DNA of 64,000 nucleotides. Source: Phyllosticta citribraziliensis. Lineage: Eukaryota. The notes under the pieces were generated by a model, which was not told the origin of the DNA, ran no database searches, and worked only from the letters and a program-made list of their open reading frames with translations. The translations under genes were made by a program, and so were the position numbers. This document shows positions 1 through 64,000 of this stretch, in pieces (position 1 is the stretch's first letter; every line of letters starts with the position of its first letter). The stretch is taken from contig NW_027117338.1 in the NCBI RefSeq assembly GCF_038025025.1, positions 1,426,001-1,490,000 on the forward strand. The letters are read 5' to 3'.

Positions 1-1883
1 CCGATGATCCTGATTGGACTGATGAATACCTTGACAGCTTTGGAAAGCCCGAAGCCAAGTACTATGTCGACTTTGACTATCCGGGATGGCTGGTGTGGAA
101 CAAGACCATGCCTGCGTTCTTGACGGATACCAAGGGCCTAGACTACGACGAGGTCGAGGCCAAGGTGCGCAAGCAGATTGGCGACATCCTTGATCGCAAT
201 TGGTTCTCGACCTATTTTGGTTACCTCAAGCAAGAGCCCAGGGACTCTGGTCAAGACCGCTTCCGCATGACGAGCGCGATGATACTCACACACTGCTTCG
301 ACTTGGTTTTCGCTGGCCAAACGAAGACGACTTTCGAAGACATTAAGGAGCTCACTTTGTCGGTCTACGCTGATGGAAGCGACAAGCACCAGCACAGAGC
401 GACAGCGGAGATTATGGGAGCGCTACTTTCATGCGCACCTGATCTACCCAAGGACACTCGAGAAATGGTGTGGGAATTTGCCTTCCCGCGCGTACGCGAC
501 ATCTTCATGGATGGCCTAACCCCGGAAAATTCGTCTTATTGGACCACGTTCTTGCACATTGCCCTCCAAGGCAAAGATCCAAGAAGGAACTGGCCCCTGA
601 TTGATTCTCTGGCGGCGTTCAGACTCGACATGTCGTCCAGTCAGGCTTTCAAGGAGAGCTCCAAGATCAACTTGCTGCAGCAGGCTGTCATTGACTGCGG
701 ATGGCACTTTCAGCTGGAGAAGCCTATTCTTGAGGACTTCCTCGAGCATGTTGATCACCCTTACAAGGCTGTTCGGGAAGCCATTGGGCAAACAATTGCC
801 ACCATCTACCGGACCCGCTACCATGAGTCCTATCCCAACGCCAAGAAGTTTGTCGAGGACCAAAAGGCCGCTTCTTCCATTGGAATTAGACCTTACCAGC
901 CTAGTGAAGATTACCGAAAGGCTGTTGTGGGCGTCTTTGAACGGCTAGAGAAGTGGCGCAAAGAGCGCCCTGCGGGCGAGCAGCAGCCAACCTCTTACAC
1001 TCAAGCTGGCAAGACAGTACTGCTTTGGCTCGATTCCACACTCGCTTCCTTTGAATGCACTCAGCTTGTCGAGTTCTTCCCCAACACGTTCATGGAGCAA
1101 CTGCTCCACATGATGGATGTCAAGGAAGATCCTGAGCTGCAATCCCTCGCCTACCACGTCTTCAGGCACCTGCCAAACGTCCCACATCGCGCGGGTGAGG
1201 ATGCCGATTTCATCAACGCTATGATTCGTATCGGTCTCAACGCCACCTCATGGCACCAACGTCTTCGAGTCCTGATCAACATCCAAGTTATCTACTTCCG
1301 TCGCCTTTTCCTCATGAGCGAGGACCAGCAACAAGCTCTTTTCGACTGCGTCTCCACCATGCTTGGCGATCAGCAGCTTGAAGTGCGTCTTGGTGCTCAA
1401 AGCACTCTGTCCGGCATGATTCGCTGTTCTCCAATCGGTTTCCGCGACACGCAGGTTGAGGCTTTGCGCACACGCTTCACCGACATGCTGCGCAAGAACC
1501 CTCTGCCCAAACGCCGTGTCCCAGGCACACCGACACCGGAGCAGAATAAGCGAATTCTGGTCAGGCATGCGGCGGTGCTGGGTCTCGGCGCGCTCATCTC
1601 GGCTTTCCCGTACACCAGTCCGCCGCCTTCATGGCTGCCTGAAGTGTTGGCTACTTTGGCTCTCAGAGCGGCTGGAGACCCAGGGACTGTCGGCAAGAGT
1701 GTCAAGTCGATTCTGGCAGACTTCAAGAAGACGAGGCAAGACACGTGGCATGTTGATGTTAAGGTAAGCCGCTTATGATTGTGTTCCGATATCTCTGAGG
1801 TTACTGACGAATCCACGCAGGCATTTGAGCCCGAGCAACTTGAAGATCTGGAGGGTGTGCTCTGGAAGAGCTACTTTGCCTAG
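1..1883 (+). CDS. BLM10: Proteasome activator Blm10/PA200, C-terminal part (5' end outside the window)
   Basis: The frame is open from base 3. It has the Blm10 C-terminal motif RHAAVLGLGALISAFPY...ADFKKTRQDTW. Intron 1764-1820 (GTAAGC..CTGAC..CAG). The last exon 1821-1883 encodes AFEPEQLEDLEGVLWKSYFA*, the proteasome-docking tail. Confidence 0.95.
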
Positions 1884-2848
1884 AGCTTACCCGAGTATGG
1901 GTATATACTGTTTTTTGAGACGGATGAGAGGATCCGCAATAGGAGCTCCAAGTATAGGAACAGAGTCAAGGTAAAAACGAGAGGAGGACAGAAGTCTTTC
2001 TGTCGGGGGATACAGGGGACGCGAGTAGCAAACAAGAGATGTGAATTATCGGTAGAGACGGCCAAGACGGAAAACATTCTTAGTTTTTCATTCGGAGGAA
2101 CAGGTATGGCAGGATGGCAGGCAGGCAAGGGCGGGGTGGAATTGGTGGGATGGTTGGGCATTGCATGGACGGCGATGGACAGGTGTGTTTGTTTTTGCAT
2201 AGACCTCTTTTGTTCTGTTGCTCTTTCATTCCTTGTCCGGAAGTCTCTGAGCTCGACCGCCTTTTTCGGGTTGTGTGGTTACATAGGGAAATCAAGACAA
2301 TTGATAACCATTGCTCTAGGCGGAGGTTCTTGTGTTGGATGTTGATCTGGGTGATTTTGCTAACAAACTTCCCGCAGGTCTTCGTGGTGCAGTGGTTCAA
2401 GGCTTGGTCACTAGAGTCGTTGTCAGAACGAATCACACACAGCTGGCGGCACCTATTCTGCCACAGCTTTACCCAGGCGAAGGGAATCTCTACCCCGCTC
2501 GCTGCACTCATCACCCCACCACATCAGGCCGGGCTTGCAGGAGCCTCTCGCCGTGTCCGGAAAAATTGACGCCGCTCTCACGACGAGTCTGCAGGGGATT
2601 TGGCTTTCTGGTCAACAGAGACAAGCATGCGATGTGGGGGGAAGCGACTTGACTGAGTGGCGGGAATGCGTGTCAGACTTCGAATACGCGAATTTGCGCG
2701 GAGCGTCTGGTGGAAAATTCCCCATGGCGTGGGGTATGCATCTAGGGCTGTGACCTGCGACACGGAGCATGCAGGAAAGGTATATGGGAGTTGAGGAATG
2801 GTCGACGAATTTCTCAAGACTCCAATGTGGTAACGACAAAGTTGGAAG

Positions 2849-5265
2849 ATGAAGTTTCGCGATGGTAAGTGGCAATCATGATGCTTCTAGATGCTTACTT
2901 GAGAGTAATGTGTTCTGACTTTGCTAGGCATGTGGCTTACTGCCACGGACAAGCGCGTCGAATATGCGGAAGATGTTTACAGCATCACTCCCCACGAGAA
3001 CAGGGCTCTGAAGCTGCTCTGCCCGACAAGAAAAGTCTTTTCTCGCGGAGACACATTGAACCTGAGCACACTCAGCGTCGACCTGGAGGCGCAGTCCGAC
3101 GGCGTTATTTCCGTCGAGGTGACACATTTCTCAGGAGCGCGACGACGTGGGCCCGACTTCGAACTATATCCCGAAGGCCGGCCTGAAGTGTCGCCATCCA
3201 TATCCAAAGGCCAGAATGGGACAACGTTGTCTTCTGGCTCTCTTTCGGCGACTGTCGGACCGGATCAGCACGCCTTCTCCATCCGCTTCCATGCCACGGA
3301 TGCTTCCAAGGAGCTGACAGCACTCCTTAATCGCAGCGTTGGCCTCGCTTACAGCCCTCCGACGACGAGCCCCAAGCAGGTCGAAGATATGCGAAACTTT
3401 CAGCACTACATCTTTACGCAGCACGAACTGAGCGTTGGCGAGTCGATCCATGGTCTAGGCGAGCGCTTTGGCGCCTTCAACAAAGTCGGGCAAAACATCG
3501 AGCTCTGGAACGAGGACGGCGGCACCTCTAGCGACCAAGCGTACAAAAACATCCCCTTTTACCTGAGCTCTCGTGGTTACGGTGTCTTCATCGACACGCC
3601 GGACCGTGTCTCGCTCGAGATTGGAAGCGAGAGATGCAGCCGTGTGCAAAAGTCCGTCGAAGGCCAGCGCCTCAAATGGTACATCATCTACGGTCCTTCC
3701 GGGCCGAAGGAGGTGCTGACCAAGTACGCAATCCTGACGGGACGCGCTGGGAAGCTTCCAGCGTGGAGTTTCGGCTTGTGGTTGACAACGTCGTTCACCA
3801 CAGACTACGACGAGGCGACCGTCACGCACTTCCTGGAGGGCATGAAGGCGCGCCAGGCGCCGGTCGAGGTGTTCCACTACGACTGCTTCTGGATGCGTGC
3901 GTTCCATTGGTGCGACTTTGTCTTTTCGTCGGAGCATTTCCCCGATCCCAAAGGGCAGATAAGTCGCATCAAGGAGACCGGCTTAGCGAACAAAGTGTGC
4001 GTGTGGATCAATCCGTACCTCGGCCAGGCGTCTCCGGTCTTCCAGGAAGCTGCGGAGAAGGGCTATCTCGTGAAAAGGCTCAACGGTGACGTCTGGCAGT
4101 GGGATCTATGGCAGACGGGCATGGGACTCGTCGACATTACGAATCCGGATGCTCGCGCCTGGTATGCTGATTGCCTGAGGAAGCTGTTCGACATTGGTGT
4201 CGACTCCTTGAAGACGGATTTTGGCGAGAGGATTCCGTCCACGGACGTCAAGTGGTGGGATGAGAGTGTCGACCCGAGCAGGATGCACAACTATTACGCA
4301 TTTTGGTACAACAAGCTGGTGTATGAGGTGTTGCAGGAACGGCACGGCGATGACCAGGCGGTATTGTTTGCGCGAGCCGCGACAGCAGGGACGCAGCGAT
4401 TTCCACTGGTAAGTGGCCGTTTTTCGCACCTCACTTCCTGCCATAATCTCACGCCGCATAGTGCTGGGGCGGTGACTGCGAGTCGACGCCAGCCGCCATG
4501 GGCGAATCGATCCGTGGTGGTCTCTCAATCGGCCTCTCGGGCTTCACCTTTTGGTCCTGCGACATTGGCGGCTTTGAGGGAAGCCCGCCGCCCTGGATCT
4601 ACAAGCGCTGGGTCGCTTTTGGCCTATTCTGCAGCCACTCTCGTTTGCACGGCTCCAACTCGTACCGCGTCCCCTGGCTGATTGACGAAGCCAACGCGGA
4701 GCCCACCGACTCTGCGCAGAGCTGCACCGCGGTGGTGAGCAAGTTTGTCAAGCTCAAGAGGCGCCTCATGCCGTACTTGATGGCGCAATCGGAAAAGAGC
4801 AGGAAGATGGGTTGGCCGCTCAGTCTGAGGGCGACTGCGCTCGAGTTTCCGAACGATCCCACGGCGTGGTTTCTTGATCGTCAGTTCTTTGTTGGTGACA
4901 GCCTGCTTGTCGCGCCAGTTTTCACTGAACAGGGCGACGTCGAGTTTTACTTGCCACAGGGCAAGTGGCTTAACTGGTGGACTGGCCAAGTCGAGATTGG
5001 CCCCAAGTGGGTGAAGGAGAGGCATGACTTTACGACGCTTCCTCTGTATGTGCGCGAAGGGACGACTTTGCCTCTCGGCGAAGAAGATGCCGAGGGCGAT
5101 AGCTTCGAGTACGACTGGTGGAGCAACATGCAGATTAGAACTTTCGGAGTTCAGGATGTCTCTCAAGCAGAGTTCGTGGATGAAAAAGGGACAGAGGTGA
5201 GTGATCAATGGGATTACACTGGCCAGGAAGGCGAGTGGCGTGTTTACACGCGCCGGTCTGCTTAA
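2849..5265 (+). CDS. GH31 alpha-xylosidase, YicI-like, intracellular (~766 aa)
   Basis: Exons 2849-2864, 2928-4408, 4462-5265 give an MKFRDGMWL start. GH31 motifs: GLGERFG, YKNIPFY, nucleophile KTDFGERIP, acid/base WGGD (restored by splicing), WSCDIGGF, HSRLHG. No signal peptide. Confidence 0.93.
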
Positions 5266-6522
5266 CATGCCCGAAGATACAAATGATTCGGGCAGCAAAC
5301 TGCACCGTTTTCTCGGCTGCCAACTCAAGAATGTTTTGTTTGCACGGCTTTATTTGAAATTTCTCCTTCACTTAATTCCACATCCACAAGAGAATATCCG
5401 GCCGGCTTTCACCGTCAGCACTGACAGAAGTCCACGTGCCAAGTTTTGGACCCAGATGGCCGGACTGGCAGGGGCCAAGATCCAACGCCACGGGCACCTC
5501 CAGACTCTGCCTGCAATCCTCCCGCAATCCTCCCGCGAGCCTAACGACACCCTTCTCATACTTTAATAATCGAATAGCAATTTCAAGGAAATACTCCGAC
5601 GTCATGTTGATCTAGTCCCCGAGTTTGAGAAGAATCCAGGAAGTTGGAGATGGACTCGCTGGATCGTCGCAAGGTTTGTACGTTGTGCTAAAACAGGTAC
5701 CACACCTACGCGAACAAAATGGCTATATATAACTCGCAACGGCTGACCTGTAGCACGCTCGCCACCTTGAAAACAGGAGCCCTGTACCTCGTTTGGCAGC
5801 AGATGAGCGCTCGTCAAGCAACCAGATGATTGCGAATAGATTGGACCGACGGGGATACCACGACCCACTCTCAAAGAGCTAAGACAACAAAGACACAATT
5901 TTCAGCATTTCTCCCGTGACAAAATCTTGGAGATATGCGATTTGGCCCCGAGTGTTGTTGCAGCCGATTGCTTGGTCACCGCAGTCGAATTCCGCCCCCA
6001 TTTCATGCGTTGCTCAATCGGGATCTGTTCCCACCGACAACGCTTAATTTAGTACACTCCTCACTTTGCAATACCAAAACGGGACGAAAAGGCCGAGCAT
6101 GCGACCAATCAAGACCACGAAGGACAGTCTCGCCGGAGAAAACTTGCAAAACACCTTGAATCACCGTGCTCAGCACTTTGAGATCGTCGCTGGGATATTT
6201 GGGAATCATTCTCAGCTGGCCACAACGAGGACATGGCTCTGCCGGAGAAACTGAGAGCTGGTGGCACCATCATGCCCCAATACCAGGCTCGCCCTTGACA
6301 ATGTTTGAACATCTTTGCTCTTTCAGGATTATCTTGGGCCCTGTGTGCATCGCTGTTGAACCCAATCTCAGTATGATGCAGCACTAGCAGTGAAGCTGGG
6401 TTGGGGTCGCAATATGCTGTTAAATAGGTTTGGATCCGCAAAGCAGCCAGAGCCAAGTTCCGGCCTTCGACTCAGTTTCCCCCTTCGGACAAGTCTGCTT
6501 GGTTAGCAGAGAGATCGCCCTC

Positions 6523-8723
6523 ATGACTTCAACACTATCTTCCTCCCTCTCATACGACGTCAAGACGGGAGCCTGGACGAATTGGGAGGATGGCACTGTC
6601 ATGGGAAAGACCATCACGCTCACTCGTCGGGACGGAGACGTTCTCATTGCGTTTCTGGCGTTATTCACCACCCTCATAGGGACGAGCTGGTGGCGTATCG
6701 CCTGTTACTTTCTACACTACTACTTGTCATCGGAAGCTCCCCGAGATGCGCTATATCACCAACGGCAGGCGATCCTGCGCAACTCTGCCAACGGCACCAG
6801 TGGGCTCTCCAGCTTGGTCCACGCGCTGTGGTCGTGGCGCCGCATTGCAAAGAGGCCGTACTACAGGACCTTGCCAATCATCTTGTTTGGCATCATTAGC
6901 CTTGGTGGCTTTGCAGTCGCCGGTATTTTCTCTTCCAGGATATCGACACTCACGGGTGACGCCGTCATGATCAAGAGCACAAACTGCGGCATCGTCTCCG
7001 ACGCCAACGCCACCACGCAGGAACTGGCCACCAAGATTTTGCCCTACGTTGCTCGTCGGTACAAGACTTTTGCCAATTACGGTCAGGAGTGCTACACGGA
7101 CTCGACAAACAACACTGGATCAGGCGAATGCCACAGCTTCGCCACAAGACAATTGTCTGCGACCATCACGCGGAACGCAACATGCCCCTTCAATAGCACC
7201 TTGTGCAAAACTCAGGACCAAAATCTGCGCTTCGATACTGGATATCTCGATAGCCGTGCAGACCTAGGCATCAATACGCCAGACAAGAACCGCTTCTTGT
7301 ACCGAAGAATTACCCATTGTGCTCCTATCTCCGCGGCGGGCAAGGAGGACAATTACAGCAGTTCCGGCCTGAGCAGCAACTACTCGCGCTACTACTTTGG
7401 GCCGACGTATAAGGGCGACCCTTATACCTACCAATACCCAAAGACGGACATGGAACAGTTCAGGCTGCTCAACTTCACCAGCGCGCGAGGTGATTACTCT
7501 TTACGGTAAGTGACCTCTAACCACTGAACGCTCCTCATCTGGTCTGGCACTAAACAAAATGCAGAACTATCCCTTCTTTCACGGTCAACGGAAGCGCCAT
7601 AGTGGGATCCTTCTTCTTCCCCATCCCCGAGCTTGCCCGCACAGATGCGGACGTCTCGCTATTCTTCCTCTCGGCCAACGACGTGCTCTTCACCGACGGG
7701 ACCGACGACCCCTGGTACTCTGCGCGTGCCGAAGCGTACAGAGCGCGAGACGTGACAACGGGCCAGTACATCGACACGTACGTCCAGGACACTGCGGCGT
7801 CAGCGCTGGGGTGCGCCGAGCAGGAGCAGTATTGCAACCCCAATGTGGCGGCGTCGTCGCCCGAGCGTTGCTCGCGATGGGGCGGCGGCAAGGAGGCCAG
7901 CATGCTGGCGGCCAGTGTCTTTGGCGGCGACACCGAGGTGCTGAGCCAGGTCGACTGGGCCACCAACGTGGTCTCCCTGAACAACTACCCGCTGTCGGCC
8001 ATCATCGAGTCGCTTGGAATCGCGGCGCTCACTTCGCGAGACAGCCTGTACGACGGTGTCCAAGGAACCCTACCGGACAACATTTGGCAGTCCGACGTAG
8101 AGTACTGGTACTCGGCGGCGCTGGCAACGATCCAGGGGACATTCGTCGACGTGGCGAGCGGGCCGGCAGACGCAGACATCGACCCCTTCCTGATGCGCCC
8201 CGACACCGACGCCATCAAGCAGCTTTGCAACAACCAGATCGTGCTGAGCACGAACTACACCAACTTCAACGTCTTCGGCCTCGCCGTGCTGCTATCCGTC
8301 GGCGGCCTCATCATCCTCCTCTCCTACACCCTCGAGCCCATCGTCTCGTACGTCCAGCGCCGCCGCAACCTCGACGTCTACGCCCGCCTCGAGTGGTGCG
8401 CCAACGGCACGCTGCAGCTGCAGCGTCTGGCCCACGAAGCCTTTGGTGCCGGCACTTGGAGCGACGCCGCCGAGGCTGTCCCCGTCACTGCCAAGGGCGA
8501 CCGCCTTGCCATGCTCGATGTCAGTGATACGCTGCATCCGCGCCTCCAGGCGCCGCCCCCCGAGTTTGAGAAGACGATGGCGATGCGGCAGAGCTCGGAG
8601 GATTCCAGGAAAAGCGTCCACAGAGTAGATGAGTGCGAAGTGGCCGGGACTGAGACGTCTGGCACCATTTCTCCCCTTTCGACACGGCGGTCATTGTCGA
8701 TCGATCTAGAGCGGAGACAGTAA
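6523..8723 (+). CDS. Uncharacterised Pezizomycotina multi-pass membrane glycoprotein (~713 aa)
   Basis: Exons 6523-7505 and 7565-8723 join in frame across a GTAAGT..CTAAAC..CAG intron. Three hydrophobic segments, and a Cys-rich middle region with many N-x-S/T sites. Motifs GAWTNW, DALYHQRQAILRNS and LQLQRLAHE match a fungal hypothetical family as I recall it. Confidence 0.8.
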
Positions 8724-9022
8724 GAAGTGTTTGGCGAAGTCATGGACCCTCATTTTCATAGTAAAAGTACATTCGTTCACATGTATACAAACGACGATTT
8801 CCAATTTTACACGGCCACTCGTACAAATCATGCAGCTTTTGATAGGACAAGGATGCACGAAACTTTGGTATACCAAGGAAAGGAGAAGAGAGGAAGTAAA
8901 ACACGCTGATTCTTACAAAAGGCCGCTCACCAGGTATACATGCTGTTGCGCCTCCCATGCACTTTAGCCACCACCCCCCACAACTTCCATGCTCACCTCC
9001 ATGCTATCACTTCTTCCACCAC

Positions 9023-12000
9023 TCAAGCTCTTGCGTTCCACTTGTCGTTGTAGGCATTTACCGCCACCGCCACTTGCTTGTACAACCAATTTCTGCTCTG
9101 CTCGTCCGCCACAGGGACAAAGGGGCCATTAGTTCCGCCCTTGAGCGTGACGCCCAATCCCGTCCGTTCCTTGCTAATGGTCTGGATGTCCTTGAGAGGG
9201 ACATCCCACTCAGTACTCAACTTCTTGGTCCGCACCAGCATGATGCCGTTGTACGTCAGCATGACGAGCAGGTCCTTGCCCGGAAGCTCGAGGTGCGCGA
9301 GGTAGTCCTCGTTGAAGTAGCGCCCGTTGTCCAACGTCTTGAGCCAGAATTGGCCGAGAGCTTCGCGTTGAGAGTAGGGACGCACAATGCCGTCTAGGCC
9401 AATGAAGCGCGTCAACCGTACTCTGTCGAGGCCTTCTTGGTCAAAGACCGTCGTGGTGTTGCGCACGCCTTCGGCCATGTTTGATGCAAGGTCGAAGGCT
9501 CCGATGGCCGGCTTGGTGGCGAGACCAAGCACACCCTTTCCAATTCCCTTGATGAATCCTGCAGCTCCTTCCTTTTCTGCGCCCTGAAGTGGATGACGGG
9601 CAAGTCCGCCGATACCACTGGCAAGACTGTCTGCGAAAGCATTGCCACCGGAAGTGATACCGTAGAGTGCGTGCTTCGGCCGGTTGCGGGCGCGCTTCGA
9701 ACGGCGCGAGTCCTGGAATTCCTTGTCGAGAGTGGCAGCAGCCAGGCCCTTCGAAATGCTGCCCGTGAACTTGGCCATACTGTCGGAGAATCCAAAAACT
9801 GATTTCTTGACAAAGCTGGATGCACCCTTGGCAATTCCAATGCCCAGGTCCTGCGGCCTGTCGGTCATGACGAGGCCCTTGTATGGCTCGTAGAAGATGT
9901 CCGTGACTCCGGAAGACACATTTGTAAAGAGACCAACGGGGTTTCCGAGGAAATCCGCAGAGCCGAGGATCAGATGAACTTGGCGAAGAGACTCCTGGAC
10001 ATAGTGGTTCTTGACGCTCGTGACTAAGGCACTGACAGAGACACGAGCGTTCTCGAGAATCAGGGCGTTGTACCGAAGAGGAGCATCGTTGACGTTGCCA
10101 AGGGACATAGTGAGGACATTGACGGCAAACATGAACGGATTGTTCGATGTCATCGTGTCTTCGGCGTTGATGCGCTCTGTGCGAACAAAGGACAGGTCGA
10201 ACTGCATAGGCTGCAAGTGCAACAGTTCAAAGTAGACGTCCTGTCCGCTCTGCTCCTGCCGGGGTTCAGGGATGTCGAGCTGCTCGTCGCACAGCTTGCC
10301 CTCTTTCACCTCGGACCAAGACGCACCAGGAACCTTGGTGAAGTCCAAAAGAGCAAAGATGAAGTCTTCGTCAATCTCGAGCGTCATCTGCTGCAGCAAG
10401 AAGGAAAAGTACTTGATGTACAGTACACCGTACGAGTCGTCCTTCACCCGCGTAATCGAGGTCTGCAGAATCGGATGGGCCTCCATTTCTTTACCCGTCT
10501 TCGGAACGACACTCGGGTAGAACAGGATGGGGAAGATGCCGCCGTATAGCTGGTTGTCGATCTGGATCCACTTCACCGTCGCAGCAAATTGCTGGTAGAG
10601 AGCGGAATCTCCATATGAAAGCTCAATGTCCCGCAGGGTAACATAGACAAGCTCTCTCAATTGACGGTTGATGAGCGAGATGCCAACGCCAGCAATCCGC
10701 AGCTTGGCCTTGAACGTGACATTTGTGTCCATGTCCTTGACCTCGAAGCCATCAGTCGTCGACTTCGACGATGCGTTCGACCTCTGCTTGTACAAGCTCT
10801 TGGAAGGTTTCCAATTAGACATTACAAGCGTTTGCGTTGGGCCATCTGCCATGACGTTCAGGTCGATGATCTTGCCCCGAGTCTGGCCTTGGGCCGGCGG
10901 CAACTTCAAAGGCACAAGGTTTCCAATCTCGGCGAGCTTGACATGTCGTTCCTTCTGATTGGCCTTGAGCACAATTTCCTTGTTCTTTGCCGCAGGGTAG
11001 TCCCAGGCATAAGGCATGATGCTTCGAGGAGGGAGACGGTATCGAACCGGCCGCCAGCTAGAACCGCGATCCTCTTCGTCTTCGTCAATGTTGGGATTCG
11101 CCTGCCAGAACAAGAACTCGGTGTCGCTTTCGTTGCGCATGGAAAAGGGCCAGTGCTTGTTTTCGATGCTGACGTGGAGGAAAATTGTAGCTTGCTCCAT
11201 CAAAATCTCTACGCGAATGAGTTTTTGGCGTTGGCCGGCCTTTGCGAGCTTGACATGCACGCTTCCCACATTGGAGATGTCGAAAGGCGAAGACCATTGG
11301 TTGTTGAGGCCAGGGAAACACAGGCACAATTGCTGCTTTTCTCCTTGGCGCAAGAAACGGAGAGGAAGAAGTTCGCCATTCTTCAGAGTCATGACGTTTG
11401 ATGATCCTGGCTCACGAATGTTGATTTCCTCCTTGATCTTGTTCTTGATAATGTAGCGGGGGGCGATGGTAACGACCTTGGTCAAGTTGTACTTGCCCTC
11501 GCCCTCCTCGACAGTGATACCAACGTGCATCTCGCTTCGGCCTTGCGTGTTTTGCAGAGCGACATCATACGTGCTTCCAATTGCATCGAAAGACTGCGGC
11601 TTGCTCCAGTTCGTGTCGCCCACCTTGATCATTGCGCGGTTCTTGTGATCATCGGTTGGGAAGCTGAACATGAAGGGCTGTGCTCTGCCATCACCTCCGT
11701 CGGTGTTGGCGATGATCCCTTGGCCAGCTGCTGCCCTCGCACTGCCCAAGAATTGTTTGCTTCGCACGGCCAGATCAAGACCGGTGCGGTTGAGAATGAC
11801 GTAGGGGCTGTAGATGGTGACCTTGAAAGCGCCTCCAGAGTCTGGAATGTTGAAATAGTGCAGCTTGAGCCGCAGAGACAGATCTTGGTCATCCTTGACT
11901 TCGATTGTCTTCTCCCGCCTGAAATTCTCCTTGTCGCTTGAGTTGACGATTGCGAATTTGCTCGGCTTGAAGGGCGTGTCTTGCATATCAACGCTCATGA

Positions 12001-15000
12001 GCAACAAGTGCGACAACTCGACGACATGCACGGGGCTGACACCGCCCTTGCGCAAGAAGTTGGTCCAGTCCTTTTTGGTGTTCTCGTCGTAGATGCGGTA
12101 TTTGAAGTCGTACGGCAGAAGGTTCTGGACCTCGACAGGGGCATGCAAGCGCAGACGCATAACCGGGTAGATACTACGATACGTTAGCTGTTATCCTGAA
12201 TAAATCAATTCCCAAACTCACCCAGTCAGCGGATCCCTTTGATCAAACTTGGCGTGCATCTGGAAGTAAAATGGCGGTGCCATATCGTCGCTCTCGCCCT
12301 TGCAAGTAATGGTCCTGGTGGGACGCTTCAGAAGGTCCTTCCAAAACAGCCGCTCGTTCGACCAAGTGTATCCAAAGCCCTGGTCAGGGCGAACCACCAA
12401 GGAATGCATAAAGGCTGCTCCGACTGGCGCAGGCCTGGCATCACCCGGCGCAATCTTTTCGATCTTGAGGAGGTGGCCCTCTTCGGGGCTGAAGACACCG
12501 ACCTCGACAGGAATCTGGGTGTTGTTTTCCACGAGCAGGGGCGAGCGGAAAGTGATGTACTTCACGTTGTCCTGGCCAAGGCTGACCTCGACGCAAAGAC
12601 GATGGAGCACGCGGTCCTTTCGGGGCTGCAGGTTATAAATGGCCTCTCCCTCGCGATTGACTGGAATTCGAGCAATGGTGTCGAATCCACTGCCCTCAAG
12701 CCTGACACCAACAATGCCAGTAGCGCCTTCAGGGGCGAGGGTCTCACGAGTCGTCTTTGGATCTTCAAATCTCCAGGGCCTTTCTTCTCCATCGCCCAGC
12801 TTGGCAGCAGAGGCGCTGTCCTCAGGTGCGTCCACAGCCCAGACATTCAGATCGAAGCCGGTGTAGTTACGGATGCGGTAAGGAGCGTCGGTCCCCCTAG
12901 GCTTCGACAAGACATCCTCGTTGCTGGACAAGAAGTCCATGGACTTGGAGGCCAAGGCAATGGTCGCGGATGTAACGGTGAGCTCAAGAGGTCTTCTCGA
13001 GTAAAGCTCGACGGCCAGCTTGTCCGGGTTCTGCTCCTTTGACATGTGGAATCCGAGCTGCCAGGGTTCAATCAGCGGCTCCCATGCCGATTTGGAAAAG
13101 TTGTAGATGTTGAAGAAAGTGTCGACGCTCATGTCAGCAACCATAGCACCAGACCAGTCGCGCACTTCGACGTCAAACTTCTTAACACTCCAGTCCAGCA
13201 TGGGCAATTCATGCTTGTCACCAATTACAACGACCCGGATTCCGTCAAGCTGAACCGTCATCTCTTCCCGTCTAATGAGTGCAGAGGGCTGTGAGGGTTG
13301 CGCCGGCTCAGCCTTGGCAGCGCCAGATTTGTGAGTCGAGATGGTTTTGGCAGCTTGTCTGTTGACAGTGGAAGCTCCGGCTCCTGCAGAAGACTTTGCC
13401 TTGGTGCTGTTGGATGTGTTTTTAATCTCCTTGAGCTTCTTCGGTTCCTGGTCTTGAATCTTCGACTCATCGCCTCCCGACATGGCAGATGCACGGTTGA
13501 CGATTTGCATTGCCAGCAGAATATCCCGGAGCGAAAGGCGCAGGACCAAGGGCTCGATTTCGACGTGAATGCTAGTCAAAGACGATTGGCCCTGCTCAGA
13601 CCTCATGTCTAGCGACATCTGGATGCTGAAGTCGTCCAAAATGCGCAGCCTCGTCGTCTCCCAGTGATCCATGCGGCAAAGGAACATGCCAATCTTGTCG
13701 ACTTGCAGAGTGATGGCGTGCTGCTTCGAAAGCAAGACTTGCTTCGTGCCCAGCACAATAGCCTCTGAGTTGGTCATCGCGGGGTTCGCAATCAGAACGA
13801 CCTGAGCATCAACAACATTGACGCGGAAGGACACGCTCATTCCAGGCTCTTCGGTCTTCTTTTCTTCTTTCTCTGGGCGGGAGCTTTGCTTCGTCACTGT
13901 ACTGGAGACATCGCTGACGGAGTTTTCCAGGTCCTCCGTAGCGTCGTCATCCTGCTCGCTTTCAATCTCAAGAGGCTCGTCTGTAGCCAAGCCAGCATTG
14001 ACAAATGCTTGGATGGCGAAGAGATAGTCAAGAGCAAGAATGATGCGCGGGCTGTCAATGGTCAACAGCACAATCATGTTGCGCTCCTTGCCTCCAGAGA
14101 TGGAAACGCTCGCCATAAACTGCTGCTTCACATCGTTGTTAATGAGCGACATGATTTTCCGGAATTTGTTGGTCTCGCGGGTCCTGCTGTCGCGGATGGT
14201 GAAACTCTGGATGAGCAACTCCGATTCCAGCGCACCATCGCTAATCATCCGCAGCTTCACGCTCGTGTCGTTGAGAGCAAACTTGGACAGGCTAGCAGCT
14301 TCGATGTCTCCCACCGGCTCGTTCTCTTTGCCCTGGATCAACTCCAGACCGATTGCACCAACCTTGAATATAAGGTCCAGTTTTGTCCAAGTTTCTGGTC
14401 GAGTTCCGAGCTCGGGACCCTGGTTTGCAACAACCTGCTTATCATCCGATTGGGGCTCCTCCTTGTCCGTGAGAGACCTTGCGGGATTCACGGTGGATTC
14501 TGGAAGCTCGCGAACGACATTCTTTTCGACCTCCTCATCCGGCTCTGTGGCAAATGCCGCCGGTATAGATCGCAACAATTCGAGCATGAACTTCATCTGC
14601 TCTTGGGTGATCTTCAAGCTCATATCGGACATTGACCCTTCAATCTCAAGATCAGGTCGCTTGCTGCCAGGCTTGTGCTCGACGTAGGTGATTCCGAAGC
14701 CAAGATCGACCTTGTCGATCATTTGCAGCTCCTCCGATTTGTTCTCTTCGTAGTGGAGGAACGAAGTGAGCCTCGTGTTGCGAATGCCAGCTGACAACTT
14801 GTTGGCAATGTCGGCGTCCTTGGAGTCATCAACCGGTACAAATTTGTTGTTTGCATAGATTTCTCCCAGATGAGCAGTGACACGGTCGCGGCCAGCTCGG
14901 CCCTCGTTCATGACCATTCTTGGGAAGACAACGATGGGGGTTCGGATGAGAATGTCAAAGTGCATCTTGTTCGCGCGCTCCTGCATTTGACTCGCCTGCT

Positions 15001-18000
15001 CTGCGGCAGCTAGGCGAGCAGCGTTGAAAATGGCTTGCATCTTTCCAAACTTGACACCAAATTCCATAATCTTGCGGAACGGCTCAGTCACAAAGTTGAC
15101 CTTGAGAGATCCGGACCGAAGGTAGATGGAAGAGTCATAGCCGGGATAGGCCTCAGAATCGGCGTCAAAGGTTTCGTAGGAGAAATCTGCGAGCTCTTCG
15201 CCTTCGATGGAGACAAGTTGGCGGAGTGCAGATTCCTCCGAAACACCCTGGTTGATGTCATCGACCAAGGAGAGATTGCCCAGTCTGGCGCCGACTTTCA
15301 TTGTCTTGCCCATGAGGAAGACACCAACATCAGCGGTGCTCAAACTCAAGGTAGCGAGACGGATGCCGTCGTTGTTAAGAATGACGGAGATACCCTTCAG
15401 ATTTGCCTTGATGCGAATCTTGTCAGGATCTGCCTGCTGAGCAGGAACAATCTCTTCCTCCTCCCCAGACTCTTTGACCTTCTTTTGATTCGACTGGGGC
15501 TGCCCAGGATTGGCGAACGTAATGAGAACAAAGTCCAACAGCGTCAACAGCGTCTTTCGCGTCACGATCACGTTGATGGTGGAGACATCAACATCCAAAT
15601 TGGTCGCGATGCCCTCGTACTTCGTCAGGAATTCGGGCGAATCCTTATTGACCTTGATGAACTTGAGGGAGAAGAGGTCTTTTTGCTCCGAAGCGCTGAC
15701 ATCCTCAGAAGAGACGAGGTTCTTGAACTCTGGCCGCGGATCCTCTTCGACGTGGTCCTCAACAGCCAAAGCCTTCAATCTGACCTCTGCCACCATGTCA
15801 AACGGCCGCTGGTAAAAGTCGAGGAAAAAGTCCTCGGCCACCAGCTCAACGAGCAGGGCATCGGGTTTCTTGCCCTCTGGATCCGAGCGATAGAGCGAAC
15901 CCTGCAGCTTGTCCGCTGTGAATTTGAACTCAAAGTTGCGCTGGTGCAGCGGCACCTCCGGCTTCTTCTTACGGCTCTCTGAAGCGTCTTGGAATTCTTC
16001 GTCGTCGGCTTCGCTATTACTTTCAGACATGACAAGCTCGCGGTCGGAGGAGTTGAACTTGAACGTATTTGGCCTCTCTCCGCCGGTCTTGCTTTCTCGA
16101 CGGTCTTTGTTTTCGGGCGGCCGAATACCTGAGGGTTCGCTGGCTACTGCCTTCTTGGGTTGGCCTTCATCAAACTTGGGAATGGCCACGTCAATGAGCT
16201 TCATGAGAGCCTTGTACTTGCTGTCAGAGACGGACGCGTGGAGCACCGGCAGATGACCAGATATGCGGAACTTTGTGAGATCAGACGCTTTGGGAACGAT
16301 ACAAGTCTCAATCATGAAGTCCACGTTGATACGGTCCACCAGGTGCAGATCCCTTGACGGCGACGATTCCTCTAGTTGAGCTTTGGTCTCCTCAATAGAT
16401 GAGCCGATGAGGACTTGGGCCGAGTCAAGCTTCAGGAGGAATTTGTCGTACATCAAGCCTTCGAGGCGCCTGAGATCCTGTTCTGTGAACTGGCTCTTCT
16501 GCTTCGACTGGATGTCCCGCAGAGTCTCCTTGTCTACAAGCTCACTGCTTACACTTGCATGACCAGCATCAAGGATAAGACAGATGCTGCTCTTTTGAGT
16601 GACAGAGTCTGGCACGATGATGAGAGGCGCCTGGAGATCGAGCTGTGCATTGATGGTCTTGTGCTCCTCCAAGGCGAATTCCAGCCCAGCGCGGGTTTGC
16701 TGGCGGATACCTTCAACAGTGGCACCAGCGGTCTCCATCAGGGCTCCAATGGACTCCATGCGGCTTTCTGGGGGCTTGAAGAATTTGACGACTTCGACAA
16801 TGAACCTGGGGTTGTAGACTACCTCCATACCCTTGAGCTTGGCCGTGAGAGCCGTGTCTGCACTGCCATCGAGTGGGTTGTTCTCAAATGATAATTGGAA
16901 GAAAGGCTCCGAGAGTTCTTCATCGTCGTCTTCTTCTTTTGCAGTTCCGTCCTCGTTCAGCTCCTCAAATCGCTTCTCGTCTGGCACAGGAGGGGCATCC
17001 TTAATGGTGATAATCTGAGGGAACAGACTACCCTCGGTCGTGCCGTCGTAAAGGCGCATGCCATCAAGGCTGAGTTCCGCCAGCATTGAATCGGTGCGCT
17101 GCAAGACCTTTGTGCTGAAAGAGTCAAAGAGCAGGCGGAGAATCTCGGTCGCCTTGCCATGCGGGTCTCGCTTCAACGTGAAGCTACCTGTGCGAAGGCT
17201 CATTTCTACTTGCATCTTGACATACTCCCTAGGCATGTCGATGGCCTCCGTGAGCTGTTTCTTTTCATCCCAATCGATGGCCTCGTAAAGTTCCTTCCTT
17301 TGCTCTTCGGTCATGGAGCTGTTGTCGGCATGCTCTGCCTCCTGAGAAGATCCCCATATCCAAGATGACCAGGATTGCTTGGGCTGTTCCTTCTTCACGC
17401 CAACGTTTTCCTTTCGCAGCTGATTTCGCGCAAGGGATCGCCAGAAGCGTAGATCCTCGTACGAAAGCTTGCGCTCGAGCTTGTCCATCTCCGTAGCTTC
17501 GGGGCCATTGAGTCTCTCCTCCTTCTTTTTCTTCTTGAAAAGCTCAATGTAGCGATTCCGATCATCTCGCCTTTCCTTGAAGTAGGCCCATGTCCATCTC
17601 CGGTTTCTCTCGTGGATTTTGTCAAGGATGGCTTTGCCGGCAAATTGAAGCCACGCTCGGGGGTCCTCCTTGGGGGCGCTCTTGGGCTGAAATCTCTTGT
17701 ACTCCTGGTGTCTGATGAAATAGTGGAACAGGTCTACAAGCATCAGAGCGTCGCGGTATTGGTCCTCGTCGATGATGAAGCCGAGTTCATCAAAGAGAAG
17801 TCGGGCTTTGACCTTGGGCCGTTCGAGATTTCCAGTCTTGTCCATCTCCAAGCCTGCTCTACCGCTGACTGGCTTGAGGATAAATTGGTGCTCAGCAAGC
17901 CGCGAGCTGTCGCCTTTGACAATCATGTCCCGAAGCTTCTGTACAAACTCATCGTGCTCCATCTCGCGTGCCGAGCCTGTTCCAGAACCAAGCAGTTTTG

Positions 18001-18658
18001 CATCCGTGTCCCAGTATACGGACAGCGAGCCGAGTGTTGCAAGCTTGTGGGTCGAGTTGGAGGAGCCCTGAATGAAGGTGGGCGTCCAGTTTTCGTCGGT
18101 GCTCACAGCGCTGAGCTCGTCGAGGGTGACACCGAGAGCGAATGGATGGCCAGGATCGGACAGCGAGTCTTCGTAGCGAATGTGGACGTTCTTTACAATC
18201 ACCTGGACGTTGTCCACAATGGCCGTCACCAGGCTGGCCGTGAAGCTCTGGTTCTTTTGCTGCTCCTCCTGACTCATTCCTTCGGTGTTTCTTTCCTTCA
18301 ACAGCTCAGCACTATCCAGCTTCTCCATCTTGACAGTATGTGCGCGCCGATCTTCCTCCTCTGCATCGTACTCGGCGTCCTCACGCGGCGCCGCCAGCAG
18401 GAAAACATCCTCGATGTTGACCCTGACTGGCTTTCCTCTCAGATTTGACCACGGTATCGACAACGTCAGCTGTCCCAAATGACCTTGGATAACATTGAGC
18501 GGGAGGCGGAGTTGGTCGAGAGCTTCTCGCCGCAACTCGAGGTCGCGGAGCTTGACGTCGCCAGACCAGATGCCGACATTTAGTTGCTTCGGATCGAAGT
18601 TCTGGACGTACATGCCCAGAAAGCGATTGAGCAGATTCGCGACGATACCCTCGAGCAT
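9023..18658 (-). CDS. VPS13: Vacuolar protein sorting protein 13, bridge-like lipid transfer protein (~3195 aa)
   Basis: Chorein-N start MLEGIVANLLNRFLGMYV. A 48-nt intron at 12174-12221 (GTGAGT..GCTAAC..TAG) joins the 2146-aa and 1045-aa ORFs in frame. C-terminal motifs LGSADFLGNPVGLF and GAEKEGAAGFIKGIGKG. Confidence 0.98.
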
Positions 18659-19495
18659 GGTCGCGGTGGGTGGCCGTTACCCGGGCCTGGGGAGAATTCG
18701 TAGGGTGGAGGGGTAGTTGTGTAGTATGATTCGCGAGTCGTTTGAAACGGGAGAAAGTCGATTCTGGCCTTTCAATCCATAGGTTCGATAATATGCAATC
18801 GTTAGGGCGGGTATCAATCCAGCAAACGTAAAGTCGTCAGGCTCGTGGCGTGGTGGAAGGTGGAAGAGGTCGAGAGATTGAGAGACGTGGACTCGGTGAC
18901 CCAAGACGCCCCACGCAGGTAGACGTGTGTACACGGTACGCGCGGGAGAACGGCGCCGAGTCAAGGAATGGGGCTCAGAAACGGTTTCTGGAGCTGCGAC
19001 TGGGACAGATCTGCAGCTTCCGGGGTCGGATGCGTGGTGTTGGTTGCGTTGTGAACGAGGCGCTCTCCGCTATTTCGACACCAGACCGCTTGATGGCAAG
19101 CACGGTCCTGGTCGCGATGACGTCCAGTGGCACGGACCAACAACCGGGCACCGCCCGCCGCGGGCAGTCAAGCTGCACGTGAGCTGGCCGGCGTCCGTCG
19201 GGTCCTGAAGATTCCATCCATCAATCGATTCGCAGCCAATGGCCTTTGTCTAGCACCGCATCAGCTCTACACCACGCTCATCCGTCCATTCTCCTCTACC
19301 ATCTCAGCCAGTCTTTGTCCAAAACTTGATTTTTCCTCTTCGCCGCCGCCGCCGTCATCGCCCTCGACACTTGACCAAGCACATTCATCCTTTGGCGCCG
19401 CTGACCAACGGCCTGTCTTTGCGCTCCACGTCTCGACGCGGCTCTCACACCTCAGCTAAACACCTACCAATCCACACCCCACAACAACCTCGATC

Positions 19496-20167
19496 ATGGG
19501 CTGGCTGTGGCGCTCCAACGACCAATCGCAAACACCCAGCCAGGCCTCGGACGCCCCAGCTGTCCAGCCGCCGCCCACCGTCAACCCCAATCCCGTCGAC
19601 GCAGCACTCGGACAGCAACAACAGCAGCAGCAGCAGCAGCAGCCGCAGCAGCTCACGCGCGAGCAGCAGGCCGACGCCGAGCTTCAATCTTTCCTCAACG
19701 AACTCTCCGCCTCCACAAAAACAAAAACAGCCTCGCCCTCCCCCACAACGACCCCCGCCGACGACAATGACACCTCCACAAAGGGCAAACCCTCGCCGCT
19801 CACCGACGGCTCCTACCCAACAACCATGTCCTGCCGCGACGCCTTCGACTACGCCTTCCACTGCCAGTCGCTGGGCGGGCAGCTGACAAACTGGTACCGC
19901 TTCGGCACGCTGCGGTCGTGCTCGGACCGCTGGGACGACTTTTGGTTCTGCATGCGCACGCGCGGCTACGGCGCCGAGGAGCGCGCCAGGGAAATCACGG
20001 CACACTTTGCGGCGAAGGAGAAGAGGTACATAGAGGCGCCCAGCAGCGAGGACGTGTGGGAGCAGCGCCGCCCCGGCGAGGAGCTGAAGAATCCGTTCAT
20101 GAGGGATCCCGATCTGATTGAAATACCGGGCTTGCCCAAGAGGAAGAAGTCGGCGGATGAGGAATAG
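19496..20167 (+). CDS. EMI1: Emi1-like twin CX9C protein with N-terminal polyQ (223 aa)
   Basis: CRDAFDYAFHC-SLGGQ...YRFG...CSDRWDDFWFCM forms two CX9C motifs; C-terminal SSEDVWE. Transcribed divergently from VPS13. Confidence 0.85.
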   Translation: MGWLWRSNDQSQTPSQASDAPAVQPPPTVNPNPVDAALGQQQQQQQQQQPQQLTREQQADAELQSFLNELSASTKTKTASPSPTTTPADDNDTSTKGKPSPLTDGSYPTTMSCRDAFDYAFHCQSLGGQLTNWYRFGTLRSCSDRWDDFWFCMRTRGYGAEERAREITAHFAAKEKRYIEAPSSEDVWEQRRPGEELKNPFMRDPDLIEIPGLPKRKKSADEE

Positions 20168-20822
20168 TGGTTTTGGCAGTGTAGAGTCTTCGATCGAGAT
20201 ACCCAAGATTTGGCGTGGCGGTGCATTGCATGTATGAAAAGCTAGTCTAGACTTTGTAGATTTGACATCAAGTCAATTGCATCTCAACTCTTTCAGCTAT
20301 CGGTCAAGCCACGATCTCGACAGCATGCATACCGCGACATCTTGACAACATCTGAAACGATGGACAAAGCCGTGGGGCTCCCATTCTACTGCTGTTTGCG
20401 TCCGTCCCTCTCGGTCTTGCCTCAACATATGCAATGCTCCCCATCACCGTGATGGTCTAAGGATGAGAAAAAACAATTCTCGATCGTCAAGAGAAGCGTT
20501 TGGGAGACTCGCTGCACGAGTCACGAAGACAGGGAAATCACAGTCACGACAGGCGGAAAGCACAAGTATTTGAAATTGTTGTTGGATTTTTTGCATCTCA
20601 ATCGAGATGCTTCATTAACTACACTTCCCGTGAGAAGTACTTTTGCCCCATGTTCATAGCCTCATGAAGAAAAGAGGAAAAAGCAGAGGAAACCCATGCA
20701 TGCAAAACGTTCAACCATCCATCCAGAAAAACCCAGAATGAGGCTCTAGAAACTCCATAACCGTAATCGATGGGAATCTATGCCGCAGAAGAGAAGAAAC
20801 TTCAACCAAAGCGCGCACGCAT

Positions 20823-21732
20823 TTAGTCAACCTCCTCAACGGTGGGGCCGTCGTCACCACCGGGAGCGCCGCCAGGGGCAGCACCGCCAGGGAAGCCGCC
20901 GGCAGCACCAGGCATGCCACCGGGAGCACCCTCGCCGCCAGCACCGTAGAACTTCATCATGATGGGGTTGGCAATACCCTCAAGCTCCTTCTGCTGCGAC
21001 TCGTACTCGTCCTTGGTGGCCTGCTGGCTGTCGTCGAGCCAGGTGACGACCTTGTCGATCTCAGCCTTGAGCTTCTCCTTGTCACCAGCGTCCAGCTTCT
21101 CGTCAACCTTGGGGTCGCCGAGGGTGTTGCGGAGAGAGTAGGCGTAGGACTCGAGGGCGTTCTTGGCGCTGATGCGGGCAGACTCGGCCTCATCCTCCTC
21201 CTTGTACTTCTCGGCCTCAGAGACCATGCGCTCAATCTCCTCCTTGGACAGACGGCCCTTGTCGTTGGTGATGACAATCTTGTTGGTCTTGCCGGTGCCC
21301 TTCTCGAGAGCGGAGACGTTCATGATACCGTTGGCGTCAACGTCGAAGGTGACCTCAATTTGAGGAACACCGCGGGGCGCAGGGGGGATACCGGTAAGCT
21401 CAAACTTGCCGAGCAGGTTGTTGTCCTTGGTGCGAGCACGCTCACCCTCGTAGACCTGGATGAGCACACCGGGCTGGTTGTCGCTGAAGGTGGAGAAGAC
21501 CTCGGACTTCTTGGTGGGAATGGTGGTGTTGCGCTTGATGAGAGGAGTCATGACACCACCAGCAGTCTCGATACCGAGGGACAGCGGCGCAACGTCGAGC
21601 AGGAGAATCTCGTTGGTGGACTTGGACGACGTGTCACCGGAGAGGATAGCGGCCTGGACGGCGGCACCGTAGGCGACGGCCTCGTCGGGGTTGATGGACT
21701 TGTTGGGCTCCTTGCCGTTGAAGAAGTCGGAA

Positions 21733-21764
<32 letters not shown>

Positions 21765-22380
21765 GCCACCGACGAGGACAATCTCGTGGACGGAGGACTT
21801 GTCGATCTTGGCGTCGCGAAGGACACGCTCGACGGGCTCCATGGTGGAGCGGAAGAGGTCCTGGCACAGCTCCTCGAAGCGAGCGCGGGTGATGGAGGTG
21901 TAGAAGTCGATACCCTCGAACAGGGAGTCGATCTCGATGGAGGTCTGGGCAGAGCTCGAGAGGGTGCGCTTGGCCCGCTCGCAAGCGGTGCGGAGACGAC
22001 GGAGAGCACGGGAGTTGGAGGTGAGGTCCTGTTTGAAGTTAGCATTTTTTTCGGATTGAAAAGTAGGGAAAGAGAGTTTACTTGCCTTCTTATGTTTCCT
22101 TTTGAACTCGTTAACGAAGTGGTTAACGAGACGGTTGTCGAAGTCCTCACCACCCAGGTGAGTGTCACCAGCGGTGGACTTGACCTCGAAGATACCCTCC
22201 TCGATGGTGAGCAAGGAAACATCGAAAGTGCCACCACCCAAGTCGAAGATGAGAACGTTGCGCTCGCCAGTGGTCTTCTTGTCAAGACCGTAGGCAATGG
22301 CGGCGGCGGTGGGCTCGTTGATGATACGGAGGACGTTGAGGCCAGCAATCAGACCGGCATCCTTGGTGGCCTGGCGCTGG

Positions 22381-22412
<32 letters not shown>

Positions 22413-22890
22413 AGCATTGTTGACGGTGCCACCAAGGTAAGACTCGGCGGTCTCCCTCATCTTGGTCAAGACCATGGAGGAGATTTCCTCAGGAGTGAAG
22501 ACCTTCTCCTCGCCCTTGAACTCGACCTGGATGACGGGCTTGCCAGCCTTCTCGATGATCTTGAAGGGGAAGTGCTTCATGTCGGCCTGCACCTCAGCGT
22601 CGTTGAACTTGCGACCGATGAGACGCTTGGCGTCGAAGACGGTGTTGTGAGGGTTCATGGCGACCTGGTTCTTCGCCGAGTCACCAATCAGACGCTCGGT
22701 GTCTGCGAGGTAGTTAGCATGCTGTGATCTGGCATGGGGTACGAGATGGGAGATGCTTACCAGTGAAGGCGACGAACGAGGGCGTCGTCCGGTTACCCTG
22801 GTCATTGGCAATGATCTCGATGCGGTCGTCACGGAAGACGCCGACACACGAGTAGGTGGTACCAAGGTCAATACCGACGGCGGGAGCCAT
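20823..22890 (-). CDS. hsp70: Cytosolic Hsp70, SSA type (~650 aa)
   Basis: Start [16 protein letters not shown]; signatures [14 protein letters not shown] and [13 protein letters not shown]-terminus GPTVEEVD. Introns 22703-22760 (GT-AG) and 22029-22085 (GC-AG). Confidence 0.98.
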
Positions 22891-23078
22891 TGTGGTGAGA
22901 GTGTTTAGGATTCAATGAGGATTCGGGTATCTTAGAAGGAAAGGTGAATGGAAAGAAGCGTGGAGATCGTGGTTTGAAAGCGCTAAGCTTTTCGAGTGTG
23001 ATGTGGATTTGTGTGGATGATGAGGGACGGAGGAGCGTTTGCGGGTGGTTGGTACTTAAGTAAAATGTGCAGCACCTT

Positions 23079-23108
23079 GGAAAGCTCTGGAAGCGGGCAG
23101 AACCTTCA
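23079..23108. promoter_or_regulatory. Heat shock element upstream of hsp70
   Basis: GAA at 23080, 23090 and 23100 (10-bp phase), TTC at 23105 and a near-match CTC at 23085. About 190 bp upstream of the ATG, next to a TATA-like TACTTAAGTA at 23053-23062. Confidence 0.75.
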
Positions 23109-23799
23109 CCACCACAGATGGGCGCTGCGGGCGGCGGCACCGCCTGAGCCCCCAACACCAGTTCTGTGGAGTCCCAAGAGGCTTCGAGATGGGACTCGCG
23201 CGTGCTCGACACTCCTCGATGCTTCTTAATCACTTCACGACATCAATTCCAGCGTGCGCAGCTCTGAATGCGCGCCCTCCAGGTGTCAAGGGCCCCTCGG
23301 GCGATGACGCAGCTACTGATTGATTAGATTATCTGCCCTCAGGTCGCCAGCTCAGACCCGGACCCGACCAGCCCTGACAGATGACAGCCCGCCGCCCGCC
23401 CCAACCAAGCTCCGTCAGAGCCCCACCACCTCAGCGTCCTTCACGAAGCTTCGTGCTCATCAGGCCTCAACGACTTCCGCCACCGTCTCATCTCTGTTCG
23501 AAAAGCACGGCACAACCAACGCCCTCATGACGTGTGCGATTGCCGCCACTACACGTCGCATTCACACTCAACATGCTTTCGACGTCGTTGCGCTGGACAG
23601 CCTGGCGGTTGGACAGGCCGGGAGGCTTGGTGACAACGGTCCTGGCACACACAACAAAATGTGGGAGATGATAGGGAACACTCGTACGCTTTGAGGCTGT
23701 CTTTGACTAGAGGCTTAGAAGCGTACAAGCGTCCATATTGGATACTCATGGCACAGAGGGTGTCGAAAGAAATGCGACAGACCTACTGGCAATATGAGT

Positions 23800-23897
23800 G
23801 CGCTTAGGGAGCATCATCTGCTGTTGTAGTCGCCCTTATGGAGCATTCATCCATTGCTACAGTCGCGCTTAGGAAGCACTCGTGCGCTGCTGCAGCC
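23800..23897 (-). repeat. 33-bp dispersed repeat family, array of 3 units
   Basis: Plus-strand units: gcgcttagggagcatcatctgctgttgtagtc / gcccttatggagcattcatccattgctacagtc / gcgcttaggaagcactcgtgcgctgctgcagcc. Confidence 0.85.
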
Positions 23898-25298
23898 AGA
23901 CCCAGGGTGTCTCATTCCTTCCTACACCCACTGTGCGGGGAGCATTGAAGCCGCAGACTGCAAACCCCGCCACTGTGTGTGCCACGACTTGGGCTAACGG
24001 GCCTTGGGTGTTGGTTGCGATGGACACCAGTTGCGTGACATGGGGGCACACAAACAACATGCAGCTCGACAGAATGAGTGGATTGCGGCGGTTTGACACG
24101 ACAGTACGCGACTGGATGGCAGAACCGTGTCATACGGGGACGGCTTCTCCAACTTGGAGCTCATGGAGGCTGCTCATTTCCGTCCTCATCGAAGCTTCCA
24201 GGTACTGCGCCCCATGCAAATACCTTCACGTTGGCGAGTGAGACACGTCCATTTTCATCGAGCCTTGGTATTCCATCTCCTGCTCCAGCCCATTCTGGGA
24301 ATTCACATCGTTACCACCATAAATCTCAAAAGAAAGGTCAGTCTCTGATTTAAGTTGCAACACTGGATGACAGTCCCCCCGACACAACCATCGACTTGAA
24401 AGACAGCTCCACGGTCCAGCCGCGGTCCTAGGAGGTACCATTCTGTTCGGCGTCCGCTGTGCTCCCTGTCCAAGAAAGCACGGCGCGGCTTGGCGCATGT
24501 ATTCCTGCTGGTTTCGCTATTCCTGACTGCCAAGTTGATAAAGCACAATATTTGCAAACATGAAACCGGGCGGTAAATTTCCAAGGTCGTACAGCAGCTT
24601 GGTGTAGAGTGCCCAGACAACATTAATGCACCAGAAGCAATGCCACGGCGGGCACGTGGGCTGGGCGCGCCAAGCCAGCGCAATGTCCGACCCGGCGGCG
24701 GAGCGGAGAAAGGGCCCCCTTGGCGACGGGGCTTGCAAATGTCGATCATGGAGCAGCTGTGTTCGTTGCCATTTCCTGGAGACTTTGTTGCGTCGGGCAC
24801 TGGGGTGATTGAGAGCATTTGTCTCTCCACGTGCCCGCGCCAAATTTCGACTGCTCTCCCGCGGTGCCTCTTGGCAATTTTTTCATTATCGCGAGACCTT
24901 CGTTGCGATTCCAATAGATCCGGGCCAAAGCAAACCGCTTCAGATTTTGTGCATGGAGAAGACCGTCAAATGGAGTTTGCAACGAAGTCGCAGAGGTCCA
25001 GGGTCTCGCAAGTCGCCAATCGGAGTTTACGCATTTCTCATCCGTCCAACTGGCCCCGCGCCATTCGACCCTTGCGCAACACCACAGTCGGGCGACTATG
25101 ACCTGATGGAATGGATATTACCATCCGGAAGCCGGAAGATGGAGCGTGATTGTTGTCAAAGCAGCTGTACAAAAGCATCAGCATGGGACTCTCTCTCTTC
25201 TCTCCTTCCAGCCTTGGCTATTGGTGGAGATGGTTAGCTTTGGACTTTTGTTTACCAATATCTTGACCCTTATCTTTACTTCGCTCTTGACGACGAGT

Positions 25299-26269
25299 AT
25301 GGCTCGAGCCACCAATCACGCGGCGAAGCCGTGGGCAGATCAGCCTTGCCCGTTGATCAAGACTCCGCAATTCGAGACGAAAAAGGTCAGTATGCTCGAA
25401 TTGTCATCCTAGCACGCTCAGAAGCATTCAACTGAGGCCATGCACAGGACGACATCTTCACCAAGGGCGCGACACATATGGCACTGCTGCACAATGCCAT
25501 CCTCCGAGGATTCAACACGATATACCTTCAGGCGCCGCACGTCAAGGATGAGCAAGAAAAGGCCGACTTTATCGGATACAGCCTTGCCTGGCACAAGTTT
25601 GTCGCGTCACACCATGATGACGAAGAGCGCGAGTTATTTCCAGCCGTCGAAGGAGTGCTGAAGGAAACGGGAATCTGGGAAAAGACGCACCAAGAACATG
25701 GTAAGCGGTAGTCCCTCCGGAGCATTCGTCACAGCTGGATCCTGACCACCACGACCACATCAGAATCCTTCCTTGGCGGCCTCGCCGACTTTGAGATCTA
25801 CCTCAGCTCCCTCCACTCGCCGTATGCGTTTTCCGGTACTGAACTTGTCCGCATCATGGACACGTTCCGCGAACCGTTTGTCAACCACTTCCACTCGGAA
25901 ATTGCCACCATTGCCAACTTCTCCACGCTGCCCAACGCGCCAGCAGCAGGGTCTCCCGAGGCGGATACGACGGCGGCAACATTCAAGGCATGGGGCAAGA
26001 AGACGTTGACCAAAGCCGGCATGACGGACGTGGTACCCTTCTGTCTGTTGAATATGGACGGCACGTACGAGGACGGCATGTGGGCAAACTGGCCGCCGAT
26101 GCCTGGACCAATACGGTGGATGATGGTGAACGTGTTTGGCAGCTGGAACTGGGGCTGGTGGCGGTTTGCGAGCTGCTACGGCAACGGGATGCCGCGGCCT
26201 TTGTACGCGCTCGAGGGTGTCGCGGACGAAGCAGCCGGCAAGAAGGAATCGGACAAGGGCGAGCTGTGA
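25299..26269 (+). CDS. Hemerythrin/HHE cation-binding domain protein (~281 aa; an upstream in-frame ATG at 25230 is possible)
   Basis: Exons 25299-25385, 25448-25700 and 25764-26269 are in frame. Di-iron ligand pattern HNAILRG..HHDDEE..HQEH..HFHSE. Confidence 0.85.
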
Positions 26270-27546
26270 GACAGGATAAGGAGGCTTCCAGCGTATTTCC
26301 CTCAATACCTCAGGGGGCGCAGGAACATATTTGGCGCGCTTGAGGCTGTTCGGGTATGGCTGGAGTTGGTTCGGAGTTGGGGAACGGAGCATGTTCAAGA
26401 GGCATTGATCGATTTCTGGAGCACGTAGGCATTGAGGGATTTGTCGCTGACGAGCAACGGTTTCAGCGTGCGCTCACTGATGCGTGATGGGCCACTGCAG
26501 TGTCCGGTGAGAGTAGCAGCTCAAAGGGAGCATTCGTCTCTCGGGACTCGGCAGTGGTGGAGGCAGAGAAACCCGGGCGAACGGGGAATCAGTCCCAGGT
26601 TCCAGACTGCCGGTTGGTGCTTGTCTTGTCGAATCCAAGGCGATCTCGAGCTCGCCAACGGGATGGGATTGGAGACGTTGACGTTGCCCCGCAGGATATC
26701 TCGTGAGACGGCGGTTGAGGTGGGATGGCTTCAGTGCCGTGGCTCTAGACCCCGAGACGTGCTGACGGGCTGCCTTGGGTGAAGATGAGCTTGACCTGTT
26801 GTGCAATTCCGAAATAGAAAGTTGTTGAGCAGCAGACGGCGCATCAAGGCCCCTGATGGTGCAGTGCAGCATGTGCAGAGGGAGCGCGACCTACAGCCAG
26901 AGCGTGTGCAGGCAGCCCTCGTGTATCTGTGGCCGTGGCCACGCGCAGTCAGGAGCACATGGCTCTGGTGTGGCTGCAAGGCACGAGACGCAGTATTCAG
27001 CATGAAACGACGGCCATGAATCTGTTTAGTTTAGAGGCTCTGGTGTCGCGGTGCAGGCGATGGGATTCAGCATCAGGACGAGGGGCTGTCATCGGGAAAC
27101 CCCACGGCACTCCGCCACTCCGTCATGGTGCGGGAGGGAGCCGATTGCGAGACCCTGCCACACTGCGGATGAAGCGAGGAGTGAGGGAACCCAAGAGGCC
27201 GAGAGATTTCCTTGGCCAGGCTTGGGTAATGGCATGCTGTAACCCGGAGCGAGCGAGGGAGAGACCAAATCCGGCGCCGAGGGCCTACCTGACTTGCTTA
27301 GGTCCCTTCGACTTCACTTGCAGCGTCGCTCCTATAAAGCACGCCGCGTATCCACGGCTCTAGAGACAAACGCCTCATCGACCCTTTGCGACGACATCGA
27401 CAGCGACAGCCACGCGCCCGCCCCGACTCAGTCGTAATCAATCTTACGGGCCCCGATCGAACAAAAAAAACCGTTGAGCGCGAGTCGGCGACCGCGGCAG
27501 ATCACGATCCGTTACAGTCATAGCCCGCTCACCAACAAACCGGACA

Positions 27547-28422
27547 ATGGCCAGCCAAGGTGCGTCGGCGTCAATTTTCACTTACATTGATGTATCCCAC
27601 CCCCAATGCCCCAGCGACTGCTCCTCCCCGTCCACCTCTGCAGCTCCGCCGCTCTGTTCCAGAGAGCACATTCCGCTGCCCGCTCCTTTTCCACTGTTTC
27701 GCATCGCCGCATCATGACTCAAGCTCGCGCTGGTACGCATGATTGGGTCGCTTGAACTCCGTCCACCGAGGCTGACATCACAATCGTACGACTCTGCAGA
27801 CGCTTTCGACCGGGTGCTCGCGGGCAACAAGTCGTACGCCCGCCGTTGCTACGAGCATGAGCCACAGCTCTGGCAGTCGCTCTCCAAGGGCCAGGCCCCG
27901 GACGTCCTGTGGTTTGGCTGCGGCGACAGTCGCGTCCCCGAGACAACCATCTGCGACTGCAAGCCCGGCGACATCTTTGTCCACCGCAACATCGCCAACA
28001 TCATCGCCCCGGGCGACCTGAGCTCCGAGTCCATCATCGACTTTGCCGTCGGCGCCGTCAAGGTCAAGAAAATCGTCGTCTGCGGCCACACAAAGTGCGG
28101 AGGTGCCGTCAACTCGCTGACCGACGCCGACCTGGGGCCCGCCCTCAACAACTGGCTGCAGCCGCTGCGCGACCTGCGCCGCAAGCACCAGGCTGAGATT
28201 GACGCCCTCGACTCCATCGACGACAAGTCGGTTCGCCTCGCCGAGCTCAACGTCCGCCAGTCCGTCGACACCATCAAGCGCAACCCCACCGTCCAAAAGG
28301 CAGTTGCCGAGCGCGGCGTCACCATCCACGGCGTCCTCTTTGACATTGTCACTGGCGAGCTCAAGGTCCTCGACGCCTCCGACGACGAGCCCCTCTCGGC
28401 CGCCCCCTGGCAACACAGGTAG
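27547..28422 (+). CDS. NCE103: Beta-class carbonic anhydrase (Nce103/Can-like); cytosolic form ~211 aa, alternative presequence form ~249 aa
   Basis: Zn-binding motifs GCGDSRVP, FVHRNIAN and VCGHTKCGG. The common exon is 27800-28422. First exon is 27547-27559 (MASQ) or 27606-27732, both phase 1. Confidence 0.92.
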
Positions 28423-29079
28423 ACTTCTTGAAGGAACGAATCGGCGTTATTTATTCTTTGTTTGTTGTTTGGGCCTGTCGACACCGATGGCAGAAGGATT
28501 GATGGAGTTGTGGATATTTGTCGAGTGGCAGCGGGTACCCTCCCCCACCGTTATGGTTATAGATGAGCACGCTTTGGACCCCCAAGTTTTGTATCCTCGT
28601 GAGGTGGAAGAATTCAAGTCTCACGGCCATTCTTCTCCATGCTGCTCTCACTCCATGTGCGATTTCCGTGTCTCTCCCGTCTCCTGGAAACAAAGAAAGA
28701 AACAAAGAAAGAGCTTGGGCCGTGGCTTGTTGCAAAGAACAAAGCTGACGTTCAACGTGGGTTCCATGTTCCCGAGCCGGACCCTGTTCCATAAATCCTC
28801 TCACCGCCTGATCCCCAAACCACACTTGCCCCATGGATCCCTTGGCCGCCATTTACCCACAACTTGATCCCCTCTGCTTGTCAAGCCTGATGCTTAGATT
28901 CCTTCGTTCAACTATTGGAATTGGTAAGGACAAGTGCAAGCGGAAAATGGCAGGGAAGGAAGTATAAGTACTGCCATTCGCATACCTCCTTTGCTCAATC
29001 GTCCGTCTACAGCATCAACCTCTGGGAATCACTGGAGCCGTGCATTGTCTACTTGAGAGTATATTTGAATGTATATGTA

Positions 29080-29945
29080 ATGTGCTTCTCCGCCGGCAAG
29101 CGAGATATTGCTCTGCAGCACATCAAGGAATTCAACCGCAGGCGGGATCGGTTTCTGGACCGGCGCTGGCCGGCGGTATTTACCACGTCTTCCAAGGCTT
29201 TGGTATGCCACTCCCTCCTTCCCAAGCCCAGCTTGACCTTCGGACAGTTGGCTCACACATCTCAGGTATTCTGTCTGCCCTCCAGCGCGCGGTCCAATTC
29301 CTCACTCATCTTGCCCACCAAGCTGCCTGAGTCGCCGGGCCTCGTTCGTCTGTACATGTGCACGAAAACGACGGCGGTCTGGAACCCGACAAGGAGCAGG
29401 CGTCGCTCTACGCGGCGGCAGAAAGCGTCATGTCCAACGCCCATCTGTTGCTCCAGCGTTTCCCGAAACACGTGGGACTGCCCAGTCAGAATTATATCCC
29501 AATTTACCCGTTCGACAATGGCTATGACCCAACCAGCTGCAGAGAGTCCATAAACTCCGATCAAAAAGTACGTCGAGGACACGGTTCTGCTCAATGGGTT
29601 CCGTTCTATCGCCACGTTCCACGTCAGGGGAGCGTTCCTCCGGACCTCGTCCGCGATACGACAAGTTGCTCTCGGCTCTACTGCCATTGCAGTGACATGT
29701 GTAGATCTAAGGTACGAATGTATTTTGGGTGGCTTCAGACCGGGTTGGTGGTCGATGCTTGCTGCATTGACTTCAAAAGGTTGACTTCCGCTGACTTCTG
29801 TAGGAAAATGGATAAAGTAAAGAGCGAAGAGAATGCGGAAAAGTATTGGGTTCTCGGGTGCCAACAGCATCCCTCTGGGCCCATCGAAGAACCACCGCCG
29901 TGGTGGCGCTGGCAACATGGACGAGGCGCCTTCGACTTCCTCTGA
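29080..29945 (+). pseudogene. Possible orphan gene or frameshifted relic
   Basis: Candidate intron 29203-29265. Protein-like sequence moves from one frame (..VRLY) to another (VHENDGG..AFDFL*) near 29355. No family recognised. Confidence 0.25.
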
Positions 29946-30194
29946 CCAGACATCAAGACTGGCTCACGCTGAGGCTACTGCGTGGAAGAGTGAGTAGAAG
30001 TGATCCGCCATGAGGCCAAGCAGGACATAATTAACACAGAGCCTCAGCTTTGGTGTTTATTTCGGAGTGCGGCATGATGCAGGCGCTGTACCGGCCAGAA
30101 GTTGTCGCCCACCCACAAACCTATTTTAACTCCCGCCGGCGTCCACCTCCAACAAAATCCAACCACCAACCTTTCCGGAGCTGCACCGACAGCC

Positions 30195-30952
30195 ATGGCG
30201 AGCCCTGCTATGGATGAAAGCTGCCGCAATGGCTACAACGGCCCTCGCGAGGTCAACAACAACAACCAGTCTCGCGAAGCCGATGTAGACGAGGAAGCTC
30301 ATGAAGCTGAAGCCAACAACGGTCCCGAAGCTCTTGGATCTGGTGAGATTCTTCGACTTACATCAAGGCTGCTTTGCTTACGCTCTCCAGGCTCCGAGAC
30401 CATCGCAACCATCGCGAACACTTCGTCTTCTCCCGGCAACACTGAAGTATACAACGAACACCCAAGCGAGCATGGTTTTCCAACCATCTCCGGTACAGTC
30501 CCTCCTGTTGGTCATCTCTCGCTCCGCTAACCTTTCTCCCAGGTGTGACCTACCAGCGACTTCCAAGGCTCGCAACAGTCCCCGGTGTCAGGCTTGTCGG
30601 CACAGGTCACGCTATCCACCCCGGTTGGGTGACTCCCAGTGGGCGCATGGTGCGCGAACGCTACTGGTCGTTGGAGTGCCCGATGCCAGGCGGATACTGG
30701 CGCATTGTCCGGCGTTATCGATGGGTCCGCGCCTGGGTTTGTAAGTGTCCAAGCTCATCTTCGCTCTTGCATCAAATGTCTGACTTCCGAAAGAAACCTA
30801 TCGATGCAGGCGGAGAAGCCGAACATGGGCAGCCTGTGAGCACTCATCTCGTCAAATTCACTGCTCACCGCAAGGGCTTCTTTGTCATCACAACGACGGG
30901 GATTCAAAGTTACAAGCTGTACATGGATGAGAATCCTCTTGGTACACGGTAA
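30195..30952 (+). CDS. Four-exon orphan hypothetical protein (~196 aa)
   Basis: GCCATGG start. Introns 30343-30390, 30493-30542 and 30741-30809 are all GT-AG with branch-like sites (CTTAC, CTAAC, CTGAC) and keep the frame to TAA at 30952. Confidence 0.55.
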
Positions 30953-33900
30953 AGGAGCATGCGGTCGCTAGCTGGGGCTTGACGAAGGGGTTGAGAGAAT
31001 CGTGTTGGAGAGAGGGTTGGACGGTGAGAAAAAAGGCGCACGCAGACTGAGCACAGCGAACGCCACTACGCGGAGGACAGTCAGACCGAGCTTGGATCAA
31101 CGGAGGGTATTTTCTCTTGCGATAGAGTAGAAGAAGTCACTGCGCTCAACAATAATGGCAAAGCTTGGTCAGGATTTGAAGAAGCTGGCCTTTTCAGGCA
31201 AACAGCACAGGAGCAGGGCTCCATTCTTGAAGTAGTACGTCCTCAATTGGCCTTGTTCATGTTATCTCTTGAAACGTTTCTGCCCTTGTCCATTTGCTGC
31301 TCTCCGACGATGCCGCCAACAATGAACGCTCCCCAGAGGCTGTGGACAATGTCAATGGTAAGAAGCTCCACAAAAACCTCCTGTACAGTTGCTTAGTCTG
31401 TCGTAGACTCTGACGTTCAAGCTGTAGTCACTGTTTTTGCATCCCCGACACACACTCTCATGAGCAGTCAGCCAAGGGATGACTACTGTATAATGGCCCG
31501 AACCAGATGGAACAATGGGCGCGGATCGGATGGAGCAAACACGGCTCCGGACCGCATCCGCGTGTTGAAAGCGCTCCCATGCTTTGGTGGAACCATGGCC
31601 AACATCACCACCAAAACCGTCCGGGGGCTGCGACAAGCCCATATGGAGCCAGGTGCGCCTTTGACGACCTCCACGGCGTCTCGTACTTGGCGGTTTTACC
31701 CGAGAAATTTTGCAAGCAGCAGGTCTCGAGAAATTCACATTTGCGCCCAGAGCCGGTGTTGGACAAGAACGAAAGGAGACGTCGCGCCCAAGCAAACGGG
31801 GGTTTCTGCTTGATCGATTGTATTCTCCACTTGTTTCCTGCTTCATGCAGCCCCCAAGCGACCGATGTCCAGACGGCGAGTAAAGTACAATGCGGCTCTG
31901 AAGTTCAGTGTGTTTCCGCAGAGCTCACCCATCAGCGGACTCCAACCGTGCGCCCTTTGCGCATGGACTTTACCCCAAAAGCCAGGCTGGCTGAGTCGTC
32001 CAACGTCGTCTGGAAGTACCATCGCCGATACCACTCTGTCCACTAGACACGGCGCTCTCGCCTCCTGCAAGGGTGAGTAAAATCTTTTTGGTCCCCAGCT
32101 CGGATGTTTTCTAACTCCAACAGGCATGCCTGTCGACGTGAGCTCGTCGATGTGGGAAGTGTGGTGTCAGACGACAACAAACACGAAACTTTGAGAGGTG
32201 GTTCCCTTCAGGCACTGACTGATGAGTACTGGGGACCAACACTATACGATTCGAGGGAGCATACTCAATACCAATCCTCTGGTGCAACCCCCGTACGTTG
32301 CATCTGCTCAGAAGTGTCAATTTGATGGTAAAATCGACTGCTTTGCTTGAGCGAAGAAATGCAGATGTCGGGGAGACGGGTAATTAGTTTGTTGGTAGAT
32401 AGTCTGCAAGGAATCGAAGCATTTGTTTTGTTTGATTTTTCCGAACTCGTCTCGGGTAGCAAAGTGGTCTAAGGGGGTAATCCAACGCCGACACTCGTTC
32501 GATGCCAAACCAAAGCGGAGCTCATCATTCGATGACTTTTGACTGATCATAGGCCCAAGCCCAGGCGTGTTCTCGTACCCGCATCGCCGTATCTCTCTGG
32601 CCCCACCTGCGCTCCCTTGTTATGCAGAATATAATGACATTTTCCCGCTATGTCTTCCACGTACGACCATAGCAGGTAGAAAACTCGGAACCCCGTCCGC
32701 TCTTCCATAGATAAGCTACCTTGCGGCCGATTAGTAGTTGCGTGGGTGACCAGCAGCGAATCCCGGCTGTTGTACGTTTTGCATTTTGTTTTGTGGGTCA
32801 GTGTGGCCGAAGAAGTGTGTGCTGTGGGTGGGCCGAATGCTCCTTACCCCTGACACGACGACCCCTTTGGTTTTTTTGCCGACTCTCTCCAAGCTGTACT
32901 TCACTCAAAGCAAGTGCAAGAAACGCAGTCGGACTTCTCGCGTCTTGATGGGGGGGTCCGCAGTTTGCAACTGACCGTCGACCAATTTCATCGCTCCGAG
33001 CTGACCGACTCAGCAGCGAAGTCGGCGTTCTTGTTTGGCCTCAGGCACGAAAGCTCTGTTTGCTTGCTTTTTACCGGGTAAGAATGGCGCTGCGTTCAAA
33101 GTTGCGTTTTAGCCAATCACAAATCCACCCGCAGGAAGAAGAGGGGGAAATCGGGCCTTTGCTTCGCTTTGCTTCGCATTGCTTCGCAAACGCGTCCTCG
33201 TCTTTGCACATGTCCTCTTTCTCTGTCAGCGTCGACTTCTTATGAGAGTCAGGCGAATTGGATAGAAGATGGAGATGAGGCTTCTGCGGCGGTCGGTTGT
33301 AGCCGGCTATCGCGCTGTGAGGAATTGACTGGGCTGGGTAGCCGGCGAGAGCCTCAGGCGCGCAACTTGGCCTTGAGGTGTGTGGTTGCAACCGGTTGCA
33401 ACCAGCTGCTACGTTCGAAGTTGTATCCTGACCAATGGCAAGAGGGATGAGCTGAACATGCTTTTGCAGAATCTTGGTTTCTCCCCTCCCACTCTTCCTT
33501 TGACCCCTTCCGCTCTTTGCTTTCCACCCCGTGAAGAAGAAGAGATCGAAACGGAACCGCCGAAGGAGTCTCCTTGCGACGTGAGGCTGGTCGAATCCAA
33601 GGGAGAGATCCAGACGATGATGGAAGCGGCAGACATGTCCTCAGGCAGAAAAGACCGACTGGTCCGTGTTTTAACCAGTTCTAACCACACGCACGATGTT
33701 TGAAGTTGTTCGGCAGCCAATGACGAAGCTCAGCGGCAGAGCAACACGCAACGTCAGTTTCCCGTGCAGCTCAGCGACGTTCGAAGTTGTCTCGCCACCA
33801 ATCAGAGCCCGCGAGCAGCAGCGCAAAGCTCTCCGCTGCGTTGCAGCATCTCGTATCCAGCAGGCCAATAGGGAGACAACGGCAGCGCGATGCTGCCATT

Positions 33901-34088
33901 TCATTGGCGGACCCGCCAACTTCGAACATCTGTTGACCGCGCGAACTTTGTTCATGTGCAGTGTTGGAGCCTCATGCAGCAGCGATTGCGTGAGTTGCGC
34001 CGAAGCGAATGGCTGTTTTCAGAAGACGTCATCAAGAAATTGACCGACGAAGGGGTCGCGGGGGGCGTAGAAAGAAATGAGATTCCCT

Positions 34089-34158
34089 AGCTGCAATGAA
34101 CGAAAGCTCCTTAGGCGCAACTGCAGCAGTAAATGAACGCTCCCTAAGCGCAATCGCA
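34089..34158 (+). repeat. 33-bp dispersed repeat family, 2+ units
   Basis: ctgcaatgaacgaaagctccttaggcgc / aactgcagcagtaaatgaacgctccctaagcgc / aatcgca. Lies about 50 bp past the stop codon of the DUF1295 gene. Confidence 0.85.
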
Positions 34159-34204
34159 TTGCCTGAGGTGGATGCATATTGAGCAAATTTCAGTACATGC
34201 CTCA

Positions 34205-35290
34205 CTACCACAGCTTTGGGAACAGCATGGGCGTGTTTTTCTTCCACTCCTGATAGTCCTTGCGATCACCAAACTTCTTGTCGTACTTGTTTTCGCTCAG
34301 CGGGATACCAGAGATCTGATGCATTCAAGTCAGCGTACTTCCTTACTCCCCTCTTTCCCAACATCTAAGCATTGCGACTTACCTTGAGCAGCAAGAAGCT
34401 GACGAATCCCGGACTGACAGCACAAGCCGCTGCGGTGCCCAGTTGCGACGCCAGGGCCGTACTCAATCCCAAACCGCTCAATCCGACCTTGCTCGTCAAG
34501 ACTCCGCCGGCCGCGATCGCAATGCCTGTCCACAGGGTGATTTCTCCGAAATAGTTTGGATGCCTGCTCTTGCCCCACAGACCCCTCGTCAGAAACTCCT
34601 CGGAATGTTTCTTTTCCTTCTTCTCGTGCATCCACTGGGACTTTTGGCGATCGGCGGTGATTTCGAAGAGGATTCCGCCGACGTACAGCGCGAGACCAAG
34701 GAAGTCGGAGAGAAGGATGGAGGCAGGAAGCGACGAGAATGCGGATCCGGGCAATGCGTTGAGAAGGACGACGGGAAGAGTGCAGAGCGAAACCCAAGTT
34801 GCCTGCGCAAAGAAGGCGACGGCGAATTTGGGAGGTGATCCGCGAATGTTGTCGAACCGCGAGTCTCGGCCAGATTCGGCCGTGATGCGCGAGAGGAGGA
34901 ACGACCCCACTATCTCATGGTAAGAATATATCGCAGCAACAACGGAGGGCGGATTTTCCACATACGTCTGATCGCCCACAGGCTGACCGCAGCGGTCAGA
35001 GCAACCTGGCGCCAATTTGTTGCCTGCAGAACCTCGCCCAGTAATCCTGATGTCCCAAGTGTTCCGGCAGCCAGTCGTGCACGTAAGACGGGCAAGACCA
35101 GGCTGGCTCCAGTGCAGGCGAGATATGTCAAGCTACCACTGGCGTCGTAGAAGCGTTCGGATTTGGTTGCAATCGAGGGGACGGCCACGGCAGCTTGGAT
35201 ACCGTAAGCTAGAGCAAGGGTAGGGACGAGAGTGCGCAGAAGCGGGGTCTTGAACGCAGTTGCGTTGAGGAGGGTGGACAAGACAGCCAT
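34205..35290 (-). CDS. DUF1295 / steroid 5-alpha-reductase-like membrane protein (~320 aa)
   Basis: Introns 34910-34965 and 34316-34382. Motifs SERFYDASGS, WAIRLGSFL, DSRFD, ADRQK, GLWGKSRHPNYFGE, SGIPLSE. Confidence 0.9.
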
Positions 35291-36077
35291 GATGCTCGGG
35301 AGATTCCTGATACTGTCGAGGATACTGATCGTGTGTTGTGAATCTAGGGGTGCAATGGTCAAAAGCCAAGCTGGTGGAAGTGCGGAGAGCTCTTTGTACC
35401 TGAGCCGCGCGAATGCTGCAGAATGATTCAATGGCGCTGTCTAGTGATCTGGTACTGTCCAAGAAAGCACTTGAGCGGCAGGATTGATCCTCCACACGTC
35501 GAGAGAGCGATTGGGGCTCATTTTGGCGATGTTGCTAGTTAGACGGCGCGTAAGGATCGATGTCGTCACCGTCGGCCCCTCGGGGTAGGCAGACCGAGTC
35601 CCGAATCCGCGCCAAGAGCGCCCCCACGCGCTACCTACCCCTGCTTTTGTCCAGCGGCATGTGCACGAGCAGCCAACAGTCAAGTGTCTTGCAGTGTCGC
35701 ATCAATCATAATTTTGACTCTCTCTGAGGAGTACTGCTATCGCAGCATAGTAGTGTAACTTGTAATCTGTTTTCCGCCTTTTTGCTTCCATCATGCAGAA
35801 GCTCGGTCAGGGTGGAAATCAAATCGGCCGCAAAGAGGGCTCGACACAAAGGAAACCAATCAATACATCAATGGCCAAGTTCCAAACTCCAGGCCAAACT
35901 CCAGGCCCAAAAATCACAAGCCTGACAAGTCCCAAGAAGAACAGGACAGAAATCCAAGTTGGCACTCCATCAAGCAAAACCAGGCCGGGACTCTAAGCCA
36001 GGCTGGGAAGCTTCAAGTGTCTGCCAATGATGGATTAGCGCAGACTGTGAAACTTTACAGGAGCACTGCCAGCGCCT

Positions 36078-37213
36078 CTAGGTGACTTCCCTCTCTTGGA
36101 TGGAGTCGGGATACATCATCTTGCGCTGGTAACTTACTTCGGACAGCAAATTAGCGAGGCGGCAATTCTCCTCGACTACTCGACGGATGTCTTCGTGTGA
36201 GTGGGCGTCAAGACGTACGACAGTGTGCTTTGGCAGCCACCGGAGGATGTGGAAGGCGTTCACATAGACATTGGGAGTATTTGGGCCATAGGCATTGCGG
36301 TCGTACGGAAATTCCGGGAGGCTGATGGTCAACGTCTTCAAGCCCCAGCAGTAGCGCAAACCGAGGCGCACAAGCTCGGAGAAGCCGTCCAAGATGTCAT
36401 GGTAAGTGGGAAGACGTAGTCTGATGTGTTTGATGAGGCTCCGACTCCGCTGATGCAGGTGCATCAATGTACAGAGCCCCGTTGGTAGCCACAGCGTCAA
36501 CTCATTCTCCGAGTATAGTACCGGCTTCGCTTCGCGATGAATGAGCTTGGAGACGCGCAGAATCGCGGGAATCAGCGGCTCGCAATTCAAGCCCTTGTCG
36601 AAGGTGTGCTTGGGATTGACTCTATACTCGTCCCATTGTCTCCGGACTAGACGACGTTGGCTGGTCGTTCCTCTGCTCCAGCCTGTTTCGAAGGCGCAGT
36701 CTGACGAATCTTCCTTTTCCGATGTTGGATCATCTTGGGTGACAGAACGTGGCAGGTGCAAAAGGACGGGTTTGGGGCGGCATAGGGCCATGCGGTATAT
36801 TTCAAGGCGCAATTCTGCGGTGGTTGCAATTAGCAGCTTGTTTGCAAGTGGCGAGTAGACTCACCCGATGGCAGCTCCATAAATGGAAAGTAGTTGCGCT
36901 GGTGCAACCTCTGACTCCGTGATGGATCTGCGCATTGTCCTGAGCTAGCATCGGCTTGGGAAGCGCTTGTTCCATCATCTCCAGACTGCGACGTTGTTGA
37001 CATGCGCTTTTCGCGGCGCGTCATTCGCTTCGTTCCCGAGTCTGGCTTGTCCTCAGGAGGAGCGTGCGCATCGAGCTGACTCTCGAGATTCTCTTGGAGC
37101 AATCCGTGCGGCCTTCTGTGCTTCTCTGGCGACGGAGTGCGAAGTGTTCTGGTCAAGCGGATAGTGGGCTGAGCAGGGCTCGGCTGGTCGGAAGAGGCGG
37201 CGGGCCCCGCCAT
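36078..37213 (-). CDS. Hypothetical protein with an F-box-like/2EXR-like motif (~361 aa)
   Basis: Intron 36815-36864 restores FPFMELPSELRLEIYRMAL. Downstream ILRVSKLIHREAKPVLYSEN is typical of these fungal proteins. Confidence 0.75.
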
Positions 37214-37763
37214 CGTGTACCTAGGCTGCCAAGTACCTAAATATGCGATTTAGGATGTTGAGGGCTTTGTGTAAGACAGGCGTATTAGAGACGGGGAGGA
37301 TGATGGCGAGGAGCGACAGGGACTGGACGAGGTGAGGATGGAATGTTTGGGGAGCTGTCCGTAGAGTGGTTGGTCGATCTTGCGCCCGGCGCGGGGTGGG
37401 TGGCCGTGATGTCAGCCGGCTGCACAGTTTGCTGCCTTGTCGCTCAGGCGCATCTCAACGCGACAGCGGAATTCTCCCTACGAAGACTCTGGTCAGTTGT
37501 CGTCTTGCTGCTGTCAAGCTCAAGTACTTCGTCGACTGCGCGCGCCCAACTGCAATCAGCTAGCGCCTGCCCCAGAGGATATGCGCCGTTTCTAATCCTG
37601 CAACGTGGTAGTCCGCATCAACATGGTCGCCAATTTGACGCATGTGATACTAAGATTGTGGCAAGGGATTTTGGCAAGGAGTTGCTTAGATGACGGTCAC
37701 TAGAAAGCAAGATGGGACGGACGCTTCTCCGATCACAACGTTTCTTGCTCAGCTATTTCGAGT

Positions 37764-38598
37764 TTACTTGAGGCGCTTCTCCGCAGTCTTCCAGTTGATG
37801 ACCTCCCAAATCGCCTTGAAGTACTCGGCCTTCCTGTTCTGGTATTGGAGGTAGTAGGCGTGCTCCCAAGCGTCGACACCCAGAATCGGGCGGAACTGGC
37901 CAACGACGGGGTCCTGATTGGCGTACGTCTTGATGCCAATGTTGCCCGTCTGAATGTCCTGGACCAGCCATGCCCAGCCACTGCCCTGGATGCCAGCGAG
38001 AGCCGTGTTGAACTTCTCCTTGAAAGCGTCGAGGCTACCGTAGCTGTTGTTGATGGCCTTGGCGAGGGCACCCGAAGGAGGCTCACCACCGCCCTGCGAC
38101 TTCGGAGCCAAGTTCTCCCAGAAGAGGGTGTGGTTGATGTGTCCACCTGCGCCGGGAGTTAGCGAGATTGTCCTGAAACCGACATTTGGTCCGGCAATCC
38201 AGCAACTCACCTCCGTGGAAATTGATCAGTGGCTTGAGATTGATCTGGGTTGCAATGTCGTTCTTGGCCTGGGCCTCGGCAAGCTGCTCAGAAAAGTTGT
38301 TGTACGAGGTCACGTAGGTGTTGTGGTGGTTCTTGTGGTGGAGCTCCATAATCTTGCCGGAGACGGCGGGCTCGAGCGCGCCATAGTCGTCTGGAGAGGC
38401 CAATCATCAGCGCCAGGGTCGAATGATCACAGCGACATGAAACAGAAGTGTGGAGGAAGACGTACAGGCAAGGTCGGGCAGAGTGGCCTTGGTGCGGACA
38501 AAGCTGGCGCCGGCCAGACCAGCACGCTTGGTGGAGGTGGAGCTGGCGGCGCGGAGGGCAGCGCGGGCAGACGAGTTGCGGAGGAGAGAGGCAGCCAT
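37764..38598 (-). CDS. SOD2: Mitochondrial manganese superoxide dismutase (~231 aa)
   Basis: Arg/Ser/Ala-rich presequence; motifs LPDL.YDYGALEP, HHKNHH, GGGHINH, QGSGW, DAWEHAYY. Introns 38391-38465 and 38147-38210. Confidence 0.97.
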
Positions 38599-39002
38599 GA
38601 TGGAGATGGAACAATCAGATGGACGTGAAGAAGCTCGAGGAGTAATTTGGAGGGGTCGAGTGTATTTCTATCGGGCGGACGGGAGCTCAAGACTCGATCT
38701 GATGCGTTGCAGAGCTATGACCTCAACGGCGGAAGCACGGCGAAACGTCACTTTTGGATTTCGAAGACAACCAACGCTTTAGGCCCGACGGCCGAGCCCG
38801 CTCTCGTCCCCCCACAGCCCTCGCCGAATCCGTGTGTCATGCCTGCAAACCCACCCGTTGCTATAGCGGTATCGCTATACAGATCGGCGCAGTCGAATGA
38901 GACTTGGGGGCGCCGAGCGACACTACAAATGTAGAATTTGCTCCCCGCCTCGCCCTTCCTCTCACCACCCATTCTCACCTCTCAGCCTCGTCCCTCACAG
39001 CC

Positions 39003-40566
39003 ATGGCGAGCTCTACCGTCCACCTTCCCAACGGCCAGACTTTGACCGTCGTTCCGGTCTTCGGCGGCCTGCAATTCAAGGTCAATGAGCTGAGCGGAGC
39101 CAACAACTCGCCTCTGCCCCCAGGATGGACCATTGTGCTGCACACCGAGGATGAGAACCAGGACCAGCCCGAGTCGCAAGACGCGAAGCCCGAGAAGCGC
39201 ATGCGCCGCTACACCACTCCCACCCTGCAGGGCGACCACTTGTACATTTCGACCATTTCCAACCCCAGCAGCAATGATTACAAGCCTCCGATGTCGCCCA
39301 CCCGCCAGATTGCCATGATGCTTTGGTCGACCCTGTGGTGGTACTTCCACCAGCCCGAGCCCGAACCGCAGGTCACCAACTCATTTTCCAAGAACACTGC
39401 GCAACTGGGCAAGCCCAAGGGCGACTGGCGCATCAACATCTCCCGTGAAGGCATCTTCAAGGGCCGTGTTGTGCTTCCCAAGCTCGAGCGCATGGGTCTC
39501 ATTGCGAGCGAAGACTCGAGCGTTGGTGTCGACCTCGACGAGCTGAATGGCGAGGGGTGGCTGGACATGTTTGTTAGTCGGCGCGCCTTTTGGCAGCTTG
39601 ACCCCCGGCTCTACTTGTTCACTTTGAGCCCGAGTTCGACATCCAACTTCTCCGAAAACTCGGGAACTGGCTCACCAGCTCCAGATCACAAGAAGCACGA
39701 GTCCATCATTTTTGATGGACCGCCCTCGGGCCTCTGGTCCCCCACGGCTCCTGGACCATTCCACTCCAGCAGCCATCTGCCGACCTTTTATCCTCCTGGA
39801 CCGCCTCAATATGTCTTTTCAAACAACATTCGTCACCCCTTGCGCCCCAAGCCCCCGCGCCAGGGCGAGACGTTTTACAGCCGCTACATTCCTAGCGTTG
39901 GTCAGCACCTGTCGTTTCGCGTGGCTTCTGCCTCGCCAAAGCCTCAGCACCAAAACATCACCTCCATTGGCCAAATCTCCGAAGGCGTTCCCAACCTGCA
40001 GTCCTTGTCCGTCACTGACTCCGACACCGATCTTTTGCACAAGTGGATGAACGACCCGCGTGTAAGCTATTTCTGGGGTGAGGCGGGTCCCCGTGAGCAC
40101 CAGGAAGCGTTTTTGAAGAACGGCCTTCGCAGCAAGCACTGCTTCCCTGTCATTGGATGCTGGGATGGCAAGCCTTTCGGATACTTTGAGATTTACTGGG
40201 TCAAGGAAGACAACCTGGGCAAGCACCTTGGAGGCGACTGCGGAAACTGGGATCGCGGCATCCATCTCTTGATTGGCGAGCAAGAGTTCAGAGGATCTCA
40301 CCGTGTCAAGATTTGGTTGAGCGCGTTGATCCACTACTGCTTCTTGGCAGACTCGCGGACGGAAACGGTCATGCTTGAGCCGAGAGTTGACAACGAAAAG
40401 TACGCTTTCCCATCTTATTATGGAATTTCTTTGCTAACTCTACTGCAGGCTATACGAGTACCTCTTGGCCTCTGGATTCTACAAGGAGAGGGAGGTCACA
40501 TTTGCTCACAAGCAGTCGAACCTCATGAAGATTAGGCGCGAGGCCTGGGAGGGTCCAGCGATTTGA
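39003..40566 (+). CDS. sidL: N5-hydroxyornithine acyltransferase, SidL-like GNAT for siderophore biosynthesis (~504 aa)
   Basis: N-terminal VHLPNGQ..PVFGG; AlcB/IucB-type C-domain [39 protein letters not shown]. Intron 40400-40448 gives the ending ..[19 protein letters not shown]. No PTS1. Confidence 0.85.
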
Positions 40567-40839
40567 GCGAAGCATAGCATGGCCCGGTGACGGCATCAAA
40601 ACGGTAAAGTTGACACCAATACCCCTGTATAGATAAGAAAGATGCCATGCAATTGGACCACGAGAAGATTCCAAGGCGGCACTGCTCAATCTTTTTCGCG
40701 ACTGCGATTTCGTCCATCTTCTGCCTTGATCTTGACAACTTACTCGCATCTCATTTTGTCATGTTGACTGAGCGCTTTCCGATTGACGTTCTTGAAACCG
40801 CTATGACGACCGACTCCGGCGCCGACACTCTCTTGGCCC

Positions 40840-40978
40840 CTCTGCGGTGGTGAGCGACAGCTCCTGAAGCGTGGCCGTGGCGGTGAACGACAGCTCCCGA
40901 AGACAAATGTGGCAGCAGATGACTCCCAGCTACATCTGCAGTAGTGATCGTATGCTCCCTGAGTGCAGTTGCAGCAGT
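40840..40978 (+). repeat. 33-bp dispersed repeat family, ~4 units
   Basis: tctgcggtggtgagcgacagctcctgaagcgt / ggccgtggcggtgaacgacagctcccgaagaca / degenerate unit / atctgcagtagtgatcgtatgctccctgagtgc / agttgcagcagt. Confidence 0.8.
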
Positions 40979-41512
40979 TTCTGGCTTCATCATTTCTCTT
41001 GACGCACGCTAAGATGCAAATACTGTGGCTTCCACGACTCCTCACCAGGAACGAGTAACGACAATACCGCAAAAGGTGCCTCGCAGGAGTGTTGATGCCA
41101 CAAGTGGTTAGGTCAAGACGCGGCACTATTTGGCCGAGCGGCTTCGGTTGCCTAGCAGGGGTGGCCACCGCATCTCCAACTTCGCCACCTGACCTTCCAG
41201 CGATTGGACGACGCATTTTCGCATCAACGTCGTCCGTGGCGCAATACTGTGGCTATTGCAGGTTTGGGTAGGGCTATCATGTGGCTCGCGTCGGAGCCTC
41301 CGCGTCTCCAATCGCACTGACCCTGTTCTGCCTTGCCGTTCGTTGGACGGGGAGGCAGCAGTAGGCTGGCTACTGTACTTGTAACGAGTCTCTCGTTGTT
41401 TGCGCTACTTCTGATCTTATGTTCGGTCATTTCGTTACTTCCTGTCGGATCCGTTGAAAAGGCACTGAACTTCGCATGCTCGGGCGTCAACAGCTCCCGT
41501 TCTTGAATCGCC

Positions 41513-43013
41513 ATGTTCCAAAGCGAAGACCAGCACATTCTACTGAAAGGTATTAGTGGCCCACGCATGTATCTCTTCACAGCTAAGACGTCCAGACTCG
41601 GCAAGATGCGTCCCACGATATCTCTTTCGAGCCTTTTCAAACCAATCCCGAGGTACCAATTCAGCTACAGAAGCCATACCAGATGCTTCGTGCTACCACA
41701 CGACAATAACTGCAGACGAAAAGTTGATCTCAAGCACAAAGCATATGATCTCGGATCATCTCCTCTACAAATACTCCACACCTTCGGAATTCAGCTCCTG
41801 GTCCAGCTCGCTTCTCTTTGTCCTTCGCCACGCCATCCGTAGAGCACACCAGTCAAGCCTTCAAGACACGAACGTCTTCATATGTGTCCTGGATACTACA
41901 ACGCTCCCTGATGACCTGCAAATATATCCTGCCACGGCCATTATGGCCGCCTACGACATCAAGCCCATTGTTGTGCGGCCCCTTGCCCGCAATGATAAAC
42001 GCAACTGGCTTGTTCCCCATTACTACCTTGGCGAGTATTTGCTCCACGGGCCACTGTCTCTGACAGCATCTAAATGCGCGGCCGTCAAAATGCAAGCAGT
42101 CTCCCTCGACTGCCTCGAGCACACCGGCTTGTATTTTCTCCTACCAGCCCTGAACAACGCCACGAGCAACTCGCTCGCCCCCGAGGTGCGCGCTCTACGC
42201 CGCGCACTGTCTGGCCGCGACGCCAAGCTTGAGCCACTGCTCCCAGTGCACATTGGAGCATTCAGCACGCTCGGGCGCCTCTTCGGCACCTCATTTGCGC
42301 TGCCAGTCACTGTGGCGTTCTTGACCCTACGACGATGGCAAACGTGGCCGGGCCAACAAGTCCTCGACACTATTCTGGACAGCTTCGAAGGGTTTGAGGG
42401 ACCAAACGAGGCGGGACCAGAGCGCCTGGATTGGGAGAATGGGGATGGACTAGCCATTACCGACGAGATGTTTGTCGTTTCCGAGGCGCGAATGCTCCGG
42501 AGGCTGATGCAGGATTTGGTGGCGCGGAATAGGCACAGGGACGAAGAATCAAAGCGGGCCAAGAACGGTTTCAAAATGGAAATCGTGCAAGACGAGATCG
42601 ACTCGGAAGACCTGTCGTGCTTGATTGGAGACATCCAACTCAGCAGCCAGGAGTCAGAGGCGAAAACGGAGCCGGAGACGAGCAAGGGCTTGGACGTGCA
42701 AAATGGCAACCAGGTGCAATCAGACGAACGTTCCCACAGCGCCACCGAGGTGTCCCTCTCCGCCACTCTCGGTGCGCTGGCGACTTCGGCGGTATCGCTT
42801 GACGAGAGCTTTCGCAATCTAGTACAAGCGCTGCAGCCGAAAGTCAGTGATGCTGCACCGCCTCTCCCAAGAGACGCTGTCTTGAAGGAACTGGAGAAGT
42901 CAAGGGAGGCACTAAAGAGCCTCTCCGAGGCCTCGGGGAGGTTGGGTGGGCTCCTGGGCCAGGATCAAGAAGAGGTACCAGCAACGCTTGCTGGTTTGGA
43001 GAAAGACCTCTGA
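41513..43013 (+). CDS. Orphan-like fungal protein with a DUF7587-like N-terminal domain (~484 aa)
   Basis: Long ORF. Probable first exon 41513-41549 and intron 41550-41595. Motifs PRYLFRAF, FSSWSSSLLF, GEYLLHG; helical, acidic C-terminus. Confidence 0.7.
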
Positions 43014-43078
43014 GGCAGAGTCTGATCTGGTCAGTCTCCCGCACAGTTCGTGTCAAGAAAAAAACAATCCCTGCATCT

Positions 43079-43150
43079 AGCCGTAGTGGTAACGACAACT
43101 CCCCAACTCCAGTCGCAGCAGTGAATGAATGCTCTCTGGGTGTAGCTGTA
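43079..43150 (+). repeat. 33-bp dispersed repeat family, 2+ units
   Basis: agccgtagtggtaacgacaactccccaactcc / agtcgcagcagtgaatgaatgctctctgggtgt / agctgta. Confidence 0.8.
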
Positions 43151-43669
43151 TTGCTAGAACACATCATTTATTTTGTCACCCAAATATGTATCTGCGAAGC
43201 AAGATTCCCTTCACAAGTTATTTTTCTCTCCTCACTTACTGAAACATCACAGTATCCAGTCTCCTCTATCCCGCTGAAGATGAGTCAAAGCACCTCACAT
43301 GATTGCTACTAAGTTTGTCAGTCTGAGATCGTGCGAACCCGTGCGAACTTCACGATCTCTCCGTCTCTTTTTAGCACTACAGCCTGGGACCGTGCAAACT
43401 TTCGGCGCGACCTTGGTCCTTATAGCTGAGAGCTCTAGCACAGTTTGTCACCTTGACAACCTCTCGCACCAAACGCACTCCTCGCCTGACGACTGCCCAT
43501 CACCGACGGAGGGACTGAGAGCCTCATATTCAAGTTTACAAGACTGCCAGACGTGGGCTTCGTGTGGTGGCAGAACGCGTGCCTCGCCCATCCGACGACA
43601 CCGATTGACAGTATCACATCACCCGCGACATCAACTGCTTCAACGATTTCACGAGAGCCCAACGGAACA

Positions 43670-44101
43670 ATGCCGCCAAAGCGTGGTAAAATTGGGCCCC
43701 ACGGCGCCAAAGTCGCAATGAATTACGAAGACGACGACGAGTACATCCCCGGTTTTGTGGTGAAGAAGGAGGACGACGACGACGCCTACGAAGCAGTCCC
43801 CTCTGCCACCGACAAGGACAAGGGAAAGGGGAAGGGCAAGGCCGAGGGCAAGGTCAAGGAATCAGTGACTGCCAAAAAGGAAAAAAAGCCGAAAGCCGAC
43901 GAGAACTCCAAGAAAAAGCGCAAGCTTGAGCAAACAGTCATCAAGAAGGAGGAGGAGGAGGAGGAGGAGGAAGAAGAAGAAGAAGGCAGTTCCTCTGGCC
44001 CGCAAGCCACTGAGCCTACCGTCAAGAACCATATCGACCACATCAACGACCCCAGCTACGACCCGTACCCTCAGACTTGCTTCTACAAGATGTCGGAATA
44101 A
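43670..44101 (+). CDS. Small Lys/Glu-rich low-complexity hypothetical protein (143 aa)
   Basis: ACAATG start, MPPKRGK N-terminus, basic KKKRK cluster, poly-Glu from a (GAG)/(GAA) run, and third-position C/G bias. Confidence 0.55.
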   Translation: MPPKRGKIGPHGAKVAMNYEDDDEYIPGFVVKKEDDDDAYEAVPSATDKDKGKGKGKAEGKVKESVTAKKEKKPKADENSKKKRKLEQTVIKKEEEEEEEEEEEEGSSSGPQATEPTVKNHIDHINDPSYDPYPQTCFYKMSE

Positions 44102-44158
44102 ACCAACGGCTTGCACACACCATTGGTCCTTCGCGCGCGCGGCAAACCGACCCAAACC

Positions 44159-44301
44159 CACCACGGCTACGCCCAGGGAGCAGCCCTCCATCACGGCTAC
44201 ATGTTATGAGCAGTCGTACGCCATCACATTTGCGATTATGGAGCTGTGGTCGTCCTTCAACACCGCTGGCGCGTAGGGAGCAGTCGTTCATTACTGCAGC
44301 A
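44159..44301 (-). repeat. 33-bp dispersed repeat family, ~4 degenerate units
   Basis: Best unit is 44269-44301, reverse complement tgctgcagtaatgaacgactgctccctacgcgc. Further GAGC cores recur at about 30-33-bp spacing from 44178. Confidence 0.75.
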
Positions 44302-44387
44302 AGACTCAGACAGCACCATTTCTTCTGACACCCTCACTCAGTCAACGAGTGCTCCCCATCCTCTACCAAGGCCTCGCTTCACCGTAG

Positions 44388-45615
44388 CTAGACAGAATCC
44401 AAGAACATGTCCACACTCGACCTCGAATAGCCCGTGACGCGCGGATACTGACTCCAGTCCTGATCAAACAGCACCGCGTCCTGGCAGGCACTGCCCAAGC
44501 TCGTATTATTTAACCACGCGGGCTCCCAGTACCAAATGCCCCGGCCGACACCGCCCACCACGCCTCTCACAATAGCCTCGACGCGCCTGACCCACGCCGT
44601 CTGTCCTGCCGCCCCGATCTCGATACTCGGCTCGCTCAGCGCCGGCGCGTCTTCCCCGTCGCAGCGCGCAGGCCAGTCGGTCTCGACGACGTGCAGCGGG
44701 GTGCCAGGGAAGCTTCGTGCGGCCCAATCCAGCGTCTTGGCCAGGTTTTCAAACGTCGCGTTTGTGCCGTAGAAGGGGTAGAAGGAGAATCCGAGGACAT
44801 CCCAGTCGGCGGGCGTCACCAGGCCCGTCGCCGTCAGCGCGCCGAACCAGCGCTCTTGCAGCGTCGCATTCCACCCGTTGTCCATGTGCAGCATGACGGC
44901 CGGGCGCTGACGGTGGTCGATGTTGCTGCTCGTGGAAACGAAGTCGTCAAACCCTCGCCGCGCCGCCGCGTACAGCGTCGCCAGGCCCGTAAAGTTTGCA
45001 ACGCGCGCGGCCGCGGGCTCGATGTCGACGTCGGCCTGGCCCAGCGGCCACAGCATGCCGTGGCGAATCTCGTTGCCGAGTGAGACGAGAGCGAGCGGGA
45101 TGCCAGCGGTGTCAAAGGCGTGCAGCGTGTCGTTGACGTAGGCGCGCAGCGTCCCAGCGAGCGGCTCAAGGGTCGTTGGCCACGCTGCCGGGGCGTTGTT
45201 GTGCTGCGGGTCTGCCCACGTGTCGCTGAAGTGGTAGTTTAGGTAGATGGCCTGTCCAGCGCGGTGGAAGCGTGATGCGAGGGCCAGCACGTAGGAGAGG
45301 TCGTATTGTCCGGGTATGGGATCGACCCAGAGGCTGTGACCATCGTCAGCTGCTGAGAGATGGGAGTAGCCATGTTCCCTACCGAAGTCTGACTCCGTTC
45401 ATGCCGCCGTCTGCGAGTATTTCGTCGGCGCGTCTGGTTGCATTGTTGCGCGCCGTATCCACGAAGACAGCCTTTGAGTCGCCATCTTCCAGCATCTTCA
45501 GCGACGAAAGATCGTGGCCCTTGTAGAAAAAGGCATCGTGGCCATCATTGGTCGGCGTGGTGGCAGCGAGGCCTACCAGCCATGTGGCAACGCCTAGCAG
45601 ATGTGTAGAATGCAT
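44388..45615 (-). CDS. Secreted GH53 endo-beta-1,4-galactanase (~392 aa)
   Basis: Signal peptide; motifs KGHDLSS, NGVRLRLWVDP (across intron 45334-45382), YHFSDTWADP, acid/base GNEI, nucleophile VVETDWP, WYWEPAW. Confidence 0.93.
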
Positions 45616-45724
45616 TCTCTCGGTCCTTCGCAGAGGCCAATCCTGACAGAAGGGATTCCATCTCTTATGCAGTGCTTTCGCAGTCCTTTCTTCTTGGCTC
45701 TTCTCCTCATGTGGCGGGACAATT

Positions 45725-45733
45725 TCCTCCAAT
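45725..45733. promoter_or_regulatory. Candidate galacturonate-responsive element (TCCNCCAAT, GaaR)
   Basis: Exact TCCTCCAAT 110 bp upstream of the ATG of a pectin side-chain hydrolase. Confidence 0.5.
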
Positions 45734-46154
45734 CAGTGCCATTGAAGCGAGGTAGCGAGGGACCTCGTATAAGTCATCCGTCTGCCATCGTGATGCTGGA
45801 GGTGGTGTCAATCGTTCTCCAAGACTCTGCACCACACCAGCCGAGACGGCCAGCTTCAGATAGACAAAGGGAGCCGAGCAAAAGATTGTGCTTTGGAGGG
45901 TGTCCGATTAGAAGAATGCAGAAGTCCAGAGTTGACCTCTTAAGCAACATGTTTCCCCTGCGACTCTCACGACCCTGGCGCTCCATTCCCCTCACCTGCA
46001 TTTATCCGCATAGTGGGCTACGCCCAGAGTGGAAGTCCCCATCACGAATGTGACAGCTGCGAAGCGACAGTCATCTCGAAGAAGCTAGCGAGTACCTTCC
46101 ATGCGCATGCAGTGCGTCGGATCATAGGTATGAGAAGCAGGCGACTGGGTCTTT

Positions 46155-46258
46155 GTACGCCGGAGAAATACAGCTCCCCGGGCATGGCTTGGTCAATCAG
46201 CGAATGCTCCCTAGCTTCATCCGCAGCGGTGAATGAATGCTTCCTGGGCACAGACGCA
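46155..46258 (+). repeat. 33-bp dispersed repeat family, 2-3 units
   Basis: ggcttggtcaatcagcgaatgctccctagcttc / atccgcagcggtgaatgaatgcttcctgggcac / agacgca. Confidence 0.8.
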
Positions 46259-46925
46259 ATTGAGTAAGTGTTGGTTTCGTGCCTGGCTCTTCTCGCTGCT
46301 TCGAGGAGCGAAAGACGAGGACATTCGTCGAAGACCATGAATGTGTCGTGGTGATTGCCTGGATCTTCGAGATGATGTCTTTCAGGCCTGCCGCTGATCT
46401 TGGCCATCAGTCAGCGAGCTCCAATAGCTACGCGCCTGTCCTGCGCATCCACCGTCATCGCAGAAAAAACTTCGTTCTTTCGTCAACTCATCAGAATGGG
46501 TTCGGCCTCGAAAAATGTCCTGTTGGAGACGCCAAATCCGCATCACGTCAAACTGCGTCAATAAAATTTTCGCTGACTCGCATTCGACGCCACGTGCATC
46601 ACTCTTCACCATGGCATCGCGGGCCGAGCCTAAGGCACCGCGTCAACCTTGTGTCGTTCTTTTGCGATTTTGGTGCGGAATGTGCTGATGAGATGGAGCC
46701 GACCGGTCTCGTCGCAGCTGCAGCAACACGAAGCCTCAGAGGGACACAGAATCACGCAAAGCGAACAGAAGACCAAGTCGGATGGCATCTCGGTGCTTGC
46801 GCGATTTGCAAAAGTCGTCAGGGCGTCTTATATTGAGCTTCTCCGGGGGTATTCGGATGGCAAAGAGATGGTGGTGATGGCTCTGCAATCGGCGCTCAGG
46901 TCCCGTCGTCAGGCAAAGCTCCCAA

Positions 46926-46935
46926 CTCCGCGGAG
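46926..46935. promoter_or_regulatory. Candidate NirA site (CTCCGHGG) upstream of flavohemoglobin
   Basis: The palindrome CTCCGCGGAG matches the consensus on both strands, about 500 bp upstream of the ATG. Confidence 0.5.
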
Positions 46936-47430
46936 AAGTTCCCCTGGCCATTCTCCACCCCCAGCCTTTGTCGAATAACATGGCAGCCTTCTCAGCTGAC
47001 GTAACCTTGGGGTTGCTATTCAATTTTCCTGCGCCTCATCTAATGACTGCGATTGACTAATTGCAACTGCACTCATAGGTGGCTTTGGGCAGGCCTGTGG
47101 CTTCGTCGTCGCACCCGGCTCGGACGGCGTCGTAGAGGATCTCCAGAACCCGTCCGGATATCCCCGTAACTAAGCAGACGCGTATGGTAGGTGGACTGAT
47201 TTCATTCTCGTTTCATGCCTCGACTGCCTTTACTTTCGGAAGTCAGTTTAGACATCTCCACGGAATACACCCTTGCGCCTGTTTATAAGGATGACGACCA
47301 GCGAGGTTGGTATCAATTTCATCACATCAGATTTCAAGTCCTTCATCATCTACATCAAGCCTGAGTCTCAATTCCTCATCTCTTCTCATTCATGCCCCTT
47401 CTCGGTTCTCAACAACAACAGCAGCCCCAG

Positions 47431-48678
47431 ATGGCGCAAAAACACCAACCCTTGACACCGGCGCAAGTGGCCATCATCAAGTCCACGGCGCCGGTCCTTG
47501 CTGAGCATGGCAACACCATCACCACCGTCTTCTACAAAAACATGCTGGACGCGCACAAGGAACTGAACGACATCTTCAACACCGCCAACCAACTCAACGG
47601 ACACCAACCCAGGGCACTCGCAACCGCCCTGTACGCCTATGCCTCGCACATTGATAACCTGGGTGTCCTCTCGCCGGCCGTCGAGCTCATCGTCCACAAG
47701 CACGCCTCTCTCTACATCAGACCCGAGCACTACGCAATCGTCGGAAAGTACCTGCTCGAGGCTCTTGCCCAGGTGCTCGGCGCCGCGCTGACGCCCGAAA
47801 TCCACGATGCTTGGGCGGCCGCATACTGGCAGCTCGCGGACCTCTTGATTGGCAAGGAAGCCGCACTGTACGCCAGCGCAGACGGCTGGACCGACTGGCG
47901 GCGCTTCCGCATCGCCCGCAAGGTGCCCGAATCCAGCGAAATCACGTCGTTCTACCTCGAGCCAACCGACGGATCCAAGAAGCTTCCCTCTTTCCTGCCG
48001 GGCCAGTACATCGGCGTGCGCATCTCGGTCCCCAACCTGAAGCACCTGCAACCGCGGCAGTACAGCCTGTCGAGCGCGCCGGGAAAGCCGTACTACCGCA
48101 TCAGCGTCAAGCGCGAGGACGGCGCGCCAGATGCCGGGCACCCGGGCTTCGTGTCCAACGTGCTGCACAGCAGCAAGCACGAGGGCGACGAGATCGAAGT
48201 GTCGCACCCCTTTGGCGACTTTTACTTTGACGCGCACAAGGAGAAGCCCACGGCGCCCGTCGTCCTGCTCTCCGCCGGCGTCGGCCTCACCTGTTTGCTG
48301 TCCATCCTCGAGACCATCATCGACGACCAGACGCGCCCCGTCACCTGGATCCACGGCGCGCGCTCATCGGGGGCCCGCGCCTTCGCCGCGCACGTCAGAG
48401 ACCTGACCAAGAGCCACGCCAACCTGCGCACGTCGCTCTTCACGACGCGCGTGCAGGAGGGCGACGTCCGCAGCGTCGACTTCGACCACGAGGGCCGCGT
48501 CGACCTGGCGCGCGTGGATCCCGAGGCCGACCTGCACCTGAGCAACCCGGACACGCTCTACTACTTCTGCGGCCCGGAGAGCTTCATGCTGCAGACCAGG
48601 CAGGCGCTGGCGGCCAAGGGCGTCGACGAGAGCAGGCTGCGCATGGAGCTGTTTGGCACCGGTGGACTCCCGGCTTAG
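47431..48678 (+). CDS. YHB1: Flavohemoglobin / nitric oxide dioxygenase (415 aa, intronless)
   Basis: Globin domain (IIKSTAPVL, FYKNML, HKHASL, HYAIVG), FAD-binding (PGQY, RQYSLS) and NAD-binding (SAGVGLT, CGPESFM, ELFGTG). An in-frame upstream ATG lies at 47392 and a TATA-like TTATAA at 47283. Confidence 0.97.
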   Translation: MAQKHQPLTPAQVAIIKSTAPVLAEHGNTITTVFYKNMLDAHKELNDIFNTANQLNGHQPRALATALYAYASHIDNLGVLSPAVELIVHKHASLYIRPEHYAIVGKYLLEALAQVLGAALTPEIHDAWAAAYWQLADLLIGKEAALYASADGWTDWRRFRIARKVPESSEITSFYLEPTDGSKKLPSFLPGQYIGVRISVPNLKHLQPRQYSLSSAPGKPYYRISVKREDGAPDAGHPGFVSNVLHSSKHEGDEIEVSHPFGDFYFDAHKEKPTAPVVLLSAGVGLTCLLSILETIIDDQTRPVTWIHGARSSGARAFAAHVRDLTKSHANLRTSLFTTRVQEGDVRSVDFDHEGRVDLARVDPEADLHLSNPDTLYYFCGPESFMLQTRQALAAKGVDESRLRMELFGTGGLPA

Positions 48679-50036
48679 GTAGGTACCCAGGTAGTCTGCG
48701 GCGGCCAGCAGCAGCAGGGCGCAAGGGCGGGCGATGTTTGTTTCGGTTCAGTTGGATGCCATCGATAAATGGCACATTTGCGGGCGCTGGATACATGTTT
48801 CTTCTTACCCACTCTTGTGCTTGTAGAGGCGCACCGGCAAGGGCTATCATGCGGCGGCGTTGTTTGTCATTTCCACCTTTTCCATAGCGTCAATAATCCT
48901 CACTCCAAAAAGCCTGAATAGTTAAACTAATGCGTACATGTCTTAGACGCATCATGAGTCTGCTCGCATGAGACTGACTGCAGTCTCCCCCTTTTCTGGT
49001 TTCACGCGTCTCTGATGATCTCTTCGCCACACAACACCACGTCGCTCGCAGCCGGCGCCCGAGTCGATCGACGTTGATTCATCCAACCCATCCATCCACT
49101 TGGGTCTTACCTACCTCCATGTTGTCCGCCACTCTGCACCTCACCAGCGCGTCTCTCCATCAAAAGACGCCACTGCCACTGCCACCGCAAACGACTCGCA
49201 TCTTCATCTCAGTCGCTTGGTTCAAGACCCACTTCCACAGTGAGCGCGACTTGTGCATGTGAGGCATGAGAATAGAGCAGATTGACGGCAGATTGTTGTC
49301 TTCCGCGCCACAGTGCGTGCCGAGAGAAATGATACGCCTCCGGTCAGGCAGCTGGCAGCTGCTGCGGCGTGACTGGTGGTAGCGGACGACAGCTCCCCAT
49401 CTCCATCCGCAGCAGCAGCAGGGGCAGCAAACGGATGCTCCCTGGGCGCAGCCGCGGCGCCAGAATGTACCTTTCCTTTGAGCACCCACAGTGAAACCAT
49501 CCAAGGACCATGCTCAGACGTACGTACGTACGTCTTTACCTCTCTTGAAAACCGTGAGAATAAAGGCAAGTCCCGCATCTCCGGAAGAAGTACACGCTGC
49601 ACCCTTCCCCCCTCTCCCTTTTGACGCCTGGCTGTTCTCCGTTACATCATTAGACGGCAAGCCAGAAAAGCGAGAACGTGAATGCTCAACGACACGCCGA
49701 AGGAATTCTGGGCCTCGTCATTGGTGCAGCCAAAATGCGTGAAATACATATGTACCTGTGCCTACTGCCTTGCTAGCAGTGCGTGATCGAATGGCTGCAT
49801 TGCAGCCCGCTTGTGAGTTGCAGCAGCCGGATTGGTCAAGGCAAGGAAAGCAAAGACGGAATGGACGCGCAAAAGGGACGCTCTGGCTGACAGCAAAGAT
49901 CAATCCGCAAGGCCTTGGGACTGCAGCAGCAGCAAGCACGATCAGCGTCAGCCTACCTAGCAACCCCAACGCTCCCCAAAGCAAGGGACCTTCCGCACTC
50001 AAGCTCCACGGCAAAAAAGGACAGGCACCAAAAGAC

Positions 50037-50068
50037 CAAAAAAAACAAAAAAAAAAAAAAAAAAAAAC
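50037..50068. repeat. A-rich/poly-A tract, one of many simple repeats in the 48.7-56 kb intergenic region
   Basis: Directly visible. Also (GCGT)n at ~50252-50272, (GGT)n at ~52871-52888 and ~53498-53518, and (CTCTG)n at ~54010-54029. Confidence 0.9.
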
Positions 50069-53000
50069 TGACAATTGCAGCCCAACCAGGAAGCCAAATG
50101 GGAACAGGCACAGAGTAGAATAGATGAAACGACAGATAGGAGTGCGCAGGTCCGCTTGGCGCAGTAGCCCCCCGTTTAGGGCTGAGGATCTGAAAGGCTG
50201 AGAGCTGGGTAGTAGTGGGGAAATGATTGGTTGGCGGGCAGAGTGCTTGCTGCGTGCGTGCGTGCGTGCGTGCCGTCAGGGTCCAAACGGGCTGGCCAGG
50301 ATCCGGGATGGCGAGCGCCGAGAGCGAGGTTTGGAGTTTATTTGACGGGCGAGCGAATGATGGCGAGGGTGCGAGTGCGCGGTAGGGATCAGAAAGGATG
50401 GATAATGAGTGGAAAAGGCAGGACAGAGGCGGAGAGGAAAACTAGCAGTCGCAAGAGAAAAGAGTTGTTGATCAATGCGTGCGAGGTCGGCGGCGCAACG
50501 ACGAATGGAAATAGACGGATTTTCTAGAAGGGTTGGCGTTCTCCCGCTCCGCACATCACCACGTGCGGTGGTCACCGTTGATGCGGGATGGCGGTTGGGT
50601 GCGTGCATGCGTGCGTGCGCTGCCGCCGTTGGTGCCTTGGTTGAAGTGCCGCATCTGCAGCCAGCGTCCTGTGCAGCGGCGAAGCGGTGGTGGTGGGTGG
50701 GTGGCTGCCACGGCTTGACTCGTCTGTTGGCGACGACAGGCACGGATGGGGTTTGGATGGGGATGCCTGAGCAGATGGGCGTGAGCTTGAGTTGGTACCA
50801 GGCGCCGGCACGGCGGGACTTGGGAGGGGGAGGGATCAGTTGGCACAAACCACAGCTTGGACGATTCGAAGGGCGCAGGCACACGGGAGGGGAGGTGGTC
50901 AAGGAACCTCCAAGCTGCAAGGAACAAAGTGCAGCGGTAGGGCTGAAGAGAAAAAAAAAATGGAAACAGAATCGAAGGACGCTCGGACTGCCCGGATGCT
51001 CGCCCATCTCAGAGGTTGAGCTTAAGGAATCACCATGGCTGTCTTGACAAACGTCAAATTTGCCCCGATATGACGGCATTGGCCCAGCTGACGTCGGTAT
51101 CCTGCCCTGGCGCGCCTCTGCCCTGGGTCCTCCCAGCTGCATCATCCTGCGACGCCCGCTGCCGTCGTCAGCAACCAGCGCCCTGACATGAGTCTAATTT
51201 CAGGCGGTCCGGGTCGAGTGGAGGATTCTGTCGACGAGCAGCCACCATCCTACCGCTGTCCGTGTCCGACCAGCGCCCTCTTGAGTCGCCTCGCAGTCGG
51301 CGGCGTGATCCGTGGCACGAATTCATTGCTCTGTCAGTTCCAACGCGCGTACGACAGTGCAAGTGCACCGATTGGGAATTGTTCTCGGCTATAATTCTGC
51401 TATACCTCAAATAAACTCTGGAGTTGACATACCTTGCATTGAAGGCCGTATTTTTAGTACTCACAGATTTCACTGCACACTGGTCTTGAATGATTTTCCC
51501 TGTCGTGCATGTCTTCTTTCGATTGTGAGACATGGAGCCCATCTTTCGCTGAGCTATCGCTATTTTGGCTGGCTCGAGCACTGCCGTCGTCTGATAGTCA
51601 GGTGTGCATGTCGAAAACGCACATGACTGACTCGTTGACCAGCTCTGATGACATCTGGTGCTTGTGCATCAAGGATGGGGGAGCCATGACACAGAGAACT
51701 TTGGCGCTCTTCAAACTTGAGATGCGTTGCTTTGAGAAGCATGATTTGGAACATGCCATGGTGGAAAGAGTCGTTGCGCACACGATGATAAAAGGCGGAA
51801 CAGTTAGGGAGTTTGATCCGCTGCAACAGACAGCTTACAAGGAGCACGTAAGCGTCGCTAAGGGTTGGAAAGAGGGAGCATTCGGGCCCCGATTCGCAAA
51901 GCCTCAGGATTCCATGCGTCCGATTGTCGTCACCAAGTCTCGGAAAATATGCTAGCGAATGTACGGTCACGAAAGGCCTCAGACGACTGACTGATAGGGC
52001 AAGCTGGCTTGACCGAGTCACCCAATTGGCTGAGAAATTAGGTTCGCACGCACCGAGATGCTTGTCTAGTGAGTGCTTGGAGGAGAAAAGTAGCTTGTCA
52101 TGGGGGTAAAGATGGGCCAAATATAACACAGCCGCAGACGTCCGGGACCTAGAGGGGCTAGGACGTGGTTGCGGCAGGCTCTCGTCCTGGTTTCCAACGG
52201 CAAAAGCTTCGTGTTCCAGGTTATGCGCATCGGCTTCCCGCGTCAACGACGCTGGGCACATTTTGACCTTTTTCTCCCGCGTCAGCCCTACGCACAGAGG
52301 AGGTCCCTGAGATGGCGCAGGTCTCGCGCGTGCGGGAGGGACGCCTGATGGGAAGAGGGCTCGAGCTGTAGCTCTTTGGAGGACTTTTGAACTCTGGAAT
52401 CGATCAATGTGGCTTGACTGGTTGGCGCAAGGGAATCCAGGTAACGCGTGCGGACTGGGGAGAGGGCAGCGTCGCCCTACCCGCAGCGAGCACGGCAACG
52501 GCAAGGCCCCTCGCCGCCCCTTTCCAGAGAGCAGGCGGGAAGTCAACCGAGTTTTGCCAGCACACAGTCCGAAGCGAGGCCCCTTCGGTCTTTCTGGAAG
52601 CATTGAAGAAGCCGGGAGGTCCCAGTGGGTGCGTGGGTCAGGGAGTCCGTGAGTCGTCGGAGGCTGTGTCGGTGAACGAGCTGCCAGCGGTTCCGGGCTT
52701 GCCCAGACCGAGGCGGAAAAGCGCAGGCGAAATTGTGAACAGGGCTCGGCGGACGCCTCTGGGCCGATTCCCTGGCATTTGTGTCAGGACGGGAGGCCTT
52801 CCCGCCCATCGACATGTTGATGTTGACCGGTAGGAATGAGTTGGCCATGGACGCGTTGGGCAATGGCCATGGTGGTGGTGGTGGTGGTGGGCTGGGTGAA
52901 GCGGCAAGCAAACCTACAGAGTACAGGCTGCATGACCAAGCGCAAGCGAAACAGACGGTGGAGACAAGGGCCGAAGATCTGTGAACATGTCGGAACAGAT

Positions 53001-56000
53001 CTCGGGATAAATCATCTTGCAGCAGAGGTGCAGCGTGGACAGTGGAATGACTCGCAGACGAGAAGAGACGTCTTGGGTGGAGGCGGTGCCAATGTCGACA
53101 GATGGCTCGATGGAGCAGCGTTTCGTGCAGCGAGAGTGGGGGGGTCACTGGCGGAAGAGGATGCCGGAGGTATGTAGAAAGATACCTACATGGAAAGGCC
53201 AACGGGCCGAGCAAAGTGGTCGGGTGGATGACTGATGAGAGACGAGGTGGTGAAGTGGCAGCGGGGAAGGAGCATGGATATCCGGCAGGCCAATGGGAAG
53301 GCGGGAAGGAGCGACGCGGGTGGGTCTGAGAGCGAAGTGGCAGCCGGGCGCAGGGCAGGGCAGGGCAGCGGGCTGTGATTGGGCCGGAGGAGGGGGCTCT
53401 GGAGTTGCAAAGAAGGCAATTTTCCAGAAACATGAGACGTCGAGAGAGACACGGGCCTGAACGGAGCGGGCGGAAATGAAGCATCGGATCCCGTCTGTGG
53501 TGGTGGTGGTGGTGGTGGAGGGAGAGAGAGTCGAGAAGGGCAGGCTTCTGGAAGGCTGGTGGAAAACGACGGGAGGGAGAGGTGAGGGGCCCTCGCCCTC
53601 GGGCCCCTGAGCCATGACGCCGAAGGCCACGGCCACGGCCGCGGGAGAGGTGAGCCACGATCGTCGGTCGCTGAAACGCACTGGGCGACGCCGACATGGT
53701 TACCTTACGGTATGGACCTGACTGACAACGGCTGCCCTTCACCGCTGCGCCGCGCCGTGTCATCTGGGGTGCTGCAAGCGACGTCTGAGTCTCTCCTCTG
53801 CTCTGGCAGTTCTGCTCGTGCAGGACATGGAGTGAGGATCATCTGGATGCAGTGTGCGCCGAACATGTCGTCGAAGCACCATGGAAGCAGCGAAGAAGGT
53901 CACGCGGCTCGGGCATTGGGTTGGCTCTGGCGGCGGCAGACAAGAGTTTCCCGTGTAAATTAAACTCGGGCAGCCTTGACTCGCGCCCCCCGAACCAGCG
54001 AGAAGCCTGCTCTGCTCTGCTCTGCTCTGTTCTGCCTCGTTGCTTTTGGCCCCTCCCGTCCCTGGCCTTCTTGCTTTTGGCCATGCAAACCACTATACGC
54101 TGCGTCGACGCCTGCGTCTGCGTCTGCCGCCGCTGCGCTGCATCGTGCTTCCATCGAATGGCTTCGCTGCAGCCCATGTCGTATGCGGCAAGCCGTATGC
54201 CGACCTCGAGCCGAGATGAGCGTCGAAAGCGCAGGCTCATCAGTCCAAAACCCCTTAACCCGTTACGTATGCGCCGTGTTGAAGGCGTACCAGCCATGAT
54301 GTCACCCGCGCAATTGGTCCCGGAGGCGCGCCCCCAATCTTTTCACGTCTCCATCCATCGCCGCCGCAGCAGGCCATCGCAATCAGCAGAGACGAGCTGC
54401 CCTCCCCCCCCCCAAAGAGAAGAGTGCTGATAATAATAACAATAAAAAAATCCGAGACGCAGAACAGGGAACCTCCATCCTCCTGGCCTGCAGCGAAGCC
54501 GGTCCCTGCTCGCCCTAGAAGGCCGCTAGAAGTCTTCCCTTGTTGTTCCATAACGTGCATGCTGCATAATTTGACCCGTGCAAGACCATGTTCCCCTGCA
54601 TCCCAAACCTTGACTGCGCTAACCTTGCCCCCTATCGCCCACCGGCCATGCGGTGAGGCCAAAGGTGGATGCTCCCGAGCAAGCTTTGGCGCGACAGCAT
54701 CAGTGCCTCTGTGATCCCAACCGCTGGCCAGGGTATTCCAGCCCGCAGGGCTACTGCTTCTTCTCGCCGTGCAAAACGCCCATGATCTACATAACTGCTG
54801 TGACGCCCCGACCTTGCCGTGCCCTTTTATCTGGTCGCTGAAGCCCGCAAGAGCCTCCCCGTCCGTCTTGTATCCTCCCTATACATATCCTCGGCCACCC
54901 AGACCCTCTGCCTGACCAGACGATACCCTACCCAGTCCACCCCTACCACCACGAGGCCTCTCTCTCTCTCTGCTCCCCTCTCTGCCTGCCTGCAAGTCCG
55001 GTACCTGCAAATCTGCACGCATCCGCCCTGGGCTCCACGACTTGTTGACAGGGCCGCGCCTCTCGCCGCCACCAAGGCACACCCACAAACGACGCGACGG
55101 CTTCGGCACTGACAGCGGGCCTTAGACCGGACAAAGGCGCAGAGATTTCACCGCACGCGAGACGACCAGGTCGACGCTCACCATCCGTCTGTTGCCGCAG
55201 CCCGTTGTAGACGCCCTCAATTACCGTCGCAGCCTCGCGCCAGCCAGCCCGGCCAAAACTGAGGACCAATTGCGCCAGCGCCGGTGGGATTGGTGAAACT
55301 CGCGGATCCAGAGGTGTCAGGACTTTGAATCGGGATTTAGCGCGAACCCCAATCCGGTATAGCGCCGTCCAGTCAGACCCAAAACGCGAAGGAAAAGAAC
55401 CGTATTCCACGTACGTACCTACAACTTTCTCACTCTTCTCTACCTCCATCCCAACTCCTCACCACCTCGCTCCCGTCTCTGCCCGTCTCAAAGGTACGTC
55501 CTTGATACGACCATCCACTGCACTGCGAGCCCCGCGCCCCCCCTCGCCGCCTGCACCACTCGCCCGCCCGCCCGCGTCCCCTTTTCCTCCACGCTCGCCG
55601 TTGCCGCGACTGCTCTCCGTCGCCTCAATGATATCCCACCCCCTTTGCGCTCTGCTCAACTCGCTCGAGACCGCTTGCTGACGTGCGTGCTTGAGCCTCC
55701 AGTTCGCTGCCAGCTTTGACCCTCGCCTGGCCCGTCCCGTCGCAGCAACCTTCGGACGGACCACCCACCGCAAACACTCGGAGCCCACTGTCATCCCTCG
55801 GCATTGGCTCAAGGGCTCTTTTTTGTTCTTCGCTCAGTCGCTCGAGTCGGTCAACGCTTCTGCCCACCCTAGGAGCGGTCTGAGAAACCATCTCCATACT
55901 GGTGCGCACCTCTCCCGCCTCCTCGGACCTCGTCCTTCCTCAAGAGGCCCTCCCACCCGTCTGCTGCACTGCAAACGCGTGGGCCCCTTCACACTCCAAA

Positions 56001-57569
<1,569 letters not shown>

Positions 57570-58787
57570 GCTTTTGGAGCTTGACGCGGTGATTGTACGA
57601 TGGCGGCTGCGAGAAAAAGCAGCAGTGACGAGTCCCTCTGCCAGCATATGGAGCGTGTGGCTGTTAAACGGGATGACTTTGCATGGGATACGGAGCTTCA
57701 GCGGAGCAGTCTGGTGTAGCATCATGGTCTTGCACTTTTCCTTGGTTCATTTCCTCTTAGTCCAGCGCCTCGACACGGCCATTTCGCGCGTGCTCACTAC
57801 ACCGTAATAGTGGCTTCACGGTTTGCATCATGTACTATTTCCCTTTTCTTTCTGATGGGGAGTCGAGAGATACCTACAAGTTTTCTCTGGGTTCGGCTTT
57901 TGCTCCATGGGCTTTGCAGCCGGGCGTTCGTTTTAGAAATGTGGGGCCAAAGGGAGGCGTCTGAACCTTTGGAACGAGGTGGATTCAGGCTCATTGTTTC
58001 CTTGGTTGTGGATGGCGGTGGGATACGGCGGGCGCTTTTCTTTTCCTTTTCTTTTCTCTGAGGCGGGTTAAAAGAGCGAGCATAAAATTCACCTGTCGTG
58101 CCATGGAAACTTGCCATGAGCTGCAACAATGTGAGGGTGACCTAAGCAAATCAAGCACATTCGACAGGGGTCCAGTTGGCAGGCCGAGGGTCGAAGGAAG
58201 CAGGCAGCGTGCGAGAGGAGCCGTGACACGTCTTGCGCTGACGACGGCAGCAGTACGACCTACCTACAGTATGTGGTAGACTGCGTTGGATTTTTTTTTT
58301 TTTTTTTTCTGCGAAGCCACAGGTAAACCAAGGCCGGCGGCGGCGGCGACGGCGGCTGGGCACCGCAGCGCAGCGCAGCGCAGCGACTCAGCCCAAGACC
58401 TGAGGTAAAATAGCCGTGAGGTGGCCGCGCAACGGGGGGTGCTCCTCATCAGCTGCGACTCCTACCTGCTCTCTCTCCTGTCCATCAGCGAGCGACTGAC
58501 TTGAGTTGTTCGTACATTATTGTGCTGGAACCTAAACTTGATCAACCAACGGCGCTCCGGCTGCGGCACGACCGAACCCTTTTCGACGGCGCCTTGCATC
58601 ATCGCCCGACCTTCTCCCCGGCCCACCCACCTGGCCTGGCCTGGCACTTTCATCCTTCCCCTCGAACCACGCCCCAAGCCACTCCGCATCTCTCTCCCTC
58701 CTCACCCACTCCGCTCCCTCTCCCCCGAATCCACCACCGTCAACCACCCCGAATCTCCACGGCGCCTCCCGTGCCCAATCCGCCACA

Positions 58788-60732
58788 ATGTCAAAGGTGG
58801 TGCGCAGCGTCAAGAACGTCACCAAGGGCTACTCAGCCGTCGAAATCAAGGTCCGCAATGGTACGTCGCGCCCGCGCCCAACCTCTTGTCCCCTCCACGT
58901 CGCGCAAACTAATGCCATCGCAGCCACCAGCAACGACCCGTGGGGTCCTGTCGGCAGCGACATGGCCGAAATCTCCCAGTTGACCTACAACAAGTGAGCA
59001 CCGCCCGACTCCTCGACATGACGCCGCGTCAGCTGTCCGACCGTTTCGCAACGAACACTGATTCATATCCGCAGCAGTCAGGACTTTTATCAGATAATGG
59101 ACATGCTCGATAAGCGCCTCAACGACAAGGGCAAAAACTGGCGCCACGTGCTCAAGTCGCTCAAGGTGCTCGACTACTGCCTGCACGAAGGCTCCGAGCT
59201 CGTCGTCACCTGGGCGCGCAAGAACCTCTACATCATCAAGACTCTGCGCGAGTTCCAGTACATCGATGAGGACGGCCGCGATGTTGGCCAAAACAGTACG
59301 TCATGCTTTCTGCGGCGATTCCTTGATTCCGAGATTACCGCCGACTAACCGCAATTGTGCAGTCCGTGTATCCGCAAAAGAGCTCACCGCCCTGATCCAA
59401 GACGAGGAGCGCCTGCGCGCCGAACGTGCCGACCGGAAATCATGGAAATCTCGCGTCACGGGCCTGGAGGAATTCGGATACCCCCATGGACACGGTGGCG
59501 GCGATGTGACGCGGCCGCGCGAGCGCCAGCGGAAAAACCGAGACGAGGAAGATCTCGAATACAAATTGGCAATCGAAGCGAGCAAGAATGAAATGGAAGA
59601 GGAGCGAAGGAGGCGCGAGAGGGCGGCTAAGAACGCCGAGGAAGATGACGATCTCCAAAAGGCAATCAAGCTAAGCCAGGAGGAGGAGGAGCTTCGTAGA
59701 AGGGAGCTCGAAGAGACCAACGCCTCGAGTCTGTTCGATGATACTCCCGTTCAGCCTGCTGCCTCTCAGCCCACTGGATGGAATCAGGGATACCAGCAGC
59801 AGGGTGCTGTCGACTGGTTCGGCAACCCAATCGGCCAACAGCAGCCGCAAAACACTGGTTTCCTCAACGCCGCATATTCGCAACCGACTGGCGTGCAGCC
59901 ACAGCAGACTGGCTTTCAGAATGGATTTGGCTACGGCGGTTACCAGCAGCAGCAGCAGCCTCAACAGGGCTTTCTTCAGCCACAGCAGACTTCTTTCAAC
60001 ATGAACAACCCCTGGGGCCAGCAGCAAACCAATGGATTCGGAGACGCCTTTGGCCAGCAACAACAGCAGCAGCAGCAGTTGGAGCAACAAAACACACTGC
60101 AACCTGGAAGCCACAATCCGTGGTCATCTACAGGATCTCATACGACCGACTCGATCGCGCCCATGAAGACTGGCTCCAACAACCCGTTTGCCTCGGCCAT
60201 CAATAGACCGGCCACGGCGCAACCCACGAGCGTGCGCCAGGCTCCCACCCTCGGCACTCTAGCAGAGCAAAAGGCCACAAACAGTTTCAACCCAATACGC
60301 GACTTTTCGTCCTCGAGCTACACCCAAAATCAGACGCAGCCTACACCATTGTCCCAGCCAGCACAGCCACCCGCCAAGCCAATGGATGATCACACTGCTC
60401 GCCTCAATGCGCTTTTGGCTTCTGGCGAAGGTCAAGACACGTTCGGAAACGTCGGCGAATTACGTATTCCTGCGCAGCACACAGCCCCAGGCACTTTCGT
60501 CAACTCGGCTGGTCAGGGAATGAGCAAGCTCACGACCAACCCTACTGGCAGCAATCCATTCATGAACAGCCAATTCACCGGCATGCCGCAACAGACGGGC
60601 TTCACCACGCAGAACCGGATGATGCCGGCGCAGACCGGGCCGGCCGGTGGTTTCGGCGGTGGCAACCCATTCGGACAAAGCTTTGGGGCGCAGCAACAAC
60701 AGCAACAGCAGGGTAGCTTGATTGACTTGTGA
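58788..60732 (+). CDS. ENT1: Epsin, Ent1/Ent2 type (~577 aa)
   Basis: ENTH start MSKVVRSVKNVTKGYS, ATSNDPWGP, KNWRHVLKSL. Two UIMs (LAIEASK, AIKLSQEE), NPF motifs and the C-terminal clathrin box SLIDL. Introns 58861-58923, 58994-59074, 59296-59362. Confidence 0.96.
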
Positions 60733-61708
60733 GAAGAGAGAGCGACCGTGATGCTGTAGATTAGGTCCATATTGTGGCCACATCTTGTGGCTCAACGATG
60801 GTGGATTATGGCATGATGCCACCGCCAATCTTTCGGTTTGGTGCTGCGGTTCCTGCCCATAGCATGCGCCCAAGTCGGACAGGCGGGGTGCCGCTTGGGG
60901 AGAGCTTGAAGGTTTGGGACTCTCGTCGGGAGGTTGTAGAAGTTTTCATTCCTGCTGGAAAAAGGGGAAAAGTTGCAGACATGGGATGGGATTGGGGGAG
61001 AAGCAATTACTCCTCTTCTTCCGAATGCCCCGTCCTCTTTCTCTTTCGTTTCGTTCCTTTGTCTTCTTCTCTCTGTTGTCATTGAATGTTATACCAAATC
61101 GATCATAGGCTTCTTTAGGTTTTCTTCTTTTTTTACAAGGGTTATACCATCTCCTTCCACTTCTTCTGCAGTCACCCTGTTCTGCCTAGTGTTGTTTGAT
61201 GCACCGCTTGCGCGTCAACCTTGCTTGTTGTTTTGAATTCTACTTTTGCTAGGTTTACGTCTTTCATGATTCCGTGTTTCGTCAGTCGGCCTGTTGGGGT
61301 ATGGCATTGCCTCTTCAGTCTCTTTTCCCCGTCATCTCGGCCTGCTTTCAGCCTTTCCCCGCCCATCCACCAACCAACCATCCACCTGCCTATGTGTCTA
61401 TCCCATCATACAGTCACACATGTAGCCATACCCTCCTCTTCCTTTTCTTCATCCTCTCATCGGATTCCGGAAAAAAAATCAAAAGACCGTTTCTTGCGCT
61501 GGCTGCTCGAACATCTTGCTTGCTTGCTTGCTTTCAATCCCCGTCACCAGAGAAACACGCTCATACACATGCATTCGCAAAATCCAAATCATTGCTTCCT
61601 GTTTACCTGCCCCCCGCAATCTTTCACCACTGCCGACGGACGAAGGGTCAGACAGACGATAGACAAGCGGATGGAGCTGGCTCTCACCTCTGGTCTTGTC
61701 TTGTCTTT

Positions 61709-61759
61709 CCCGAGGCGCAACTGTGGCGGTGAATGAATGCTCCCTAGACGCAGCCGCAG
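61709..61759 (+). repeat. 33-bp dispersed repeat family, 1 full unit plus partial flanks
   Basis: cccgaggcgc / aactgtggcggtgaatgaatgctccctagacgc / agccgcag. Confidence 0.85.
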
Positions 61760-62178
61760 AAGGCCATGGCACTTTGCAGCTGCAAAAGCGCCGAACCAGC
61801 GATGATGGAAACGGGTAGGACCTACAATGGAAGGGAGGAGGCTGCGAGCTTCTTTTGCTGTGTGCGGGAGTCGCGAGCGGGCGAACGTGCGTGCTTGCTT
61901 CTTGCGGAGCCGCACGGTGCTGGATTGACTGGTTACCGGTCGCGGTCGTCCGTACGTACGTACGTACATATTCTCATCACCATCCAAACATCCATTCCGC
62001 CCGCGTACTGACCCCGTCCGCGTCATCCGCCAGGCGTTCCCATTCTTATTCCGTGCAACCTTTCTTTGGACAGTCGGGTATCCTGCCGACGGTGCTGGCG
62101 CATTTGAGAGGAGGTGAGAGAAGCCCTTCTTGCTTCTGCCATGTTGATACGGATCTGACCTATCGAATGCACTTAGCC

Positions 62179-64000
62179 ATGGGAGACGAACATCCAAGAT
62201 CGGAACCACCGCCGCCCGCGGAGACTTTGTCTGAAGAGCCAACGTCCGAAGCGTCGACGTCCCAAGACTCGACGTCCCAAAAGTCATGGACCGAAGAATC
62301 AACGTCTGAAAGATCATTGTCCGAAGAGGAAGAGGACTTGCCAAATGTGCCTGCACTCAGCGATGATGAAATCAAAGCCAATGTCGCGGAAGAGTCGCAC
62401 CGCGTCGGATGGCCTCGACTGATTCCACTGCCCTGCTGCTTCTTCGATAAATCAGGTGAACAGAACTTTTGGAACTCGTGTAAGGTGCCAACGGTTGAGG
62501 GCGTCCTCCTATCAGTCTCAATCAGCAACTTCGACGTGGAAGCTGGTGGGTACACCATCTGTAATGGAAGACAGAACCAAGCTTCCGTCATGACCCTCCT
62601 TGTGCGCGTGCACGGCTGCGCAAAGGATGACGGCGGATCTTGGAGCGAAGCAGTCGTACAAATTGCTCGCCTGTTGCCGACCATGGCCTTGGGGGATGAA
62701 GCGGTGACGGCTGTCGAGATATGCGAAGCGGGATGGCCGCTGCTGGCACCCATTGAGCACAAAGACCATGTGCTTGACATGTGGGAGAGCGTGCTAGCCC
62801 CCGCTGTCCTGAAAATCTTGGATCAGCCGCCGAGCATACTGTGGTGGAACATCAGTCTGGCGCGCTTCGCCTCTTTCGCTTCTGTAACTCCCGGGCCGGT
62901 GACACTGATCATCACAGCCTTTGATGCGGCAGATGAGCAGTGGGAACTGAAGTTTTTGCCGCAGATAAAGGCGACAATGAAGGAGATGTGCTGCGGTGTT
63001 AAAGATGTCTCGCTGTGGCAGGTACAGAGATTGCACAATCCTCAACTTGATATCACGCAGAACCTGTTTCCAGACTCCTGGAGAACGGAACAGTGGATGC
63101 TCATCGGTGATGGGATTGCTGCCAAGGGAGAGAAGAATCTGAAGGGGACAGTTGGCGGAGTGGTGAAACTGCAAGCGGCCAGCGGCGAAAAGACTGATTA
63201 TATTCTCACGAGCCTTTGTGCTGTCGGTGACAGGAGATTATTTTCAGGTTAAGGAAACATAAGCTTAGGGGAAGCTTCAGACCACTAACCCGGTTAACAG
63301 CACTTCTGCCCAAAGCCCGCTCCAAACGACCGCAGTCGCACTGTTTTGCTGAACAGCCGTCGCCATTTGCTGTCAAGGTCCCGGCCGATGCGGACACGAC
63401 TGTTGCGCTGAAAGACAATCGCGCCGAATTCCTTCAGCAAAACCTGGAAATCGTCAAGAAGAATTCTGAAAGGCTTTTTGCCAGTCACGCCGACCCAGAG
63501 GAGCGCGCCATGACTGTATTAAAGACGCTCCAAGAACAGAAAGTACGCTGCCAGCAAACAAAAGCCAGAGTCGAGGAATACCGGAAACTGCCCGCCGGCA
63601 CCGTCAAAGCCACGTCCGGCTTTCATGTCCATTCAGACGAGGCGGGCAAGTTGTTTCAGCTTCAGTGGGCGCTGGTCAACATCGACCCCGCGCGCAAGTA
63701 TCTCCCTTTCGTCTTCAACAGAGATAGACCCCGCCAAAACGTTCATCTCGAAGGCCCGTTCGGTCTGCCGCCCTGGGCCACGTCCAACGTCCATCGCTTC
63801 AGGGCGCCCAGCCGCGACATTGACGCGGTCGTCAAGCTCGGTCGAGTGACAGGGTGGTCCACGGGACGACTCAACCATGCACCCGTGTTCTGCAGAAACG
63901 ACCCCAGGCTCGACAAAGTCGACAACTCAGTCTATTGCTGCTACGAGGTTCTCCCGCTTTTTGGTGCCAGTGGCTGGCTTGGCAAGTTTGCTGACTGCGG
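62179..64000 (+). CDS. Hypothetical protein with a C-terminal trypsin-like (Ssy5/S64-like) domain, 3' end outside the window
   Basis: GCCATGG start. Intron 63248-63300 (GTTAAG..CTAAC..CAG) opens a stop-free frame to the window end. Motifs GTVGGVV, WALV, VVKLGRVTGWSTGRLN, KFADCG. 5-aa STSxx repeats at ~62236-62325. Confidence 0.7.

Follow-up and report, generated by a model that had tools for sequence, protein, structure and literature searches.

Short fungal MITEs are spared by RIP and lie close to genes (PMC9970103). Epichloe festucae has degenerate MITEs (PMC3227409) that, like DTX_MITE_Goblin of Zymoseptoria tritici (PMC9970103), are short, old and gene-proximal, carry little trace of RIP and have common orthologous positions; similarity is 62–84% among the table rows consulted, all 13 Epichloe families together account for 1,249 copies and ~1% of the genome, and three Epichloe families have been likened to CACTA elements (PMC3227409). 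Fungal EnSpm elements are marked by CAC..GTG ends and a 3-bp target site duplication (TSD) (PMC12730594), CACTA elements have been reported in another Dothideomycete (PMC4522978), and the subterminal repeats of the EnSpm/CACTA group (CMCT clade) are 10–20 bp long and run in both directions (PMC12730594, PMC8978399). DTC84 of the clam Donax trunculus is a non-coding element whose inverted ends enclose a short array of at most five units, with ordered, position-specific unit variants and a copy number that varies between elements (PMC3879986). Within Phyllosticta, library-based repeat rates are 0.29–2.19% (PMC6965161), and most interspersed repeats of P. ampelicida are unclassified (PMC12506662).

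Here we analyse a 64,000-nucleotide stretch of Phyllosticta citribraziliensis DNA (contig NW_027117338.1, positions 1,426,001 to 1,490,000; hereafter the window), in which arrays of a 33-base unit form the interiors of ~150–210-bp non-coding elements with inverted ends. The elements are of a known kind, probably MITEs, and are notable mainly for their density and for one short, unusually well-kept core motif. They resemble the Epichloe and Goblin MITEs in size, age, proximity to genes, scarcity of RIP and common orthologous positions, but contain an internal tandem array, a feature not described in the consulted parts of PMC3227409 and PMC9970103. With EnSpm/CACTA elements they have in common the 5'-CAC..GTG-3' ends, possibly the repeated short motifs inside these ends, which are comparable to subterminal repeats, and, in one inferred case, a 3-bp duplication; unlike them, they begin with CACAG rather than CACTA, their repeats are 33 bp long and run in one direction, no transposase is seen among the 37 window ORFs, and a TSD is not visible in three of four copies. 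The likeness to DTC84 extends to the layout (with two to four units here), the ordered unit variants and the varying copy number, whereas the microsatellite segment and the AA duplication of DTC84 are missing, the units are non-palindromic, the ends are of the 23-bp CAC...GTG type and the host is a fungus. The two families described below make up ~2.9% of the window and, if this density were typical, extrapolation would give some 4,000–5,000 copies per genome, several times the reported Epichloe MITE load. As a MITE family this is a modest but real addition that would hint at a CAC-ended transposon lineage formerly active in Botryosphaeriales; it would gain in significance should the core turn out to have been under selection since insertion.

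Architecture of the array-bearing elements

The original prediction described a dispersed family of gap-free 33-nt units and quoted seven of them, all of which are present at the coordinates and on the strands given. The family is real: leave-one-out PWM scores of the seven units are 29.0–37.7 bits, 15 window sites score at least 15 bits against a mean of 0.25 (maximum 2) in 20 local dinucleotide shuffles, and a degenerate unit pattern matches 10 window sites and none in 100 shuffles. Arrays do occur in both orientations, transitions do exceed transversions (85:43), and the nine clear arrays lie outside mapped ORFs and Pfam domains, the gene models being a rough reading. The units are less uniform than had been claimed, since only 15 of the 22 unit slots measure 33 nt, the others being 28, 30, 32 (three), 37 and 45 nt. 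Three arrays had been overlooked (24353-24417, 49372-49449 and 51770-51924), and among the weaker copies proposed, that at 31308 is supported outside the core (p=0.008) while those at 26520 (p=0.11) and 30950 (p=0.09) match in the core only. Tandem Repeats Finder, run on the window, did not report the arrays.

Contrary to the earlier statement that the repeats have no terminal inverted repeats (TIRs), a TIR is found at 11 of 18 array ends (p<0.05) with training ends that were chosen by eye from this window. Seven of the nine arrays have at least one such end and four have both; the other seven ends fall short of significance, and the arrays at 46186 and 61719 have no end that passes. The layout of these elements (family 1) consists of a 23-bp inverted end (CAC...GTG), a ~15-bp linker, two to four units, a 21–25-bp tail and a second inverted end, and the spacing between TIR and array is 14–15 bp in four of six significant left ends and 21–25 bp in all five significant right ends. 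Leave-one-out nhmmer recovered all eight training elements (E 5e-4 to 2.6e-22), the best score of the element profile against 20 shuffles being 5.3 bits. One element (24315) was located by its ends, and its two units were then seen at the expected places. The nine family-1 copies, together with the family-2 elements, solo units and isolated cores, are as follows.

23752..23935, minus strand: complete family-1 element; TIRs 19/23 alike; leave-one-out E 2.6e-22; ends p 0.0013 and 0.0003
23865-23897, 23832-23864 and 23800-23831, minus strand: the three units of this element, which is nested in a family-2 element
24315..24461, plus strand: complete family-1 element; decayed units 24353-24385 and 24386-24417; E 5e-4; ends p 0.036 and 0.004
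34057..34165, plus strand: family-1 element with left TIR (p 0.002), shortened linker and tail; units 34086 and 34119; right end not significant (p 0.058); E 3e-18
40826..41013, plus strand: family-1 element; four units 40840-40966; right TIR 40991-41013 (p 0.008), left not found; E 9e-10
43042..43188, plus strand: complete family-1 element; units 43079-43110 and 43111-43143; E 8e-14; ends p 0.004 and 0.009
44158..44339, minus strand: family-1 element; left TIR (p 0.005), four units 44169-44301, right TIR not found; E 7e-13
46150..46294, plus strand: family-1 element; units 46186 and 46219; E 3e-11; neither end significant (p 0.31, 0.64)
49309..49493, plus strand: complete family-1 element; TIRs 16/23 alike; two clear units and additional decayed sequence; E 2e-15; ends p 0.002 and 0.005
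61708..61774, plus strand: truncated family-1 relic; one unit, a partial unit and the start of a tail, no TIR; outside the training set, E 2.8e-10
23622..24005, minus strand: family-2 element; different ~30-bp inverted ends with unit cores inside; split by the 23752-23935 element
51753..51941, minus strand: uninterrupted family-2 element; its three cores are spaced at 34 and 33 bases
31308..31340, plus strand: solo unit; 22 bits; non-core p 0.008; no TIR found
44331..44363, plus strand: solo unit adjoining the 44339 element in opposite orientation; non-core p 0.013; possibly a remnant of another host element
26527..26536, minus strand: isolated core 10-mer CGAATGCTCC
25719-25728 (minus), 32834-32843 (plus) and 42489-42498 (plus, inside an ORF): further sites of the isolated core 10-mer

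The complete copies measure 147, 147, 184 and 185 bp (size ~81 + 33n) and, being short (<500 bp), homogeneous in size and devoid of coding capacity, have the properties of MITEs. The two TIRs of a complete family-1 element are 43–83% alike, and a generic inverted-repeat search, too strict for TIRs so decayed, detected arms at no more than 3 of the 16 sites. Seven of the eight ends of the four complete elements, which were partly picked for such ends, start with CAC; the three lone ends (34057, 44339, 41013) do not.

Nested insertion and mode of movement

The arrays are likely to be the inner parts of old DNA transposons of the non-autonomous, cut-and-paste type (tandem-repeat-containing MITEs); among the natures suggested earlier, that of a mobile minisatellite or non-autonomous element relic finds support and can be refined to TIR-bracketed elements of the MITE type. 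A DDE transposase from the EnSpm/CACTA-Mirage-Chapaev-Transib clade would have mobilised them in trans, and we lean towards an EnSpm-type enzyme as the most likely, given the CAC...GTG ends and one apparent 3-bp duplication. The scan of window ORFs found no transposase domain, and no autonomous partner was found. The unit number may have shifted by slippage or unequal exchange, and elements near or below 200 bp would have been too short for RIP and so escaped it, accumulated near genes, and then gone inactive and decayed before these species split. RIP was rejected as the decay process, its signature being absent (CpA changes 12/90, CpG changes 11/60; TpA/ApT 0.64).

The duplication comes from a nested insertion. 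Similar unit arrays are contained in a second TIR family with weaker support and approximate end points, whose two members align with a score of 66 (shuffle mean 13.5, maximum 51 of 1000) and are paired by single-sequence nhmmer at a weak E of 0.12; a third copy seen by eye at ~44108-44388 was not recovered by the family-2 profile, and neither was the solo unit at 44331..44363. With the 51753..51941 element serving as the empty paralogue, register is best restored by deleting the 23752 insert together with three bases (24/44 matches as against at most 17 at other lengths). Three bases were best in 8 of 10 alignment settings and seven scored slightly higher in two; five were never best. The duplicated triplets match at two of three bases, and we infer from this one insertion a 3-bp target duplication. 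That single case aside, the original observation of no TSD largely stands: none was seen at the three other complete copies, and over all four no length of 2–12 bp exceeds chance (flank matches 1/8 at 2 bp, 3/12 at 3 bp and 8/20 at 5 bp). Against a TIR transposon, it may be noted that ends still 43–83% alike lead one to expect some TSD signal.

The ends also recall Transib/RAG signals (PMC1131882), which likewise start with CAC, and three of seven intact ends start with the heptamer CACAGTG or its one-base variant CACTGTG. A Transib reading was nevertheless rejected, as the AA of the nonamer (positions 5–6) occurs at a spacing of 12 or 23 in none of the seven ends and a 5-bp TSD is unsupported. 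Transib transposase is reported to be absent from fungi (PMC5751038), soybean rust being an exception (PMC1131882).

The conserved core and its possible roles

Unit columns 17 and 21–25 are off-consensus in 7 of 129 cells (5%) as opposed to 29% overall, the GCTCC core being ~5% diverged. Columns are overdispersed (chi2 86.7 on 32 df) and the best-conserved ones cluster (p 0.0006), while rate variation in a tree-aware model is weak (lnL gain 2.2, alpha 3.6). Had a single master simply decayed neutrally, the core would be much less well preserved than it is, which counts against the MITE reading. Because this contiguous core is far better preserved than the rest of the unit, the original notion of an arrayed protein-binding site is probably right in a narrower form, as a candidate site for the element's own protein. 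Units that were multiplied binding sites of this sort would account for the retention of both the GCTCC core and the 33-bp spacing as master copies diversified, and for the recurrence of the same core in two different shells. The 15 bases inside the TIR match unit positions 19–33 at 33/74 (left) and 30/75 (right, inverted), as raw counts. Similarity is greater between the last units of different elements (0.63) than among the units of a single array (0.57; permutation p 0.033), which indicates that arrays spread ready-made.

An unlikely alternative, though the strongest of the rivals, is that the MITE-derived core is now a host cis-element, a DNA- or RNA-binding site under purifying selection, with the arrays as a dispersed regulatory or chromatin network. 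Besides the conservation of clustered columns it can draw on CGAATGCTCC: outside masked elements no other 10-mer is so over-represented (5 sites, 0.19 expected), and four of the five sites are without unit or TIR context. However, family 2 accounts for one of them and another lies inside an ORF. Selection on active masters would leave the same conservation, the rate variation fades once the tree is allowed for, and ascertainment matters, since the sole element found from its ends (24315) has both cores damaged. By the rough gene reading six of the nine arrays are situated 3' of genes, and one is bridged by a contig from a run with spliced contigs, but sense orientation in five of the six is not significant. 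The distance from the preceding stop codon is ~300 bp for the 40826 element (a GNAT acetyltransferase gene, presumably SidL-like), 29 bp for the 43042 element (a DUF7587 ORF) and 49 bp for the 44158 element (GH53); as a whole the family is dispersed in both orientations over gene spacers and behind stop codons. Truncation of the ORF at 43670 by an insertion was considered, but a weak search turned up no relatives of greater length.

Persistence at orthologous sites speaks for the host role too. Contigs of related organisms contain orthologous copies as well as paralogues whose ends are the same, in a comparison that rests on the entries listed, namely 40 of the 2,457 differences, 12 of the 232 gaps, 15 of the 70 joints and 20 of the 311 loose ends. 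The 43042 element has orthologous cover in run X4, from another organism, and the 44158 element is spanned by record 20 of run X7; among the matches listed, loose ends in X4 (4–7 contigs each) continue into the same TIR, linker, a further unit and tail, one ending in GTG, in support of the MITE reading. Yet one X7 contig skips 66 bases of the 40826 array, so that the orthologous array differs by two whole units. Cover of the window by run X5 is almost nil and by run X3 little, and no empty orthologous site is found among the 15 of 70 joints listed, a point against the MITE reading.

A bolder scheme, to which we give marginally less credence again, would have two unrelated transposon shells share one 33-bp-phased binding-site cassette, recognised by a single protein that would also attract new copies to existing arrays by nesting, the host-selected core at thousands of gene-proximal sites forming a transposon-seeded regulatory or chromatin-marking network in a compact fungal genome regarded as repeat-poor.

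Weaker readings and database searches

Non-autonomous Helentrons or Helitron2 elements (HINEs, DINE-1-like), in which the inverted ends are sub-terminal and rolling-circle movement leaves no TSD, have a central tandem array between inverted repeats, T-rich insertion sites with TT on both sides, 12–15-bp subTIRs and a 3' stem-loop (PMC4067079). The array layout and the absence of a TSD in three of four complete elements agree with such an origin, but TT flanks occur in none of the four, the TIRs are 23 bp long and the flanks have no sequence in common outside the CAC ends, all of which makes it very improbable; the 40-base flanks fold at -2.7 to -10.7 kcal/mol (raw energies, without a shuffle baseline) in no common pattern. 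Scarcely more can be said for a dispersed minisatellite, grown locally or spread by recombination, with inverted flanks that are chance or secondary: two arrays and two solo units are without detectable ends and unit number varies, but non-repeat linker, tail and ends recur at fixed distances and position-specific similarity between arrays exceeds that within them, and the reading is largely refuted. The least credible, a decayed coding repeat in which each unit would represent 11 codons of a dispersed repeat-protein family, fits the multiple of three and the somewhat greater variability of every third matrix column, but slots of 28, 32 (three) and 37 nt break the frame (30 and 45 keep it), the arrays are TIR-bracketed and outside ORFs with Pfam matches, and the most conserved block ignores codon position.

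Outside the contigs compared above, the exact degenerate unit pattern has no match in metagenome or viral contigs, a plasmid search in distant mode gave no match, and literature searches found no description of this family. The TIR pattern hit 23 metagenome loci, treated as chance; the element profile matched the end alone in 20 of these (best E 0.029) and the unit in none. A REP-like nature, also raised originally, is unsupported, as single units fold no better than shuffles (15 units; mean z +0.14 and +0.31, lowest -1.6) and have no Rfam match, with nothing at E<=1 over 23500-24600; the Rfam match within the window is to 5S rRNA only.

Repeat units and the elements that carry them

The original prediction of a dispersed 33-bp repeat family is borne out: the seven quoted units lie where they had been placed, each scores 29–38 bits against a matrix of the other six, and 15 sites in the window reach at least 15 bits compared to 0.25 in 20 local dinucleotide shuffles. 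A degenerate unit pattern matches ten sites in the window and none in 100 shuffles. The units had been described as gap-free and 33 nt long; the nine arrays hold 22 unit slots, of which 15 have exactly this length and the remainder other lengths. Mean divergence from the consensus is 29%, and many differences are indeed transitions (85:43 versus transversions). Among the proposed weak copies, that at 31308 has support outside the core (the best-kept, GCTCC-containing stretch of the unit), whereas the others match in the core only. The first 23.6 kb of the window, which are rich in genes, yielded no copies.

The claim that no terminal inverted repeats (TIRs) surround the arrays is contradicted. 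All-against-all flank comparison revealed a sequence that several arrays share on their upstream side and that recurs downstream as its reverse complement, and a 23-bp matrix built from five ends scored each left-out end at 16–26 bits. With the element's own ends withheld each time, significance (p<0.05) was reached at 11 of 18 array ends; seven of nine arrays have at least one such end and four have both, while the seven failing ends include both of the 46186 and 61719 arrays (named by coordinate). The gap between TIR and array is 21–25 bp at all five significant right ends; of the six significant left ends, four have a gap of 14–15 bp and the other two gaps of 6 and 40 bp. The 24315–24461 element was found by its ends alone, two decayed units then being seen where expected. 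Whole-element profiles recovered all eight training elements on leave-one-out (E 5e-4 to 2.6e-22); the 61719 relic, which was absent from the training set, was picked up at E 2.8e-10. Over 20 shuffled windows they scored 5.3 bits at most.

The four complete copies measure 147, 147, 184 and 185 bp; CAC starts seven of their eight ends, and left and right TIRs agree at 10–19 of 23 bases. Single units showed no folding; of six whole elements, two fold back on themselves (z below -2.5), as their TIRs would predict. Tandem ACGT runs lie 25 bases behind the 49309 element (49518–49533) and about 190 behind the 61719 element (61947–61967), and no element accompanies the third and shorter run, at 55409.

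A second family, a possible target duplication and a possible origin

The 23752 element is itself enclosed by a second inverted-repeat pair, a score equalled at 1.3% of 150 random sites. Ends of the same kind bound a related stretch at 51753–51941, which holds three cores at spacings of 34 and 33 bases and is the best non-self match, among 12,770 windows, of the 23622–24005 stretch that encloses the 23752 element. The two align with a score of 66 (13.5 ± 8.9, maximum 51, in 1,000 shuffles); single-sequence nhmmer gave E 0.12 in one direction and no match in the other. Left out in turn, three of the four ends rank within the top 6 of 127,938 positions and the fourth at 703. A lone family-2 end match at 2399–2440 (19 bits) has no partner end or cores found nearby.

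No target site duplication (TSD) had been seen originally, and direct flank comparison of four elements likewise gave none above chance at 2–12 bases. With 51753–51941 serving as the empty paralogue for the 23752 insertion, register is best regained by removing the insert plus 3 bases (24 of 44 matches versus at most 17 otherwise); this was best in eight of ten alignment settings and 7 bases in the remaining two. The duplicated triplets are one transition apart, and the 7-base pair matches at two of seven positions.

Fungal EnSpm elements are described with CAC..GTG ends and a 3-bp TSD, within a wider CMCT clade with CA..TG ends and 2–5-bp TSDs (PMC12730594). Within our reading of the elements as old tandem-repeat MITEs, the balance tips slightly towards an EnSpm-type origin; no transposase was seen, hence we do not file them as EnSpm members. 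Unlike Transib, for which conserved nonamer positions are described in all ends (PMC1131882), none of seven ends here has these positions, and the RAG-heptamer likeness is superficial. Helentron-type elements are described with TT flanks (PMC4067079), which none of the four complete elements has.

Layout, dispersal, nesting and change in unit number are demonstrated steps. In the proposed mechanism a DDE transposase would act in trans, cutting at the CAC ends, and the units may be binding sites for an element-encoded protein, by analogy with the role proposed for CACTA subterminal repeats. A subterminal repeat layout is described for CACTA elements (PMC8978399). The elements may have escaped RIP owing to their small size, RIP being described as nearly without effect under ~200 bp (PMC9970103); in line with this, we found neither a CpA bias (CpA 12/90, CpG 11/60, CpT 22/105) nor a RIP-type dinucleotide shift.

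MITEs with internal tandem arrays are already known from animals. Abundant, degenerate, gene-proximal MITEs are described in fungi (13 families, 1,249 copies; PMC3227409), as are 13 families making up 0.2% of a genome (PMC4522978); the two families here occupy, with rough boundaries, ~1,835 of the window's 64,000 bases. No description of this family turned up in the literature searches.

Related organisms and spread of the arrays

Contigs from four sequencing runs of related organisms were compared with the window. Among the loose ends listed for one run (X4), sets of 6, 7, 6 and 4 contigs extend window units; the continuations comprise the same TIR with its linker, the tail, one more unit, and a TIR whose last bases are GTG. 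These are paralogues in another organism, and they were kept out of all element models. X4 also covers 43091–43890 in one piece. Contigs of a second run (X7) omit three stretches that look like introns, bounded by GT..AG or CT..AC; we guess that it is an RNA run. One X7 contig, of the same depth as the acetyltransferase contig, joins 40860 to 40927 and is by coordinates 66 bases shorter, equivalent to two units. Another spans 43421–45333 with 1,896 letters versus 1,913 in the window, and because of this near-full length the 44339 element is present in that organism. Related-organism pieces differ from the window by ~6–9% versus a 29% spread among units, and the insertions are therefore older than these splits. 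The 15 of 70 joints listed include no empty orthologous site.

Last units across elements are more alike (identity 0.63) than units within an array (0.57; permutation p 0.033); for first units the value is 0.55. This matches the pattern described for DTC84, whose unit variants are ordered by position (PMC3879986), and similarity by position argues against local array growth.

The conserved core and its setting

Unit columns 17 and 21–25 differ in 7 of 129 cells compared to 29% overall. Columns are heterogeneous (chi2 86.7, 32 df, units treated as independent) and the well-kept ones form one block (p 0.0006); with a tree, rate variation is weak (lnL gain 2.2). Outside masked elements CGAATGCTCC is the most over-represented 10-mer (5 versus 0.19); one of its five sites belongs to family 2, one lies inside an ORF and one in an intron as read here. 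Selection on active masters, with a selection bias toward good-core copies, can explain core retention; host selection maintaining a network of kept sites strikes us as improbable. A 17-base word including the core is common to 32249–32265 (intergenic) and 56019–56035 (start of a C2H2 zinc-finger ORF), by our estimate at about chance level.

The window is fungal. Its flavohemoglobin (47431–48678) falls in a 90% cluster with named members from Phyllosticta citricarpa, P. citriasiana and P. citrichinensis, and other genes include PSME4, GH31, VPS13, Hsp70, carbonic anhydrase, a GNAT acetyltransferase, GH53 and dispersed 5S rRNA:

32659–32778, dispersed 5S rRNA gene (Rfam, 85.8 bits)

Beyond this gene, at a distance of 56 bases, comes a core 10-mer; its flanks are weakly TIR-like (p 0.19, 0.058). 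Also behind it, 33099–33922, without a recognised gene, holds five copies (four forward, one reverse) of AAGTTG followed after 8–9 bases by CCAAT, presumably a CCAAT-box (0.14 expected; none in the rest of the window); the array looks like promoter-type modules. The short, lysine/glutamate-rich ORF 43670–44101 ends ~60 bases before the 44339 element and is possibly a truncated gene; a weak search for longer relatives found none, and just before its stop lies a motif that resembles the opening part of a fungal F-box-like domain. The 49600–55400 stretch, upstream of the C2H2 zinc-finger gene, has many short tandem repeats and no Pfam match in three ORFs tested. One X4 contig joins 30797 to 32653, missing the 1,855 bases that lead up to the 5S gene, and another joint near there steps back 142 bases at 30803; the species may differ here by an insertion or deletion.
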